From Mobula hypostoma (taxonomy: Eukaryota): a DNA stretch of 64,000 bases. How positions within the stretch are numbered: the first letter of the stretch is position 1; the number at the start of each line of letters is the position of its first letter. The stretch is from the NCBI RefSeq assembly GCF_963921235.1, contig NC_086107.1, positions 99,326,001-99,390,000 on the forward strand, in the 5' to 3' direction. Made by a program: the position numbers and the translations under genes. The notes under the pieces are model-generated. The model saw nothing but the letters and a program-made list of their open reading frames with translations, had not been told where the DNA came from and did no database searches. Shown piece after piece: positions 1 through 64,000 of this stretch.

Positions 1-69
1 CCAGATCTTTCGGTGTCCAGTAGATACCCCTCTCCTTCGTCCTTCTGAACTCCATCAGGTACTGACCCA

Positions 70-1740
70 GGGGTATCAAGTTCGCGGTTAATATCACTGA
101 CAAATGTAACGAAATCTGTTGGAGTTTTGCACCAGCAGTCCATTGTAATACATAATTTTAAAATATCAATTACAATAGAAATATGTTTTTAAAAAATTAA
201 GTACGTAGTGCAAAAAGAGAGCTTAGAAAGTATTCAGGCAGTGCACACGAGTTCATTGTCCATTTAGAGATCTGATGGGAGCGGAGAAGAAAAGTTCAAG
301 GTACACGTATGTTACCATGTACAACCCTGAGATTCGTTTTATTGCATACACAGTAAATCCAAGAAACACAATCAAATCACTTAAAGACTGCACCAATAAG
401 ATGGCAAACAGTTAATATGCAGAATGTACAAAAAAGAAAATAATAACAAATAAGCAGTAAGTATCGAGAATATATTGAGAAGCTGTTCCTAAAACATTGA
501 GTACATGTCTTCGGGCTCCAATACCTCCTCCTTGATGACAACGACAAGAGAGCATGTCCTGGGGGCCGGGGGTCCTTAATGACGGATGCCATCTTTTTTA
601 AGGCATCACTTTTTTGAAGATGTCCTCGATGCTGGGGAGGCCGGTGCCCATGGTGGGGCTGGCTGAGTTCGCAACTTCCTGCAGCTTTTTCTGATGCTGC
701 GCAGTCACACCTCCAGTTAGAATGCTCCGCCTGTCACATCTGTAGAGATGTCCAAGTCTTCGGTGTCATAGAAAGTCCCCTCAGACTCCCGATGAGATCG
801 AGGCACTGTCGTGCTTTCTTTGTAACTGCGTCAATACTTTGGGCCTAAGATGGAACTTGGGAGATGTTGACACCCAGGAACTTGAAACTGGCCACCCTTT
901 CCACATCTGATCCCTCGAACAGGACTAGTGTGGTCTTGATCTCGGCTTTATTGACATCGAGGGCAAGACTGTTGCTGTGGACCCGCTCAATCAGCTGATC
1001 GACTTCACCCCTGTACGCTTTCTCATCACCATCTGAAATTCTGCCAACAATTAGAAAATTTATAAATGGCCTTTGAGCTGTGCCAAACCACACAGTTGTG
1101 GCTATAGAGAGATTAGAGAAGTGGGTTGACTATGCATCCTTGAGGTGCACTGGTGTTGACGGCCAGTGAGAAGGGGATGTTATTTACGATCTGCCCAGAC
1201 TGTGGTCTCCCAATGAAGAAGGCAAGAGGGAGGTACAGAGGTCTAGGTTTTGGAGCTTTTTGATTAGAACCGAGGGTACGATGGTGTTGAACGCTGAGCT
1301 GTAGTCAACAACAGCAGCCCGACATAAGGATTGCTGTTGTCCAGGTGATCGAAGGCAGAGTGAGGAGCTGGTGAGACTGCATCCGCTGTAGACCTATTAT
1401 AGTGATAGGCAAATTGCAGTGGGTCCAGGTTCTTGCTTAGGCAGGAGTTGAATCTGATGATGACCCACCTCTCAATGCACTTCAGGGTGATGGGCATTGT
1501 GGCATCTCACCCTGCTCTTCTTGGGCGCTGGTATGATTGTTGCACTTTTGAAGCAAGTGGGAACCTCTGGCTGCAGCAGTGAGAGACTGAAGATGTCCTT
1601 GAACACTCCTGCACGTCGGTTGGCACAGGTTTTCAGTCCCCTACCAGATACCTGGCCAGGACCAGACCCCTTGCACAGGTTCACCCCCTCAAAAGATGTT
1701 CTTACGTTGGCCTCTGAGACCGCGATCACAGGGTCAGCAT
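70..1740 (-). mobile_element. Degenerate Rex1/Babar-type LINE (RT fragments plus 3' tail)
   Basis: Minus-strand ORF pieces PTCFKSATIIPAPKK, LDPLQFAYHYNRSTADAV and VERVASFKFLGVNIS are typical Rex1/Babar RT segments, broken by frameshifts. Confidence 0.8.
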
Positions 1741-1889
1741 AAAGCTCTCATCAGCTGTTAAGCCTCTCACTCCAGGAATCATTTGTCCTCTGGACCCTCT
1801 CTGGAGCCAGCACATCTTTCCTGAGATATGGGGGCTCAGGTACCACACTTCTAGAAACTGCCGAATCTGGTGCAGAGGTGGACTGCGGT

Positions 1890-2231
1890 AGAATGCAAAA
1901 ATCTCAGACACACGTAAAAAAAATCTCCAAGATGAAGATGTTTTCAAAAATAATACAAAAGTTTCTAAGTATTAAAAAATTACCATAAAGAGCAGTAAAC
2001 AGTAATAAATTAAATCAAATGAATATTTGGTGTGACCACTCTTTGCCTTTAAAACCACGTCAATTCTCTTAGGTGCACTGTCGTGCAGTTTTACATGAAA
2101 ATCGGCTGGTAGGTTGTTCCAAGCATTTGGAGAACTTGCCACAGTTCTTCTGCAGACTTTGGCTGTCTCACTTGCTTCTGTCTGTCCAGGAAACTTCAGA
2201 CAGCCTCGACGATGTTGAGATCAGGGCTCTG
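1890..2231 (-). mobile_element. Tc1/mariner transposon 3' fragment
   Basis: Reverse complement reads QSPDLNIVEAV*...KSAEELWQVLQ..AWNNLP...KRIDVVLKAKSGHTKY, the Tc1 transposase C-terminus (SPDLNPIE-type motif), with a stop and a frameshift. Confidence 0.8.
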
Positions 2232-2315
2232 CCGAGACCATACGATCTGAAAACATACACAAAATCTATGGCACTGTACGTCACACACAGTTCACAGGCA
2301 CAGAAGTCACCCTTA

Positions 2316-3869
2316 TAGAAACATAGAAACATAGAAAATAGGTGCAGGAGTAGGCCATTCGGCCCTTCGAGCCTGCACCGCCATTTATTATGATCATGGC
2401 TGATCATCCAACTCAGAACCCAGCCTTCCCTCCATACCCCCTGACCCCTGTAGCCACAAGGGCCATATCTAACTTCCTTTTAAACATAGCTAATGAACTG
2501 GCCTCAACAGTTTGCTGTGGCAGAGAATTCCACAGATTCACCACTCTCTGTGTGAAGAAGTTTTTCCTAACCTCGGTCCTAAAAGGCTTCCCCTCTATCC
2601 TCAAACTGTGACCCCTCGTTCTAGACCTCCCCAACATCGGGAACAATCTTCCTGCATCTAGCCTGTCCAATCCCTTTAGGATCTTATACGTTTCAATCAG
2701 ATCCCCCCTCAATCTTCTAAATTCCAACGAGTACAAGCCCAGTTCATCCAGTCTTTCTTCATATGAAAGTCCTGCCATCCCAGGAATCAATCTGGTGAAC
2801 CTTCTTTGTACTCCCTCTATGGCAAAGATGTCTTTCCTCAGATTAGGGGACCAAAACTGCACACAATACTCCAGGTGTGGTCTCACCAAGGCCTTGTACA
2901 ACTGCAGTAGTACCTCCCTGCTCCTGTACTCGAATCCTCTCGCTATAAATGCCAGCATACCGTTCGCCTTTTTCACCGCCTGCTGTACCTGCATGCCCAC
3001 TTTCAATGACTGGTGTATAATGACACCCAGGTCTCGTTGCACCTCCCCTTTTCCTAATCGGCCACCATTCAGATAATAATCTGTTTTCCTATTTTTGCCA
3101 CCAAAGTGGATAACTTCACATTTATCCACATTAAATTGCATCTGCCATGAGTTTGCCCACTCACCCAACCTATCCAAGTCACCCTGCAAACTCTTAGCAT
3201 CCTCCTCACTGCTAACACTGCCACCCAGCTTCGTGTCATCCGCAAACTTGGAGATGCTGCATTTAATTCCCTCATCCAAGTCATTAATATATATTGTAAA
3301 CAACTGGGGTCCCAGCACTGAGCCTTGCGGTACCCCACTAGTCACCGCCTGCCATTCTGAAAAGGTCCCGTTTATTCCCACTCTTTGCTTCCTGTCTGCT
3401 AACCAATTCTCCACCCACACCAATACCTTACCCCCAATACCGTGTGCTTTAAGTTTGCACACTAATCTCCTATGTGGGACCTTGTCAAAAGCCTTTTGAA
3501 AATCCAAATATACCACATCCACTGGTTCTCCCCTATCCACTCTACTAGTTACATCCTCAAAAAATTCTATGAGATTCGTCAGACATGATTTTCCTTTCAC
3601 AAATCCATGCTGACTTTGTCCGATCATTTCACCGCTTTCCAAATGTGCTGTTATCACATCCTTGATAACTGACTCCAGCAGTTTCCCCACCACCGACGTT
3701 AGGCTAACCGGCCTATAATTCCCCGGTTTCTCTCTCCCTCCTTTTTTAAAAAGTGGGGTTACATTAGCCACCCTCCAATCCTCAGGAACTAGTCCAGAAT
3801 CTAACGAGTTTTGAAAAATTATCACTAATGCATCCACTATTTCTTGGGCCACTTCCTTAAGCACTCTGG
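2316..3869 (-). mobile_element. 5'-truncated young CR1 LINE (family A), open partial RT frame
   Basis: ORF 2413-3999 contains NYRPVSLTS, YLDFQKAFDKVPH, GVPQGSVLGP and KFADDTK; (TTTCTATG)n tail at 2316-2340; near-identical to the 3' half of 35873-39048. Confidence 0.95.
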
Positions 3870-4269
3870 GGCCCAATTTAAGTCGAGTCCATGGAAGGAC
3901 GAGAGGTGACAGGTACCCTGCGGGTGGGAGGGGGTTGGATTTGGTGTCTCTCCCTGCCCCATTGTACCTGAGCGGGGTTCGATGGAAGTCATTCTCCACC
4001 CCTTAGCTGGTGCTGGGGAAGGAAACCTGACCCCAGATTAGGGAGCAAACATGGCTCTACGACCTTTGACCTGCTGGAAAATGAAATGGTTTAGGGCAGA
4101 TGGAAGATTGATGGTCAACATTGACTTGGCGGGCCGAAAGGCCTACATTCTCTATCCCTCTCTGACTCTATGAGATGGTCTTAGTTGGGATATTCCCTCA
4201 AGTTAGACACAAGTTGGGACAATATTTTCCAGATTTATGAAACACTGGTAAAACATACATATACTGTAA

Positions 4270-4757
4270 TGTTAAAGGGCTTGGATGCTGGGGTGAAGGT
4301 ACGTCTCTACCAAAGGAGGTGTGAGGTGCTCCTTCCCTCCGCTAGCCTGCAGGTCACCCCAATCGGGGTCACGTGAAGCCGTGGGAGCAGGTGGTGGACA
4401 GTCGTATGAGCAGCTGGTGCGTATCACAAGTCCTAGTTATGAAACCACTGATGCCAGGCAGACAATCTCTGAAGAGTTTTGATAATGGCAGGGGCCACCT
4501 GTCTGGTAAAGACACTGGCCAGATAAAGGCAATGGCAAACCACTTCTGTAGGAAAAAAACTGCCAAGGACAATTATGGTCAAGACCATGCTTGCCCACGG
4601 CACATAATGATGATGTCATACGACTTGTCCACGTCATACAACATGGCACATAATGATGTCATACGACTCGTCCACATCATACAACACAGCACATAATGAT
4701 GTCATACAACACAGCACATAATGATGTCATACGACACGGCACATAGTGATGATGATA
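4270..4757 (+). mobile_element. Non-autonomous RTE-related retroposon with tandemly re-iterated 3' end
   Basis: Contains AAGGCAATGGCAAACCAC (resembles BovB/RTE-derived SINE segments); the 3' motif GTCATACGACACGGCACATAATGAT recurs several times at 4598-4757. Confidence 0.5.
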
Positions 4758-4949
4758 ACTGTAAAGGGCAGGACCCTGAGGAACTGATGAACAGAGGGAT
4801 CTTGAGGTAGAAGTGAACAAGGTGGTAGAGAAGCAATACACACAAAATGCTGGAGGAACTCAGCAAGTCAGGTAGCATCCATGAAAATGAATAAACAGTC
4901 GACATTTCGAGCTGAGATCCTTCTTCAGGCTGCATAATACTTTGCTTAG

Positions 4950-5845
4950 ACCATAAGATATAGGTGTAGAATCAGGCCATTTGGCCCATTGAGTCTGCTC
5001 TGTTATCTCATCTTGGCTGATCCATTTTTCCTCTCAGCCCCAATCTCCTCCGTTCTCTTCGTATCCCTTCACGCCCTGACCATCAAGAACCTATCAACCA
5101 CTGCCTTAAATATACATAAAGATTTGGCCTCCACAACCGCCCGTGGCAAAGAATTCCACAGATTCACCACTCTCTGGCTAAAGATTTTGCTCCTTGTCTC
5201 CATGCTAAAAGCACATCCCTCCATTCTGAGGCTGTCCTCTGGCCTTAGGCCCTCCCACCATAGGAAACATCCTCTCCACATCCACTCTGTCAAGGGCTTT
5301 CAGCGTTCGATAGGTTCAGGCCACACCTGGATTACTGCCTACAGTTCTGGTCACTGCATTACAGGAGGGATGTGGAGTACTTGGAGAGGGTGCAGCAGGG
5401 CCTCTCTCGGACGCTGTCCGAATTGAGAATGTTAACAAAACGGAGAGATCAGCCATCCCTGGCTTGCCTTTCTCCAGAGTGCAGGAGGCTGAGGGGTCGA
5501 CCTGATAGAAGTTTGCACAATTATGAGAGGCGTAGATATAGACGAGGGGCACCCAACCTTTTTATTGCCTTGGACCAATGCCATTAAGCAAGGGATCCAC
5601 ATACCCCAGGTCGGGAACTCTTGGGGTAGACAGTCAGAGTCTTTTTTATCGCAAGGTGCTGATATCAAATAATAGAGGGCTTAGCTTTGAGCTGGGAGTG
5701 GGGGGGGGGTTAAAGTTCTGTTTTACACAGAGTGGGAGGTGCATGGAACACACACATGGGTGGTCGTGGAACCCATGTAATGGTGATGTTTAAGACATAT
5801 TTAGGCAGGCACACAGACAGTCTGAGAGTGGAGGGACATGGACTG
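4950..5845. mobile_element. Old CR1 3' fragments in both orientations
   Basis: FSQRVVNLWNSLP-type C-terminal ORF2 peptide on - (5069-5293) and further decayed CR1 sequence on +. Confidence 0.75.
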
Positions 5846-5871
5846 TTGTCCCAACTCTCTAAATTTTCCTG

Positions 5872-8650
5872 ACTCTTCCAGACTCTCTGTCTCTCCCCAT
5901 CTCTCCCCGACTCTCCCCGTCTCTCCCCATCTCTCTCCTGACTCTCTCTGTCTCTCCCGTCTCTCCCTGACTCTCCCCATCTCTCCCTGACTCTCCCTGA
6001 CTCTCCCTGTCTCTCCCCATCTCTCCCCATCTCTCCCCGTTTCTCCCCATTTCTCCCCATCTCTCCCTGACTCTCCCCATCTCTCCCCATCTCTCCCTGA
6101 CTCTCTCTGTCTCTCCCCATCTCTCCTTGACTCTCTCTGTCTCTCCCCATCTCTCCCTGACTCTCCCTGTCTCTCCTCACCTCTCCCCGTCTCTCCCTGA
6201 CTCTGTCTGACTCTCCCATCTCTCCCCGTCTCTCCCCATCTCTCCCCGTCTCTCCACATTTCTTCCGACTCTCCCTGACTCTCTCTGTCTCTCCCCATCT
6301 CTCTCTGACTCTCCCCATCTCTCTCTGACTCTCCCCATCTCTCTCTGTCTCTCCTGATTCTCTCTGTCTCTCCCCATCTCTCCCTGACTCTCCCCGTCTC
6401 TCCCCATCTCCCCCCGACTCTCCCCATCTCTCCCCATCTCTCCCTGACTCTCCCCGTCTCTCCCCATCTCTCCCCATCTCTCCCTGACTCTCCCCAACTT
6501 TCCCTGACTCTCTCCGTCTCTCCCCATCTCTCTCTGACTCTCCCCATCTCTCCCGACTCTCCCTGACTCTCCCCATCTCTCCCTGACTCTCCCTGTCTCT
6601 CCCCATCTCTCCCCATCTCCCCCTGACTCTCCCCATCTCTCCCCATCTCTCCCTGACTCTCCCCAACTCTCCCTGACACTCTCCGTCTCTCCCCATCTCT
6701 CTCTGACTCTCCCCATCTCTCCCGACTCTCCCTGACTCTCCCCATCTCTCCCCATCTCTCCCTGACTCTCCCTGTCTCTCCTCATCTCTCCCTGACTCTC
6801 CCTGTCTCTCCCCATCTCTCCCTGACTCTCCCCATCTCTCCCCATCACTCCCTGACTCTCCTCGTCTCTCCCCATCTCTCCCCATCTCTCCCTGACTCTC
6901 CCCAACTCTCCCTGACTCCCTCTGTCTCTCACCATCTCTCTCTGACTCTCCCCATCTCTCCCAACTCTCCCCATCTCTCCCCATCTCTCCCCATCTCTCC
7001 CTGACTCTCCCTGTCTCTCCCTGACTCTCCCCAACTCTCCCTGACTCTATCTGCTTCTCCCCATCTCTCCCTGACTCTCCCCATCTCTCCCCATCTCTCC
7101 CGACTCTCCCCATCTCTCCCTGACTCTCCCCGTCTCTCCCCACCTCTCCCCGTCTCTCCCTGACTCTCCCCAACTCTCCCTGACTCTATCTGACTCTCCC
7201 CATCTCTCCCTGACTCTCCCTGTCTCTCCCCATCTCTCCGCGTCTCTCCCTGACTCTTCCCAACTCTCCCTGACTCTGTCTGACTCTCCCATCTCTCCCC
7301 GTTTCTCCCCATCTCTCCCTGTCTCTCCCCATTTCTTCCGACTCTCCCTGAATCTCTCTGTCTCTCCCCATCTCTCTCTGACTCTCCCCATCTCTCTCTG
7401 ACTCTCCCCATCTCTCCCTGACTCTCTCTGTCTCTCCCCGTCTCTTCCTGTCTCTCCCTGACTCTCCCCATCTCTCTCTGTCTCTCCCAACTCTCTCTGT
7501 ATCTCCCCATCTCTCCCTGACTCTGTCTGTCTCTCCCCATCTCTCCACATCTCTCCCTGACTCTCTCTCTCTCTCCCGACTCTCCCCGTCTCTCCCCATC
7601 TCTCCCAACTCTCCCCGTCTCTCCCCACCTCTCTCGACTCTCCCCATCTCTCTCTGTCTCTCCCAACTCTCTCTGTATCTCCCCATCTCTCCCTGACTCT
7701 GTCTGTCTCTCCCCATCTCTCCACATCTCTCCCTGACTCTCTCTCTCTCTCCCGACTCTCCCCGTCTCTCCCCATCTCTCCCAACTCTCCCCGTCTCTCC
7801 CCACCTCTCTCGACTCTCCCCATCTCTCCCCGTCTCTCCCCAACTCTCCCCATCTCTCCCCGTCTCTCCCCATCTCTCCCGACTCTCCCCGACTCTCCCC
7901 ATCTCTCCTCATCTCTCCCTGACTCTCCCTGTCTCTCCCCATCTCTCTCTGACTCTCCCCATCTCTCCTGACTCTCCCATCTCTCCCCGTCTCTCCCCAT
8001 CTCTCCCTGACTCTCCCCATCTCTCCCCATCTCTCTCTGACTCTCCCCATCTCTCCTGACTCTCCCCATCTCTCTCTGACTCTCCCCATCTCTCCTGACT
8101 CTCCCTGTCTCTCCCCATCTCTCCCTGACTCTCCCCATCTCTCCCTGTCTCTCCCCGTCTCTCCCCATCTCTCTCTGATTCTCCCCATCTCTCCTGACTC
8201 TCCCCATCTCTCCCCATCTCTCTCTGACTCTCCCCATCTCTCCTGACTCTCCCCATCTCTCCTGACTCTCCCTGTCTCTCCCCATCTCTCCCTGACTCTC
8301 CCTGTCTCTCCCCATCTCTCCCTGACTCTCCCCATCTCTCCCCATCTCTCCCCGTCTCTCCCTGACTCTCCCCAACCCTCCCTGACTCTGTCTGACTCTC
8401 CCCATCTCTCCCGACTCTCCCTATCTCTCCCCATCTCTCCCTGACTCTCCCTGTCTCTCCCCATCTCTCCCCGTCTCTCCCTGACTCTCCCCAACTCTCC
8501 CTGACTCTATCTGACTCTCCCCCTCTCCCTGACTCTCCCTGTCTCTCCCTGACTCTTTCTGACTCTCCTCGACTTTCTGATTCCCTCCGACTCTCTCCAA
8601 CTGTTTCTGACTTCCCCATCCCCCCCCAACCCTCGACTCTTTCTGACTCT
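5872..8650. repeat. ~2.8 kb polypyrimidine satellite of ~10-bp units (CTCTCCCCAT / CTCTCCCTGA)
   Basis: Directly visible; contains higher-order duplications (e.g. a ~175-bp block repeated around 7480-7820); ends ~15 nt before the Ig exon acceptor. Confidence 0.97.
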
Positions 8651-8667
8651 ATGTTTGGACGTTACAG

Positions 8668-8994
8668 GTCAGACACAACTGACTTGCAAAATCAACCAGA
8701 AACAGCTGATCACTGTCGCGGTGGTGAATGAAGAGGTGAGCTTCCAGTATGGGTATAAATGTGAAAGCACCAACAAATCAGCACCCCTGACAAAGGCCAT
8801 CTCTGTCACCATGCTGCTCTACAAGGATACGTCCTCCAACATTCTGCAAAGTTCCAAGGACTCTGTTCCTCTGACAGCAATTAAGGAATGGAATCTGACT
8901 GTGAAGGGCACAAACTACAGTGGGATGTACTACTGTGCCATGAAAATCCAGTCCACACACTTCCAAGGGACAGGGACCTTATTATACGTGGTGG
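8668..8994 (+). CDS. NFAM1: Ig V-type domain exon of the NFAM1-like gene
   Basis: gttacag|GT...GTG GTG G|gtaagt; peptide QLTCKINQKQLITVAVVNEEVSF...NYSGMYYCAMK...FQGTGTLLYVV with F-strand YYC, J-like GxGT and three N-glycosylation sequons (NKS, NLT, NYS). Confidence 0.9.
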
Positions 8995-11900
8995 GTAAGT
9001 ACTGGCCCTTGGGCAGAGAGAAGCAATGAAGAAATGGACCATGTGTTCAATGAATTCCCAAGAAGTGGCAGAGGTAGAAATGAACTGAAAAGCATAGAAA
9101 TTACAGAGGTTGCAAAAGCTGTCAAGGATGGGGGATTGTAATTATCACCATGTAAACCAGATTAGTAATAGTGTTATATACAGAGAGAGTGAAGAGCTTC
9201 TAAAATGTGTCTAGGATGGTTTCCTGGAACAGTATGTTTCTGATCCAACAAAGAAGCAGGCATTGACAAAAAACACAAGGAACCACAGGTGAAGAAATCT
9301 GGAGCAACACAAAAGGAGCTAGAGGAACTCAGTGGACTAGGCAGCATCTGTGGAGGGAAATGGACTGTTGATGTTTCGGCTCCAGGCCATCCTGGTTCTG
9401 GGGAGGGAGATTCTTCAAGGGGAGCACTTAGGCAAGAGTGATCATAAAAAAAAGGTAAAAATAATTAGTTTTAATTGGAGTAGTCCTAGAGCCTAGTATA
9501 ACTGGGACCAAAGGTTGACAGGTCAAACTGTAACAGAACAAGGATGCTGTTTAAGGAAGAGGTGTTTCCGGTACAGTCAGAACACATTCCCTTGAGTGGC
9601 AAAGGAAGGACAAGCAAGCCCGGGCTCCCTAGATGATGAAAGAGATGACGAGGAAAATAAAGCATCTAACGAGTGCTTACAACATGAGTAGGGTTGCAAG
9701 TACTCATGAGAACCAGGCTGACTGTTGAGGAAGGATATTCTTGCTATTGAGGGAGTGCAGCGTAGGTTCACAAGGTTAATTCCCGGGATGGCGGAACTGT
9801 CATATGTCGAAAGATTGGAGCGACTGGGCTTGTATACTCTGGAATTTAGAAGGCTGAGAGGGGATCTTATTGAAACATATAAGGTTATTAAGGGATTGGA
9901 CGTGCTGGAGGCAGGAAGCATGTTCCTGCTGATGGGTGAGTCCAGAACCAGAGGCCACAGTTTAAAAATAAGGGGTAAGCCATTTAGAACGGAGCCGAGG
10001 AAAAACTTTTTCACCCAGAGAGTAGTAGATATATGGAATGCTCTGCCCCAGAAGGCTGTGGAGGCCAAGTCTCTGGATGCTTTCAAGAAAGAGATGGATA
10101 GAGCTCTTAAAGATAGCGGAATCAAAGGTTACGGGGATAAGGCAGGAACTGGATACTGATTGTGGATGATCAGCCATGATCACAGTGAATGGTGGTGCTG
10201 GCTCGAAGGGCCAAATGGCCTACTCCTGCACCTATTGTCTATTGTCAAAGACAATCCAAGGGACATGAAGACTAAAACAAGAGGGATTAGAGGAGGAATT
10301 GAGAAAAGATCAGCAGCCAAAAGAAATAAGAATCTATAAGTGTTCTATTTGCATTTAACTAGAAAAGAGTAGAATATGGAGAAGGGGGGCCCATTAAATA
10401 GAGATTTGTAGGTGGATGTCAAGGACAGCGTTAAATGAGTACTTCACCAGGGTGGAGATTGCTACCATACTAGTGGTGATGAAGGAGTGTCATGTGACCA
10501 ACAACAATGAATATAGAATTGAGTCAGGTTTTAAAAACAAACATAAACATTTATTAAACTCTGCTGAACAATAGCGAAAAGTATTCAAACAACTAACTTA
10601 ACCAGAAGTTATCTGCTGTACGGCAACTCTGGAACAGTTCTTAAAGTGGTAAATTCGAACACAGTCTTAAAATGTTAAATTCAAAAGTCCAAGTGATTTA
10701 CACAGTCAATAAGGAGAGACTTCTCTTGGAACGGATTTCTTCGAAGACGTGACGTTACTGCTGATTCTGTCCAAAGGATTCACAACGAAGGGAAAAAAAC
10801 GGCTTAAAGGATCTGACCCTTTCCTGGCGAATGAACACTGCACAAACCTTCCTGATCTTACAGGAGTTATCTCAGATGTAGGTCACTATTTCTGAACGAG
10901 ACTCAATAAGGTCGATCCTTTATGAAACCACCAATTGACACCAACTTTACTCAATCCTTCAAGTTCCCGTACTGTAGTAGGTTCTTCACTCTCCAATACT
11001 AGATTTACAATAGAAAGTTAAACTGCACTTTAAAATGAAACTGCATCACGAGACGAATATGCAGCATGACAGAGTAACTGACGAATTAAACAATGAATCA
11101 ACTGCATAACAACAGAGGTTTCCAGTTATGTACCTGTTGAGAACATATCACCACATGACCTCACACTGGCAGGAAAATTACATCACCCCACCATCACAAG
11201 ACCATCACATCATGCTCACAAGATACTCAATTACATCATGGCCATAAGACAGTCACAAGATACCCACGAGGTATGTAACAGGAGATAGGTGAGACACTGG
11301 GTATGCTAAATATTGGTGGCATAAAAGAATTAGAAAGATTGGCTAAATTTAAAGCGAGTGAATCGGCAGGACTGTGGGGGAGGTATCCTGCGCTTCTAAG
11401 GGAAGTGTACTGGCCATAGTCTTTCAGTGCTCATCAGTAATGGAAATAGTGTCAGAGAATCGAAGTAGCTGGAATGTTGCTCGTTATTCAAAAACAAGAG
11501 TAAAGATTTGTTCAGTAGTCAGTAAACTGCAGATGCTTCAAAGTGGACCACACAACAAGTGCTAGGGGAAGACCACAAGATATAGGAGCAGAATTAGGCT
11601 ATTCGGCCAGCTGAGTCTGGTCCACCATTCCGTCATGGCTGATTTATTAGCCCTCTCAACCCCATTCGCCTGTCTTCTCCCCGTAATTATTTCATAATTT
11701 ACTGGCATAATTTATATATTACTATTTAACTATTTATGGTTCTATTACTATTTATTATTCATGGTGCAACTGTAACGAAAACCAATTTCCCCCAGGATCA
11801 ATAAAGTATGACTATGACTATGACTATGTAACTTTTTACTCACCAAGAACCTACCAAGCTCCACTTTAAATATAACCAATGACTTGGCTTCCACAGCCAT

Positions 11901-14900
11901 CTATGGCAATGAATTCCATAGATTGCTAAAGAAATTCCTCTTCATCTCTGTTCTAAAGGGATATCCTTCTATTTTGAGGCTGTGTGCTCTGGTCATAAAA
12001 ACGCCCACTATAGGAAACATCCTCTCCACGCCCATCCTATCTAGGCCTTTCAATATTCAATTGGTCTCAATGAGATCCTCCTTATTCTTCTAAACTCCAG
12101 CGAGTACATGCCCAGAGCCATCAATTACTCCTCATACATTAACCCTTTCATTCCCTGGATCACTCTTGTGAACCTCCTCTGAACCCTCCCCAAAGGCAGC
12201 ACACCCATCTCTGGTGGAACTCAGTGGGTCAGGCAGCATCTGTGGAGGGAAATGGACGGTCAATGTTTTGAGTTGGGACCCTTCATCTAGGCGGGTAGGA
12301 TTGATAGTCACATGGTTGAAAATGGATACTGAAAGTAAGACAGCATAGATTTGTTGAGGAGGAATTGCCTGACCAGCTTGGTAGGAGTTTTTTGATGAGG
12401 TGACGGACTGAGCTGTTGCGGGTAATGCAATGGACATACATGGACTTGCAGAGGGCACTCGAAGGATGCCACATTAATGGCTTCTCAGCCGTGTTGAAAC
12501 ACGTGGCAAAAAGAGGCACTGGTGGCATAGAAAGGAAGCTGGGCAAGGTGTGCCACAGACAGTGGTGATGAAGACTCCACTTTGAACCATGTATTGTGAT
12601 AACCTAGATGAAGGCACTCAAGATAGAATTTGCTGATCTTATAAAGGTAGGAGTGAAGGGGATATACATAGGGGGATATAGATGGGTTAAGTAAGTGGGC
12701 AAATATAATATGGGATAATTCAAATTATCATTTTTGACAGGAATAATAAAACAAATATATATTATCCAAATGGTGAGAGATTTCAGAGCTCAGAGAGAGA
12801 GAGAGAGAGAGAGTATTCTAGGAGTACTGGTGCATGGAAGGTGCTGGCATGGAGGGCTAGGAATGACATGAAGGAAATCTGGAAGTTGAACCTGACCTAG
12901 AGAGCTTAAAAAGAGGATTTTCATAGCAGTCATAGAGTCCATTCTCACGTACGGATGCGAGACATGGACACTCACCAGGACGATGTGAAAGTCTCTAGAT
13001 GGTTGCTATACACGAATGCTCCGGATGGTTCTTGACGTGAGTTGGCAACAGCACATGACGAACACTGAGCTCTATAACAACCTACCGATGCTCACCACTA
13101 AAATCGAGGTGAGAAGACTGCAACTAGCGGGGCACTGTCTACGCCACCCCGAGCTACCTGCCAGCCTAGTCATCATATGGGAGCCCCAGCACGGGAGGAT
13201 GAACCCTGGGCGCCCTCCCAAGACTATGGTCAACACGCTCCTAGAAGACAGCGGCGCGGCTAATGTGTATGAACTGAACACACTGATGAGGGAGAGGGAG
13301 AAGTGGAGAGTCCTTCATCGTGCCCGATGCCGGCCCCCTAGGCCTGAATCGACGTAGTAAGTACTGGTGCACAAGTCACAAAAGGCTGGTACACAGGTAC
13401 AGCAGAAATCAGGAAAGTTACTGAACATTCTCCTTTACTGTTAGGGGAACTGAATACTTGAGTAAGAAAGGATGCGGATGCTGGAAACTGCAGCAACAAA
13501 CAAACTGCTGGAGGAACTGGTGAACGCAGCAGGCCAGGCAGCATCTCTAGGAAGAGGTACAGTTGACGTTTCAGGCCGAGATCCTTCATCAGGACTAACT
13601 GAAGGAAGAGCTAGTGAGAGACTTGAAAGTGAGAGGGGGAGGGGGAGATCCAAAATGATAGGAGAAGACAGGAGGGGGAGGGATGGAGCCAAGAGCTGGA
13701 CAGGTGATTGGCAAAAGGGATACGAGAGAATCATGGGACAGGAGGCCCAGGGAGAAGGAAAAAGCGGGGGGAACCCAGAGGATGGGCAAGGGGTATAGTG
13801 AGAGGGACAGAGGGAGAAAAAGGAGAGAGAGAGAGAGAAAGAATGTGTGTATATAAATAAATAACGGATGGGGTATGAGGGGGAGGTGGGGCATTAGTGG
13901 AAGTTAGAGAAGTCAATGTTCATGCCATCAGGTTGGAGGCTGCCCAGACAGAATATAAGGTGTTGTTCGTCCAGCCTGAGTGTGGTTTCATCTTTACAGT
14001 ACAGGAGGCCGTGGATAGATATCAGAATGGGGCCGTGTCCTGACGAAGGGTCTCTGCCCGAAACATCGACTGTACCTCTTCCTAGAGATGCTGCCTGGCC
14101 TGCTGCGTTCACCAGCAACTTTGATGTGTGTTGCTTGAATTTCCAGCATCTGCAGAGTTCCTCGTGTTTGCTGGAGGAACTGCTCAGCGGGTCGAGCAGC
14201 ATCTGTGGGGGGGTGGGAGGGTAGGAATTGTCAACGTTCCACAAGGAAACCCTGCGAAGGGATTAAGAGTGGAGGCATGAGATGGCCTGCGTGCAATGGA
14301 GAAGTGGGGGGGAGGGGTGATCGGCGGACTGAGGAGGAGGAAAAGGTGAAGGGCAGGTTGTACCAGGTGAGGAGAGGAGGGGGTGGAGTTGGACGATAGT
14401 AGCAGGTGCATTATTATGTAAATAGCAAAGGTAATGAGGTTATGTTTCAGTTACACCAGCAAGAGCACGTCTGCAGTACTGTGCGCTGCATTGCCCTCCT
14501 CACTGAAGAATGAAGTTAATGTTTTGGAAACAGTCGAATGTTTACTGGACTGTGATGTGGAAGGGATGGATCATCTTATGAGAAAACACTAAACCAGGCT
14601 GTCGTTGTACTTTTTAGTGTTTTACAGTGGAGAGGACCTGGCAGAATTATTTCAGAGCGCGAGAGATCTTGTTGGGCAGATGTGCAGCGGGTGTTTCTTC
14701 ATAAGGTAGAATCTTGACTGGGCGTCACTGTTTAACGCTAAAGGGTCACCCGCTTGTCACTCTTTAACGCTAAAGGGTCACCCGCTTAAGGCAGGAATGG
14801 TGTGATTTTGTTTTCTTGGTGCCTTTCATTGTTGCCACACTTCTTTTAACACTGGTTGAAGCCACGTTTGAATATTTTTACAATACAGGTAGAAGAATTA

Positions 14901-17900
14901 TTGTTCAGCAAAGGGGTGATGGTTTACTATGGGACCAGAATAGCAGAGCTTGAGGGGCCGAGGGGCCTACTTTCTGCATTGATACGTTTGCGATTGGCTG
15001 GAGCTCACCTTGAGTTCGGAGAGGCCTGGGTCACGTGGAGCCTGTTGCCATGGAGAGGAAGAGTCGCTGGTTAGCCACGAGGGAAGGTATGGCTCAGTTG
15101 GGATTAACTGTGACGGAGGAATCAGCCATCCTGTGGAGAGACACAGGCTGACGCTTTAGTCAGGGGAAAGCCAGCCTGCTTTGTTAGGGAGAGATTGTGT
15201 TTAACTGCTGAGTTTCTGAAGTTGATAGTTGGATGAGATATACATGGGCCTTGACAAAGCTTCACACAGCTCGGACTTTAGTGCACTCCCACCAGGGAAT
15301 GTGTGGCACAGTCCATACAAAGTAGAATGATACAGCACAGTGTGGGACCTACAGCCCCCAATATTTCACTAAGCCGTATAATCCTATTCCACAATCAAAC
15401 TACACACCCCATGACCCTCCATGTTCCTGTCTAAGAGTCTCCTACTGTATCAGCCTTCACCACAATCCCTGGCGGTGTGTTCCTGCTGGCACCTACCACT
15501 CTCTGTGCCTTAAACAAAAATGTCCTACCTCTGATATTCCCCCCTGTACTTTCCTCCATTCACTGACATTGGCCATTGCTGCCCTGGAATAAAAGGTGCT
15601 GGCTGGCCACTCTGTTCACCCCGCCTCTCATGATCTTACACCCCTCTAACAAGTCGCCTCTCCGCACTGCCACTAACCTATGAGTTCCATCTTCCAAAGT
15701 GCATCACTTCATGGTATTTGCCCATTTGGTAAAGCAGGCACAGCAAGTAAGAAATAAAGCAGGAATGCTGGAAGAACCCATCAGATCTGGCAGCGGCTGT
15801 GGAGAGAGGAATAGCTAACGGCCAACCTGGAACATCAACAATGTCTCTTTTCGCAGACGCTGCCTGACCTGCCGGGTGTTTCCACTGCTTCGTTTTTATT
15901 TCAGATTGTCAGCGTCTGCAGCGTTTTGCTTTATAATTGCAGCGAGCGTGCAGCCACAGCATCAGACGTCGATGTATACAGTAATGGGGATCTCCACAGC
16001 CCTGGCGGTCTACAGTGTGTCCGTCACAGTGATCGTGCTCGTCAAAGGGAAGGTCAGTAGGATTGTGGGGTGGTGATACCACCCACAGCTGATATCTGCA
16101 CTCTGATATAGAGCTCTCTCAACTTTTTCTCATCAAATCTGGTCTCTAATCCAGGCAGCATCCTGGTAAATTTCCTCTGGCCCTTCTTTAAAGCTTTCAC
16201 ATCCTTTTTATAATGAGGCAAGCAGCAATGAACACAATACTCCTGTGGTCTAACCAGAGATAAAACATTACCTCATGGTTCTGGAACTCAATTCCCCAAC
16301 TAATGAAGGCCAACACCCAATATGCCTTCCTAAACAACCTATCAACTCGAGGGGTAACTTGGAGGGATCTATGCACTTGGACCCCGATGATGGAGGGGGA
16401 TAGGGGAAGCCCAGTGATGGAGGAGGCAGAGGTGACCCGGGGTTGGAGAGACAAGTGATGGGAGAGGTAGGGAGGACCAATGATAGATTATGAAGACATG
16501 CAGTCCTCTTTTATTGTCATTCAGTAATGCATGCATTAAGAAATGATACATTATTTCCTCCGGTATGATATCACAAAACACAGGACAGACCAAGACGGAA
16601 AAAACTGACAAAACCACATAATTATAACATATAGTTACAGACAGTGTAACAATACCATAACTTGATGAAGTCCGTGAGCACAGTAAAGTTCAAAGTCTCT
16701 CAAGTGTCCCACATCTCCCGCAGACGGGAGAAGGAAGAAAAACTCTCCCTGCCATACCCAACCACGGTCCGACTCTGAGTCATCCGAAAACTTCGAGCTC
16801 TGATCAGCTCTCCGACACCGAGTACTAAGCGCCATCTCTGTCCGAGCCATTCAACCTCCTTCTCAGTTGCCAAAATCAGGCAAGGCCAGGGATTTTGAGG
16901 CCTACCCTCCGAAAGATTCCCAACCATGCAGTAATGACAGCAGCGAACGGGCATTTCAGAAATTTCTCCAGATGTTCCTCTGTGCTTTCACGTCCATCTC
17001 CATCAAATCAGAATTGTCCACGGCCCCTATTTAACAGATACAATATCATTTTTCACCCGAAGATGGCACACTGGAGGGGATGGAGGGAGCAGAGTTGGAG
17101 GAGGTAGGGGGCCCAGTGATGGGGGAGGAAGAGGGGGTACCAGTGATGGGGGAGGAAGGGGGGGACCAGAGATGGGGGAGGAAGGGGGGTACCAGTGATG
17201 GGGGAGGAAGGGGGGGACCAGAGATGGAGGAGGAAGGGGGGACCAGAGATGGGGGAGGAAGGGGGGTACCAGTGATGGGGGAGGAAGGGGGGTACCAGTG
17301 ATGGGGGAGGAAGGGGGGGACCAGAGATGGGGGAGGAAGGGGGGTACCAGTGATGGGGGAGGAAGGGGGGACCAGAGATGGGGGAGGAAGGGGGGCCAGT
17401 GATGGGGGAGGAAGGAGGATCAGTGATGGGGGAGGAAGGGGGGACCAGAGATGGGGGAGGAAGGGGGGTACCAATGATGGGGGAGGAAGGGGGGACCAGA
17501 GACAGAGGAGGTAGGGGGCCCAGTGATGAGGGAAGAAGGGGGGGCCAGTGATGGGGGAGGAAGGGGGATCAGTGATGGAGGGACCAGTGATGGGGGAGGA
17601 AGGGGGGTACCAGTGATGGGGGAGGAAGGGGGGTACCAGTGATGGAGGAGGTAGGGGGGACCAGAGATGGAGGAGGTAGGGGGCCCAGTGATGGGAGAAT
17701 AAGGGGGGGCCAGTGATGGGGGAGGAAGGGGGGGCAGTGATGGGGGAGGAAGGGGGATCAGTGATGGAGGGACCAGTGATGGGGGAGGAAGGGGGGGCCA
17801 GTGATGGAGGGGATGGAGGGACCACTGATGGGGGACTTAGGGGAACCAGTGATGGAGGGGATGGAGGGACCAGAGATGGAGGAGGTAGGGAAGCCCAGTG

Positions 17901-20900
17901 AGAGAGGATGGATGGCCCAGTGATGACGGAGGAGGTAGAGGTGGTCCAGTGATGGAGGGGGTGGAGGGCCCAGGATGGAGGAGGTAGGGAAGCCCAGTGA
18001 GAGAGGATGGATGGCCCAGTGATGACGGAGGAGGTAGAGGTGGTCCAGTGATGGAGGGGGTGGAGGGCCCAGGATGGAGGAGGTAGGGAAGCCCAGTGAG
18101 AGAGGATGGATGGCCCAGTGATGACGGAGGAGGTAGAGGTGGTCCAGTGATGGAGGGGGTGGAGGGCCCAGGATGGAGGAGGTAGGGAAGCCCAGTGAGA
18201 GAGGATGGATGGCCCAGTGATGACGGAGGAGGTAGAGGTGGTCCAGTGATGGAGGGGGTGGAGGGCCCAGGATGGAGGAGGTAGGGAAGCCCAGTGAGAG
18301 AGGATGGAGGTGCTGATGTCCCAGTGGCTGAGTTAGAAGAGATAGAGTAATGGAGGGGCCCAGTGACAGAGGGTGGAGGTAGTCCACTGATGGAGGACTG
18401 GCCCACAACCACAACCCCCGTCCCGTGGACAGACTCCAAACATCGCCATGTTTTCCCATTGCTCGGATTTCTCAGGGCTCTGTGGAGCCACAATCAGCCC
18501 ATCGCTGTCTTGACATCGGGGACCTCAGCCCTGGAGCTCGACTCTCTGCGACGCACGTTGGCCCAGGAGGTCCCAGTGAAATCCAGTCCGGGCAGCGGTG
18601 ATCGAGTAAAGAGTGAGTGGGTGCCTTGCGTTAGCGTGTCAGCGGTGCAGTGCCGAGTGTAACTGTACGGAGCAGAACTCCAGTACTCCGCTGGGGAGCT
18701 GTCCGTTCCCCATCCCGTCTCTCAGCTGCCTTGTGATGTCTCCCAGAGTGAAGGGAATTGGCTGAAGACGGGCTCCAGCTGTGCCGGGCCTAACCTTGCC
18801 CCGAAAAATCGATGCAGCTGTAAAGAAGGCAAAACAGCGACTATACTTCATTAGGAGTTTGAAGAGATTTGGTATGTCAACAAGAACACTCAAAAACTTC
18901 TATTGATCTACCGTAGACAGGCTGCATCACTGTCTAGTATGGCGGCGGGGTGGGGGGGGGGGGCTACTGCACAGGACCGAAAGAAGCTGCAGAGGGTTGT
19001 AAATTTAGTCAGCTCCATCTTGGGTACTAGCCTGCAAAGTGCCCAGGAAAATTGCTGGTGAACGCAGCAGGCCAGGCAGCATCTAGAGGAAGAGGTACAG
19101 TCGACGTTTCGGGCGGGCCGAGACCCTTCGTCAGGACCGAACCGTCGACTGTACCTCTTCCTACAGATGCTGCCTGGCCTGCTGTGTTCACCAGCAACTT
19201 TTATGTGTGTTGCCTGAAATTCCAGCATCTGCAGAATTCCTCGTGTAAAGTACCCAGGACATCTTCAAGGAGCGGTGTCTCAGAAAGGCAGCGTCTATAT
19301 TAAGGGCCCCCGGCACCCAGGGCGTATTCTTTTGTCACTGTTACCATCAGGAAGGAGGTACAGAAGCCTGAAGGCACACACTCAGCGATTCAGGAACAGC
19401 TTCTTCCCCTCTGCCATCCGATTCCTGAATGGACATTGAACCCGTGAACACTACCTCACTTTTTAAATATGTATTATTTCTGTTTTTGCACAATTTTTAA
19501 TCTACTCAATATACATATACTCTAATTGATTTTTTTTTTACTTTTTTTTCTATATTATGTAACGCATTGAACTGCTGATGCTAAGTTAACAAATTTCACG
19601 ACACATGCCGGTGATAACAAACCCGATTCTGATTCTGCCGGGATCTTCGTGTTGTTTCCTTGCCCATAGCCTTCCCACTGAATGCGGTTATGAGTGCCTC
19701 GCCTCACATGCCGAGGACAGGGGCAGTTTCCCGGGCCACTTCCTCAGTTACTGTAGCGGTGGACTGCGCCCGGCCCTGTCTGGGTGTTTACTGCTCCAGG
19801 CTCACCTGGGCGCATTCCTCACCGAACCTGACCGGGTCCCCTGGCCGGAGGGAAAGGAGCGGTCAGCCGGTAAGGATACAGTTGCAGTGGGTAACGGTTC
19901 GACTGCGGCTGTTGGGTCACGGGACAGGCAGAGCTGAGTCTATCCCGTCCAACACAGATCTGGTTTAGGATTGTGTGAATAAAACACGCGAGAGTCGTTT
20001 TATGTGTTAACAAAAGCCGCAACCCTTCACTTCCGAACAAACCGAAAGCAGTCGCCTCTTGCACTGACGTCATTATTTCAGGCACCATCTCTTAAAGTTC
20101 AGCAACTCGACGATGGTGTTTGTGAATTATGTGGAACAGTTTCTATTAAGAACAATATGTGTCGTCTGTCACCCAGTACGTTACCCACAGCAACACAGAG
20201 CCCGGTGCTGCAACAAATTCAGGCTCTGTCAGGGCGCCCTCGGTAACACATACAAGAGAAAATCTGCAGATGCTGGAAATCCAAAGCAACACACACACAC
20301 ACACACACACACTGCTGGAGGAACTCAGCAGGCCAGGCAGCATCTATGGAAAAAAGTACAGTCGACTTTTCGGGGTTCGGCCCAAAACGTCAGCTGTACT
20401 TTTTCTCTGTAGACACAGCCTGGCCTGCTGAGTTCCTCCAGCATTTCGTGTGTGTTGCTCGGAAACACAGGACTCTTCTCCGCAATGTCACTGGGCAGGT
20501 GCTTCAGATACCGGCGGGCGGTTTAAGGGCTTTATTGCGTGTGTCCCGTCACTGCCACAGACCCGGTCTGGCAGCTCTGTCCAGCTGGTCAAAGGTGGGG
20601 ACTACAAAGCCACATCTAACGATGGTCTTTGAACTGCGTCACCCACAATGACTTCAATATCCCGGCTCCGTCCAGTGTCCCTCCCTCCTGAGGAGTACTG
20701 ATTCATCAACTGAGGGAGCTAGGTTGGTGGCCACCAAGAGGAGATTCCCTTGCCGTCCTTCAGCCTGAAGCCATGGGATCCAGAGAGCATTGCGAATGAC
20801 GGTGCAGAAACAGCCCACACCAACCCGCACCACCCCTGTACAATGACCCATTTGACTTCTCCCAACATTTCCCTCAATACCATCCAAATTACTGCAGCCA

Positions 20901-23900
20901 TTTAAGCTTCCAACCTTCACATCTTTGAGATGTGGGAGGATTCTTGGAATTCATTTCCACAGACGCTGTGGAAGCCAAGTCATTGGGTACATTTAAAGTT
21001 GAGTTTGACCAGTAAAGATGTCAAAGGTTAGAGGGAGAAGGTAGGAGGACGGGGTTGAGAGGGATAGTAAATCAGCCAGGATCGAATGGTGGACCAGACT
21101 GGATGGGCCAAATGGCTTGAGTCTGCTCCAATGTCTTATGGTCTAATGGAAACTGGAGCATCCCGAGGAAACCCATGTAGTCACAGGGAGAACGTGCAAA
21201 CTCCACCCAGACAGCACCTGTGTCTCTGGTGTTGTGAGGCAGTAGCTCTACTAGCTGCATCGCTGTGCCCGTTGAGGGATCGAAGGGCCCCTTCCTCTCC
21301 CCTGTAGACCTCCGTGATGCCACCTTCAGGCCCGGTGGTCAAACCCTGCACCACCAAGGGATTCTGCAGATGCTGGAAAACTGAAGCAACACACACAAAA
21401 TGCTGGAGGAACTCGGCCAGTCAGGCAGCCTCTGCGGAGATAAATGGTCATCGATCCTGATGAAGGGCCTTGGCCCGAAATATTGACCATTCATCTCTCT
21501 CTGTAGATGCTGCCTGCCTTGCTGAGTTCCTCCAGAACCTTGTGTGTGTTGCCCAAACCTTGAGCCCCCATTGTTTCTTCCCCTTCCCATCGGACAGAAG
21601 ATACAAAACCCAGAGATCATTTGCCACCATGCCCTCGGGCAGATACAAAACCCAGAGATCATGTGCCACCATGCCCTAGGGTAGATACAAAACCCAGAGA
21701 TCATGTGCCACCATGCCCTAGGGTAGATACAAAACCCAGAGATAATGTGCCACCATGCCCTAGGGTAGATACAAAACCCAGAGATCATGTGCCACCATGC
21801 CCTAGGGTAGATACAAAACCCAGAGATCATGTGCCACCATGCCCTAGGGTAGATACAAAACCCAGAGATCATGTGCCACCATGCCCTAGGGTAGATACAA
21901 AACCCAGAGATCATGTGCCACCATGCCCTAGGGTAGATACAAAACCCAGAGATCATGTGCCACCATGCCCTAGGGTAGATACAAAACCCAGAGATCATGT
22001 GCCACCATGCCCTCGGGCAGATACAAAACCCAGAGATCATGTGCCACCATGCCCTAGGGTAGATACAAAACCCAGAGATCATGTGCCACCATGCGCTAGG
22101 GCAGATACAAAACCCAGAGATCATGTGCCACCATGCCCTAGGGTAGATACAAAACCCAGAGATCATGTGCCACCATGCCCTAGGGTAGATACAAAACCCA
22201 GAGATCATGTGCCACCATGCCCGAGGGCAGATACAAAACCCAGAGATCATGTGCCACCATGCCCTCAGGCAGATACAAAACCCAGAGATCATGTGCCACC
22301 ATGCCCTCGGGCAGATACAAAACCCAGAGATCATGTGCCACCATGCCCTAGGGTAGATACAAAACCCAGAGATCATGTGCCACCATGCCCTAGGGCAGAT
22401 ACAAAACCCAGAGATCATGTGCCACCATGCCCTCGGGCAGATACAAAACCCAGAGATCATGTGCCACCATGCCCTCGGGCAGATACAAAACCCAGAGATC
22501 ATGTGCCACCATGCCCTCGGGCAGCTTCCACCCCACTGTTATAAAACACTTGAATTGAACCTCTTGTGCACTAAAGATGAAGTCTTGCTCTCTCAATCTA
22601 TCTCATCGTGGCCCCTGCATTTTATTTGTCTACCTGTGCTGCACTTTCTCTGTAACTGTAACACAACACTCTGATTTCTCTTTTGTCCTGCCTTGAGGTA
22701 CTTACAGTATAAATGGAATGATTCATCTGGGTGGCCTGCGGACCAAAGATTTTCACTGTACATGTGACAATAATAAGCCAGCTACCAATTATATATATAT
22801 GTTCTTTATGTTCTAGACCTGGTCCCGGTGTAAATCCTACTGGACGAAAACTCCCAATGGGAACGTCACTGAGAAGGTAAGATCCAGGCTGCTTCCTTTC
22901 GCCCGCTCCAGGATTGAGCAGTATAGTGAATTAAATCGTTGTTGAGTACAAGGTTTATAATTATGTAGTGAAGATGTTTGAAAGTGCCCTGTAGCCAATG
23001 AGGTGCTACTTAAATGTAGGGATTGTCGCAAATTGTGAACTTCAGCACCCAGTCTGAGCACAGGAACCTCCCAAACATCACTATATCATCTCTTCAAATG
23101 GTGTTTGTTGTGGTTGTGCCACACCTTTGGGAAAACACCACCTCATCTCTGGATGTTGTGCTGGGACGTAAACACAAGAACCGAACAGCAACACCTCAGC
23201 TCAGCATCGCGTCCAAACAAGTATAAGAAATAGGGGCAGAACCAGGCCATTTGGCCCCTTGATCCTGCTAGACCATTCAACCAGATGGTGGCTGGTCTTT
23301 AATCTCGGTGCCACCCACACCCTGTGCTCTCCTAAACATTTAAAACCCTTTCAATCTCTGTTAGTGCCTCTTTCCCCACCTTCCTCTCAAAGGGTCCGAG
23401 GATTCATTTTATTATCGAAGTATGTATGCAGAATACAACTCTGAGGTTCGTCTTCTCCAGATAGCCACGAAGTAAAGAAAAACCGTGGAGGTAGTTGAAA
23501 GAAAAGATATCAGCCCCCACCCCCGCAAAAAAGAAAATGAAACAAAAACTCGCAGACCTGAAAATCCCAACCCTTCCCTCGCACAGAAACTAACAGATTG
23601 TCCACATGGAAATTCGCAGCTAGAACATCAAACCCCAAACCCCCAGTCCCCTCTCTCATTAGGCAGGGAAATCCAAAGATTCCCTGCCCTATCGGTGATA
23701 AACATTCTTCTCAGCTCTATCCTGAATGGCTGGCCCCTTCCTTTGGAGAATCTGACCCTTGGTTCTACACGCAAAGGTACGAAATCATAGTTTCACATCT
23801 TCTCTATAAAACTCCTTATGTTTCCATCAGGTTCCTTCTCATTGTTGTAAACCCCAGGGCAAAGACTCCTTCTGCTTAATCTCTCCTCATCAAGCACAAT

Positions 23901-26900
23901 GTTGCTCATGGGGGGTGGGGGGTGGGGGGAGGAGGGCAGGTAATGAGGAAGGCATGTAGAATATTGTTTAAATGGTGTGGAACTTCCGGTATTGCTAAAT
24001 CTGGATTCTCCCTTATAAAAATCAAAGGAAGATACCAGCAGGTGATGAGGGAGGGAAGTGGTCTTTGTTCCAAGAGAATGGAGGATACCAGTAGGGAAGC
24101 TTTGCTTTGAATCGACTATATCTGAAGTATTGTGTGCAGTTGTGGTCTCCTTATTTAAGGCAGCATCCAGTTACCTTGGAGGTAGTTCACTGAAGCTTCA
24201 CTGGATTGATTCCTGGGGTGAAGCAGTCATCTCCTGAGGCAGGGTTGAGCAGATTAGGCCCACGCTCCCTGGGGTTGACTTGAAAAGGAAAGGTGACCCT
24301 AATGAAGTAAAAGTCTCTGAGGGGCTTTTGGAAGTGTGGTTCTTTCCTCTGGTGGGAAAATCTAGAACTGGAGATGAACTCTGAGGTTAAGGAGTCATTA
24401 CTGAGGTGAGGTGGAGTTCCTTCTCTCGGACTGAGCATCATCTACCGGATGAAGGGGGGAGTCATTAAGCCTAGGCCAAGCTGAGGAAGAGGGTTAGCCA
24501 TTACAGGAAGTGAAGGATTCTGGGGATCAGCGGAACGTAGGTGAAGATCTGATCAGATGTCATGCTCGAAAAGGGTGCCACAGTTTGTAATTGATACACC
24601 ACAGGGATGTACCTCAGTTTGTAAGTGATATACGGGAGCGATGTATCACAGTCTGTAATGGATATGCTGGGGGGATGTGTCAATGTTTACCTGAGGGCTG
24701 CATTATGGTTTATAATTGATATTTCCGAGATTGTTGTTGCTGTGGTTTGTAATTGATATTCCTACAGGGAACATCTCAACAGTCATGTTACAGTCTGAAA
24801 TTAATATTTGAGGAAGGGTGCTACAGTTGGTAATCAATGTGCCCATCAATGGTGAACAGTGGGTGTTGACTTTCCCTAGGGTGCTGGTCTAGTCTGTGAT
24901 CCACACACACAAATAGGTGCTACTGCATCTCCCGGTTGAGGGATTTGCTACATCTTATGAGCGGGGATTGGCCATTTATCAGAGTGAGCTCTCTTTGTTC
25001 AGTCGGTTTTTAATGAAATGTGGAACGTTGAGAATGTCCACGTTTCCCCCCATTTGCTCAACTTGCCCGTGATGGTGTGATACGAGGGTGGGCACGTGAA
25101 TGTCCAGGTCTGGGACATCACTAACTTCACAGCTCTTTGTTTCCTAGAAACGGTCGACCACTGAGAGCTTAGGAGGGCAAGTGGGACACCCACCAGAGGA
25201 TGACAATGCGTACATGGTGAGTGGAAATTTCTACGAGTACCGGGTACACTGGAGCAAGCCTTACACAGTAAGGACACCACACACACCTGTTCAGGGCTTC
25301 CTTCATCATGTCAGTAACTCGATTTTCACTCCTGTCGGTCATGCAAGTCCCGGGTGGAGACTCAGGAATACCGTCGCACTCAGATGTAGAAGGATTCTTC
25401 ACTGCTGTTTCCGTAACAATTTTGTTTCACCAGTCAGGGTTGTTAGCCCTGAGCTCAACCCCCAAACCTTTGAAGGTCTGGTGGACCACTCTTAGTCTGG
25501 CCTCTACCCTTTGACCTGTTTGGCATGGGTGACCAGACAAGAACCGAAGCATAAAGCCCTGACTCCAGAACCCGGACTGGAAAGAAAAGGGGGAGAAGTC
25601 AGAATAAGAAGCTAGAAAGCAGAATATTCTGACTTCTTCCTCCTTCCTTCCTTTGCTGTCCCGAGGAAGGGTCTTGGCCCGAAATGTCGACTGTTTATTC
25701 CCCTCCATAGATGCTGCCCGACCTGCTGAGTTCCTCCAGCACTTTGTGTGTGTTGTCCCACATTTCCAGCATCTGCAGAACCTCTTCTGTCTCTGAAACT
25801 TGGCAATATGGGGACTAACAGAAAATGGGTGTGTGGCATATAAACAGGAGCTGAGGCCGTGTGAGTGTGTTGTTTAAAGAGTCCAAGTGGCAGTGATGTT
25901 ATGCAGAAGGAAGTAGAAACTGGGAGTTTTCTACATAGAGTAAAAGATTGCAAGTGTGTTACATAGAGACTGAGTGAGGGTTACATAGAGGGCAACAGTG
26001 ATTAACACTGAGTCTAAAAGCTTCTATAAATCTTTTAAAAAGAAATAAATGGCTCAGTGGAAGTCCCCTACTGTCAGAAGAAGAATTCATAATGGGGAAG
26101 AGAGTAAAGCAGCATAATTAAGCAAGAAGTTCAGTTCCATCTTCACAAGGACAAAAGGAAAAGGTGGGGACAAGAATCCAGGGAGAGTGAGAAATTAAAG
26201 GAAATAAATGAGAAAACAGAATGGAGAAATTAATGTGTAATAATCCATCTACAGCCTGGAGTACTGGAGTACTGCAGTCAGGTGCGGTCACCCCATTCTA
26301 GCAAGGATGCGGAGGCTTTGGAGAGGGTGCAGAAGAGACTCAATTGGATGCTGCCTGGATCAGAGGGGTTGGACCCAATCTGGGTTGTTTTCTCTGGAGC
26401 AGCAGATGCTGAGAAGAGATCTGATAGAAGTTTATAAGATCACGAGAAGCATGGATAGAGTAGTTAGACAGTATCTTTCTCACAGGTTGGGGTGTCTAAT
26501 ACTAGAGGGTATCTACCTATCTCCTATTTAACCCTAGCCTAGCCACAGGACAATTTACAATGACCAATTAACCGGTACGTCTTTGGACTGCGGGAGGACA
26601 CCGGAGCACCCGGAGGAAACCCATGCGGTCACGGGGAGAACGTACAAACTCCTTACAGGCAGCGGTGGGAATTGAACCTGGGTCACTGGTACTGTAACAT
26701 CAAAGGAGAGATACAGGGCAAGTTTTGTTTACAAAGAATTCAGGTACCTGGAATGCACTGGTAGGGGTCCTGCTGGAATTTGATATTTAAGATGGTCTGA
26801 GATAAGCACATGAATGTGCGGAGGATGGAGGCATATGGAACAGGAGCAGGCAGAAGGGATTTGGTGCCATTTGCTCAATCAGTTCGGCACAACGTCCATA

Positions 26901-29900
26901 AGACCGTACGACATAGGGGCAGACATCAGCCATAGGGATGGTTCCTACGGTGGGCGTGCTACATTGGTGCCGGAAAGCGATACTTGCGGGCTGCCGCAGC
27001 ACATCCTTGGCTTGCGTTGGTTGTGAACACCAATAACGCACTTCACCGCATGTTTCAATGGATGTCATACATAAATCCATCCGAATCCATCTCCTGACAC
27101 CAGTCATGGGGATGATGCTAGGGGCTGTGCCATGAGATAATGGGGCGTCGAGTGGTGCAGCGGGTGATGAAGCTGCTCCCAGCTCTATCTGAGCGGGGTC
27201 CGATTCAGACCCGCGGTTCAGACTAGGTGGAGTTTGCAGGATCCTGCCATGACCACTTGGTGACCAATTTCCTCCAGAACTCCCGTTCCCTCCCACATTC
27301 CCCCAAAATGTGCTGACTGGCAGATTAATGGATGCTGGAAATTACCCCGGTCTGTAGTCTGGGGCTGATCCTCAGGAGATGCTAATGGGCACAAGGCAGG
27401 GAATGGGACACAGGGAAATAAGGGAGGGGGTGGAACTGAAGGAACTGTACTGAGAATTAGCATAGATTCAGTGGACTAAATCACCTCCTCCTCAGTCATA
27501 AGGATTTGCAAAGATATATGGAAAATTATCAGCAGGATAGATACAGTAATACCAACATGAGTTTATAGAAAAGATTCATGTTTTACAAACTGAGCAGAGT
27601 TTCTGAGGATGGGCCTGGTAGAAAAGATTGGGGAAAGCAAGCAGATGTGGCGATCTGAGATTTTCAGGCAGTCTTGTTAAACATTAGGGTTTAGGATTAG
27701 AATGCATGGTCTGTCCTGCGTGGATTAATGGACAGGAATAAAAGGGTCTCTTTTGTGGTGTCAGTTTACGGAATTCCATAAGAGCTGCTCATCCCTCAGC
27801 TCTTCATAATAGCCATCAACGATTTGGATCTTTTTGGATAGGCAACTTTTGGAAGTTAGCCAATGGCATTAAACTGGGTGGTCCAGTGAATTGTTAGAGG
27901 CTTCAAAGTGACAAGTTGAGTCAGTGGGCAAACTAATGGCAGATGCAGTTTAATGTGGCTAAATGTGAAGTGACCCACTCTGGTAAAACAAACAGGAAGG
28001 CTGCCTAATGATTAAACGGTGTAAGACCATGAGCCAGCAGAACAGAATTAGGTCATTCAAGGCATTAAGCTTGCACTGCCATTTGGTCATGGCTGATTTA
28101 CTATCCCTCTCAACTCCATTCTCCAGCCTTCTCCCTGTAACCTCTGATGTCCTTACTAATCTAGAACCTATCAGCCTCCTCTTTAGATACACCCAATGAC
28201 ATTACCTCCGCAGTTATCTGTGGCAATGAATTCCACAGATTCATCATTCTCTGGCTAAAGAAATTCCTCCTTGTTTCCGTTCTGAAGGAATCTTTGCATT
28301 CTGCGGTTCTGCCATCTGGTCCTGGACTCTTTCACTAATGGAAACATCCACTTTGCGTTCACTCAGAGCAGGTCTTTCAATATTTAATGGGCTTCAACGA
28401 GATTCCACCTCATTTTTCTAAACTCCAGTGAGTTTAGTCCCAGAGCCATACATTAACCCTTTCATTCCTGGGATCATTCTCATGAACCTCCTCTGGACTC
28501 CCTCCAATGCCAGCACATCCTTTCTGAGATAAGGATCCCAGAACTGCTCACAATACTCCATGTGTAGTCTGACCAATGCTTTATAAAGCCTCAGCAATCG
28601 CATCTTTTTTTTACATCAACTCCAGTGAGTGTTGACGTGCAAAGAAGCAAGTGTTCACTGCAGAAAACATGCAGGCAAAGTGAGGAGCTAAGGAGGCCTT
28701 CATAGCAAATGAATTTGAGTGCTCTTTCTGTAACATTAGTGGAAACAGTGTTATATGGAGAGGAATGTAAAATTGGAGATGCAAAGGGACTTGGGAGTCC
28801 GAGTGCAGGGTTCCCTAAAGATTATCTTGTAGGTCGAGTCGGTAGTAAGGAAGGCGAATGCAATGTTAGCATTCATTTTGAGAGGACTAGAATATAAAAG
28901 CAAGAATGTAATGATGAGAATCCAAGGAAGGATGTGCTGGCTTTGGAGAAGATCCAGAGGAGGTTCACAAGAATGACCCCAGCAGCGAAAGGTTTATGGA
29001 TGAGAAGTGTTTAATATCTCTGGGCCTGTACTCACTGGAGCTTAGAAGAATGAGGGGGAATCTCATTCAAATCTACCGAAAACTAAAAGGCCTAGATAGA
29101 GTGGACGATAATCCAGGTCTAGATGGTACAGCCACAGAATGCAAGCGTGTCCCTTTGGAATTGAATTGACTTTATTACTTACATCCTTCATGTACATGCG
29201 GAGTAAGAATCTTTACATTACGTCTCCGTCTAAATGTGCAGTGTGCAATTTGTATTAATTTATAATAAATAGTATGTACAACAGGACAGTCAATATGACA
29301 TAGAAATACAATTGTGACAGCATGAATTAATCAGTCTGATGGCCTGGTGGAAGAAGCTGTCCCAGAGCCTGCTGGTCCTGGCTTTTATGCTGCGGTACCG
29401 TTTCCCGGATGGTAGCGCTGGAACAGTTTGTGGTTGGGGTGACTCGGGTCCCCAATGATCCTTCGGGCCCTTTTTACACACCTGTCTCTGTAAAAGTCCA
29501 GAATAGTGGGAAGTTCACATCTACAGAGATGAGGAGGAATTTCTCTCGCCCAAGGGTGGTGAATTTGTGGAATTCATTGCCACAGACGGCTGTGGAAGCC
29601 AAGTCATCGGGTATATTTAAAGCGGAGACTGATAGGTTCTTGATTAGTAACAGCGTCAAAGGTTACGAGGAGAAGGCAGGAGAATGGGGTTGAGGTAATA
29701 AATGAACCATGATAGAATGGCGGAGTAGACTCAATGGGCCGAATGGCCCAATTCTGCTGCTTTGTCTTGTGGTCTTAAATCAGGAGCGAAAGAGATAAGG
29801 GGTCTGCTATGTACGCGATAATGAGCAAATGGAAAATTATATAAAGGTTGACAGAGACTGCGTGTGAGTATTTTAGAGGGTATCAGATTGGGAGAGTGCA

Positions 29901-32516
29901 AAATAGAGATTAACAGGGAATAAGTATGCCCTGGATAGAGGGCAAAGGAGTTAGGCTGTGTTATACAGAGTACAGGGTGGGTTTTACATAGAGAGCAGCA
30001 GTGTATGATGTGTTCTATATAAGGAGTAAATGGAGAAGCGGGAGAATTTGTGCACAGGGTGTTGGACATTCATAGCCCAGGGGGAACCTGTACATTAACA
30101 GAGAGTAGCAGTGATTGAAAATACATTTTCCCGTGGGGGCAGAGGCAGAGTGCGTTTCACCTTGAGTAACAGAGACAGTGACGTTATCGTTCAGTCAGTA
30201 AATGAGCCGACGGCTGTGTTATGCAGGGAGCTGCGATTTGAATGGAGTGCGACCGAGGCTGGCGGCTCTTTATCTTTGGGGGGGGGGGAGAAAAACGAGG
30301 GAAGTGGTGTAATTCTGAAAGCACGGAGGTGATCGCCTCATAACGCGTGGAGAAGGAATATTTGGGAGTGGGAGATGGCTGGACACAGAATCAGAAGGGC
30401 CGCAGATACTGGAATCTAAAACTAAAATTAAACCTGATTGAACCGCTCAACAGATCAAACAGCATCTGTGGAATGAGGACCAGAGTTAACAATTCATCTC
30501 AAAGATCCCTCTCCAGAACAGAGGCAGAAAGAACTCAGGTTTAAATTGCGGTAAAATGGGGATAGAAGGCACTCAGCCTGAGAAGTTGAATTGTTGATTT
30601 CCCTCCATAGAAGCTGTTTGACCTGCTGAGTTCCGCCAGCATTCTGAGTGTGCTGTTTGAATTTGCAGATCTGGGTGTTGGAGGAGGGGGTGTTCGGGGA
30701 TAGATAAGACAGATGGGATGTATCCGATGAGGTGAGGCCAGATTTGCCATGGGGGATAAGTTGATACTATTTGGTTGATAAGCTAATGGGGGAAAGGAGA
30801 GAGAGGGCATGAGAAAGGAGCGTAGAAACAGTCGATATTTACAGGGAATCCACTGGAGTTTGTCGGTGTTCATGGGGATCTCCGGGCCATGCCAGTATTC
30901 ACAGGGGTCCCAAGGAGAGTGCTGGTATTCAGAGGGGTCCCGGGGAGAGTGTCGATGTTCATAGGGGGGTCTTCGGAGCCTGCTAGTATTCACAGAGGTC
31001 CCAGAGAGCATATTGGTATTTACAGGGGATCCCAGGGTGAGTGCCGGTATTCACAGAGGTCCCGGGTAGATTGTCCGTATTTACGGGAGGTCCCGGGGAG
31101 AGTGTGAGTATTTACAGGAGGTCCCGGGGAGAGTGTCGGTATTTACAGGCGGTCCCGGGGAGACTACTGGTATTTATAGAGGGTCCAAAGGTGAGTGCCA
31201 GTATTCACAGGGGGGTCCAAGGGTGAGTGCTGGTATTCACAGGGGCCCCGGGGTGAGTGTCGGTACTTATAGAGGTCCCGGGGAGCGTGCCGGTATTCAC
31301 AGGGGTCCCGAGAAGAGTGCTGGTATTTATAGAGGGTCCAAGGGTGAGTGTCGGTATTCACAGAGGTCCCAGGGAGCTTGCCGGTATTCACAGGAGGTCC
31401 CGGGGAGAGTGTCGGTATTTATAAGGGGTCCCAGGGAGAGATGGTATTTATAGGGGATCCTAGGGTGAGTGCCGGTATTCACAGGGGTCCCGGGGGGAGT
31501 GCCGGTATTCACAGGAGTGCCGGTATTCACAGTGGATCCCGGAAGTGTGTCGGTAGTGAGAAGTCCCTGATCTCTGCCTCTCCACAGACACTCAAGAGTC
31601 CCCAGGAATCTATATACAACACGCTCCATGACGCTGGCAACACAGAAGGCACCTCCGCCGCGAAGAAGTCGCTAAAGGTGAGCACCGCCCTTTCACCCAG
31701 CGGCCCACAGCCCAGTCCCAGCACCACTGGGCATCTGGGGCCACCCGCGAGCACCGCGGCTTCGGGCTGCCAGATGGGTGGGCCGGAGTCACGGGCCGAT
31801 CTCAGCCTGCCGGGGAATCCCGCTAAACCGCCATTGAGCAGTGGGTGGGCTCACTGCCACTTGGCTCCGATGGGTGGTGTCACCCGGGTGCGTTGGGTGG
31901 CCTCGCTGATGTCTCGGCGCTCATTGTATGTTGACCCTGCCAAGGGCCGAAGCACGGGACCCTGTCTCCAACCTATCGTATCTCTTTGGGTCACTGAGGC
32001 TCGCAACCCTCCAAACTCAACAACAAGATCGTGGCCCTCTTGGAGGGAGTCTATTCACTGTCTGCCCGGTATTAGGTTAGGCGGTCTTGCTGATGGCTGG
32101 CATCGACTGGGTGGTCTGGCTAACCAGCCAGAGTGTGACAAGCCATCTGATTAATTGGTCAGTGTCTCTGATGGTCTCACTAACCAGCCAGCAACTGTTG
32201 AAGGTTCTCGCTGACTGTCCACGGTGTGGGCAATGGCCAGCAGGTGCTGTAAGGAGTTAATTTCTCTGGAGATGCAGAGTGAAGGGAGGTTGGTTCCTGC
32301 CCACTGATTTCTCACGCCCCCCCCCGCCCAATTACTCCCACCAATTGGGAACCGAATCCAGAACCTTCTGACGAGGTGGGTCTGCGACACTGGGTCACCC
32401 AGTGCCTCTGTGCGCGGCTAACTGTAACCTTGCTTTTCCGTCTGTTGCAGAAGGAGCACACGGAGCCGGCGGTGGCTGACGCCGACGTCTACGAGTGTGT
32501 CTATGAGACTTACTGA
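8668..32516 (+). CDS. NFAM1: NFAM1-like single-Ig ITAM receptor, 5'-partial; join(8668-8994,15943-16052,22817-22876,25148-25216,31588-31677,32451-32516), ~240 aa
   Basis: All six exons have AG/GT boundaries and compatible phases (1-1, 1-0, 0-0, 0-0, 0-0, 0-stop; 722 nt plus 1 nt from a missing leader exon). Architecture IgV + TM + ITAM + C-terminal VYE motif matches mammalian NFAM1 as I recall it. Orthology is not verified by search. Confidence 0.8.
9722..10245 (+). mobile_element. CR1 LINE 3' fragment inserted in an older CR1 remnant
   Basis: ORF 9725-10159 (RKDILAIEGVQRRFTRLIPG...FFTQRVVDIWNALP) followed by the CR1 3' UTR/tail. Confidence 0.9.
10488..11280 (-). mobile_element. Solo LTR (793 bp)
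   Basis: Starts TGTCA, ends TAACA, flanked by a 4-bp direct repeat GGAG (10484-10487 / 11281-11284); AATAAA on the minus strand near 10550; no internal coding sequence. Confidence 0.75.
11570..12200 (-). mobile_element. CR1 3' fragment interrupted by a LINE 3' tail ending (CTATGA)n
   Basis: CR1 3' UTR and C-terminal sequence; AT-rich insert at ~11690-11828 with AATAAA and TATGAC repeats. Confidence 0.7.
12835..13359 (+). mobile_element. RTE-clade LINE 3' fragment with 12-bp TSD
   Basis: ESILTYGCETWTL...RRLQLAGHCLRHPE...GRPPKT peptide; AGTACTGGTGCA duplicated at 12823-12834 and 13360-13371, inside an older CR1. Confidence 0.85.
13470..14170. mobile_element. Penelope-like element fragment with inverted partial terminal repeat
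   Basis: Minus-strand ISIHGLLYC...LRLDEQHLIFCLGSLQPDGMNIDFSNF (PLE GIY-YIG C-terminus); terminal repeat in opposite orientations at ~13500-13600 and ~14036-14170, each with a hammerhead-like core. Confidence 0.85.
14990..15086 (+). promoter_or_regulatory. Candidate internal promoter and alternative first exon of the NFAM1-like gene
   Basis: Inverted CCAAT (ATTGG 14993), GTCACGTG E-box (15030), X-box-like GTTGCCATGG overlapping a Kozak gccATGG (15050), 12 codons + G, then AAG|GTATGG donor in phase 1, in frame with the TM exon. Confidence 0.35.
15943..16052 (+). CDS. NFAM1: Stalk + transmembrane exon of the NFAM1-like gene
   Basis: ttgcag|CG...GGG AAG|gtcagt; (A)SVQPQHQTSMYTVMGISTALAVYSVSVTVIVLVKGK, a hydrophobic span followed by a basic stop-transfer. 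Confidence 0.88.
16483..17050 (-). mobile_element. Non-coding retroposon family X, copy 1
   Basis: Homologous to 60313-60990 and 62410-63042; shares the AATAAA + GAGGAC...GTCYTC hairpin + AATCT 3' end. Confidence 0.75.
17070..18400. repeat. G-rich minisatellite (~26-bp CCAGTGATGGGGGAGGAAGGGGGG units, then about four 99-bp units)
   Basis: Directly visible; the 33-aa periodicity of ORFs 17758-18459 and 17837-18493 gives the 99-bp period; a related remnant lies at 16380-16480. Confidence 0.95.
18800..19636 (+). mobile_element. Rex1/Babar LINE 3' end with (GATTCT)n tail
   Basis: KKAKQRLYFIRSLKRFG...LPSGRRYRSL...RFRNSFFPSAIR-type C-terminus; same family as 54800-55335. Confidence 0.8.
19049..19246. 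mobile_element. Penelope-derived fold-back mini-element with 13-bp TSD
   Basis: Inverted arms around a hammerhead core; AAAGTGCCCAGGA (19036-19048) / AAAGTACCCAGGA (19247-19259); the uninterrupted host sequence is seen at ~54917. Confidence 0.85.
20251..20457. mobile_element. Penelope-derived fold-back mini-element with ~12-bp TSD
   Basis: GCTGGAGGAACTCAGCAGGCCAGGC ... GCCTGGCCTGCTGAGTTCCTCCAGC inverted arms; CTCGGTAACACA (20239) / CTCGGAAACACA (20458). Confidence 0.8.
21361..21552. mobile_element. Penelope-derived fold-back mini-element
   Basis: Same inverted arms; + strand CTGATGA-AGGGCCTTGGCCC-GAAA core at 21457-21480. Confidence 0.75.
21599..22523. repeat. 42-bp minisatellite, ~22 near-perfect copies
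   Basis: Unit AGATACAAAACCCAGAGATCATGTGCCACCATGCCCTAGGGT; 14-aa periodicity in the ORF track. Confidence 0.97.
22817..22876 (+). CDS. NFAM1: Cytoplasmic exon 1 (TWSRCKSYWTKTPNGNVTEK)
   Basis: ttctttatgttctag|ACC...GAG AAG|gtaaga; 60 nt, phase 0-0, open in frame. Confidence 0.75.
25148..25216 (+). CDS. NFAM1: Cytoplasmic exon 2 (KRSTTESLGGQVGHPPEDDNAYM), first ITAM tyrosine
   Basis: ctctttgtttcctag|AAA...TAC ATG|gtgagt; 69 nt, phase 0-0. Confidence 0.85.
26510..26700 (-). mobile_element. HE1/V-SINE-like tRNA-derived SINE (other copies ~21145-21265, 27140-27480, 32810-33070, 59865-59990, 61490-61620)
   Basis: Conserved GGAGGAAACCCA(T/C)GCGGTCACGGGGAGAACGTACAAACTCC core and a B-box-like GGGTTCAATTCCC on the sense strand. 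Confidence 0.7.
27500..29780. mobile_element. Cluster of nested, decayed CR1 and Rex1/Babar fragments
   Basis: RLYKALVRLHMEYCEQFW (28418-28603 -), RVVNLWNSLPQ (29409-29693 +), LPSGKRYRSIKARTSRLWDSFF (29290-29481 -). Confidence 0.75.
30830..31555. repeat. ~29-30-bp minisatellite (GTGCCGGTATTCACAGRGGTCCCGGGGAGA)
   Basis: Directly visible diverged tandem array ending ~30 nt before the 31588 exon. Confidence 0.9.
31588..31677 (+). CDS. NFAM1: Cytoplasmic exon 3 (TLKSPQESIYNTLHDAGNTEGTSAAKKSLK), completes the ITAM
   Basis: ctctgcctctccacag|ACA...CTA AAG|gtgagc; 90 nt, phase 0-0. Confidence 0.88.
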
Positions 32517-33150
32517 GTCCGGCTCCGGCGGGGAACAGCAAGGAGCGACCCGCCCATCCAGTCCCACGCGTCCGCCCCTGCCGCTGCGCGTCTGTCGCGG
32601 AGGCTGCGTCTCTTCCTGGAGCTAGTGCCCTCGGCCATCCCTCCCCCGCAGTCAAATGTCCACGGGAATCCCTAGAGAAAGCGTATCCACAGACTCAGGA
32701 CAGCGGGAGGTGTTCACTCACCCGCTTAGCTGGGCCAGACCTTCGTCTCCCCAGGTGTGTAGCCCGCAGGGGTGAGCTAGAGTCTCCTGTTGCCAAATCG
32801 TTTCGCTTTTTTAATTTGGCGATACCGCGCAGAATAGGCCCTCCCGGCCTTCCGAGCTGCACAACCCAGCAAGCCCCAGTAATCGCAGTTTAACCCTAAC
32901 CCAATGATGGGGTAACTTCAATGACCAGTTAACGCACCTGCGGACTGCGGGAGGAACCCGGAGCACCCGGGAAACCCGCGCATTCAACGGGGAGGAGGTA
33001 CGGAGGATGCCGGGTTTGAACTCCGCACTGTGGCCCGAGGTGTAACCGGGCCGCACTAACCGCGGCCCCCCCTCTGAAATTTCCGTCGCGTTCTCACTCC
33101 GACCTGTCCGTCTCTGAGACCTGCTCTCTTCCAACAAAGCCCGAAGTTCA
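31620..33150. promoter_or_regulatory. CpG-rich island over the last two coding exons and 3' UTR
   Basis: Visibly high GC and CpG density compared with the CpG-depleted flanks (not computed). Confidence 0.5.
32451..32516 (+). CDS. NFAM1: Terminal coding exon (KEHTEPAVADADVYECVYETY*)
   Basis: ccttgcttttccgtctgttgcag|AAG...TAC TGA; acidic residues followed by a VYE motif at the extreme C-terminus. Confidence 0.85.
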   Translation, partial: KEHTEPAVADADVYECVYETY

Positions 33151-35048
33151 TCACACCATCTTCCCGCTGGAAAATAAGAGCGTTTCTGCTCCACAGTCTC
33201 GTCTGATCACCAGATAGTCCAATCTGGTATCTCGTCCCCTGCATCCAGCAGTCACAGTCTGGTGTTCCCACGTTTTGTTTCACCTCCTCCTGTATGCACC
33301 ACCCACAGAGATTCATCCAGAAATCAGAACCGTCCGAATTAGTACGTTAACCTAGCCAGGACCGGCCCCACCGTGATGCAGGTGGTAAGGAGGACTAGCC
33401 AAGTCCCAACACACACAAAAAGCCAGCAAGTCAGGCAGCATCTATGAATGGGGTAAAAGAGTCAATGCTTCAGGTGAGACCCTTCATCGGACCCTGCTGA
33501 AGGGCCTCGGCCCGCAGCGTCGACTGCTTATTCCCCTCCATAGATGCTGCCCGACCTGCTGAGTTCCTCCGGCATTCTGCGCCTGTTGCTCAAGGCTTCC
33601 AGCTTCTGCAGAACCTCGCAGTTAGTCCCAAGGTGTGTGTTTCTCAGCATCATTGTGGTTGAGCTGTGGGTTGGGGGACGTAATCAGACCCCAAAGGGGC
33701 GGTCTCCGGAACAGCTACAGGCCAACTGCATTAACGGCAAGGAGGGGAGCAACGGGATCTTCACGCTCTGTTGCCCCAGGCCACAAATTGTGACCGGTGG
33801 CACCCCACTCTGAAAGTGGGACGGTCAGTGAGGGAGCAGAGTAGCACCAAGGAGCATAAAATATAAAGTCTCCACACGGTGAGGGAACAAGAAAAAGGCT
33901 AGTCCCAGGATAATGACCTTTCCAATATGAGATCAAATGTAGTGATCGGGGTCTTTAATGTGAGCCTTAATCTGGGGATTTTGGCGGCTGGGCTCCTCGT
34001 ATTTTTTGAGGCTCGGAGACGAGACCGAGACCCGATATTGCCGCAGGTTTAACTGACCCATGAGGAAGTGGGGGTGCCAGCGGGGAGATAACCTGAAGTG
34101 CCTGGTCCAGCTCCAAGAACTTCATCTGGGAAATGATTGCTAGGGCGGTCCACGTTTGGGTGAAACCAATGTTGGATCCGGCAGCGAGGAGAAATCTCGC
34201 TCCAGTCAGTGCCGTCGGTGGCCCAGACACTTCCCTCAGTGAGGCTAATGAGTGCTGTGTCCACAGCAACCCAACGAAACAGCACATTAAAGTCAAGCCT
34301 CTTGCGCTTCCATCATTGGACAGAAAACGTAGCGAGCAAACTCCACAAAAATGTGAATTAAAGGTGTGCGCAACCCGACATCAATGTTCTGGTCACCATT
34401 TCTTTCTCAATTCGTGCACGCAATCTTTGCTGCAAGATCTTCAATTGTTAGGACATCTCTGTGGTGGAGGATGCTGAGGTCAAAGAGTTAAACAGTACAG
34501 AGTGAGGCCCTTCAGCCCATCATATCTGTGCTGACCCTCGTACTTATCTGTACTAGTTCCTTTCACCCATGTTTGGCCCTTGGCCTTGTGTGCCAGCGTC
34601 TACTACCTTGATCATCCTCTCTGTGGGACTGGCCCACCTACAACCGGACCATGGGGGTATGATAGGGGGGAGAGGGGTCTGGATTCCTGCCTTCCCCTGA
34701 ACCACGCTTTGCTTCCTCTCCAGCCTAGTCTGCGGCTGGGCAATGGCAGACAGAGCGAAGTGACCTCGCCAGCTTCAGCTCCACGGTGACGTGGCAGGGC
34801 CGAGTCTGCCCCGAGCCCCCTGCCACGAAAGGCACTCACTCATCTTACAGCCAGCATGATGTGATGGGACCATCACACTACTCCAAACCGATTTCCCACC
34901 AGTTTTGCAGTCTGTTTTGAGATGTCCAAGCCAGCATTAGCACGGTTAAATGCACCAAGTCCATACATCTACACCTCATGGTCTTCCCATGTTTCAGGAG
35001 CACGTTGGAACACTCTCTAGTTGCCTGGATGATGAATGGTCCAGGTAG

Positions 35049-35872
35049 CTATCAAATCTCCCCTCATTCTTCTACGCTCCAGGGAGTAAAGTCCTAACCT
35101 ATTCAACCTTTCTCTGTAACTGAGTTTCTCAAGTCCCGGCAACATCCTTGTAAACCTTCTCTGCACTCTTTCAACCTTATTTATATCCTTCCTGTAATTT
35201 GGTGACCAAAACTGAACACAATACTCCAGATTCGGCCTCACCAATGCCTTATACAACCTCATCATAACATTCCAGCTCTTATACTCAATACTTTGATTAA
35301 TAAAGGCCAATGTACCAAAAGCTCTCTTTACGACCCTATCTACCTGTGACGCCACTTTTAGGGAATTTTGTATCTGTATTCCCAGATCCCTCTGTTCCAC
35401 TGCACTCCTCAATGCCTTATGTTCAATTTGGTTTGTCCTTCCAACGTGAAATACCGCACACTTGTCAGTATTAAACTCCATCTGCCATTTTTCAGCCCAT
35501 TTTTCCACCTGGTCCAAGTCTCTCTGCAGGCTCTGAAAACCTTCCTCACTGTCTACTACACCTCCAATCTTTGTATCATCAGCAAACTTGCTGATCCAAT
35601 TTACCACATTATCATCCAGATCATTGATATAGATGACAAATAACAATGGATCCAGCACTGATCCCTGTGGCACACCACTAGTCACAGGCCTCCACTCTGA
35701 GAAGCAATTCTCTACCACCACTCTCTGGCTTCTTCCATCGAGCCAATATCTAATCCAATTTACCACCTCTCCATGTATACCTAGCCACTGAATTTTCCTA
35801 ACTAACCTCCCATGTGGGACCTTGTCAAAGGCCTTACTGAAGTCCATGTAGACAATATCCACTGCCTTCCCT
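35049..35872 (-). mobile_element. CR1 family B, 3' part (continues at 39049-39640)
   Basis: ORF 35017-35862 DIVYMDFSKAFDKVPH...KFADDTK; joins EEVIRKV at 39049 once the nested element is removed. Confidence 0.9.
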
Positions 35873-38800
35873 TAGAAACATAGAAACATAGAAAATAGGT
35901 GCAGGAGTAGGCCATTCGGCCCTTCAAGCCTGCACCGCCATTTATTATGATCATGGCTGATCATCCAACTCAGAACCCCGCCCCAGCCTTCCCTCCATAC
36001 CCCCTGACCCCCGTAGCCACAAGGGCCATATCTAACTCCCTCTTAAATATAGCCAATGAACTGGCCTCAACTGTTTCCTGTGGCAGAGAATTCCACAGAT
36101 TCACCACTCTCTGTGTGAAGAAGTTTTTCCTCATCTTGGTCCTAAAAGGCTTCCCCTTTATCCTCAAACTGTGACCCCTTGTTCTGGACTTCCCCAACAT
36201 CGGGAACAATCTTCCTGCATCTAGCCTGTCCAATCCCTTTAGGATTTTATACGTTTCAATCAGATCCCCCCTCAATCTTCTAAATTCCAACGAGTACAAG
36301 CCCAGTTCATCCAGTCTTTCATCATATGGAAGTCCTGCCATCCCAGGAATTAATCTGGTGAACCTTTTTTGTACTCCTTCTATGGCAAGGATGTCTTTCC
36401 TCAGATTAGGGGACCAAAACTGCACACAATACTCCAGGTGTGGTCTCACCAAGGCCTTGTACAACTGCAGTAGTACGTCCCTGCTCCTGTACTCGAATCC
36501 TCTCGCTATAAATGCCAGCATACCATTCGCCTTTTTCACCGCCTGCTGTACCTGCATGCCCACTTTCAATGACTGGTGTATAATGACACCCAGGTCTCGT
36601 TGCACCTCCCCTTTTCCTAATCGGCCACCATTCAGATAATAATCTGTTTTCCTATTTTTGCCACCAAAGTGGATAACTTCACATTTATCCACATTAAATT
36701 GCATCTGCCATGAATTTGCCCACTCACCCAACCTATCCAAGTCACCCTGCGTCCTCTTAGCATCCTCCTCACAGCTAACACTGCCACCCAGCTTCGTGTA
36801 ATCCGCAAACTTGGAGATGCTGCATTTAATTCCCTCATCCAAGTCATTAATATATATTGTAAACAACTGGGGTCCCAGCACTGAGCCTTGCGGTACCCCA
36901 CTAGTCACCGCCTGCCATTCTGAAAAGGTCCTGTTTATTCCCACTCTTTGCTTCCTGTCTGCTAACCAATTCTCCATCCACATCAATACCTTACCCCCAA
37001 TACAGTGTGCTTTAAGTTTGCACACTAATCTCCTGTGTGGGACCTTGTCAAAAGCCTTTTGAAAATCCAAATATACCACATCCACTGGTTCTCCCCTATC
37101 CACTCTACTGGTTACATTCTCAAAAAATTCTATGAGATTTGTCAGACATGATTTTCCTTTCACAAATCCATGCTGACTTTGTCCGATGATTTCACCGCTT
37201 TCCAAATGTGCTGTTATCGCATCTTTGATAACTGACTCCAGCAGTTTCCCCACCACCGACGTTAGGCTAACCGGTCTATAATTCCCCGGTTTCTCTCTCC
37301 CTCCTTTTTTAAAAAGTGGGGTTACATTAGCCACCGTCCAATCCTTAGGAACTAGTCCAGAATCTAACGAGTTTTGAAAAATTATCACTAATGCATCCAC
37401 TATTTCTTGGGCTACTTCCTTAAGCACTCTAGGATGCAGACCATCTGGCCCTGGGGATTTATCTGCCTTCAATCCCTTCAATTTACCTAACACCACTTCC
37501 CTACTAACAAGTATTTCGTTCAGTTCCTCCATCTCCCTGGACCCTCTGTCCCCTACTATTTCTGGAAGATTATTTATGTCCTCCTTAGTGAAGACAGAAC
37601 CAAAGTAATTATTCAATTGGTCTGCCATGTCCTTGCTCCCCATAATCAATTCACCTGTTTCTGTCTGTAGGGGACCTACATTTGTCTTTACCAGTCTTTT
37701 CCTTTTTACATATCTATAAAAGCTTTTACAGTCAGTTTTTATGTTCCCTGCCAGTTTTCTCTCATAATCTTTTTTCCCCTTCCTAATTAAGCCCTTTGTC
37801 CTCCTCTGCTGAACTCTGAATTTTTCCCTGTCCTCAGGTGAGCCACTTTCTCTGGCTAATTTGTATGCTTCTTCTTTGGAATTGATACTATCCCTAATTT
37901 CTCTTGTCAGCCATGGGTGCACTACCTTCCTTGATTTATTCTTTTGCCAAACTGGGATGAACAATTGTTGTAGTTCATCCATGCAACCTTTAAATGCTTG
38001 CCATTGCATATCCACCGTCAATCCTTTAAGTGTCATTTGCCAGTCTATCTTAGCTAATTCACGTCTCATACCTTCAAAGTTACCCCTCTTTAAGTTCAGA
38101 ACCTTTGTTTCTGAATTAACTATGTCACTCTCCATCTTAATGAAGAATTCCACCATATTATGGTCACTCTTCCCAAGGGGCCTCTCACAACAAGATTGCT
38201 AATTAACCCTTCCTCATTGCTCAAAACCCAGTCCAGAATAGCCTGCTCTCTAGTTGGTTCCTCGACATGTTGGTTCAAAAAACCATCCCGCATACGTTCC
38301 AAGAAATCCTCTTCCTCAGCACCTTTACCAATTTGGTTCACCCAATCTACATGTAGATTGAAGTCACCCATTATAACTGCTGTTCCTTTATTGCACACAT
38401 TTCTATTTTCCTGTTTAATACCATCTCCGACCTCACTACTACTGTTAGGTGGCCTGTACACAACTCCCACCAGTGTCTTCTGCCCCTTAGTGTTACGCAG
38501 CTCTACCCATATCGATTCCACATCTTCCCGGCTTATGTCCTTCCTTTCTATTGCGTTAATCTCTTCTTTAACCAGCAACGCCACCCCACCTCCCCTTCCT
38601 TCATGTCTATCCCTCCTGAATATTGAATATCCCTGAACGTTGAGCTCCCATCCTTGGTCACCCTGGAGCCATGTCTCTGTGATCCCAACTATATCATAAT
38701 CATTAATAACAATCTGCACTTTCAATTCATCCACCTTGTTACGAATGCTCCTTGCATTGACACACAAAGCCTTCAGGTGCTCTTTTACAACTCTCTTAGC

Positions 38801-39048
38801 CCTTATACAATTATGTTGAAAAGTGGCCCTTTTTAATGCTTGCCCTGGATTTGTCGGCCTGCCACTTTTACTTTTCTCCTTAGTACTTTTTGCTTCTACC
38901 CTCACTTTACACCCCTCTGTCTCTCTGCACTGGTTCCCATCCCCCTGTTGTGAACTAACCTCCTCATGCCTAGCCTCTTTAATTTGATTCCCACCCCCTA
39001 ACCATTCTAGTTTAAAGTCACCTCAGTAGCCCTCGCTAATCTCCCTGC
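35873..39048 (-). mobile_element. Young CR1 family A: ORF1 C-terminus + nearly intact ORF2 (APE + RT) + 3' tail
   Basis: ORF 38120-38905 (NARSIRNK, GITETWL, MGDFN) and ORF 35970-38156 (RT) are separated by one frameshift at GPLG/SDHN (~38175); (TTTCTATG)n tail at 35873-35895. Confidence 0.95.
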
Positions 39049-39640
39049 CACTTTCCTGATAACCTCCTCGAAAAACTCCAAAAGATTGGTCAAACATGAC
39101 CTACCACGCACAAAGCCATGTTGACTCTCCCTAATAAGTCCCTGTCTATCCAAATGCTTGTAGATTCTGTCTCTTAGTACTCCCTCCAATAACTTACCTA
39201 CTACCGACGTTAAACTTACTGGCCTATAATTTCCCGGATTACTTTTCGATCCTTTTTTAAACAACGGAACAACATGGGCCACTCTCCAATCCTCCGGTAC
39301 CTCACCTGTAGACAGCGACATTTTAAATATTTCAGCCAGGGCCCCTGCAATTTCAACACTAGTCTCCTTCAAGGTCCGAGGGAACACCCTGTCAGGTCCC
39401 GGGGATTTATCCACTTTAATTTTCCTCAAGACAGCAAGGACCTCCTCCTTTTCGATCTGTACAGTTTCCATGATCTCACTACTTGTTTCCCTTAATTCCA
39501 TAGACTTCATGCCAATTTCCTTAGTAAATACAGATGCAAAAAACCTATTTAAGATCTCCCCCATTTCCTTTGGTTCCGCACATAGCCAACCACTCTGATC
39601 TTCAAGAGGACCAATTTTATCCCTTACAATCCTTTTGCTC
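39049..39640 (-). mobile_element. CR1 family B, 5' part
   Basis: KSPGPD...NYRPVSLTSVVGK...SQHGFVRGRSCLTNLLEFFEEV. Confidence 0.9.
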
Positions 39641-39980
39641 TTGCCCATTGCCCATCTTCTGGGTTTTCCCCCCTCCCCCTTTTCTTTCTCCCTGGGCCTC
39701 CTGTCCCATGATCCTCTCATATCCCTTTTGCCAATCAACTGTCCAGCTCTTGGCTCCATCCCTCCCCCTCCTGTCTTTTCCTATCATTTTGGATCTTCCC
39801 CTCCCCCTCCCACTTTCAGATCTTTTACTAGCTCTTCTTTCAGTTAGTCCTGACGAAGGGTCTCAGCCCGAAACGTCGACTGTACCTCTTCCTAGAGATA
39901 CTGCCTGGCCTGCTGCGTTCACCAGCAACTTTGATGTGTGTTGCTTGAATTTCCAGTATCTGCAAATTTCCTCGTGTTTG
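39641..39980 (+). mobile_element. Penelope-like terminal repeat
   Basis: Same sequence as the PLE 3' regions at 13500-13790 and 47150-47484. Confidence 0.85.
39846..39881 (+). ncRNA. Minimal type I hammerhead ribozyme motif (Penelope-associated), best copy in the window
   Basis: AGTC-CTGACGA-A-GGGTCTCAGCCC-GAAAC-GTC^GACT: stem I AGUC/GACU, CUGANGA and GAAA cores, stem II GGGU/GCCC, palindromic ACGU stem III, GUC cleavage triplet. Confidence 0.75.
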
Positions 39981-40019
39981 CATTTTTAAATACACACACA
40001 GTGTCAGGGGGTATACAAT

Positions 40020-40800
40020 CGTGCACTTTGGTAGAGGAAATAAAAGTTAAACTGTTTTCTAAACAGGAAGAAAATGCAAAAATCCAAGGTGCAAAGGGAC
40101 TTGGGAGTCCTTGTGCAGGGTTCCCTAAAGGTTAATTTGCGGGTTGAGTCTGTGGTGAGGAAGGCAAGTGCAATGTTCGCATTCATTTCAAGAGGACTAG
40201 AATATAAAAGCAAGGATGTAATGCTGAGGCTTTATAAAGCACTGGTGGGGCCTCACTTGAGGTACTGTGAGCAGTTTTGGGCCCCTTATCTTAGCAAGGA
40301 TGTGCTGACATTGGAGAGAGTTCAAAGGAGTTTTGCGAAAATGATTTCAGGAATGAAAGACTTATCATATGAAGAGTGTTTGATGGCTCTGAGTCTGTTC
40401 TGTCTGGAATTTAGAAAAGTGAGGGGGAGATCTCATTGAAACCGATCAAACGTTGAAAGGTCTGGATAGAGTGGATGTGGAGAGGATGTTTCTTGTAGTG
40501 GGGGAGTCTAAGACCAGGGGAAACATCGGAAAAGAGGGTCATCCATTTAGAACGGAGATGAGGTGGAATTTCTTTAGCCAGAGGGTGGTGAATCTATGGA
40601 ATTCATTGCCACAGGCAGCTGTGGGGTCCAGGCCTTTGGGCATATGTAACGCAGAGGGTGATAGATTCTTGGTAAGCCAGGCTGTAAAAGGTTACAGGGA
40701 GAAGACCGGCGAATGAGCTTGAAAAGGGAAGTGGATCAGCCAAGATCAAATGGCAGAGCGGACAATGGGCCAAATGGCTTAATTATGCCTTTCTGTTATC
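40020..40800 (+). mobile_element. Decayed CR1 3' fragment
   Basis: ORFs 40074-40439 and 40453-40716 (QRDLGVLV, RLYKALV, RVVNLWNSLP). Confidence 0.85.
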
Positions 40801-40806
40801 TTGTAG

Positions 40807-40835
40807 ACACACTCACACACTCGCTCACACAGACA

Positions 40836-40877
<42 letters not shown>

Positions 40878-41490
40878 CTCTCACAATCACACACTCACAC
40901 ACACACTCATACACACACTCACTCTCACACACTCACTCACACTCTCTCACTCTCACTCTCTCACACTCACTCTCACACTCACACACACACTCTCTCTCTC
41001 TCTCACTCTCTCTCACACTCAGACTCACACACACTCACACACCCTCTCACACTCTCTCTCACTCTCTGTCTCACACTCAGACTCACACACACACTCACAC
41101 ACACTCACTCTCTCTCTCACACACAGACTCACACACACTCTCTCACTCTCTGTCTCACACTCACTCTCTCTCTCACACACACACTCACTCTCACACACTC
41201 TCACTCACACTCTCTCACTCTCACTCTCTCACACTCACTCTCACACTCACACACACACACTCACTCTCTCTCTCTCACTCTCTCTCACACTCAGACTCAC
41301 ACACCCTCTCACACTCTCTCTCACTCTGTCTCACACTCAGACTCACACACACACGCACACACACTCACACACACTCACTCTCTCTCTCACTCTCTCTCAC
41401 ACTCAGACTCACACACACTCTCTCACTCTCTGTCACTCTCTGTCTCACACTCACTCTCTCTCTCACACATAATCTCACACTCACACACTC
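40807..41490. repeat. Compound (CA)/(CT) microsatellite
   Basis: Directly visible. Confidence 0.95.
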
Positions 41491-43419
41491 TCTTGGCTTC
41501 CTTGCTCTAGGGTCTCAGTCCCTTCCCTTCTCCTAACACTCCGCTTGTTTACAAAACTCCGGGCTTTGATTTTGTTTTACTTTCCAGCTGAGGCCCCTGA
41601 GATGATTAATACGAGTTTCCTACCTCTGATCCAAGCTCTAAGACAGACTCAATAGAGGACTGCAGAAACACATGGCCTGGGAGGAAACCATTGCAGGTAT
41701 ACCAGCTAAAGGAAAAGCCTCAGGCTGTTTCCTGTCTTCCAGCTTATGGTCCACAGTTCTACATCATCTGAAGTTACTTATCTGGAAAGGAGTAGTAGTT
41801 CCAGCCCCAGCAGCCCAATCACATTTTACCAATGCATTCTCCATTCTTGGCCTTCTCATTCACTCTGTCCAGCCTCCCCGTACCCCTCAGTTCAATCTCA
41901 CCACCTCTTACTGAAGTTGCACAGAGCTTGGTGCTGTTCAGTGCGCCGTTCTGAGCTTCCTAGCCAGGGTTAAAGTAGTCGCAGAGGGAGAGCAGGGTGG
42001 ATTCACTCGATCTGGTTCCTGGCAAAGCAGCTCTGCTGTCTGAGCAAAGAGTGGGTAGACGAGGTCAGCTGAAGAACTCAGCAGGCCAGGCAGCATCTGT
42101 GGAAGGGAATAAATAGTCAACGTTTTGGGCCGAGACCCCTCATCAGCACTCTCGTCGTGACTAGCGTTTGGAAGAATGGGAGGGGATCTCACTGAAATGT
42201 AAAGCATTCTGCCAGAGATTAACAAACTGATTGCAGGAAGGTGCTACCCCTGGCCTGGGCAGACTTGCTGAGGAGTCATGGTGTCAGGGTACAGGATGAG
42301 ACATTCAGGACTGAAACGAGAAACTTCTTCAGCCTGAGAGTGTAAACTTGTGGAACTTGTAGAAGGACCGGAGAGGACATCACAGAATATACCAGAGGAG
42401 AGAGGCTTCTAGGCACTGGTATGGGGACAGCATATCAGTCGAAGCTGCATAGAATGTTGGGTCATGCTGAATGACCTAATCCTGGTCCTTTTTCCCCACG
42501 TTAACCCCATGTAAACCAGTCTTTCCTCTCGTCCTCCAGTCCCTGTACCTACCCATTAATCTCCTTGGGAAAGTTAAAACCCACAAGATCAAAGGGAACC
42601 TGTCAATTGGGATCTGCTGATTTTCTCTTGTTTGCGGAGTAAGGTCTAAAGTTGGCCCATGGGCAGAAGGCCAAGCGCAATGATCATTGGGAGCTGGCGA
42701 CTGGAGGGCTTGGGATCTGCTGTACCTGCAGGGCTCATACCTCCGCACTCACTTGGGCTAAATGCCTGATAAAGATCAAAGTGCCCGGGGATGTACAATA
42801 CACGTGTGGGTGCCCGTGCAGAGAGCTGACGAAACCAGTCCAGGTCCTTCCCGCGTTAGAGGAGAACTGTCCAAAAACCAAACAGAAACAACTTCAATAA
42901 TGTCCAACCAACATGAACATTTATTTAGCATCTTCCCCTCTGCCGTCACAGTGGCCCAGGATGAGAATGCCCCATATCCAATGGCTTGAGTGGCCTGAAA
43001 GCACCAAAAGGATGTTACATTGTTTGATAAAAGTGTTTTACAAGTGCCAGTGGAAGAGATGGACTTGTCAGTTTCCAAAGCGAATCTCTTCAGTGGTCCA
43101 TCATAAACTGGCACAATGTTCTTAACAGACAATGTTGCTGATCACTACAGGGGAGGTTACATATGAAGTTTTATTTTGAAAGTTTGACTGTTTAACTAGC
43201 TTCTGCTCCAAACTTCTGTTTGGAGTTCTAACTCTTCCATCTGAAAAAAGACTTTAAAAATAATTATAGGAGAATTATCATTAAGTCAGGTTTCCATAAA
43301 TCAGGTCGTCCACGATCAAAAAGCCATTTCCAGAAGCTCCCAAGGTCTGAGTGTGTTTCTCCATTTATTCAGCTTGGGTTTGATACTAGGAAAGTGTATG
43401 TGTCCACACGCAGGCACAC

Positions 43420-43420
43420 A

Positions 43421-43454
<34 letters not shown>

Positions 43455-43473
43455 GCTCTCTCTGTCTCTCTCC

Positions 43474-43531
<58 letters not shown>

Positions 43532-43565
43532 GTCTCTCTCACACTCACACACTCGCACATTCTCA
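43420..43565. repeat. (TCTG)n(TC)n microsatellite
   Basis: Directly visible. Confidence 0.9.
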
Positions 43566-45249
43566 CACCAAATTGGTGAAGGACATGAAATGAACGAACA
43601 GACAAATCTTTGAGCCTAGTGATGAGTGGAGTGAACTGTTTCTGGGTTGACTGCAGGAGTCCAGCTCCACCTATTTGACTTCTGACCTCGTGTAGGAAAT
43701 GAGGGTGATAGGTGGGAAGGGGGAATAGTTTAAACCCAGACCAAATATTCCATGGTGGAGGGAAACAATAACTAGGCCAACAGATTGAGAACTGGCACTG
43801 TGAGAGTGGTTCAGTGAGATTCAATGCTGCACTGAGAGAGCATCAGGGCCACCTCCTGATCAGTGGGCAGGCAGCAGACTCGAATAGCTCTATGTCCATT
43901 AACTTTGCATCTACAGTCGACGATGTGTTGTGGACTGCTCTCTTTGGTTCCCTAGACACCGATCTCACACCACAAGCCTTTGTTGGCCATGCTTGGTTTT
44001 TGGTCAGACCAACACAACCATGTTCTACTGCTGTTGAGTTAGTATGTGGAAGACTGAGAAAACATTTGCGCTTCGTTCATTCACATTGAGGGGGAACGTG
44101 GCAGCTGAAAAAGAAGATGAAAGACCTGCCCAACAGAAGCTCCTGAAACCTTTCACTCCACAGACAATCCTGACATCACCCTCTCCAACCACTCGAACTG
44201 CCCATCTCCCACACACTCCTCCCACCAGTTCCCCTCCCCACATCCTTTCCTTTATTCCATGGTCCACTGCCTTCTCTTGTCAGGTTCCATCTCCTTCAGC
44301 CCTTTGTCACTTCCACCTATGACCTCCCAGGCTCTCCCCTCCCTCCCTTGCCTATCACCTCCTCAACGAGAGATCAGATTTAGTATAGATCAGTGATAAC
44401 ATCTTCTCACTGATAACACGGGCTCATCTCAAGGATGTGTGCTTAGCCCACAGCTCCACCCTCTCTACACTCATGACTGTGTGGCTAGGCACAGATCAAA
44501 TGCCAACTATAAATTGACCGATATTTTTTATGGTGCAGTGATAAAAATTGGTGAGGGTCCAAGAAGGGGGATGTGCCAAATTTCTTTAGCCTCCCGAGGA
44601 AGTAGAGGGGCTGGTGTGCTTTCTTGCCTGTAGCACTAGCCTGACAGAGAATCGCTTCCCAGAGTAAAGAAATTATGACTCAAGAAATTATGACTCAAGA
44701 CATGAAGGGAATTTACATCATGGAAATTCCTGTTAGTGGCACAAACGAACCTTATATCTCGAGACAATATATTAGAGGGATAGTTGGTTTGTGGAACAGA
44801 GAGAATAGAGGAGAGAGATTTCTAGGCACAGGAATGAGGAGGTAGAGTAAAACCTTAGGGAAATAAAATCGAAGGTAGACTCAGAAGTATATTCCTCTTA
44901 ATTTAAGAGAAGTACAAGGAAATATGGGAGTCTTGTGATCATGAGGATTTGGTTGAAGTGGATACAGTAGAGGCTGTCGGAAAGAGAAAACAATTTCGCA
45001 CTGAACTGAGTCAGAAGGTGACTCCTCAGTCAAGATGAAGATGCAACGGCAACAGTGCTTTTGACAATAGCTAAGTGATTCAGAGACCGTGATGGGCGCA
45101 AAGAGATGAAAACCAATGTAGGGTTTATGATGTGTGCTCCACGGGCTTGGTGCATTTCCGACGTCACAGTTTAGTTGGAGAGATTGATAAACCAGTTACA
45201 AGTCGCCTTGTCAGAAGAGTTTTATCTGAGCCAATAACAATAAAGAAGG

Positions 45250-46900
45250 TGTAAGCAGAGCGGCCATTGTTGGAGCGGGCCAGTGTTAGAGTGGAAGGCT
45301 TTGGCTCAAAGGCTTCTGTGAGAACAGGCTTGGGCAAGCACAGGCAGGGGTTCCAATTAAGTTTCTAGTAAGTTTTTTTAAACTCTTTTTCTTGGTCTAT
45401 TAGTGCATAGCTAGTGCACTGAGAATGGGTCCAGAGTTAGTGCTGTGTGAGCTGTGGGAGGTCTGAGAGGCCTCCAGTATCCCTGATAACTACATCTGCA
45501 CAAAATGCATCGAGCTACAACTTCTCAGAGACCGTTTTAAGGAACTGGAACTGCAGCTCGACAACCTTCGGTTCATATGTCGGAATGAGGAGGTGATAGA
45601 TAGGAGCTACAGGGAGGCAGTCACCCCTAAGCTGCAGTAGGCAGGTACCTGAGTGACTGTCAGGAGAGGGAAAGGGAATATGCAGCCAGTGCAGAGTGCC
45701 CCTGTGGCCATTCCTCTCAGCATACTGTTTTGGATACTACCACAGGGAAGCCTCAGTGATTGGGTCTCTGACACCGAGTCTGGCTCCGTGGCTCAAAAGA
45801 TAAAGGGGAAGAAGAGGAGTACAGAAGTGATGAGGGATTTCATGGTTAGAGGAGCAGACAGGAGGTTCTGTGGATACGAACAAGAAACCTGGGTGGTATT
45901 TTGCCTCCCAGGTGCCTGGGTCAGGGATGTCTCAAATCAGGTCCACAGCATTCTAAGGGGGGAGGGTGAGCAGCCAGAAATCGTATTACATATTTGTTCC
46001 AACGACATAGGTAGGAAAAGGGAGAAGGTCCTAAAGAGAGAACGCAGGGAGCTAGGTAGAAAGCTGAAAAGTGGGACCCTCAGAATTGGATGATTTCCAG
46101 ATACTTGCCTGTTACATACACCTGTTAGGGTGCATTCTCCAGTTACCTTATAAGGTAACCGTAGCCTTCAGCCAGGAGCAGATGTCCTCAGGTGGTTCCC
46201 AAACTTCACCGAGTATTTTGACCCTTAACCATGACATTCTCCAGTTGGCAGGCCGGCAGTGGTGGCCAAATCACTGCCCATCTGCTCCCGGCTTCCAGCT
46301 CCCCTCCTCTCGCCTACTCCAAATCCAACAAGAGGCTCGTTCTGCCTCTTCCCCCATCCTACAAGCTGCTTGTTTTTTGCTTCTTTCATCTAGGCCCAGA
46401 TCTGACAACAACCGCCATGCTGATTTGGCTGGGAAACCTCTGCAGCCGATCTCCACAGGGAACAACCATGCCTGCCATCCCTTGTCTTTACACTCCTGCA
46501 GTAAGAGCTGGAACTGCTGACGAATTGGAGCAGGGAGCAGGGTTTCAAATTTCTGGATGATTGGGATCTCTTCTGGGGAAGGGACGACCTGTACGAAAGA
46601 ATGGGTTACACCTAAACCCAAGGGGATCTAATATCCTTCCAGACAGGTTCGCTAGAGCAGTTGCAGAGGATTTAAACTAATCTGGCAAGAGGATGGGAAT
46701 TGGAACAAGAGGGCTGTGGATGGGGCAGTTGGTATACAAGTCGATGCAGTGTGTAGTGAGACTGTGAGGAAGGACGGGCGGACAGAGCAAAATTTCAGTT
46801 GGAGGGATGAGGTGAAGGATAACAGGGGGGCGAAATCAAAAAGGGTGACGAATACGGGACTGAAGGTGTTATAGTGAATGCACGCAGTATGGTTAATGAT
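45250..46900 (+). mobile_element. CR1 5' region: ORF1 remnant (Zn-finger/leucine zipper + esterase-like), interrupted
   Basis: YICTKCIELQLLRDRFKELELQLD, VRGADRRFCG...CLPGAWVRDVS...HICSNDIG and LFWGRDDLYEKNGLHLN-type segments. Confidence 0.8.
46091..46521 (-). mobile_element. 3' fragment of a restriction-like-endonuclease non-LTR retrotransposon (HERO-like)
   Basis: ECKDKGWQAWLFPVEIGCRGF...AERASCWIWSRR; flanked by GAATTGGA at 46083-46090 and 46522-46529. Confidence 0.7.
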
Positions 46901-46985
46901 GTAGCACAGTTAGAGATTGGCGGGTACAACGTTGTAGTTAGCATTGGCACTGCTTTTTGTGCTATTTATCAATGATTTGGGTAAC

Positions 46986-47484
46986 CATTCTGATATGTCT
47001 ATCCACGGCCTCCTCTACTGTGGAGATGAAGCCACACTCAGGTTGGAGGAACAACACCTTATATTTTGTCTGGGTAGCCTCCAACCTGATGGCATGAACA
47101 TTGACTTCTCTAACTTCCGCTAATGCCCCACCTCCCCCTCGTACCCCATCCATTATTGCCCATCCTCTGGGTTCCCCCCCTTCTTTCTCCCTCGGCCTCC
47201 TGTCCCATGATCCTCTCATATCCCCTTTGCCAATCACCTGTCCAGCTCTTGGCTCCATCCCTCCCCCTCCTGTCTTCTCCTGTCATTTTGGATCTCCCCC
47301 TCCCCCCCCGCCACTTTCAAATCTCTTACTAGCTCTTCTTTTAGTTAGTCTTGACAAAGGGTCTCGGCCTGAAACATCGACTGTACCTCTTCCTAGAGAT
47401 GCTGCCTGGCCTGCTGCATTCACCAGCAACTTTTATGTGTGTTGCTTGAAATTCCAGCACCTGCAGATTTCCTCGTGTTTGCGT
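46986..47484 (+). mobile_element. Penelope-like element 3' fragment
   Basis: HSDMSIHGLLYCGDEATLRLEEQHLIFCLGSLQPDGMNIDFSNF plus terminal repeat; GGGTAAC duplicated on both sides within a CR1. Confidence 0.85.
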
Positions 47485-47821
47485 GGGTAACGGAATTGAT
47501 GGCTCTGTGGCCATATTTGTGGACAACACAAAAATAGGTGGAGGGGCTTGCAGTCTGCAGGAGGACTTCGATTTATAGGAGGGGCAAAGAAGTGGTAGAT
47601 GGAATATAGTGTTGGAAAGTGGATGGTCATGCACTTTGGTAAAGGAATACAGTCGTAGACTACTTTCTAAACGGGGAGAAAATTAAAGTATCCCGAAATC
47701 TGCTTCTGCTGCCATCGGGGGAGGAGATTTGGGAGGCAAAGAGCTCACCGACCTCGCTCTTTGCCTCAGATCATCGTCCGATCCAGAGTCCGCTCTGTGA
47801 AGTGGGGAAAGGTATTCTCTT

Positions 47822-48737
47822 AACACACATCAAAGTTGCTGGTGAACGCAGCAGGCCAGGCAGCATCTCTAGGAAGAGGTACAGTCGACATTTCGGACTG
47901 AGACCCTTTGTCAGGACTAACTGAAGGAAGAGCTAGTAAGAGGTTTGAAAGTGGGAGGGGGAGGGGGAGATCCGAAATGATAGGAGAAGACAGGAGGGGG
48001 AGGGATGAAGCCAAGAGCTGGACAGGTGACTGGCAAAAGGGATACAGGGCTGGAGAAGGGAGAGGATCATGGGATGGGAGGCCTAGGGAGAAAGAAAGGG
48101 GGAAGGGAGCACCAGAGGAAGATGGAGTGCAGGCAAGGAGTTATTGTGAGAGGGACACAGAGAGAAAAAGAGGAAAAAAAGAGAAAAAAATAATAACTAA
48201 ATAAAGGATGGGGTAAGAAGGGGGAGGGGCATTAACAGAAGTTAGAGAAATCAGTGTTCATGCCATCAGTTTGGAAGTATTCCGTCTGGGTAGCCTCTAG
48301 CCTGATGGCATGAACATTGATTTCTCTAACTTCTGTTAATGCCCCTCCTCCCCTTTTTACCCCATCCATTATTTATTATTTTTTTCCTTTTTTCTCTTTT
48401 TTTTCTCTCTCTGTCCCTCTCACAATTACTCCTTGCCTGCTCTCCATCTTCCTCTGGTGCTCTCTCCCCCCTTTCTCCCTAGGCCTCCCGTCCCATGATC
48501 CTCTCCCTTCTCCAGCCTTGTATCCCTTTTGCCAGTCAACTTTCCAGCTCTTAGCTCTATCCCTCCCCCTCCCACTTTCAAATCTCTTACTATCTCTTCT
48601 TTCAGTTAGTTCTGACGAAGGGTCTCGGCCTGAAATGTTGACTGCACCTCTTCCTAGAGATGCTGCCTGGCCTGCTGCGTTCACCAGCAACTTTGATGTG
48701 TGTTACTTGAAATTCCAGCATCTGCAGAATTCCTCGT
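47822..48737. mobile_element. ~0.9 kb Penelope fold-back insertion with 15-bp TSD
   Basis: Two ~450-bp inverted arms meeting at ~48275; GAAAGGTATTCTCTT at 47807-47821 and 48738-48752. Confidence 0.9.
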
Positions 48738-49939
48738 GAAAGGTATTCTCTTGTTATGTTTTCCAAATGGTTCACAGTGGGAGTTTCGAGGAGGAGGAGG
48801 ACAGATCAGAAAATTCCTCACAGACGGAGATATGAAGAATGCGTAAGTCCCTCAGTGTAGGTCTGTTTGGCAGAGCCGTCACACGTGGGCCAGCACCCCC
48901 AGAACACCCTGTCCTCTTCCTCACAGTTTCAGATAACAGTGAATGAGAAAATGTGGACCACCGAAGAACTCTGCCCGAGCTGACAAAAATCTGTCCACGC
49001 CGGCGAGATAAACAAACTGCAGGCACTGCGTCCTTGACTGCAGTTTTGTTCTGAGAGGCTGGAGCTGCCCAGCCCTTGCAGGAATATCCCTGACAGGTTT
49101 GCGCTGCCTCACGCACACAGCCATCCACATGCGGGAGTTGGGGAGGGGTTTAGTGGGGGGGGGCTGATAGGCAAGAGGAGGCACGCTGGGTGTCGGACAC
49201 CCATGTGGCTCAGTGTTGTGTGTGTGAGACAAATAGGATTTGATTAACGAGGCAACGACAGCTGTAATGAGATAACAAACAGAGAGCTGTCTGCACCGAT
49301 GCCAGGGTTCTCGGAGTCGAGTAACGGGGGGGGGGGGTAATAAATGGGGCTGGAAACCGACTAAAGAGACGGTCATGGCAATAGGAATGCTGGGATACAT
49401 GAAAGGAGCAGGCAGCAAGCAGAGCTGGAACGCGATTGGGTAAGGACAGCCAGGCTCTGTCGGGGAACGACAGTGCGCAGAGTGAAAAGTGACAATGAGT
49501 CTGCCTAGGCCACATCTGGAGTGTTGCACACAATTCTGGTCGCCAAAGTACGGGAAGGATGTGGAGGCTTTGGGGAGGGTGCAGAAGAGGTTTACCAGGA
49601 TGCTGTCTGGTTTAGAGGGCGTGTGCGATCACGCGAGGCTGGACAAACTTGGGTTGTTTTCTCTGGAGCGCCGGAGGCTGAGGGGAAATCAGATAGAGAT
49701 TTATAAGATTATGAGAGGCATAGATGGAGTGGACAGACAGTATCTGTTTCCCAGGGTTGAAATGTCTAATACCAGAGGGCATGTATTGAAGGTTCGAGGG
49801 GGATGTGAGGGGTAAGTTTTTTACTCAGAGAGTGGTGGATGATGGCAGAGGCAAATCCGTTAGAGACTTTTAAGAGACATTTGGATAGACACATGGATGT
49901 GAGGAAGATGGAGGGATATGCACATGGTGTAGGTAGAAA

Positions 49940-52900
49940 TAAATCTAAGATAGTGAGCAGTAAAGATGTCAGGAAAGACAGGCAGGTGATGGGGCAAATG
50001 TGTAGCCATTGGGATGAGTTGCAGTGCAATAAAGTTGCAGTGAAATCAAAGCAAAAAGTATCCAATACTGGTCTTAAGGTGTTGTACTTAAATGCACGCA
50101 GTATAAGAAATAAGGTGGATGATCTTGTTGTACAGCTACAGATTGGCAGGTATGATATTGTGGCCATCACTGAGACGTGGCTAAAGGATGCATGTCTCTG
50201 GGAGCTGAACGTCCAAGGATACACGGTGTATTGGAAGGATAGGAAGGTAGGCAGAGGGGGAGGCGTGGCTTTATTGGTAAGAAATGATATTAAATCATTA
50301 GAAAGAGGTGATATAGGATCGGAAGGTGCAGAATCTTTATGGGTTGAGCTAAGGAATAGCAGGGGTAAAAGAACCCTGATGGCAGTTATTTATAGGCCTC
50401 CAAACAGCTGCAGGGATGTGGACTACAAATTACAACTGGAAATAGAAAAGGCTTGTCAGAAGGGCAGTGTTATGATAATTGTGGGGGATTTTAACATGCA
50501 AGTAGATTGGAAAAATCAGGTCGGCACTGGATCTCAAGAGAGAGAATTTGTAGAATGTCTGCGAGATGGCTTTTTAGAACAGCTTGTTGTTGAGCCCACT
50601 AGGGGGTCGGCTGTACTGGATTGGGTATTGTGTAATGAACTGGAGGTGATTGGAGAGATTGAGGTGAAGGAACCCTTAGGAGGCAGTGATCATAACATGA
50701 TTGAGTTCACTGTGAAATTAGAAAAAGAGAAGCCGAAATCTGATGTGTCGGTGTTTCAGTGGAGTAAAGGAAATTACAGTGGCATGAGAGAGGAACTGGC
50801 CAAAGTTGACTGGAAAGAGACACTGGCAGGAAAGACGGCAGAGCAGCAGTGGCTGGTTTATGCAAGAAATGAGGAATGTGCAAGACAGGTATATTCCAAA
50901 AAAGAAGAAATTTTCAAGTGGAAAAAGGATGCAACCGTGGTTGACAAGAGAAGTCAAAGCCAAAGTTAAAGCAAAGGAGAGGGCATACAAGGAAGCAAAA
51001 ATTAGTGGGAAGACAGAGGATTGGGAAGTTTTTAAAACCTTACAAAAGGAAACCAAGAAGGTCATTAAGAGAGAAAAGATTAACTATTAAAGGAAACTAG
51101 CAAATAATATCGAAGAGGATACTAAAAGCTTTTTCAAGTATATAAAGAGTAAAAGACAGGTGAGAGTAGATATAGGACCGATAGAAAATGATACTGGAGA
51201 AATTGTAGTGGGAGATGAGGAGATGACAGAGGAACTGAACAAGTATTTTGCATCAGTCTTCACTGAGGAAGACAGCAGGATACCAGACACTCAAGGGTGG
51301 CAGGGAAGAGAAGTGTGCGCAGCCACAATTACGACAGGGAAAGTACTCAGGAAGCTGAATAGGCTAAAGGTCGATAAATCTCCTGGACCAGATGGAATGC
51401 ACCCTCGTGTTCTGAAGGAAGTAGCTGTGGAGATTGCGGAGGCATTAGCGATGATCTTTCAGAAGTCGATAGATTCTGGCATGGTTCCAGAAGACTGGAA
51501 GATTGCAAATGTCACTCCGCTATTTAAGAAGGGGGCAAGGAAGCAAAAAGGAAATTATAGACCTGTTAGCTTGACGTCGGTGGTTGGGAAGTTGTTGGAG
51601 TCGATTGTCAAGGATGAGGTTACAGAGTACCTGGAGGCATATGACAAGATAGGCAGAACTCAGCATGGATTCCTTAAAGGAAAATCCTGCCTGACAAACC
51701 TATCACAATTTTTTGAGGAAATTACCAGTAGGCTAGACAAGGGAGATGCAGTGGATGTTGTATATTTGGATTTTCAGAAGGCCTTTGACAAGGTGCCACA
51801 CATGAGGCTGCTTAACAAGATAAGAGCCCATGGAATTACAGGAAAGTTACATACGTGGATAGAGCGTTGGCTGATTGGCAGGAAACAGAGACTGGGAATA
51901 AAGGGATCCTATTCTGGTTGGCTGGTTACCAGTGGTGTTCCGCAGGGATCAGTGTTGGGGCCACTTCTTTTTACATTGTACATCAACGATTTGGATTATG
52001 GAATAGAGGGCTTTGTGGCTAAGTTTGCTGACGATACGAAGATAGGTGGAGGGGCCAGTAGTGCTGAGGAAACAGAGAGTCTGCAGAGAGACTTGGATAG
52101 ATTGGAAGAATGGGCAGAGAAGTGGCAAATGAAGTACAATGTTGGAAAGTGTATGGTTATGCACTTTGGCAGAAAAAATAAACGGGCAGACTATTATTTA
52201 AATGAGGAAAGAATTCAAAGTTCTGAGATGCAACGGGACTTGGGAGTCCTCGTACAGGATTCCCTTAAAGTTAACCTCCAGGTTGAGTCGGTAGTGAAGA
52301 AGGCGAATGTAATGTTGGCATTCATTTCTAGAGGAATAGAGTATAGGAGCAGGGATGTGATGTTGACGCTCTATAAGGCGTTGGTGAGACCTCACTTGGA
52401 GTACTGTGGGCAGTTTTGGTTCCTTATTTAAGAAAGAATGTGCTGACATTTGAGAGGGTACAGAGAAGATTCACTAGAATGATTCCGGGAATGAGAGGGT
52501 TAACATATGAGGAACGTTTGTCCACTCTTGGACTGTATTCCTTGGAGTTTAGAAGAATGAGGGGAGACCTCATAGAAATATTTTGAATGTTAAAATCATG
52601 GACAGAGTGGATGTGGCAAAGTTGTTTCCCATGATGGGGGAGTCTAGTACGAGAAGGCATGACTTCAGGATTGAAGGGCGCCCTTTCAGAGCAGAAATGC
52701 GAAAAAATTTTTTAGTCAGAGGGTGGTGAATCTATGGAATTTGTTGCCACGGGCAGCAGTGGAGGCCAAGTCATTGGGTGTCTTTAAGGCAGAGATTGAT
52801 AGGTATCTGAGTAGCCAGGGCATCAAAGGTTATGGTGAGAAGGCGGGGCAGTGGGACTAAATAAGATAAAATGGATCAGCTCATGATAAAATGGCGGAGC

Positions 52901-52960
52901 AGACTCGATGGGCCGAATGGCCTACTTCTGCTCCTTTGTCTTATGGTCTTATGGTCTTAT
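49940..52960 (+). mobile_element. CR1 LINE, near-complete ORF2 (APE + RT) with several frameshifts/stops
   Basis: ORFs 49839-50969 (NARSIRNK, SDHN), 50806-51090 and 51160-52431 (FADDTK); (TCTTATGG)n tail at ~52939-52960. Confidence 0.93.
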
Positions 52961-54488
52961 GAATTAGTGTTTTCAGTGTTTTTGATTTGCTTTTCAGCTG
53001 GTCCAGCACAGCACTGTGGGCTGAATGGCCTGTTCCTGTGCTATACTGTTCTATGTTCGATACAAAGCAATTAGATACCAAACTATCTCATCTGAAATAA
53101 AAACGGCTAACCCTTCCAAGCTAAACGCAACATCTACCCCTCCTCAAACCCAGCCCCTCCACCTTGTCAAACTAAACCGTCTCACTAACCCCACCCCCCT
53201 CCTCACTCTTCCATCCCCAACATCAACCCCCACCACAACCACCACCTCCCCTGGCAACTCATTCTCAATATTCACCACCCTCTGTGTGGAAAACATGCCC
53301 CTCCAGTTTCTCCCCTCTCACCTTCAGCCTGTGCCCTCTAGTTTTGGCTTCCCCTGTGCTGGGAAAAAGTCTCTAACTCTTTAAGCTGTCCACGGCCCTC
53401 ATAATTTTATAAACCTCCAGAAGGTCACCGCCCAGCCTCCTTCTTCGCAGTGAGAACAAACCCAGACGATCCAACCTTTCCTGGTAATGCTCTGGAGAAT
53501 CTCTTCTGCACTCTCTTTATCGCTACCACGTCCATTCTGTGATGTGGCGACAAGAACTATACACAATACTCTAAGTACAATCTAATTATTGTTTAGTACA
53601 GCTTCTTTTGGACGTCCCAACTTGCGCGCTCACAGACATTGACCGTGTGCAGTGGGAGGCTGTTAGCGATGAGACAGAGCGAGTGGGTCAGCGAAGCAGG
53701 GCAGCGCGGCCGGAGAAAGGGATGGCGCTGGCTACGCTCCTCAGCCAAGGGGTACCTGAGACGAGAGGCCATCCAGAGCACCCTAGGGCCAGGAAGCCTG
53801 GATCAGCACCCAGTGCAGTGCAACCCCAGGGAAGTGGGTGAGCAAGCTCGGGACAAAAACCAGGAGACAGTTTCCAAGTCAAGTACGTTCATTATCAAAG
53901 AATGTATAAACTATGCAACCTTTGATTCGCTCAAGCAGGAACTGCCAGGCAGCACTGGCTCCTGCCCTACAGAGTGGCTCAACCCCTGGGAAGGAGGGGG
54001 TCAGGACCCGGAGCCCTGGTCTGTGGGGTGGGTGCACCAGTAGCCCAGGGTGGGACTGAGCAACCAACCACGATGGGGGGGGGGGGACCTCTGATCTCCT
54101 TCTCCCACCACAGTGCATTTAAAGACCAAGTGATTAAACTCATTTAAAAGGCCAATCGAAAGCCTTTGGAATGAAATGCATGTAGCCTGGCAGAAAGGAG
54201 AATACCAGAGACGGGTGTGAGCGGGGGGCGGGGGGGGGGGGTTGGGATGTGATCCCATCTCGGAGACATGTCTCCGGGGAGACCAGAGGTTGGGAGATGG
54301 TCCACTGATATACTCACGCGTCAGGAAGGGCAATGAGGTGGGATGGGATGGGTGGTATCATTGTTGTGATGCAGCAAGGAAGCACGATGTATAATCAGTG
54401 TGGGTGAAGTGAAGGGGAGCCGAGGGACAGGAGGGTTGTCTGCAGGTTGTGTTGGGGGAGCAGGTCAAACTGGAAATCTTCAGATGGA

Positions 54489-54556
54489 CAGTACTGTGCA
54501 AAAAGTCTTAGGCACATATTTACAGCCAGGGAGGCTAAGACCTTCGCACGGTACTG
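54489..54556. mobile_element. 68-bp Tc1-type MITE
   Basis: CAGTACTGTGCAAAAAGTCTTAGG ... GCTAAGACCTTCGCACGGTACTG imperfect terminal inverted repeats followed by TA. Confidence 0.6.
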
Positions 54557-54799
54557 TAGTTTTCGATGTGGAGCAGAGAGCCAGTTTGTAAACCTGGTGG
54601 GAACAAAGGGTGTTGGGAATGGTGAGGGTGGAGTGCCACGGGAGGGGTGGCAGAGAAGGACTGGCTGGAGGGGGGTGTGGCATGGGTGCAGACACACCCA
54701 GTCCTGAGACACCAGGCAAGGTCATCAGGTTACAAACAACTGGCTTATTGATTATTACAGAATGTCTCTCTGGTGCTTCCCACTCCCTCTCTCCCCCTT

Positions 54800-55335
54800 T
54801 CTGTAGATGTACCATGGAGAATATCACTGTCTGGTATGGAGGGGCTACTGCACAGGACCAAAAGTAGCTGCAGAGGGTTGTAAATCTAGTCAGCTCCATT
54901 TGGGGTACTAGCCTACAAAGTATCCAGGACATCTTTAGGGAGCAGTGTCTCAGAAAGGCAGCGTCCACTATTAAGGACCTCCAGCACCCAGGGCATGCCC
55001 TTTTCTTACTGTTATCATCAGGTAGGAGGTACAGAAGCCTGAAGGAACACACTCAGCGATTCAGGAACAGCCTCTTCCCCTCTGCCATCCGATTCCTAAA
55101 TGGACTTTGAATCTATGAACACTACCTCACATTTTTAATATATATTATTTGTTTTTTGCATGATTTTTAATCTATTCAATATACGTATACTCTAATTGAT
55201 TTACTTATTTATTATTATTATTTTATTTTGTTTTCTTTTTCTCCTATATTACATATTGCATTGAACTGCTGCTGCTAAGTTAACAAATTTCACAACACAT
55301 GCCGGTGATAATAAACCTGATTCTGATTCTGATCC
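54800..55335 (+). mobile_element. Rex1/Babar LINE 3' end
   Basis: Homologous to 18900-19636; ends AATAAACCTGATTCTGATTCTG. Confidence 0.8.
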
Positions 55336-58080
55336 GATTCCCTTTTCCCAACCGTGATTCTCCTCTCCCTGCCCCCTTCCCACTCTCAGTCCACAATAGG
55401 GACCCATATCAGAATCAGGTTTATCATCACTCACATATGTCATGAAATTTGTTGTTTTTCTTTCTCATTGCATATACACATCACTCTTGGCATGGAAAAG
55501 TTGCCCGTTTGGTCCCTTTTAAATCCCTTCTCACCTTGAGAGTGACCACATAGAAGGCTTATAGAATGCTTGCTTTTATTGGTTGAGACATTTAAGTTCA
55601 AAAGCCAAAAGGTTATGTTGCAACTTTATAAGACTCTGGAGTACTGCACACAGTACTGGTCGTCCCATTATAAGAAGGATCTTGAGGCTTTGGAGATGTT
55701 GTCTGTTTGGAGGGCAGATGCTATCATGAGAGGCTGGATAAACTTGGGTTGTTTTCTCCGGAGTGTCGGAGGCTAAGGGGAGATCTGATAGAGGTTTACA
55801 AGATTATGAGAGGCATGGATAGAGTGGACAGAGAGTATCTGTTTCCCAGCGTTGAAATGTCTAATACCAGAGGGCATGCATTGAAGCCGGTCCAGTACAG
55901 CACTGTGGGCCGAATGGCCTGTTCCTGAGCTGTACTGTTCTATGTTCTAAACCTCTGCCCTCTATTTTTAGACTGTCATACCCTGGGGAAAGGACTGTTA
56001 TCCCCCACCTTATCTATGCCTCTCATAATTTTACACACTTCTATAAAGTCACTTCTCACTCTCCAACATTCCAGGGCATAAAGACCTAATCTGGCTCTCT
56101 AGTCTTTTTAACAACCTCATAAACATTCTCAGCACACTTTCCAGTCCACATCAATGGGATTAGACAGTCATCCACATTGCCTGGAAGGGAAACCATGCTT
56201 GATAAATTACTGAGCTTTTCAGCAACACACACAAAATGCCGGAGGAACTCAGCAGGCCAGGCTGCATCTGTGGAAAAGTGTTAACAGTCAACGCTTTGGG
56301 ACCCTTCTTCTGGACTGGAAAGGAAGTAAGGAGAAGTCAGAGTAAGAAGGTGGGGGTGGGGAGGAAGAAGTACAAGGGGGCAAGTGATATGGGAAACTGG
56401 GAGAGGGGGAAGGGGTGAAGCACTCTTTTCCATAGATGCTGCCTGGCCTGCTGAGTTCCTCCAGCATTTTGTGGGTTGCTTTGGATATCCAGCATCGGCA
56501 GATTTTCTCATGAATTTTACGGAGATTTTGAAACAGAATGTTGCAGTGAAGTCCCACATAAACAACTAGGATTTAAAATTCAAATGCCTGGGTAATAATA
56601 TCCTCACTGAGAATTGGCAGACATTAGGAAAAGGAGCACAGGAGGAGGGACTAATTCAGAATGGCAGGTAACAATTAGTGGGAGACTGCAGAGATTAGCC
56701 TTCATTAAATGATCTGGATGAGGGAACCCTCACCAAGAGTAGGAGATGCAAGGCCAGTTACGTGAAAGAGTTAGTTCGTGCTGCTTCCTCCCATCAGTGT
56801 TGCCCTCCAGTGAAAGATGAGTTGGATTGTGTTCACCGGCAGCTACACCAACCATACACTCAGGGACTTGGTCTGTATATACATATATATCTGTGAGACT
56901 TTTTTTTCCTGCTATTGTAACTGTACGTACTTTGTGCTGGGTGTGACTGTTGGTACTGTGTTTTGTACCTTGACCCTGGAGAAACGCCATTTCAATTCAC
57001 CGCATTCATGCGCATGGTTGAACCTCGAACTTGAAATGAAATATCTCGAAGTTGGTCTACAGTGTTAAACCGGGTGGGGTTCTGGATTGTGACAGGAATA
57101 CAGACAGACTGCGCAAGTGGGTGAATACGTGGCAGACACAAGCCAACACGGAACAACCTGAAAAACATTAGTAGGGAACCTGGGAGCCGGTGTATTATTG
57201 AAATGGTGTTAGATTGGGAGGCGTCGATGCACAAAGAAGCTTCTTGCACTCCAGTCACCGAGGACAAACAGAATGTCAAGGCAGCAGATAATGTGCTGGC
57301 TTCATAGCAAGAAGACTGCAGTACCAGAGATGTTCCAACACAGTTATACCAGACCTTGTGAGACCTCACCGAGTGGGTTTGGCTTCCTTGTCCAAGAATG
57401 GATATTCAATAAAGATCCAATTATCCAGCCTGTGTGGGACTTTGGAGCTGCTGGACAGCAAGATTATGTGGACTATTCTCTCAGACTCCTTCAGTACACC
57501 AATAAGCTTTTCACTTTTTTTTCCAACTTTATGCAACAGTATAATAAGTTTTGCAGAGAACCTGAGGTTGCAGGGAGTGTGGGTCATAGAGTCAGCTGAG
57601 CCTATGACTGAGTTTCTGATCAGACTCTCTATTGATAGAACGCCTCATTGCCAGAACATACCAACATAGGTGTGTGTGGGTGAGGTTTGTTCCTGAGGTG
57701 TGCTGTGTTGGGTCCACGACACTCCACTATTTCTTGCAGTCAAGTGCTGAGCCGTAGCCATACCAAACTGTGATGCATCTGCACAGGATGCTTTCTATGG
57801 TGCATCAAATCAAATTGGTGAGGGTCAAATCGGACATATCTAATTACTTTAGCCTCCTTAGGAAGCAGTGGCGTTGGGTGAGTTTTCTTAGCTGTGGGTT
57901 TGATGTGATTGGACCAGGTCAGGCTATTGGTGATGATCTCTCCCAGAAACTTCAAGGTGTCAACCCCAACACCGGTGATGAAGACAGCAGTTGAGTGGTG
58001 TCAGCACTGCGGGTGGGACTGAGCTCAAATACAGACACAGTGTTGGTCAAATGACTTCAACTCTCTTGCCACATTCACTT

Positions 58081-58311
58081 CACAAACAAGAGAGATTCTG
58101 CAGATGCTGGAAATCCAAGCAACACACACACACACACACACACACAAAATGCGTATGGGATTTCAGGCAGCATCCGTGGAAAAAAGTACAGTCGACGTTA
58201 TAGGCCGAGACCCTTCGGCGATCCTGGATCTCGGCCCGAGACGTCGACTGTACTTTCCCCACCCCATAGCTGCTGCCTGGCCCCCTGAGTTCCTCCAGCA
58301 TTTTGTGCGTG
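58081..58311. mobile_element. Penelope-derived fold-back mini-element with 15-bp TSD (similar elements at ~33410-33615 and ~56222-56512)
   Basis: Inverted arms; TTGCCACATTCACTT at 58066-58080 and 58312-58326. Confidence 0.85.
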
Positions 58312-58914
58312 TTGCCACATTCACTTGTTCGGATTCCAGCCCCAGAGTTCACTGAGAATACAACAAAAAGGCTTCAGATCAGCTGTCTCGCAAGATCCAA
58401 GGCTTCAAGAGAAAATCGGGCGAGTCAGTCCACGAAACAAAAGGGCGTGCTTCCACAGGCTGGATCACAGGTAAGTCTTTTTCACAGTACCGACACAGGC
58501 AAGTAATTCCACAGTGAATGGCCTAACTCCAGCAGCAGGGCGAGTATCAAGACACAGCCACCAGCCTGAAACACCCCTCAAGCGGTCTCAGGTGTGTCTC
58601 GTAATCCATTTGCGGATCCTCCCGGTGATCAGGGTGAGGACCTCCGCCCGGACAGATGACATCATTTGCTCTGGGAGGTGTCAGCGCCGCCTGCTGGGCG
58701 CTTGAGGTGTTACAGCCGGGGAATGCGGCAGCAATTGGCGTGGACAGACAGAGATGGGAAGGTGGGATTCCAGGTGCCGCTGCTGGACACGGAGGGGCTG
58801 AGTCAGGTGGGGAAGCGCCCCAGACCGTGAAAGGGTGTATCACCCCAGAAGGACACGAGTGGTACTGGTGCTATGGTTTCAATACGGTGTTAACACTACA
58901 GAAGGTATTGACCT

Positions 58915-59860
58915 TAGGACACTAAGAATGTAAATTTATTTGCATTTTGTGTTTTTTTTACCAGGAATAAAGTTTAATTTTGAAATTAAACGATATGGGA
59001 GCAACACTCACGGAACTGCAGAGCATACACAGGTCATCTCTTGCTGCATGTGTTGATTATCTTAAAAACATAGGCTATGGCCTTTAATTTTACCAAGGAA
59101 AAAAAATCTGGATTTGCTTAGCACTGTAGTGCAAGGCTGTTCATTAGGTGTGTCGAAAATCAAACATACAAAAATTGGTGAAAATAGTGGAAAAAATGTA
59201 AATATTTACAAAACGGTATCGACAAGAAAACACGATAATTAGTCCATACTTGTTCCTGTCCAGTGTGGGCTCCTGGCAGTCCCCACCCCTCTCCCATACT
59301 GAGGGAGTCCACAAATGGGAGGAAAGTGCCCAACAATTCCCTCGACCGGACGACTCTCTCTGAGTGTGGCTGGCCTGACCTGCGTTCAGAGCCAGAAAGC
59401 ACAAGCACCAAGTGCGAGCCTGTGCTGGGGTCTACCTGCCCCCAGTGCCGTGCGGGTTGGATCCAGCTTTCACCATTTGCCGTACTTCCTTCCCCTCGTA
59501 GAATACTTCACCAGAACAACATCGTCGATCACGGGCGGCGACAGCACCGCGGATCCTGCGAGATTGTTTCCCAAGTAGGCCGCAAAAGTCAATTGACAGA
59601 ACACCTCATCACCAGATCTTTCCCAACAAGCAGCGAGACCTCGCTTGGCTGGCGGAGAGAGGGTACGGTTGGAGTCTCACTCCCGTTACCCACTGCCCTC
59701 AAGACGGCTGCAGTGAGGACAAAGCCGTCTCCCATCTCCCCAGTCGATGGGTGGAAGGGGGCGGAGGGTCCTCTGTCGAGATTCACCGGGGTAGTAGTGA
59801 TACAGAGCGCTCTGCCGTCCAAGGGCGTCTCCCAGGGGTGCACGCCAAGATAGACATCAA
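58915..59860 (-). other. Probable 3' UTR end of a minus-strand gene whose coding exons were not identified
   Basis: Non-repetitive; on the minus strand it has U-rich tracts, TGTAAATA (Pumilio-type), TTGCACT (miR-130-type seed match) and AATAAA at 58940-58935. Confidence 0.4.
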
Positions 59861-60312
59861 CCCTGCAGTGGCATAGCTTAGCTGAGCTGCTTCCGAATGA
59901 CCTCGGAGGCCCGGGTTCAATTCCGAGCTCCTGCGAGCAAATGGATTCCCCCCCCCCCCCCCACATGCTCCAGTTTCCTCCCACTGTGATGATATTGACT
60001 CCATTACCTGCAAGCTCTAAACAGAAGACTTTACATCCTGTCTGATATATAAAACAAAATGTTATTTCAAGAAAGCAGCATCCATCATCAGGGACCCCCA
60101 TCACCCAGGTCTTGCTCTCTTCTCGCTGCTGCCATCAGGAAGAAGGTACAGGAGCCTCAGGGCTCACACCACCAGATTCAGGAACAGTTACTATCAGGCT
60201 CTTGAACCAGAGAGGATAACTTCACTTGCCCCATCATTGAACTGTTCCCACAACCAATAGACTTACTTTTAAGGACTCTTCTTCTCATGTTCTCAATATT
60301 TATTGCTTTTTA

Positions 60313-60990
60313 TTAGATTTGATTAGATTATGAGGATACTTAGTCCTCTTTTATTGTCATTTAGTAATGCATGCATTAAGAAATGATACAATGTTCTTCC
60401 AATATGATATCACAGAAACACAAGACAGACCAAGCTAAAACTGATTTAAAAAACCACATAATTATAACATACAGTTACAACAGTGCAAAGCAATACTGTA
60501 ATTTGATGACGAGCAGACCATGGGCACAGTAAAAAAAAAGTCTCAAAGTCCCGATAGCCCCATCATCTCATGCAGGCGGTAGAAGGAAGAAAAACTCTCC
60601 CTGTCATGAACCTTCAGCGCCACAAACTTGCTGATGCAGCACCCTGGAAGCACCCGACCACAGCCGACTCTCAGTCCATCCGAAAACTTAGAGCCTCCGA
60701 CCAGCCCTCTGACACTGAGCACCATCTCTGCCGAGCGCTTTCACCCCAGCCCTGGCCACCAACCAACAAGCAAAGTCGAGGATTCAGGGCCTTCCCCTCC
60801 GGAGATTTCGGATCACACAGTAGTGGCAGCAGCGAAACAGGCATTTCCGAAGTTTCACTGGATGTTCCTCCATGCTTCTTCACATCCGTCTTCATGAAAT
60901 CAGGATTGTGCACGGCATCCTACTTGACAGGTAACAGATATTCATTCCAGAGTGGCCGCTATGCGCTGCATTGTGCCGCCATCTTCTCTT
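60313..60990 (-). mobile_element. Non-coding retroposon family X, copy 2 (inserted in a Rex1/Babar tail)
   Basis: Homologous to 16483-17050 and 62410-63042; 5' end AGAAGAGAAGATGGCGGC. Confidence 0.75.
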
Positions 60991-62409
60991 CTAATTATTT
61001 ATTATTATTTCTTTATTTTTATAGTTACACTGTTTGCTATCCTTTGGACACTGTATGAACACCCCAGTTGGTGTGGTCTTTCATTGATTCTGTTATGGCA
61101 CAACTTTGTGGGCCAAAGGCCCTGTAACGCGCTGTGGATTTCTATCCTATTATGGATTTATTGAGTATGCCTGCAAGAAAATTAAACTTGGGGTTGTATA
61201 TGGTGACATACATGTACTTTGATAATAAATTTACTTTTATCTTTGATTATAACATATCAACCTAGACTTCAAAGACCAGTTTACTTTACTGTTTATTCTC
61301 CACGGCAAAGTCTAATTCAGTATAATCACTATTTGAATGGTGGGTCCTTCTCTCTACCAACAAGGAGCTATTTCCAGCTAAAGAAGGAGCTTAAATACTT
61401 TAATTTATGTTTAGTGATACAAAATAAATATAGACAAATAATTCTTGACATTGACTTAAACCAGTCACAACAAAGACAGATAGACAAACTTGTCTGCAAG
61501 GAGCTTGTACGTTCTTTCCGTGACTGCGTGGGTTTCCTCTGGGTGCTCCAGTTTCCTCCCACTGTGCAAAGGTCTACCAGCTAATTGACCATTGTAAATT
61601 GTCAGGAAACTATTAAATAAGACCATAAGATATAGGAGCAGAAGTAAGCCATTCGGCCCATCGGATCTGCTCCGCCATTCAGTCATGGGCTGACCCAATT
61701 CTTCCAGTCATCCCAACTCCCCTGCCTTCTCCCCATACCCTTTGATGTCTTGGCTAATCGAGAACCTATCTATCTCTGCCTTAAATATATCCAATGACTT
61801 GGCCTCCACAGCTGCTCACTGCAACAAATTCCACAGATTTACCACCCTCTGACTAAAGTAAATTTCTCTGCATCTCTGTTCTAAATGGACGTCCTTCAAT
61901 CCTGAAGTCTTGCCCTCTTGTCCTAGACTCCCCTACCATGGGAAATAACTATCTCACTCCTGTACGCCTCCTTACCTGGGTTGCTGGGCGGTGAGGCTGG
62001 TAGGGCCAGAAGAGCCTGTTCCACGTTGTAGCTCTAAATAGATAAACAGATAAACAAGCAAGTAAACAAGCTGAGGGAACTCAGCAGGCCCTCGCGGCGT
62101 CAGTGGAGAAAAGCAGACAGCCAATGTTTCGGGCCAGGCCCCTCCTCAGCGAGCGAGATGCCCAATAAATGGGGGAAGGGGAGAAATCAGAGCAGTGATA
62201 AGTGGAGAGGAGAGAGGCTGGGCAAGAGGCAGTGATAGGTAGGAGCCACAGAGAGACAGCTTGGGAGAGGAAATGGCGGGAGGGGTGATAGGCAGGAGAG
62301 GAGAAAGGATGGTAGAATATAACAATATAATATAAAGCAAATGGTAACTACTTTATTTTACATTTTAAATTTTACAGATAAGGTATATTTTACAAATAAG
62401 GAGGAGGAG

Positions 62410-63042
62410 AGGACTAGATGGGGGCGCATGCAGCCGTTCCGAATGATATCAATAGGTGTTAACTAGGGGGCCGTGCACAATCCTGATTTGATGGAGACAG
62501 CCGTGAGAGCACCAAGGAACACCTGGAGAAACTTCTGAAATGCCCGCTTCGCTGCCACTGCTACTGTGCGATCGAGAATCTCCGGAGGGGAAGGCCCCAA
62601 GTCCTCGGCTTTGCCTATTGCCTGTGGCCGGGGCCGGGGTCGAAGCCCTCGGCAGAGATGGTGCTCGGTGCTCGGTGTCAGAGGGCTGGTCGGAGGCTCG
62701 GAGTTTTCGGACGGACTCGGAGTCAGACTGTGGTCGGATGCTTCCAGGATGCTGCATCGGTAAGTTTGCGACGCTGGAGGTTTACCATCTGCGTGAGATG
62801 ATGGGACTTTCGAGAGACTCTGAGACTTCTACCGTGCCATGGTCTATTCTTACCAAATTACGGTATTGCTTTGTACTGTTGTAACTATATGTTATAATTA
62901 TGTGGTTTTTGTCAGTTTTTCAGTAGGTTTGTCTTGTATTTCTGTGATATCATTCTGGAGAAACATTGTATCATTTCTTAATGCATGCATTACTAAATGA
63001 CAATAAAAGAGGACGGCGTGTCCTCATAATCTAATCTAATCT
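62410..63042 (+). mobile_element. Non-coding retroposon family X, copy 3
   Basis: Ends AATAAAA-GAGGACGGCGTGTCCTC-ATAATCTAATCTAATCT. Confidence 0.75.
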
Positions 63043-63314
63043 ATTTTAAAATTAAAATTGCTCTCTGCTCCATTCTGGGCTTGATTTGCCCCATTTTTCC
63101 ATTAGCTTCCAAGCCTGGGGCTCTTCACCTCCCTCTGCCCCTGCAACCTCCCTCAACGTGCTCGTCTGGAAACCACAGTCAGTGTGGGTCAGTGATAACA
63201 TCTCCTTCTCACTGCCTATCAACACAGGCACATGCTTAGCACGCTGCTCTTCTCTCTATGTACTCATGACTATGTGGGTAGGCACGGCGCAAACACTATC
63301 TATAAATTCACAGT

Positions 63315-63872
63315 TAGGGTCGCCAACTTTCTCACTCCCAAATAAGGGACAAAAGTAGCAGCCAAATACGGGACACTTGTGTTTACCCCGAGAAAGACTA
63401 CCATGACCATAAAGCCTTGCGCGGGCACCTGTGTGCGCATGTGTGATGTGCGCATACGTGACGTACGCACGTGTGTACGTGCTGATTTTTTTTCTACAAG
63501 TCGGTTTTGGTTTAATCTTCCTGATTCTATTAAGTGAAACTACACTGTACATACATTATTTCCACTTTATATAGGCTGTGTATTTATCATATCATTCCTG
63601 CTTTTACTGTATGTTAGTGTTATTTTAGGTTTTATGTGTTATTTGGTATGATTTGGTAGGTCATTTTTTGGGTCTGGGAACGCTCAAAAAGTTTTGCCAT
63701 ATAAATTAATGATAATTGCTTCTTCGCTTTACGCCATTTCGGCTTATGAAAGGTTTCATAGGAACGCTCTACCTTAGTGGAGGAAATATGGGACAAGGGC
63801 GGTCCCGTATGGGACAAACCAGTTTAGTCCAATATACGGGATGTCCCGGCTAATAAGGGACAGTGGCAACCC
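63315..63872. mobile_element. Non-autonomous hAT (Blackjack-like) DNA transposon inserted in a Rex1/Babar RT remnant
   Basis: Ends TAGGGTCGCCAAC ... TGGCAACCC with subterminal GGGAC repeats; splits the host (YKFTDDTTVVG-type) sequence. Confidence 0.65.
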
Positions 63873-64000
63873 ACAGATGACACTACAGTTGTTGGTAAAC
63901 TCTCAGAGACGATAAGGAAGCATACAGGAGTGAGATAGATCGGCTGGTTTAAATTGTGTTTCAATGACCTCATGCTCATCGTCAGCAAGACAAAGGAACC

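Follow-up and report, generated by a model that had tools for sequence, protein, structure and literature searches.

A split-ITAM immunoreceptor gene next to a TCF20/RAI1-type gene in the ray Mobula hypostoma is most likely the orthologue of NFAM1

A stretch of 64,000 nucleotides from the ray Mobula hypostoma, referred to here as the window, raises the question of whether open reading frames dispersed among repeats belong to a single immune receptor gene and, if so, to which family. A sequence-only reading had joined six phase-compatible exons into a protein with an IgV domain, a transmembrane (TM) segment and a tail, and had considered it a hidden orthologue of NFAM1. Our analysis indicates that the window contains exons 2 to 7 of a single-copy, transcribed gene, which encodes a 257-aa type I receptor with an ITAM and most probably represents the orthologue of NFAM1.

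All six exons of that reading were found on the plus strand with AG and GT sites (Table 1). Each of exons 2 to 7 is preceded by a polypyrimidine tract and AG, and GT directly follows exons 2 to 6. The six exons are thus real, but the gene has seven: a signal-peptide exon was sought in positions 1-8667 of the window and not found there, and it is located outside the window. All introns are of the GT-AG type, the exon phases are compatible across the gene, and the seven joined exons form an intact open frame of 774 nt, corresponding to 257 aa and a stop codon. The ITAM is divided between two exons, with exon 5 ending in ...EDDNAYM immediately before gtgagt and the translation of exon 6 (31588-31677) opening with TLKSPQESIYNTL.... 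Classical ITAMs as a rule have an exon boundary within their first YxxL module (PMC4536121), and the ray motif agrees with this source in consensus and in boundary, as had been proposed. The gene is scattered across 33 kb that include repeats, and Tandem Repeats Finder detected large tandem arrays in its introns, in line with the earlier description of a gene spread over repeats. The array in intron 1 shows a strong GC and AT skew.

Table 1. Positions of the exons, intronic tandem arrays and upstream neighbour of the receptor gene (window positions, or contig positions where C45 is given)
Feature	Position	Strand	Boundaries and remarks
1712-aa single ORF, upstream neighbour	C45:99276966-99282101	+	
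zf-HC5HC2H exon, upstream neighbour	C45:99303124-99303252	+	34.3 bits, cut-off 29.1
Exon 1, signal peptide	C45:99325150-99325201		donor GTAGGA; 851 bp before window base 1
Intron 1 array, 10/30-bp unit, about 90-270 copies	5889..8568		stops 100 bp before exon 2
Exon 2, IgV, 109 aa	8668..8994	+	acceptor ttacag, donor gtaagt; phase 1 at both ends
Exon 3, short stalk and TM helix	15943..16052	+	acceptor ttgcag, donor gtcagt; phase 1 in, 0 out
Intron 3 arrays, 25/49/99-bp units	17107..18308		
Intron 3 array, 42 bp x 22 copies	21599..22521		97% matches
Exon 4, 20-aa membrane-proximal cytoplasmic segment (TWSRCKSYW...)	22817..22876	+	acceptor ttctag, donor gtaaga
Exon 5, acidic stretch and first ITAM half	25148..25216	+	acceptor tcctag, donor gtgagt; phase 0
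Intron 5 array, 31/61-bp units	30836..31523		stops 65 bp before exon 6
Exon 6, second ITAM half (TL-x7-YNTL) and 17 aa, 30 aa in total	31588..31677	+	acceptor ccacag, donor gtgagc; phase 0
Exon 7, last 21 codons and stop	32451-32516	+	acceptor ttgcag; ends ...VYECVYETY, then stop
Exon 7 with 3' UTR	32451..33000	+	3' UTR to at least 33000 (contigs)

Evidence for splicing was obtained from four runs, whose RNA label is a guess. In three of them (X1, X3 and X4), intron-free contigs were placed on the exons of the gene with 0 other letters, which confirms the spliced assembly proposed earlier. At the YM/TL joint, X1 record 3 has 25146-25215 directly adjoining 31587-31675 (record positions 1171-1240 and 1082-1170), again with 0 other letters. 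Contigs from X1, X3 and X4 connect exon 3 (pieces 15942-16050) with exons further downstream, and exons 6 and 7 are joined in X1 record 3, X3 record 16 and X4 record 25. By its size, exon 4 would fit the 60 letters at positions 1241-1300 of X1 record 3, and also 130 letters of X3 record 16, both of which lie outside the matches listed. The contigs extend through position 33000, the end of the compared stretch, and, judging by their lengths, about 529 nt beyond it; past this position they meet a high-copy repeat, and the end of the 3' UTR is given as a lower bound.

The DNA of the IgV exon had one match in the 3.48-Gb assembly, and the Mobula protein used as a query (P0006) gave seven matches, which all fall at this locus and follow the order of the exons. 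Across the assembly, neither a second nor an intronless copy of the gene was found, and since no other copy is present, the joined contigs derive from RNA. It is extremely unlikely that the exons are ORF fragments combined by chance or that they form a transcribed pseudogene, as might be suspected from the scatter of the gene over 33 kb of repeats and the guessed label of the runs: the frame is intact over all 257 residues and seven GT-AG exons, exon-joined contigs were present in three of the four runs, the assembly holds no intronless copy, and a full-length protein with invariant ITAM residues is kept across sharks, rays and skates.

The encoded protein begins with a signal peptide, followed by a single V-type Ig domain; a short stalk and a TM helix then lead to a tail with the motif YMTL-x7-YNTL. 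The fold was read from an AlphaFold model for the Mobula orthologue (93% identity), which contains a signal helix, a beta-sandwich spanning residues 22-126 with pLDDT 86-92 in most of the domain, a helix at residues 132-172 and a tail with pLDDT <50. The structural neighbours of the Ig domain in Foldseek are V-type Ig domains. The tail of about 90 aa is disordered and carries a classical ITAM, D-x-x-YMTL-x7-YNTL, and a conserved C terminus, ...ECVYE-x-[FY].

At least 12 chondrichthyan species have predicted orthologues, and 13 chondrichthyan proteins could be aligned end to end. These orthologues share exon content and domain order with the window protein and differ only at the species level. 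All 13 keep the ITAM residues Y, L, Y and L without change, and 12 have the 7-residue spacer. The predicted protein of Mobula birostris has the same exon content and is identical at 239 of 257 residues (93%), followed by those of Hemitrygon (75%), Pristis (61%), and the skate, electric ray and sharks (38-45%). Exon 4 is also found in the Mobula, Hemitrygon and Pristis proteins (residues 162-190 of P0006), whereas one Heterodontus isoform is devoid of this segment; isoform X2 of Pristis has an additional 38-aa segment between the Ig domain and the TM helix. Position 45 is Tyr in the window and Mobula proteins and otherwise an invariant Cys. The gene is neither hidden, as the sequence-only reading had it, nor new, because it has already been predicted by NCBI in many sharks and rays. 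The proteins of Mobula birostris and Hemitrygon akajei are both annotated as "uncharacterized protein"; two others carry the names "NFAT activation molecule 1-like" (Narcine XP_069765755.1) and "NFAT activation molecule 1" (Pristiophorus) in NCBI or UniRef; and Heptranchias XP_067830832.1 is named by NCBI "si:ch211-243a20.4," after a zebrafish gene. Further records are those of Pristis (LOC127585576), Leucoraja (LOC129713755), Amblyraja (LOC116966807), Rhincodon, Heterodontus, Mustelus and Scyliorhinus.

Sequence comparison points only weakly to NFAM1. The best Pfam match of the window IgV exon was Ig_NFAM1 (E 0.0026; 18.5 bits), which is below the cut-off of 27.2 bits. This family matched 8 of the 13 orthologues at E<=1, more than any other Pfam family, but none of the 13 reached the cut-off (best, 23.4 bits), and V-set outscored it in Amblyraja and Narcine. 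The model also scores ordinary multi-V-set proteins above the threshold (5 of 33 matches scanned), so a match below threshold says little. Genome-wide, there were six partial Ig_NFAM1 matches elsewhere, with 17.8-21.1 bits; none of the 15 candidates scored, which do not include the window exon, was above the cut-off. A batoid profile compared with 1.84 billion representatives gave 35 matches at E<=0.001, and the full-length ones were all chondrichthyan except for one unnamed MetaClust record. The 22 matches looked up by name comprised chondrichthyan orthologues, nine uncharacterised teleost Ig proteins and two IGSF6 or IGSF6-like proteins, with no bony-vertebrate NFAM1 among them. The best named matches outside chondrichthyans were IGSF6 of Amia (E 4.7e-6) and IGSF6-like of Rana (E 1.4e-4). 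A word-indexed search with a 13-sequence profile retrieved only eight proteins, seven of batoids or sharks and one unnamed. In the ESM Atlas, NFAM1 clusters ranked first and third (0.96), a CD79a cluster tied at 0.96 with 209 shared features, and the si:ch211-243a20.4 cluster ranked eighth (0.94); the tail alone gave no match of 0.8 or more. The proposed NFAM1 identity did not find support in the sequence search but does find it in chromosomal position.

Immediately upstream of the receptor gene lies a TCF20/RAI1-type gene, which consists of the 1712-aa ORF and the zf-HC5HC2H exon and ends 22 kb before exon 1. A Pfam scan of the 1712-aa ORF found nothing, and the call of TCF20 versus RAI1 is our presumption from its position and the TCF20 N terminus. 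The only RRP7 gene of the genome is located 355 kb upstream on the same contig, and the only CENP-M matches are 2.4 Mb upstream, also on this contig. Downstream, at 0.42-0.45 Mb, lie a NAGA-type gene, recognised by Melibiase_2, and the genome's single match to DDDD (SMDT1). A table of human 22q13.2 lists CENPM, NAGA, SMDT1, TCF20, NFAM1 and RRP7A together, with TCF20, NFAM1 and RRP7A being consecutive (PMC12580483). The order differs in the ray, where RRP7 sits on the TCF20 side, and other contigs carry the A4GALT-type and TSPO-type genes. Orthology to NFAM1 is well supported by position, and the synteny comparison suggested in the sequence-only reading came out in favour of NFAM1.

The search results could also be read in terms of an ancient autonomous Ig-ITAM paralogue of NFAM1, perhaps related to IGSF6 or the teleost si:ch211-243a20.4 group, which would be the neighbour of TCF20 in cartilaginous fishes and would have disappeared from tetrapods or been replaced there. 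The closest matches outside chondrichthyans, the name of the Heptranchias orthologue together with the Atlas rank of the cluster so named, and the Ig_NFAM1 scores under the cut-off in all 13 proteins are consistent with this. We nevertheless consider it unlikely. The gene fills the NFAM1 slot by the TCF20-type gene, and RRP7, CENP-M, NAGA-type and SMDT1 genes belong to the same block; the assembly offers no second candidate, either by P0006, which at E<=1 matches this locus and no other, or by Ig_NFAM1 among the candidates scored; and NFAM1 clusters lead the Atlas ranking. IGSF6 resembles the ray receptor in its single V-type Ig domain, TM helix and similar length, but the global identity to the Amia and Rana records is 22-27%, and the matches do not extend beyond the Ig and TM parts (query 10-189 and 13-157).

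CD79A and CD79B likewise have an Ig domain, a TM segment and an ITAM divided between two exons, and a CD79-like chain in the B-cell antigen receptor would associate with membrane immunoglobulin via its TM helix and use its ITAM for signalling. In spite of this architecture, the tied Atlas score and the CD79 chains of BCR structures at Foldseek ranks 35 and 41, such a role is very unlikely. None of the 13 orthologues has an acidic residue in the TM core, whereas ITAM signalling subunits, including CD79, have a negatively charged TM residue according to PMC4536121. In addition, the neighbours are 22q13.2-type genes, unlike those of CD79; the Foldseek ranks are as expected of any V-type domain; and the best 60 PDB sequences obtained with the family profile (antibody and TCR V domains, SCN2B) include no CD79.

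The ray receptor and NFAM1, as the latter is described in PMC8793151, are both type I proteins that combine a single extracellular Ig domain with one TM helix and an ITAM in the cytoplasmic tail, and are alike in size (257 aa in the ray; 30 kDa predicted for human NFAM1). They differ in that the ray Ig domain scores below the Ig_NFAM1 cut-off and no direct sequence match to a bony-vertebrate NFAM1 was obtained. The same source gives ITAM-dependent NFAT activation as the function of NFAM1. For an NFAM1 orthologue in the ray we infer a course of this kind, including the cell types concerned: binding of a ligand would cluster the IgV ectodomains, a Src-family kinase would phosphorylate both ITAM tyrosines, and the tandem SH2 domains of Syk/ZAP-70 would dock on the phosphorylated motif. 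From there the signal may pass by way of PLC-gamma, calcium and calcineurin and reach NFAT and cytokine genes. Since it has an ITAM of its own and lacks charged residues in the TM segment, the receptor should not need an adaptor chain to signal.

The receptor gene, a seven-exon candidate NFAM1 of the ray, is with considerable confidence a real and expressed gene for a classical receptor with an immunoglobulin (Ig) domain, a transmembrane (TM) segment and an ITAM; orthology to NFAM1 is the most likely assignment. All six exons that the sequence-only reading had proposed were found on the forward strand with their splice sites. This part of the earlier gene model stands; the signal-peptide exon was absent from it. 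A search of positions 1-8667 of the window for this leader, allowing up to 6 substitutions in its 18 residues, gave no match, and the exon was located upstream of the window (see the table); it encodes 18 residues, none of which differs from the leader of a predicted Mobula birostris protein. Joined, the seven exons form a 774-nt frame that encodes 257 aa followed by a stop codon. The M. birostris protein, also of 257 aa, matches in exon content and is identical to the window product at 239 of 257 residues; the window DNA therefore stems from a near relative and is not the source of that record. The search with the IgV exon led to predicted proteins in four batoid records. In the comparison of chondrichthyan proteins, isoform X2 of Heterodontus lacked the segment matching exon 4, and isoform X2 of Pristis had an additional 38-aa segment between Ig domain and TM helix, so that alternative splicing may affect exon 4 and the stalk among the chondrichthyan orthologues.

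Features of the receptor gene, its neighbours and the window (positions within the window, or on its contig NC_086107.1 where prefixed C45)
Feature	Position	Strand	Remarks
Exon 1, signal peptide	C45:99325150-99325201	+	donor GTAGGA; 851 bp before window start
Exon 2, IgV	8668-8994	+	ttacag/ ... /gtaagt; phase 1 at both ends
Exon 3, stalk and TM	15943-16052	+	ttgcag/ ... /gtcagt; phase 1 in, 0 out
Exon 4, 20 aa	22817-22876	+	ttctag/ ... /gtaaga
Exon 5, ...EDDNAYM	25148-25216	+	tcctag/ ... /gtgagt
Exon 6, TLKSPQESIYNTL..., 30 aa	31588-31677	+	ccacag/ ... /gtgagc
Exon 7, ...VYECVYETY then stop	32451-32516	+	acceptor ttgcag/
TCF20/RAI1-type gene, 1712-aa single ORF	C45:99276966-99282101	+	single exon
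TCF20/RAI1-type gene, ePHD (zf-HC5HC2H) exon	C45:99303124-99303252	+	34.3 bits, cut-off 29.1; 21 kb after giant ORF
RRP7, only matches in genome	C45:98968453-98969909	-	355 kb upstream
CENP-M, only matches in genome	C45 96.90-96.92 Mb		2.4 Mb upstream
Melibiase_2 (NAGA-type), one of three genome loci	C45 99.780-99.799 Mb		0.42 Mb from receptor gene
DDDD (SMDT1), only genome match	C45:99808538		10 kb past NAGA-type gene; 0.45 Mb from receptor gene
LINE-type remnant (RVT_1, Exo_endo_phos)	2416-4002	-	Pfam
LINE-type remnant (RVT_1, Exo_endo_phos)	35020-39780	-	Pfam
LINE-type remnant (RVT_1, Exo_endo_phos)	49809-52428	+	Pfam

The IgV exon was present in contigs from four public runs (X1 to X4), whose labelling as RNA is a guess only. 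The contigs were aligned to positions 13001-33000; the 15 joints listed as such, from a set with 229 more, were repeat-related only, and exon joints were taken from the record coordinates of the aligned pieces. In record 3 of X1 (1802 nt, 0 other letters), the pieces 15942-16050, 25146-25215, 31587-31675 and 32449-33000 were contiguous in record coordinates (1301-1409, 1171-1240, 1082-1170 and 530-1081, respectively), and the sole gap among the pieces listed, of 60 letters, is as long as exon 4. Record 16 of X3 joined 15942-16050 to 31587-31675 and 32449-32698, with an intervening 130 letters, beyond the pieces listed, that equal exons 4 and 5, and record 25 of X4 joined 31594-31675 to 32449-32561. 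From these gap sizes, we infer that exon 4 is included in the transcripts. For X2, the pieces listed comprised only a 159-nt stretch of the 3' UTR. The ends of the contig pieces were shifted by 1-2 nt with respect to the exon ends, the letters concerned fitting either side of the joint. The proposed spliced assembly was thus borne out by junction-spanning contigs, including the YM/TL joint between exons 5 and 6, with spliced pieces in three of the four runs, all from one study. Furthermore, the DNA of the IgV exon matched a single place in the 3.48-Gb assembly of 200 contigs, and the M. birostris protein matched seven places, all at the receptor locus and in exon order. Neither search detected a second copy of the gene in the assembly, so that RNA must be the source of the intron-free contigs.

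An AlphaFold model was obtained for the M. birostris orthologue (93% identical to the window product) using an alignment of 13 chondrichthyan sequences as input, with a mean pLDDT of 65.7. The model comprises a signal helix (residues 3-17), an Ig sandwich (22-126, most of it at pLDDT 86-92), a second helix spanning 132-172, and a tail (169-257) that is disordered (pLDDT <50), and it predicts a type I topology with a signal peptide, one Ig domain, one TM helix, and a cytoplasmic tail. Its structural neighbours in Foldseek were V-type domains (TCR V-alpha, antibody V, NKp30, CTLA-4), and CD79 chains appeared only at ranks 35 and 41. The 13 chondrichthyan proteins could be aligned end to end. Residue 45 (codon 8802-8804 in exon 2; ...VSFQ-C-EY.C...) is a cysteine in 12 of them, probably the one on the B strand that pairs with the YYC cysteine, and a tyrosine in the M. 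birostris protein and the window; three ectodomain cysteines (24, 49, 107) remain in this Tyr45 lineage.

The cytoplasmic tail contains one ITAM, D-N-A-YMTL-KSPQESI-YNTL, which spans exons 5 and 6 and is formed only by splicing, as had been read from the sequence. Both YxxL modules (Y, L, Y, L) are invariant in all 13 orthologues, and the spacer measures 7 residues in 12. In the consensus provided by Guselnikov et al. (PMC4536121), a classical ITAM reads D/E/NxxYxxL/I-x7-YxxL/I, and the signalling subunits CD3, CD79, FcR-gamma, and DAP12 are described there as all having a negative TM charge. The proposed division of the motif between exons as YM/TL in phase 0 was recovered in the contigs; this feature is shared with CD79A/B, CD3, FcR-gamma, and DAP12 and is common to classical ITAMs in general (PMC4536121), so that it singles out no family. 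In contrast to those chains, the ray receptor has no negative charge in its TM core, which lacked D and E in all 13 orthologues (in two of them, the outermost part of the segment includes an E). Since the ITAM consensus and the exon split are present and the TM charge is absent, the predicted protein is a receptor that supplies its own ITAM and stands alone, rather than an adaptor chain. The C-terminal ...ECVYE-x-[FY], followed by the stop codon (window 32490-32513, end of exon 7), ranks with the most conserved stretches of the receptor. CVY[ED] was found at the C-terminal end in 11 of the 13 orthologues; of the other two, one has EVYED and one is a 234-aa record that ends earlier. This end may be a tyrosine docking site besides the ITAM.

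Sequence comparison points weakly to NFAM1. The best Pfam match of the window IgV exon was Ig_NFAM1 (PF25830), with 18.5 bits (E 0.0026, model positions 10-104 of 105), below the cut-off of 27.2. Eight of the 13 orthologues matched this model at E<=1, with a best score of 23.4 bits and none reaching 27.2; seven matched V-set, with a best E value of 5.5e-5. Ig_NFAM1 exceeded its own cut-off on 5 unrelated multi-V-set proteins (33 hits scanned) and is therefore not very selective. Genome-wide, it gave 0 matches at E<=0.001 and none above the cut-off; at E<=10, it matched six other places, partially and at noise level, and the 15 candidates scored did not include the window exon, so that this search is unusable as a reciprocal test. 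In the ESM Atlas, NFAM1 clusters occupied ranks 1 and 3 and a CD79a cluster rank 2, all with a score of 0.96, and the tail alone (residues 127-257) was uninformative, with a best score of 0.79. Among the best 60 PDB sequence matches of the family profile were antibody and TCR V domains and SCN2B, and no CD79 chain.

A profile built from the four batoid proteins retrieved 35 hits at E<=0.001 from 1.84 billion representatives, and names were known for 22 of these. The full-length hits were chondrichthyan, plus one unnamed record. Two of the 22 named hits, from Narcine and Pristiophorus, bear the name NFAT activation molecule 1(-like), and a Heptranchias hit carries the zebrafish name si:ch211-243a20.4. 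The weaker named hits comprised nine uncharacterised Ig proteins of teleosts, together with one Amia and one Rana record named IGSF6(-like). The remaining 13 hits included 12 multi-Ig proteins according to Pfam (278-1137 aa) and a 182-aa record that had no Pfam match and aligned with the profile solely over TM and tail. A word-indexed search with the 13-sequence profile gave no hits beyond the chondrichthyan set. It is conceivable, and in our judgement rather improbable, that the chondrichthyan protein represents a separate ancient ITAM lineage, with IGSF6 or the teleost si:ch211-243a20.4 group as its relatives, that held the TCF20-side slot in the jawed-vertebrate ancestor and used the ...ECVYE-x-[FY] end as a second tyrosine docking site alongside the ITAM. 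If true, this would add a further family of germline-encoded activating receptors at the base of the jawed vertebrates. Similarity to IGSF6 did not extend over the whole protein, the matches being confined to the Ig and TM regions; the Amia and Rana records have a global identity of 22-27% to the ray protein, and the ray tail with its ITAM and ECVYE end has no match in them.

Chromosomal position argues strongly for NFAM1. The synteny check suggested by the sequence-only reading turned out in its favour: the receptor gene adjoins a TCF20/RAI1-type gene, and RRP7, CENP-M, NAGA-type, and SMDT1 genes lie on the same contig. The TCF20/RAI1-type gene, whose 1712-aa ORF matched no Pfam family, is the immediate upstream neighbour and ends 22 kb before receptor exon 1. 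From the surrounding markers and the character of the TCF20 N-terminus, this neighbour is probably TCF20 and not its paralogue RAI1. In a genome of 3476 Mb, a stretch of 2.9 Mb thus contains three genome-unique markers and two others, which flank the receptor gene on either side. The order in human 22q13.2, as listed in PMC12580483, is CENPM, SEPTIN3, WBP2NL, NAGA, PHETA2, SMDT1, NDUFA6, CYP2D6, TCF20, NFAM1, RRP7A, and SERHL2, and the ray order (RRP7, TCF20, receptor gene, NAGA, SMDT1) differs from it. Genes of the A4GALT and TSPO types were found not on this contig but on others; in the ray, there is therefore no linkage to the part of the human block that lies distal to CYB5R3. The main rival to orthology is an old paralogue that occupies the same slot without being the orthologue of NFAM1. 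It would share this position, and bony-vertebrate NFAM1 was absent among the 22 named of the 35 hits of the four-batoid profile; we nevertheless regard the paralogue as unlikely and NFAM1 itself as the preferred assignment. NFAM1 and TCF20 share a row in a published list of genomic regulatory blocks (PMC6906185), and a common block of this kind could explain their lasting linkage.

The A4GALT/A4GNT-type family was itself unevenly distributed: 12 of 13 genome matches to Gb3_synth were clustered in 0.9 Mb of another contig (C9:85643253-86557600), most with open frames, which looks like a local expansion of glycosyltransferase genes. Within the window, 142 ORFs of at least 90 aa passed the entropy filter, and 131 were analyzed with Pfam, the 11 that overlapped receptor exons or tandem arrays being left out. 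These 131 ORFs contained only remnants of LINE reverse transcriptases and endonucleases; no further gene was found among them, and none in 33-64 kb. Intron 3 harbors a very regular 42-bp tandem array (21599-22521; 22 copies, 97% matches) with long open frames (399 aa on the reverse and 326 aa on the forward strand) and no contig depth over most of its length. A high-copy short interspersed repeat occurs at 33420-33600 and elsewhere (e.g., 13000-14300, 19000-19400 and 25500-25900), with contig word depths from thousands to >100,000. The receptor transcripts extend beyond 33000, and their contigs, judged by span, end near 33529, breaking within one copy of this repeat.

Based on the ITAM rule and on mammalian NFAM1, a ligand would cluster the ray receptor and lead to phosphorylation of its ITAM, which would allow the docking of Syk/ZAP-70 and, in turn, activate NFAT via calcium and calcineurin. 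For mammalian NFAM1, the activation of an NFAT reporter is reported to require an intact ITAM, and the same source describes NFAM1 as a receptor without a known ligand (PMC8793151).

The gene had been considered hidden; this view does not hold, as standard pipelines predict orthologues in at least 12 chondrichthyan species, with two copies bearing the NFAM1 name. The ray gene is thus neither hidden nor new in kind and belongs to a known receptor type; new are its naming based on synteny and the list of conserved residues. Full-text searches, with ~1.7 million PMC articles outside their range, retrieved no paper on NFAM1 in sharks, as judged by titles, and none on NFAM1 in teleosts. The analysis offers a name for a set of RefSeq records, most of which now read "uncharacterized protein". 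The position next to TCF20 is evidence that the NFAM1 locus, with this linkage, already existed in the ancestor shared by cartilaginous and bony vertebrates, and residues conserved between rays and sharks, namely the ITAM, the ECVYE sequence at the C-terminus, and the Ig cysteines, could guide work on the NFAM1 ligand.
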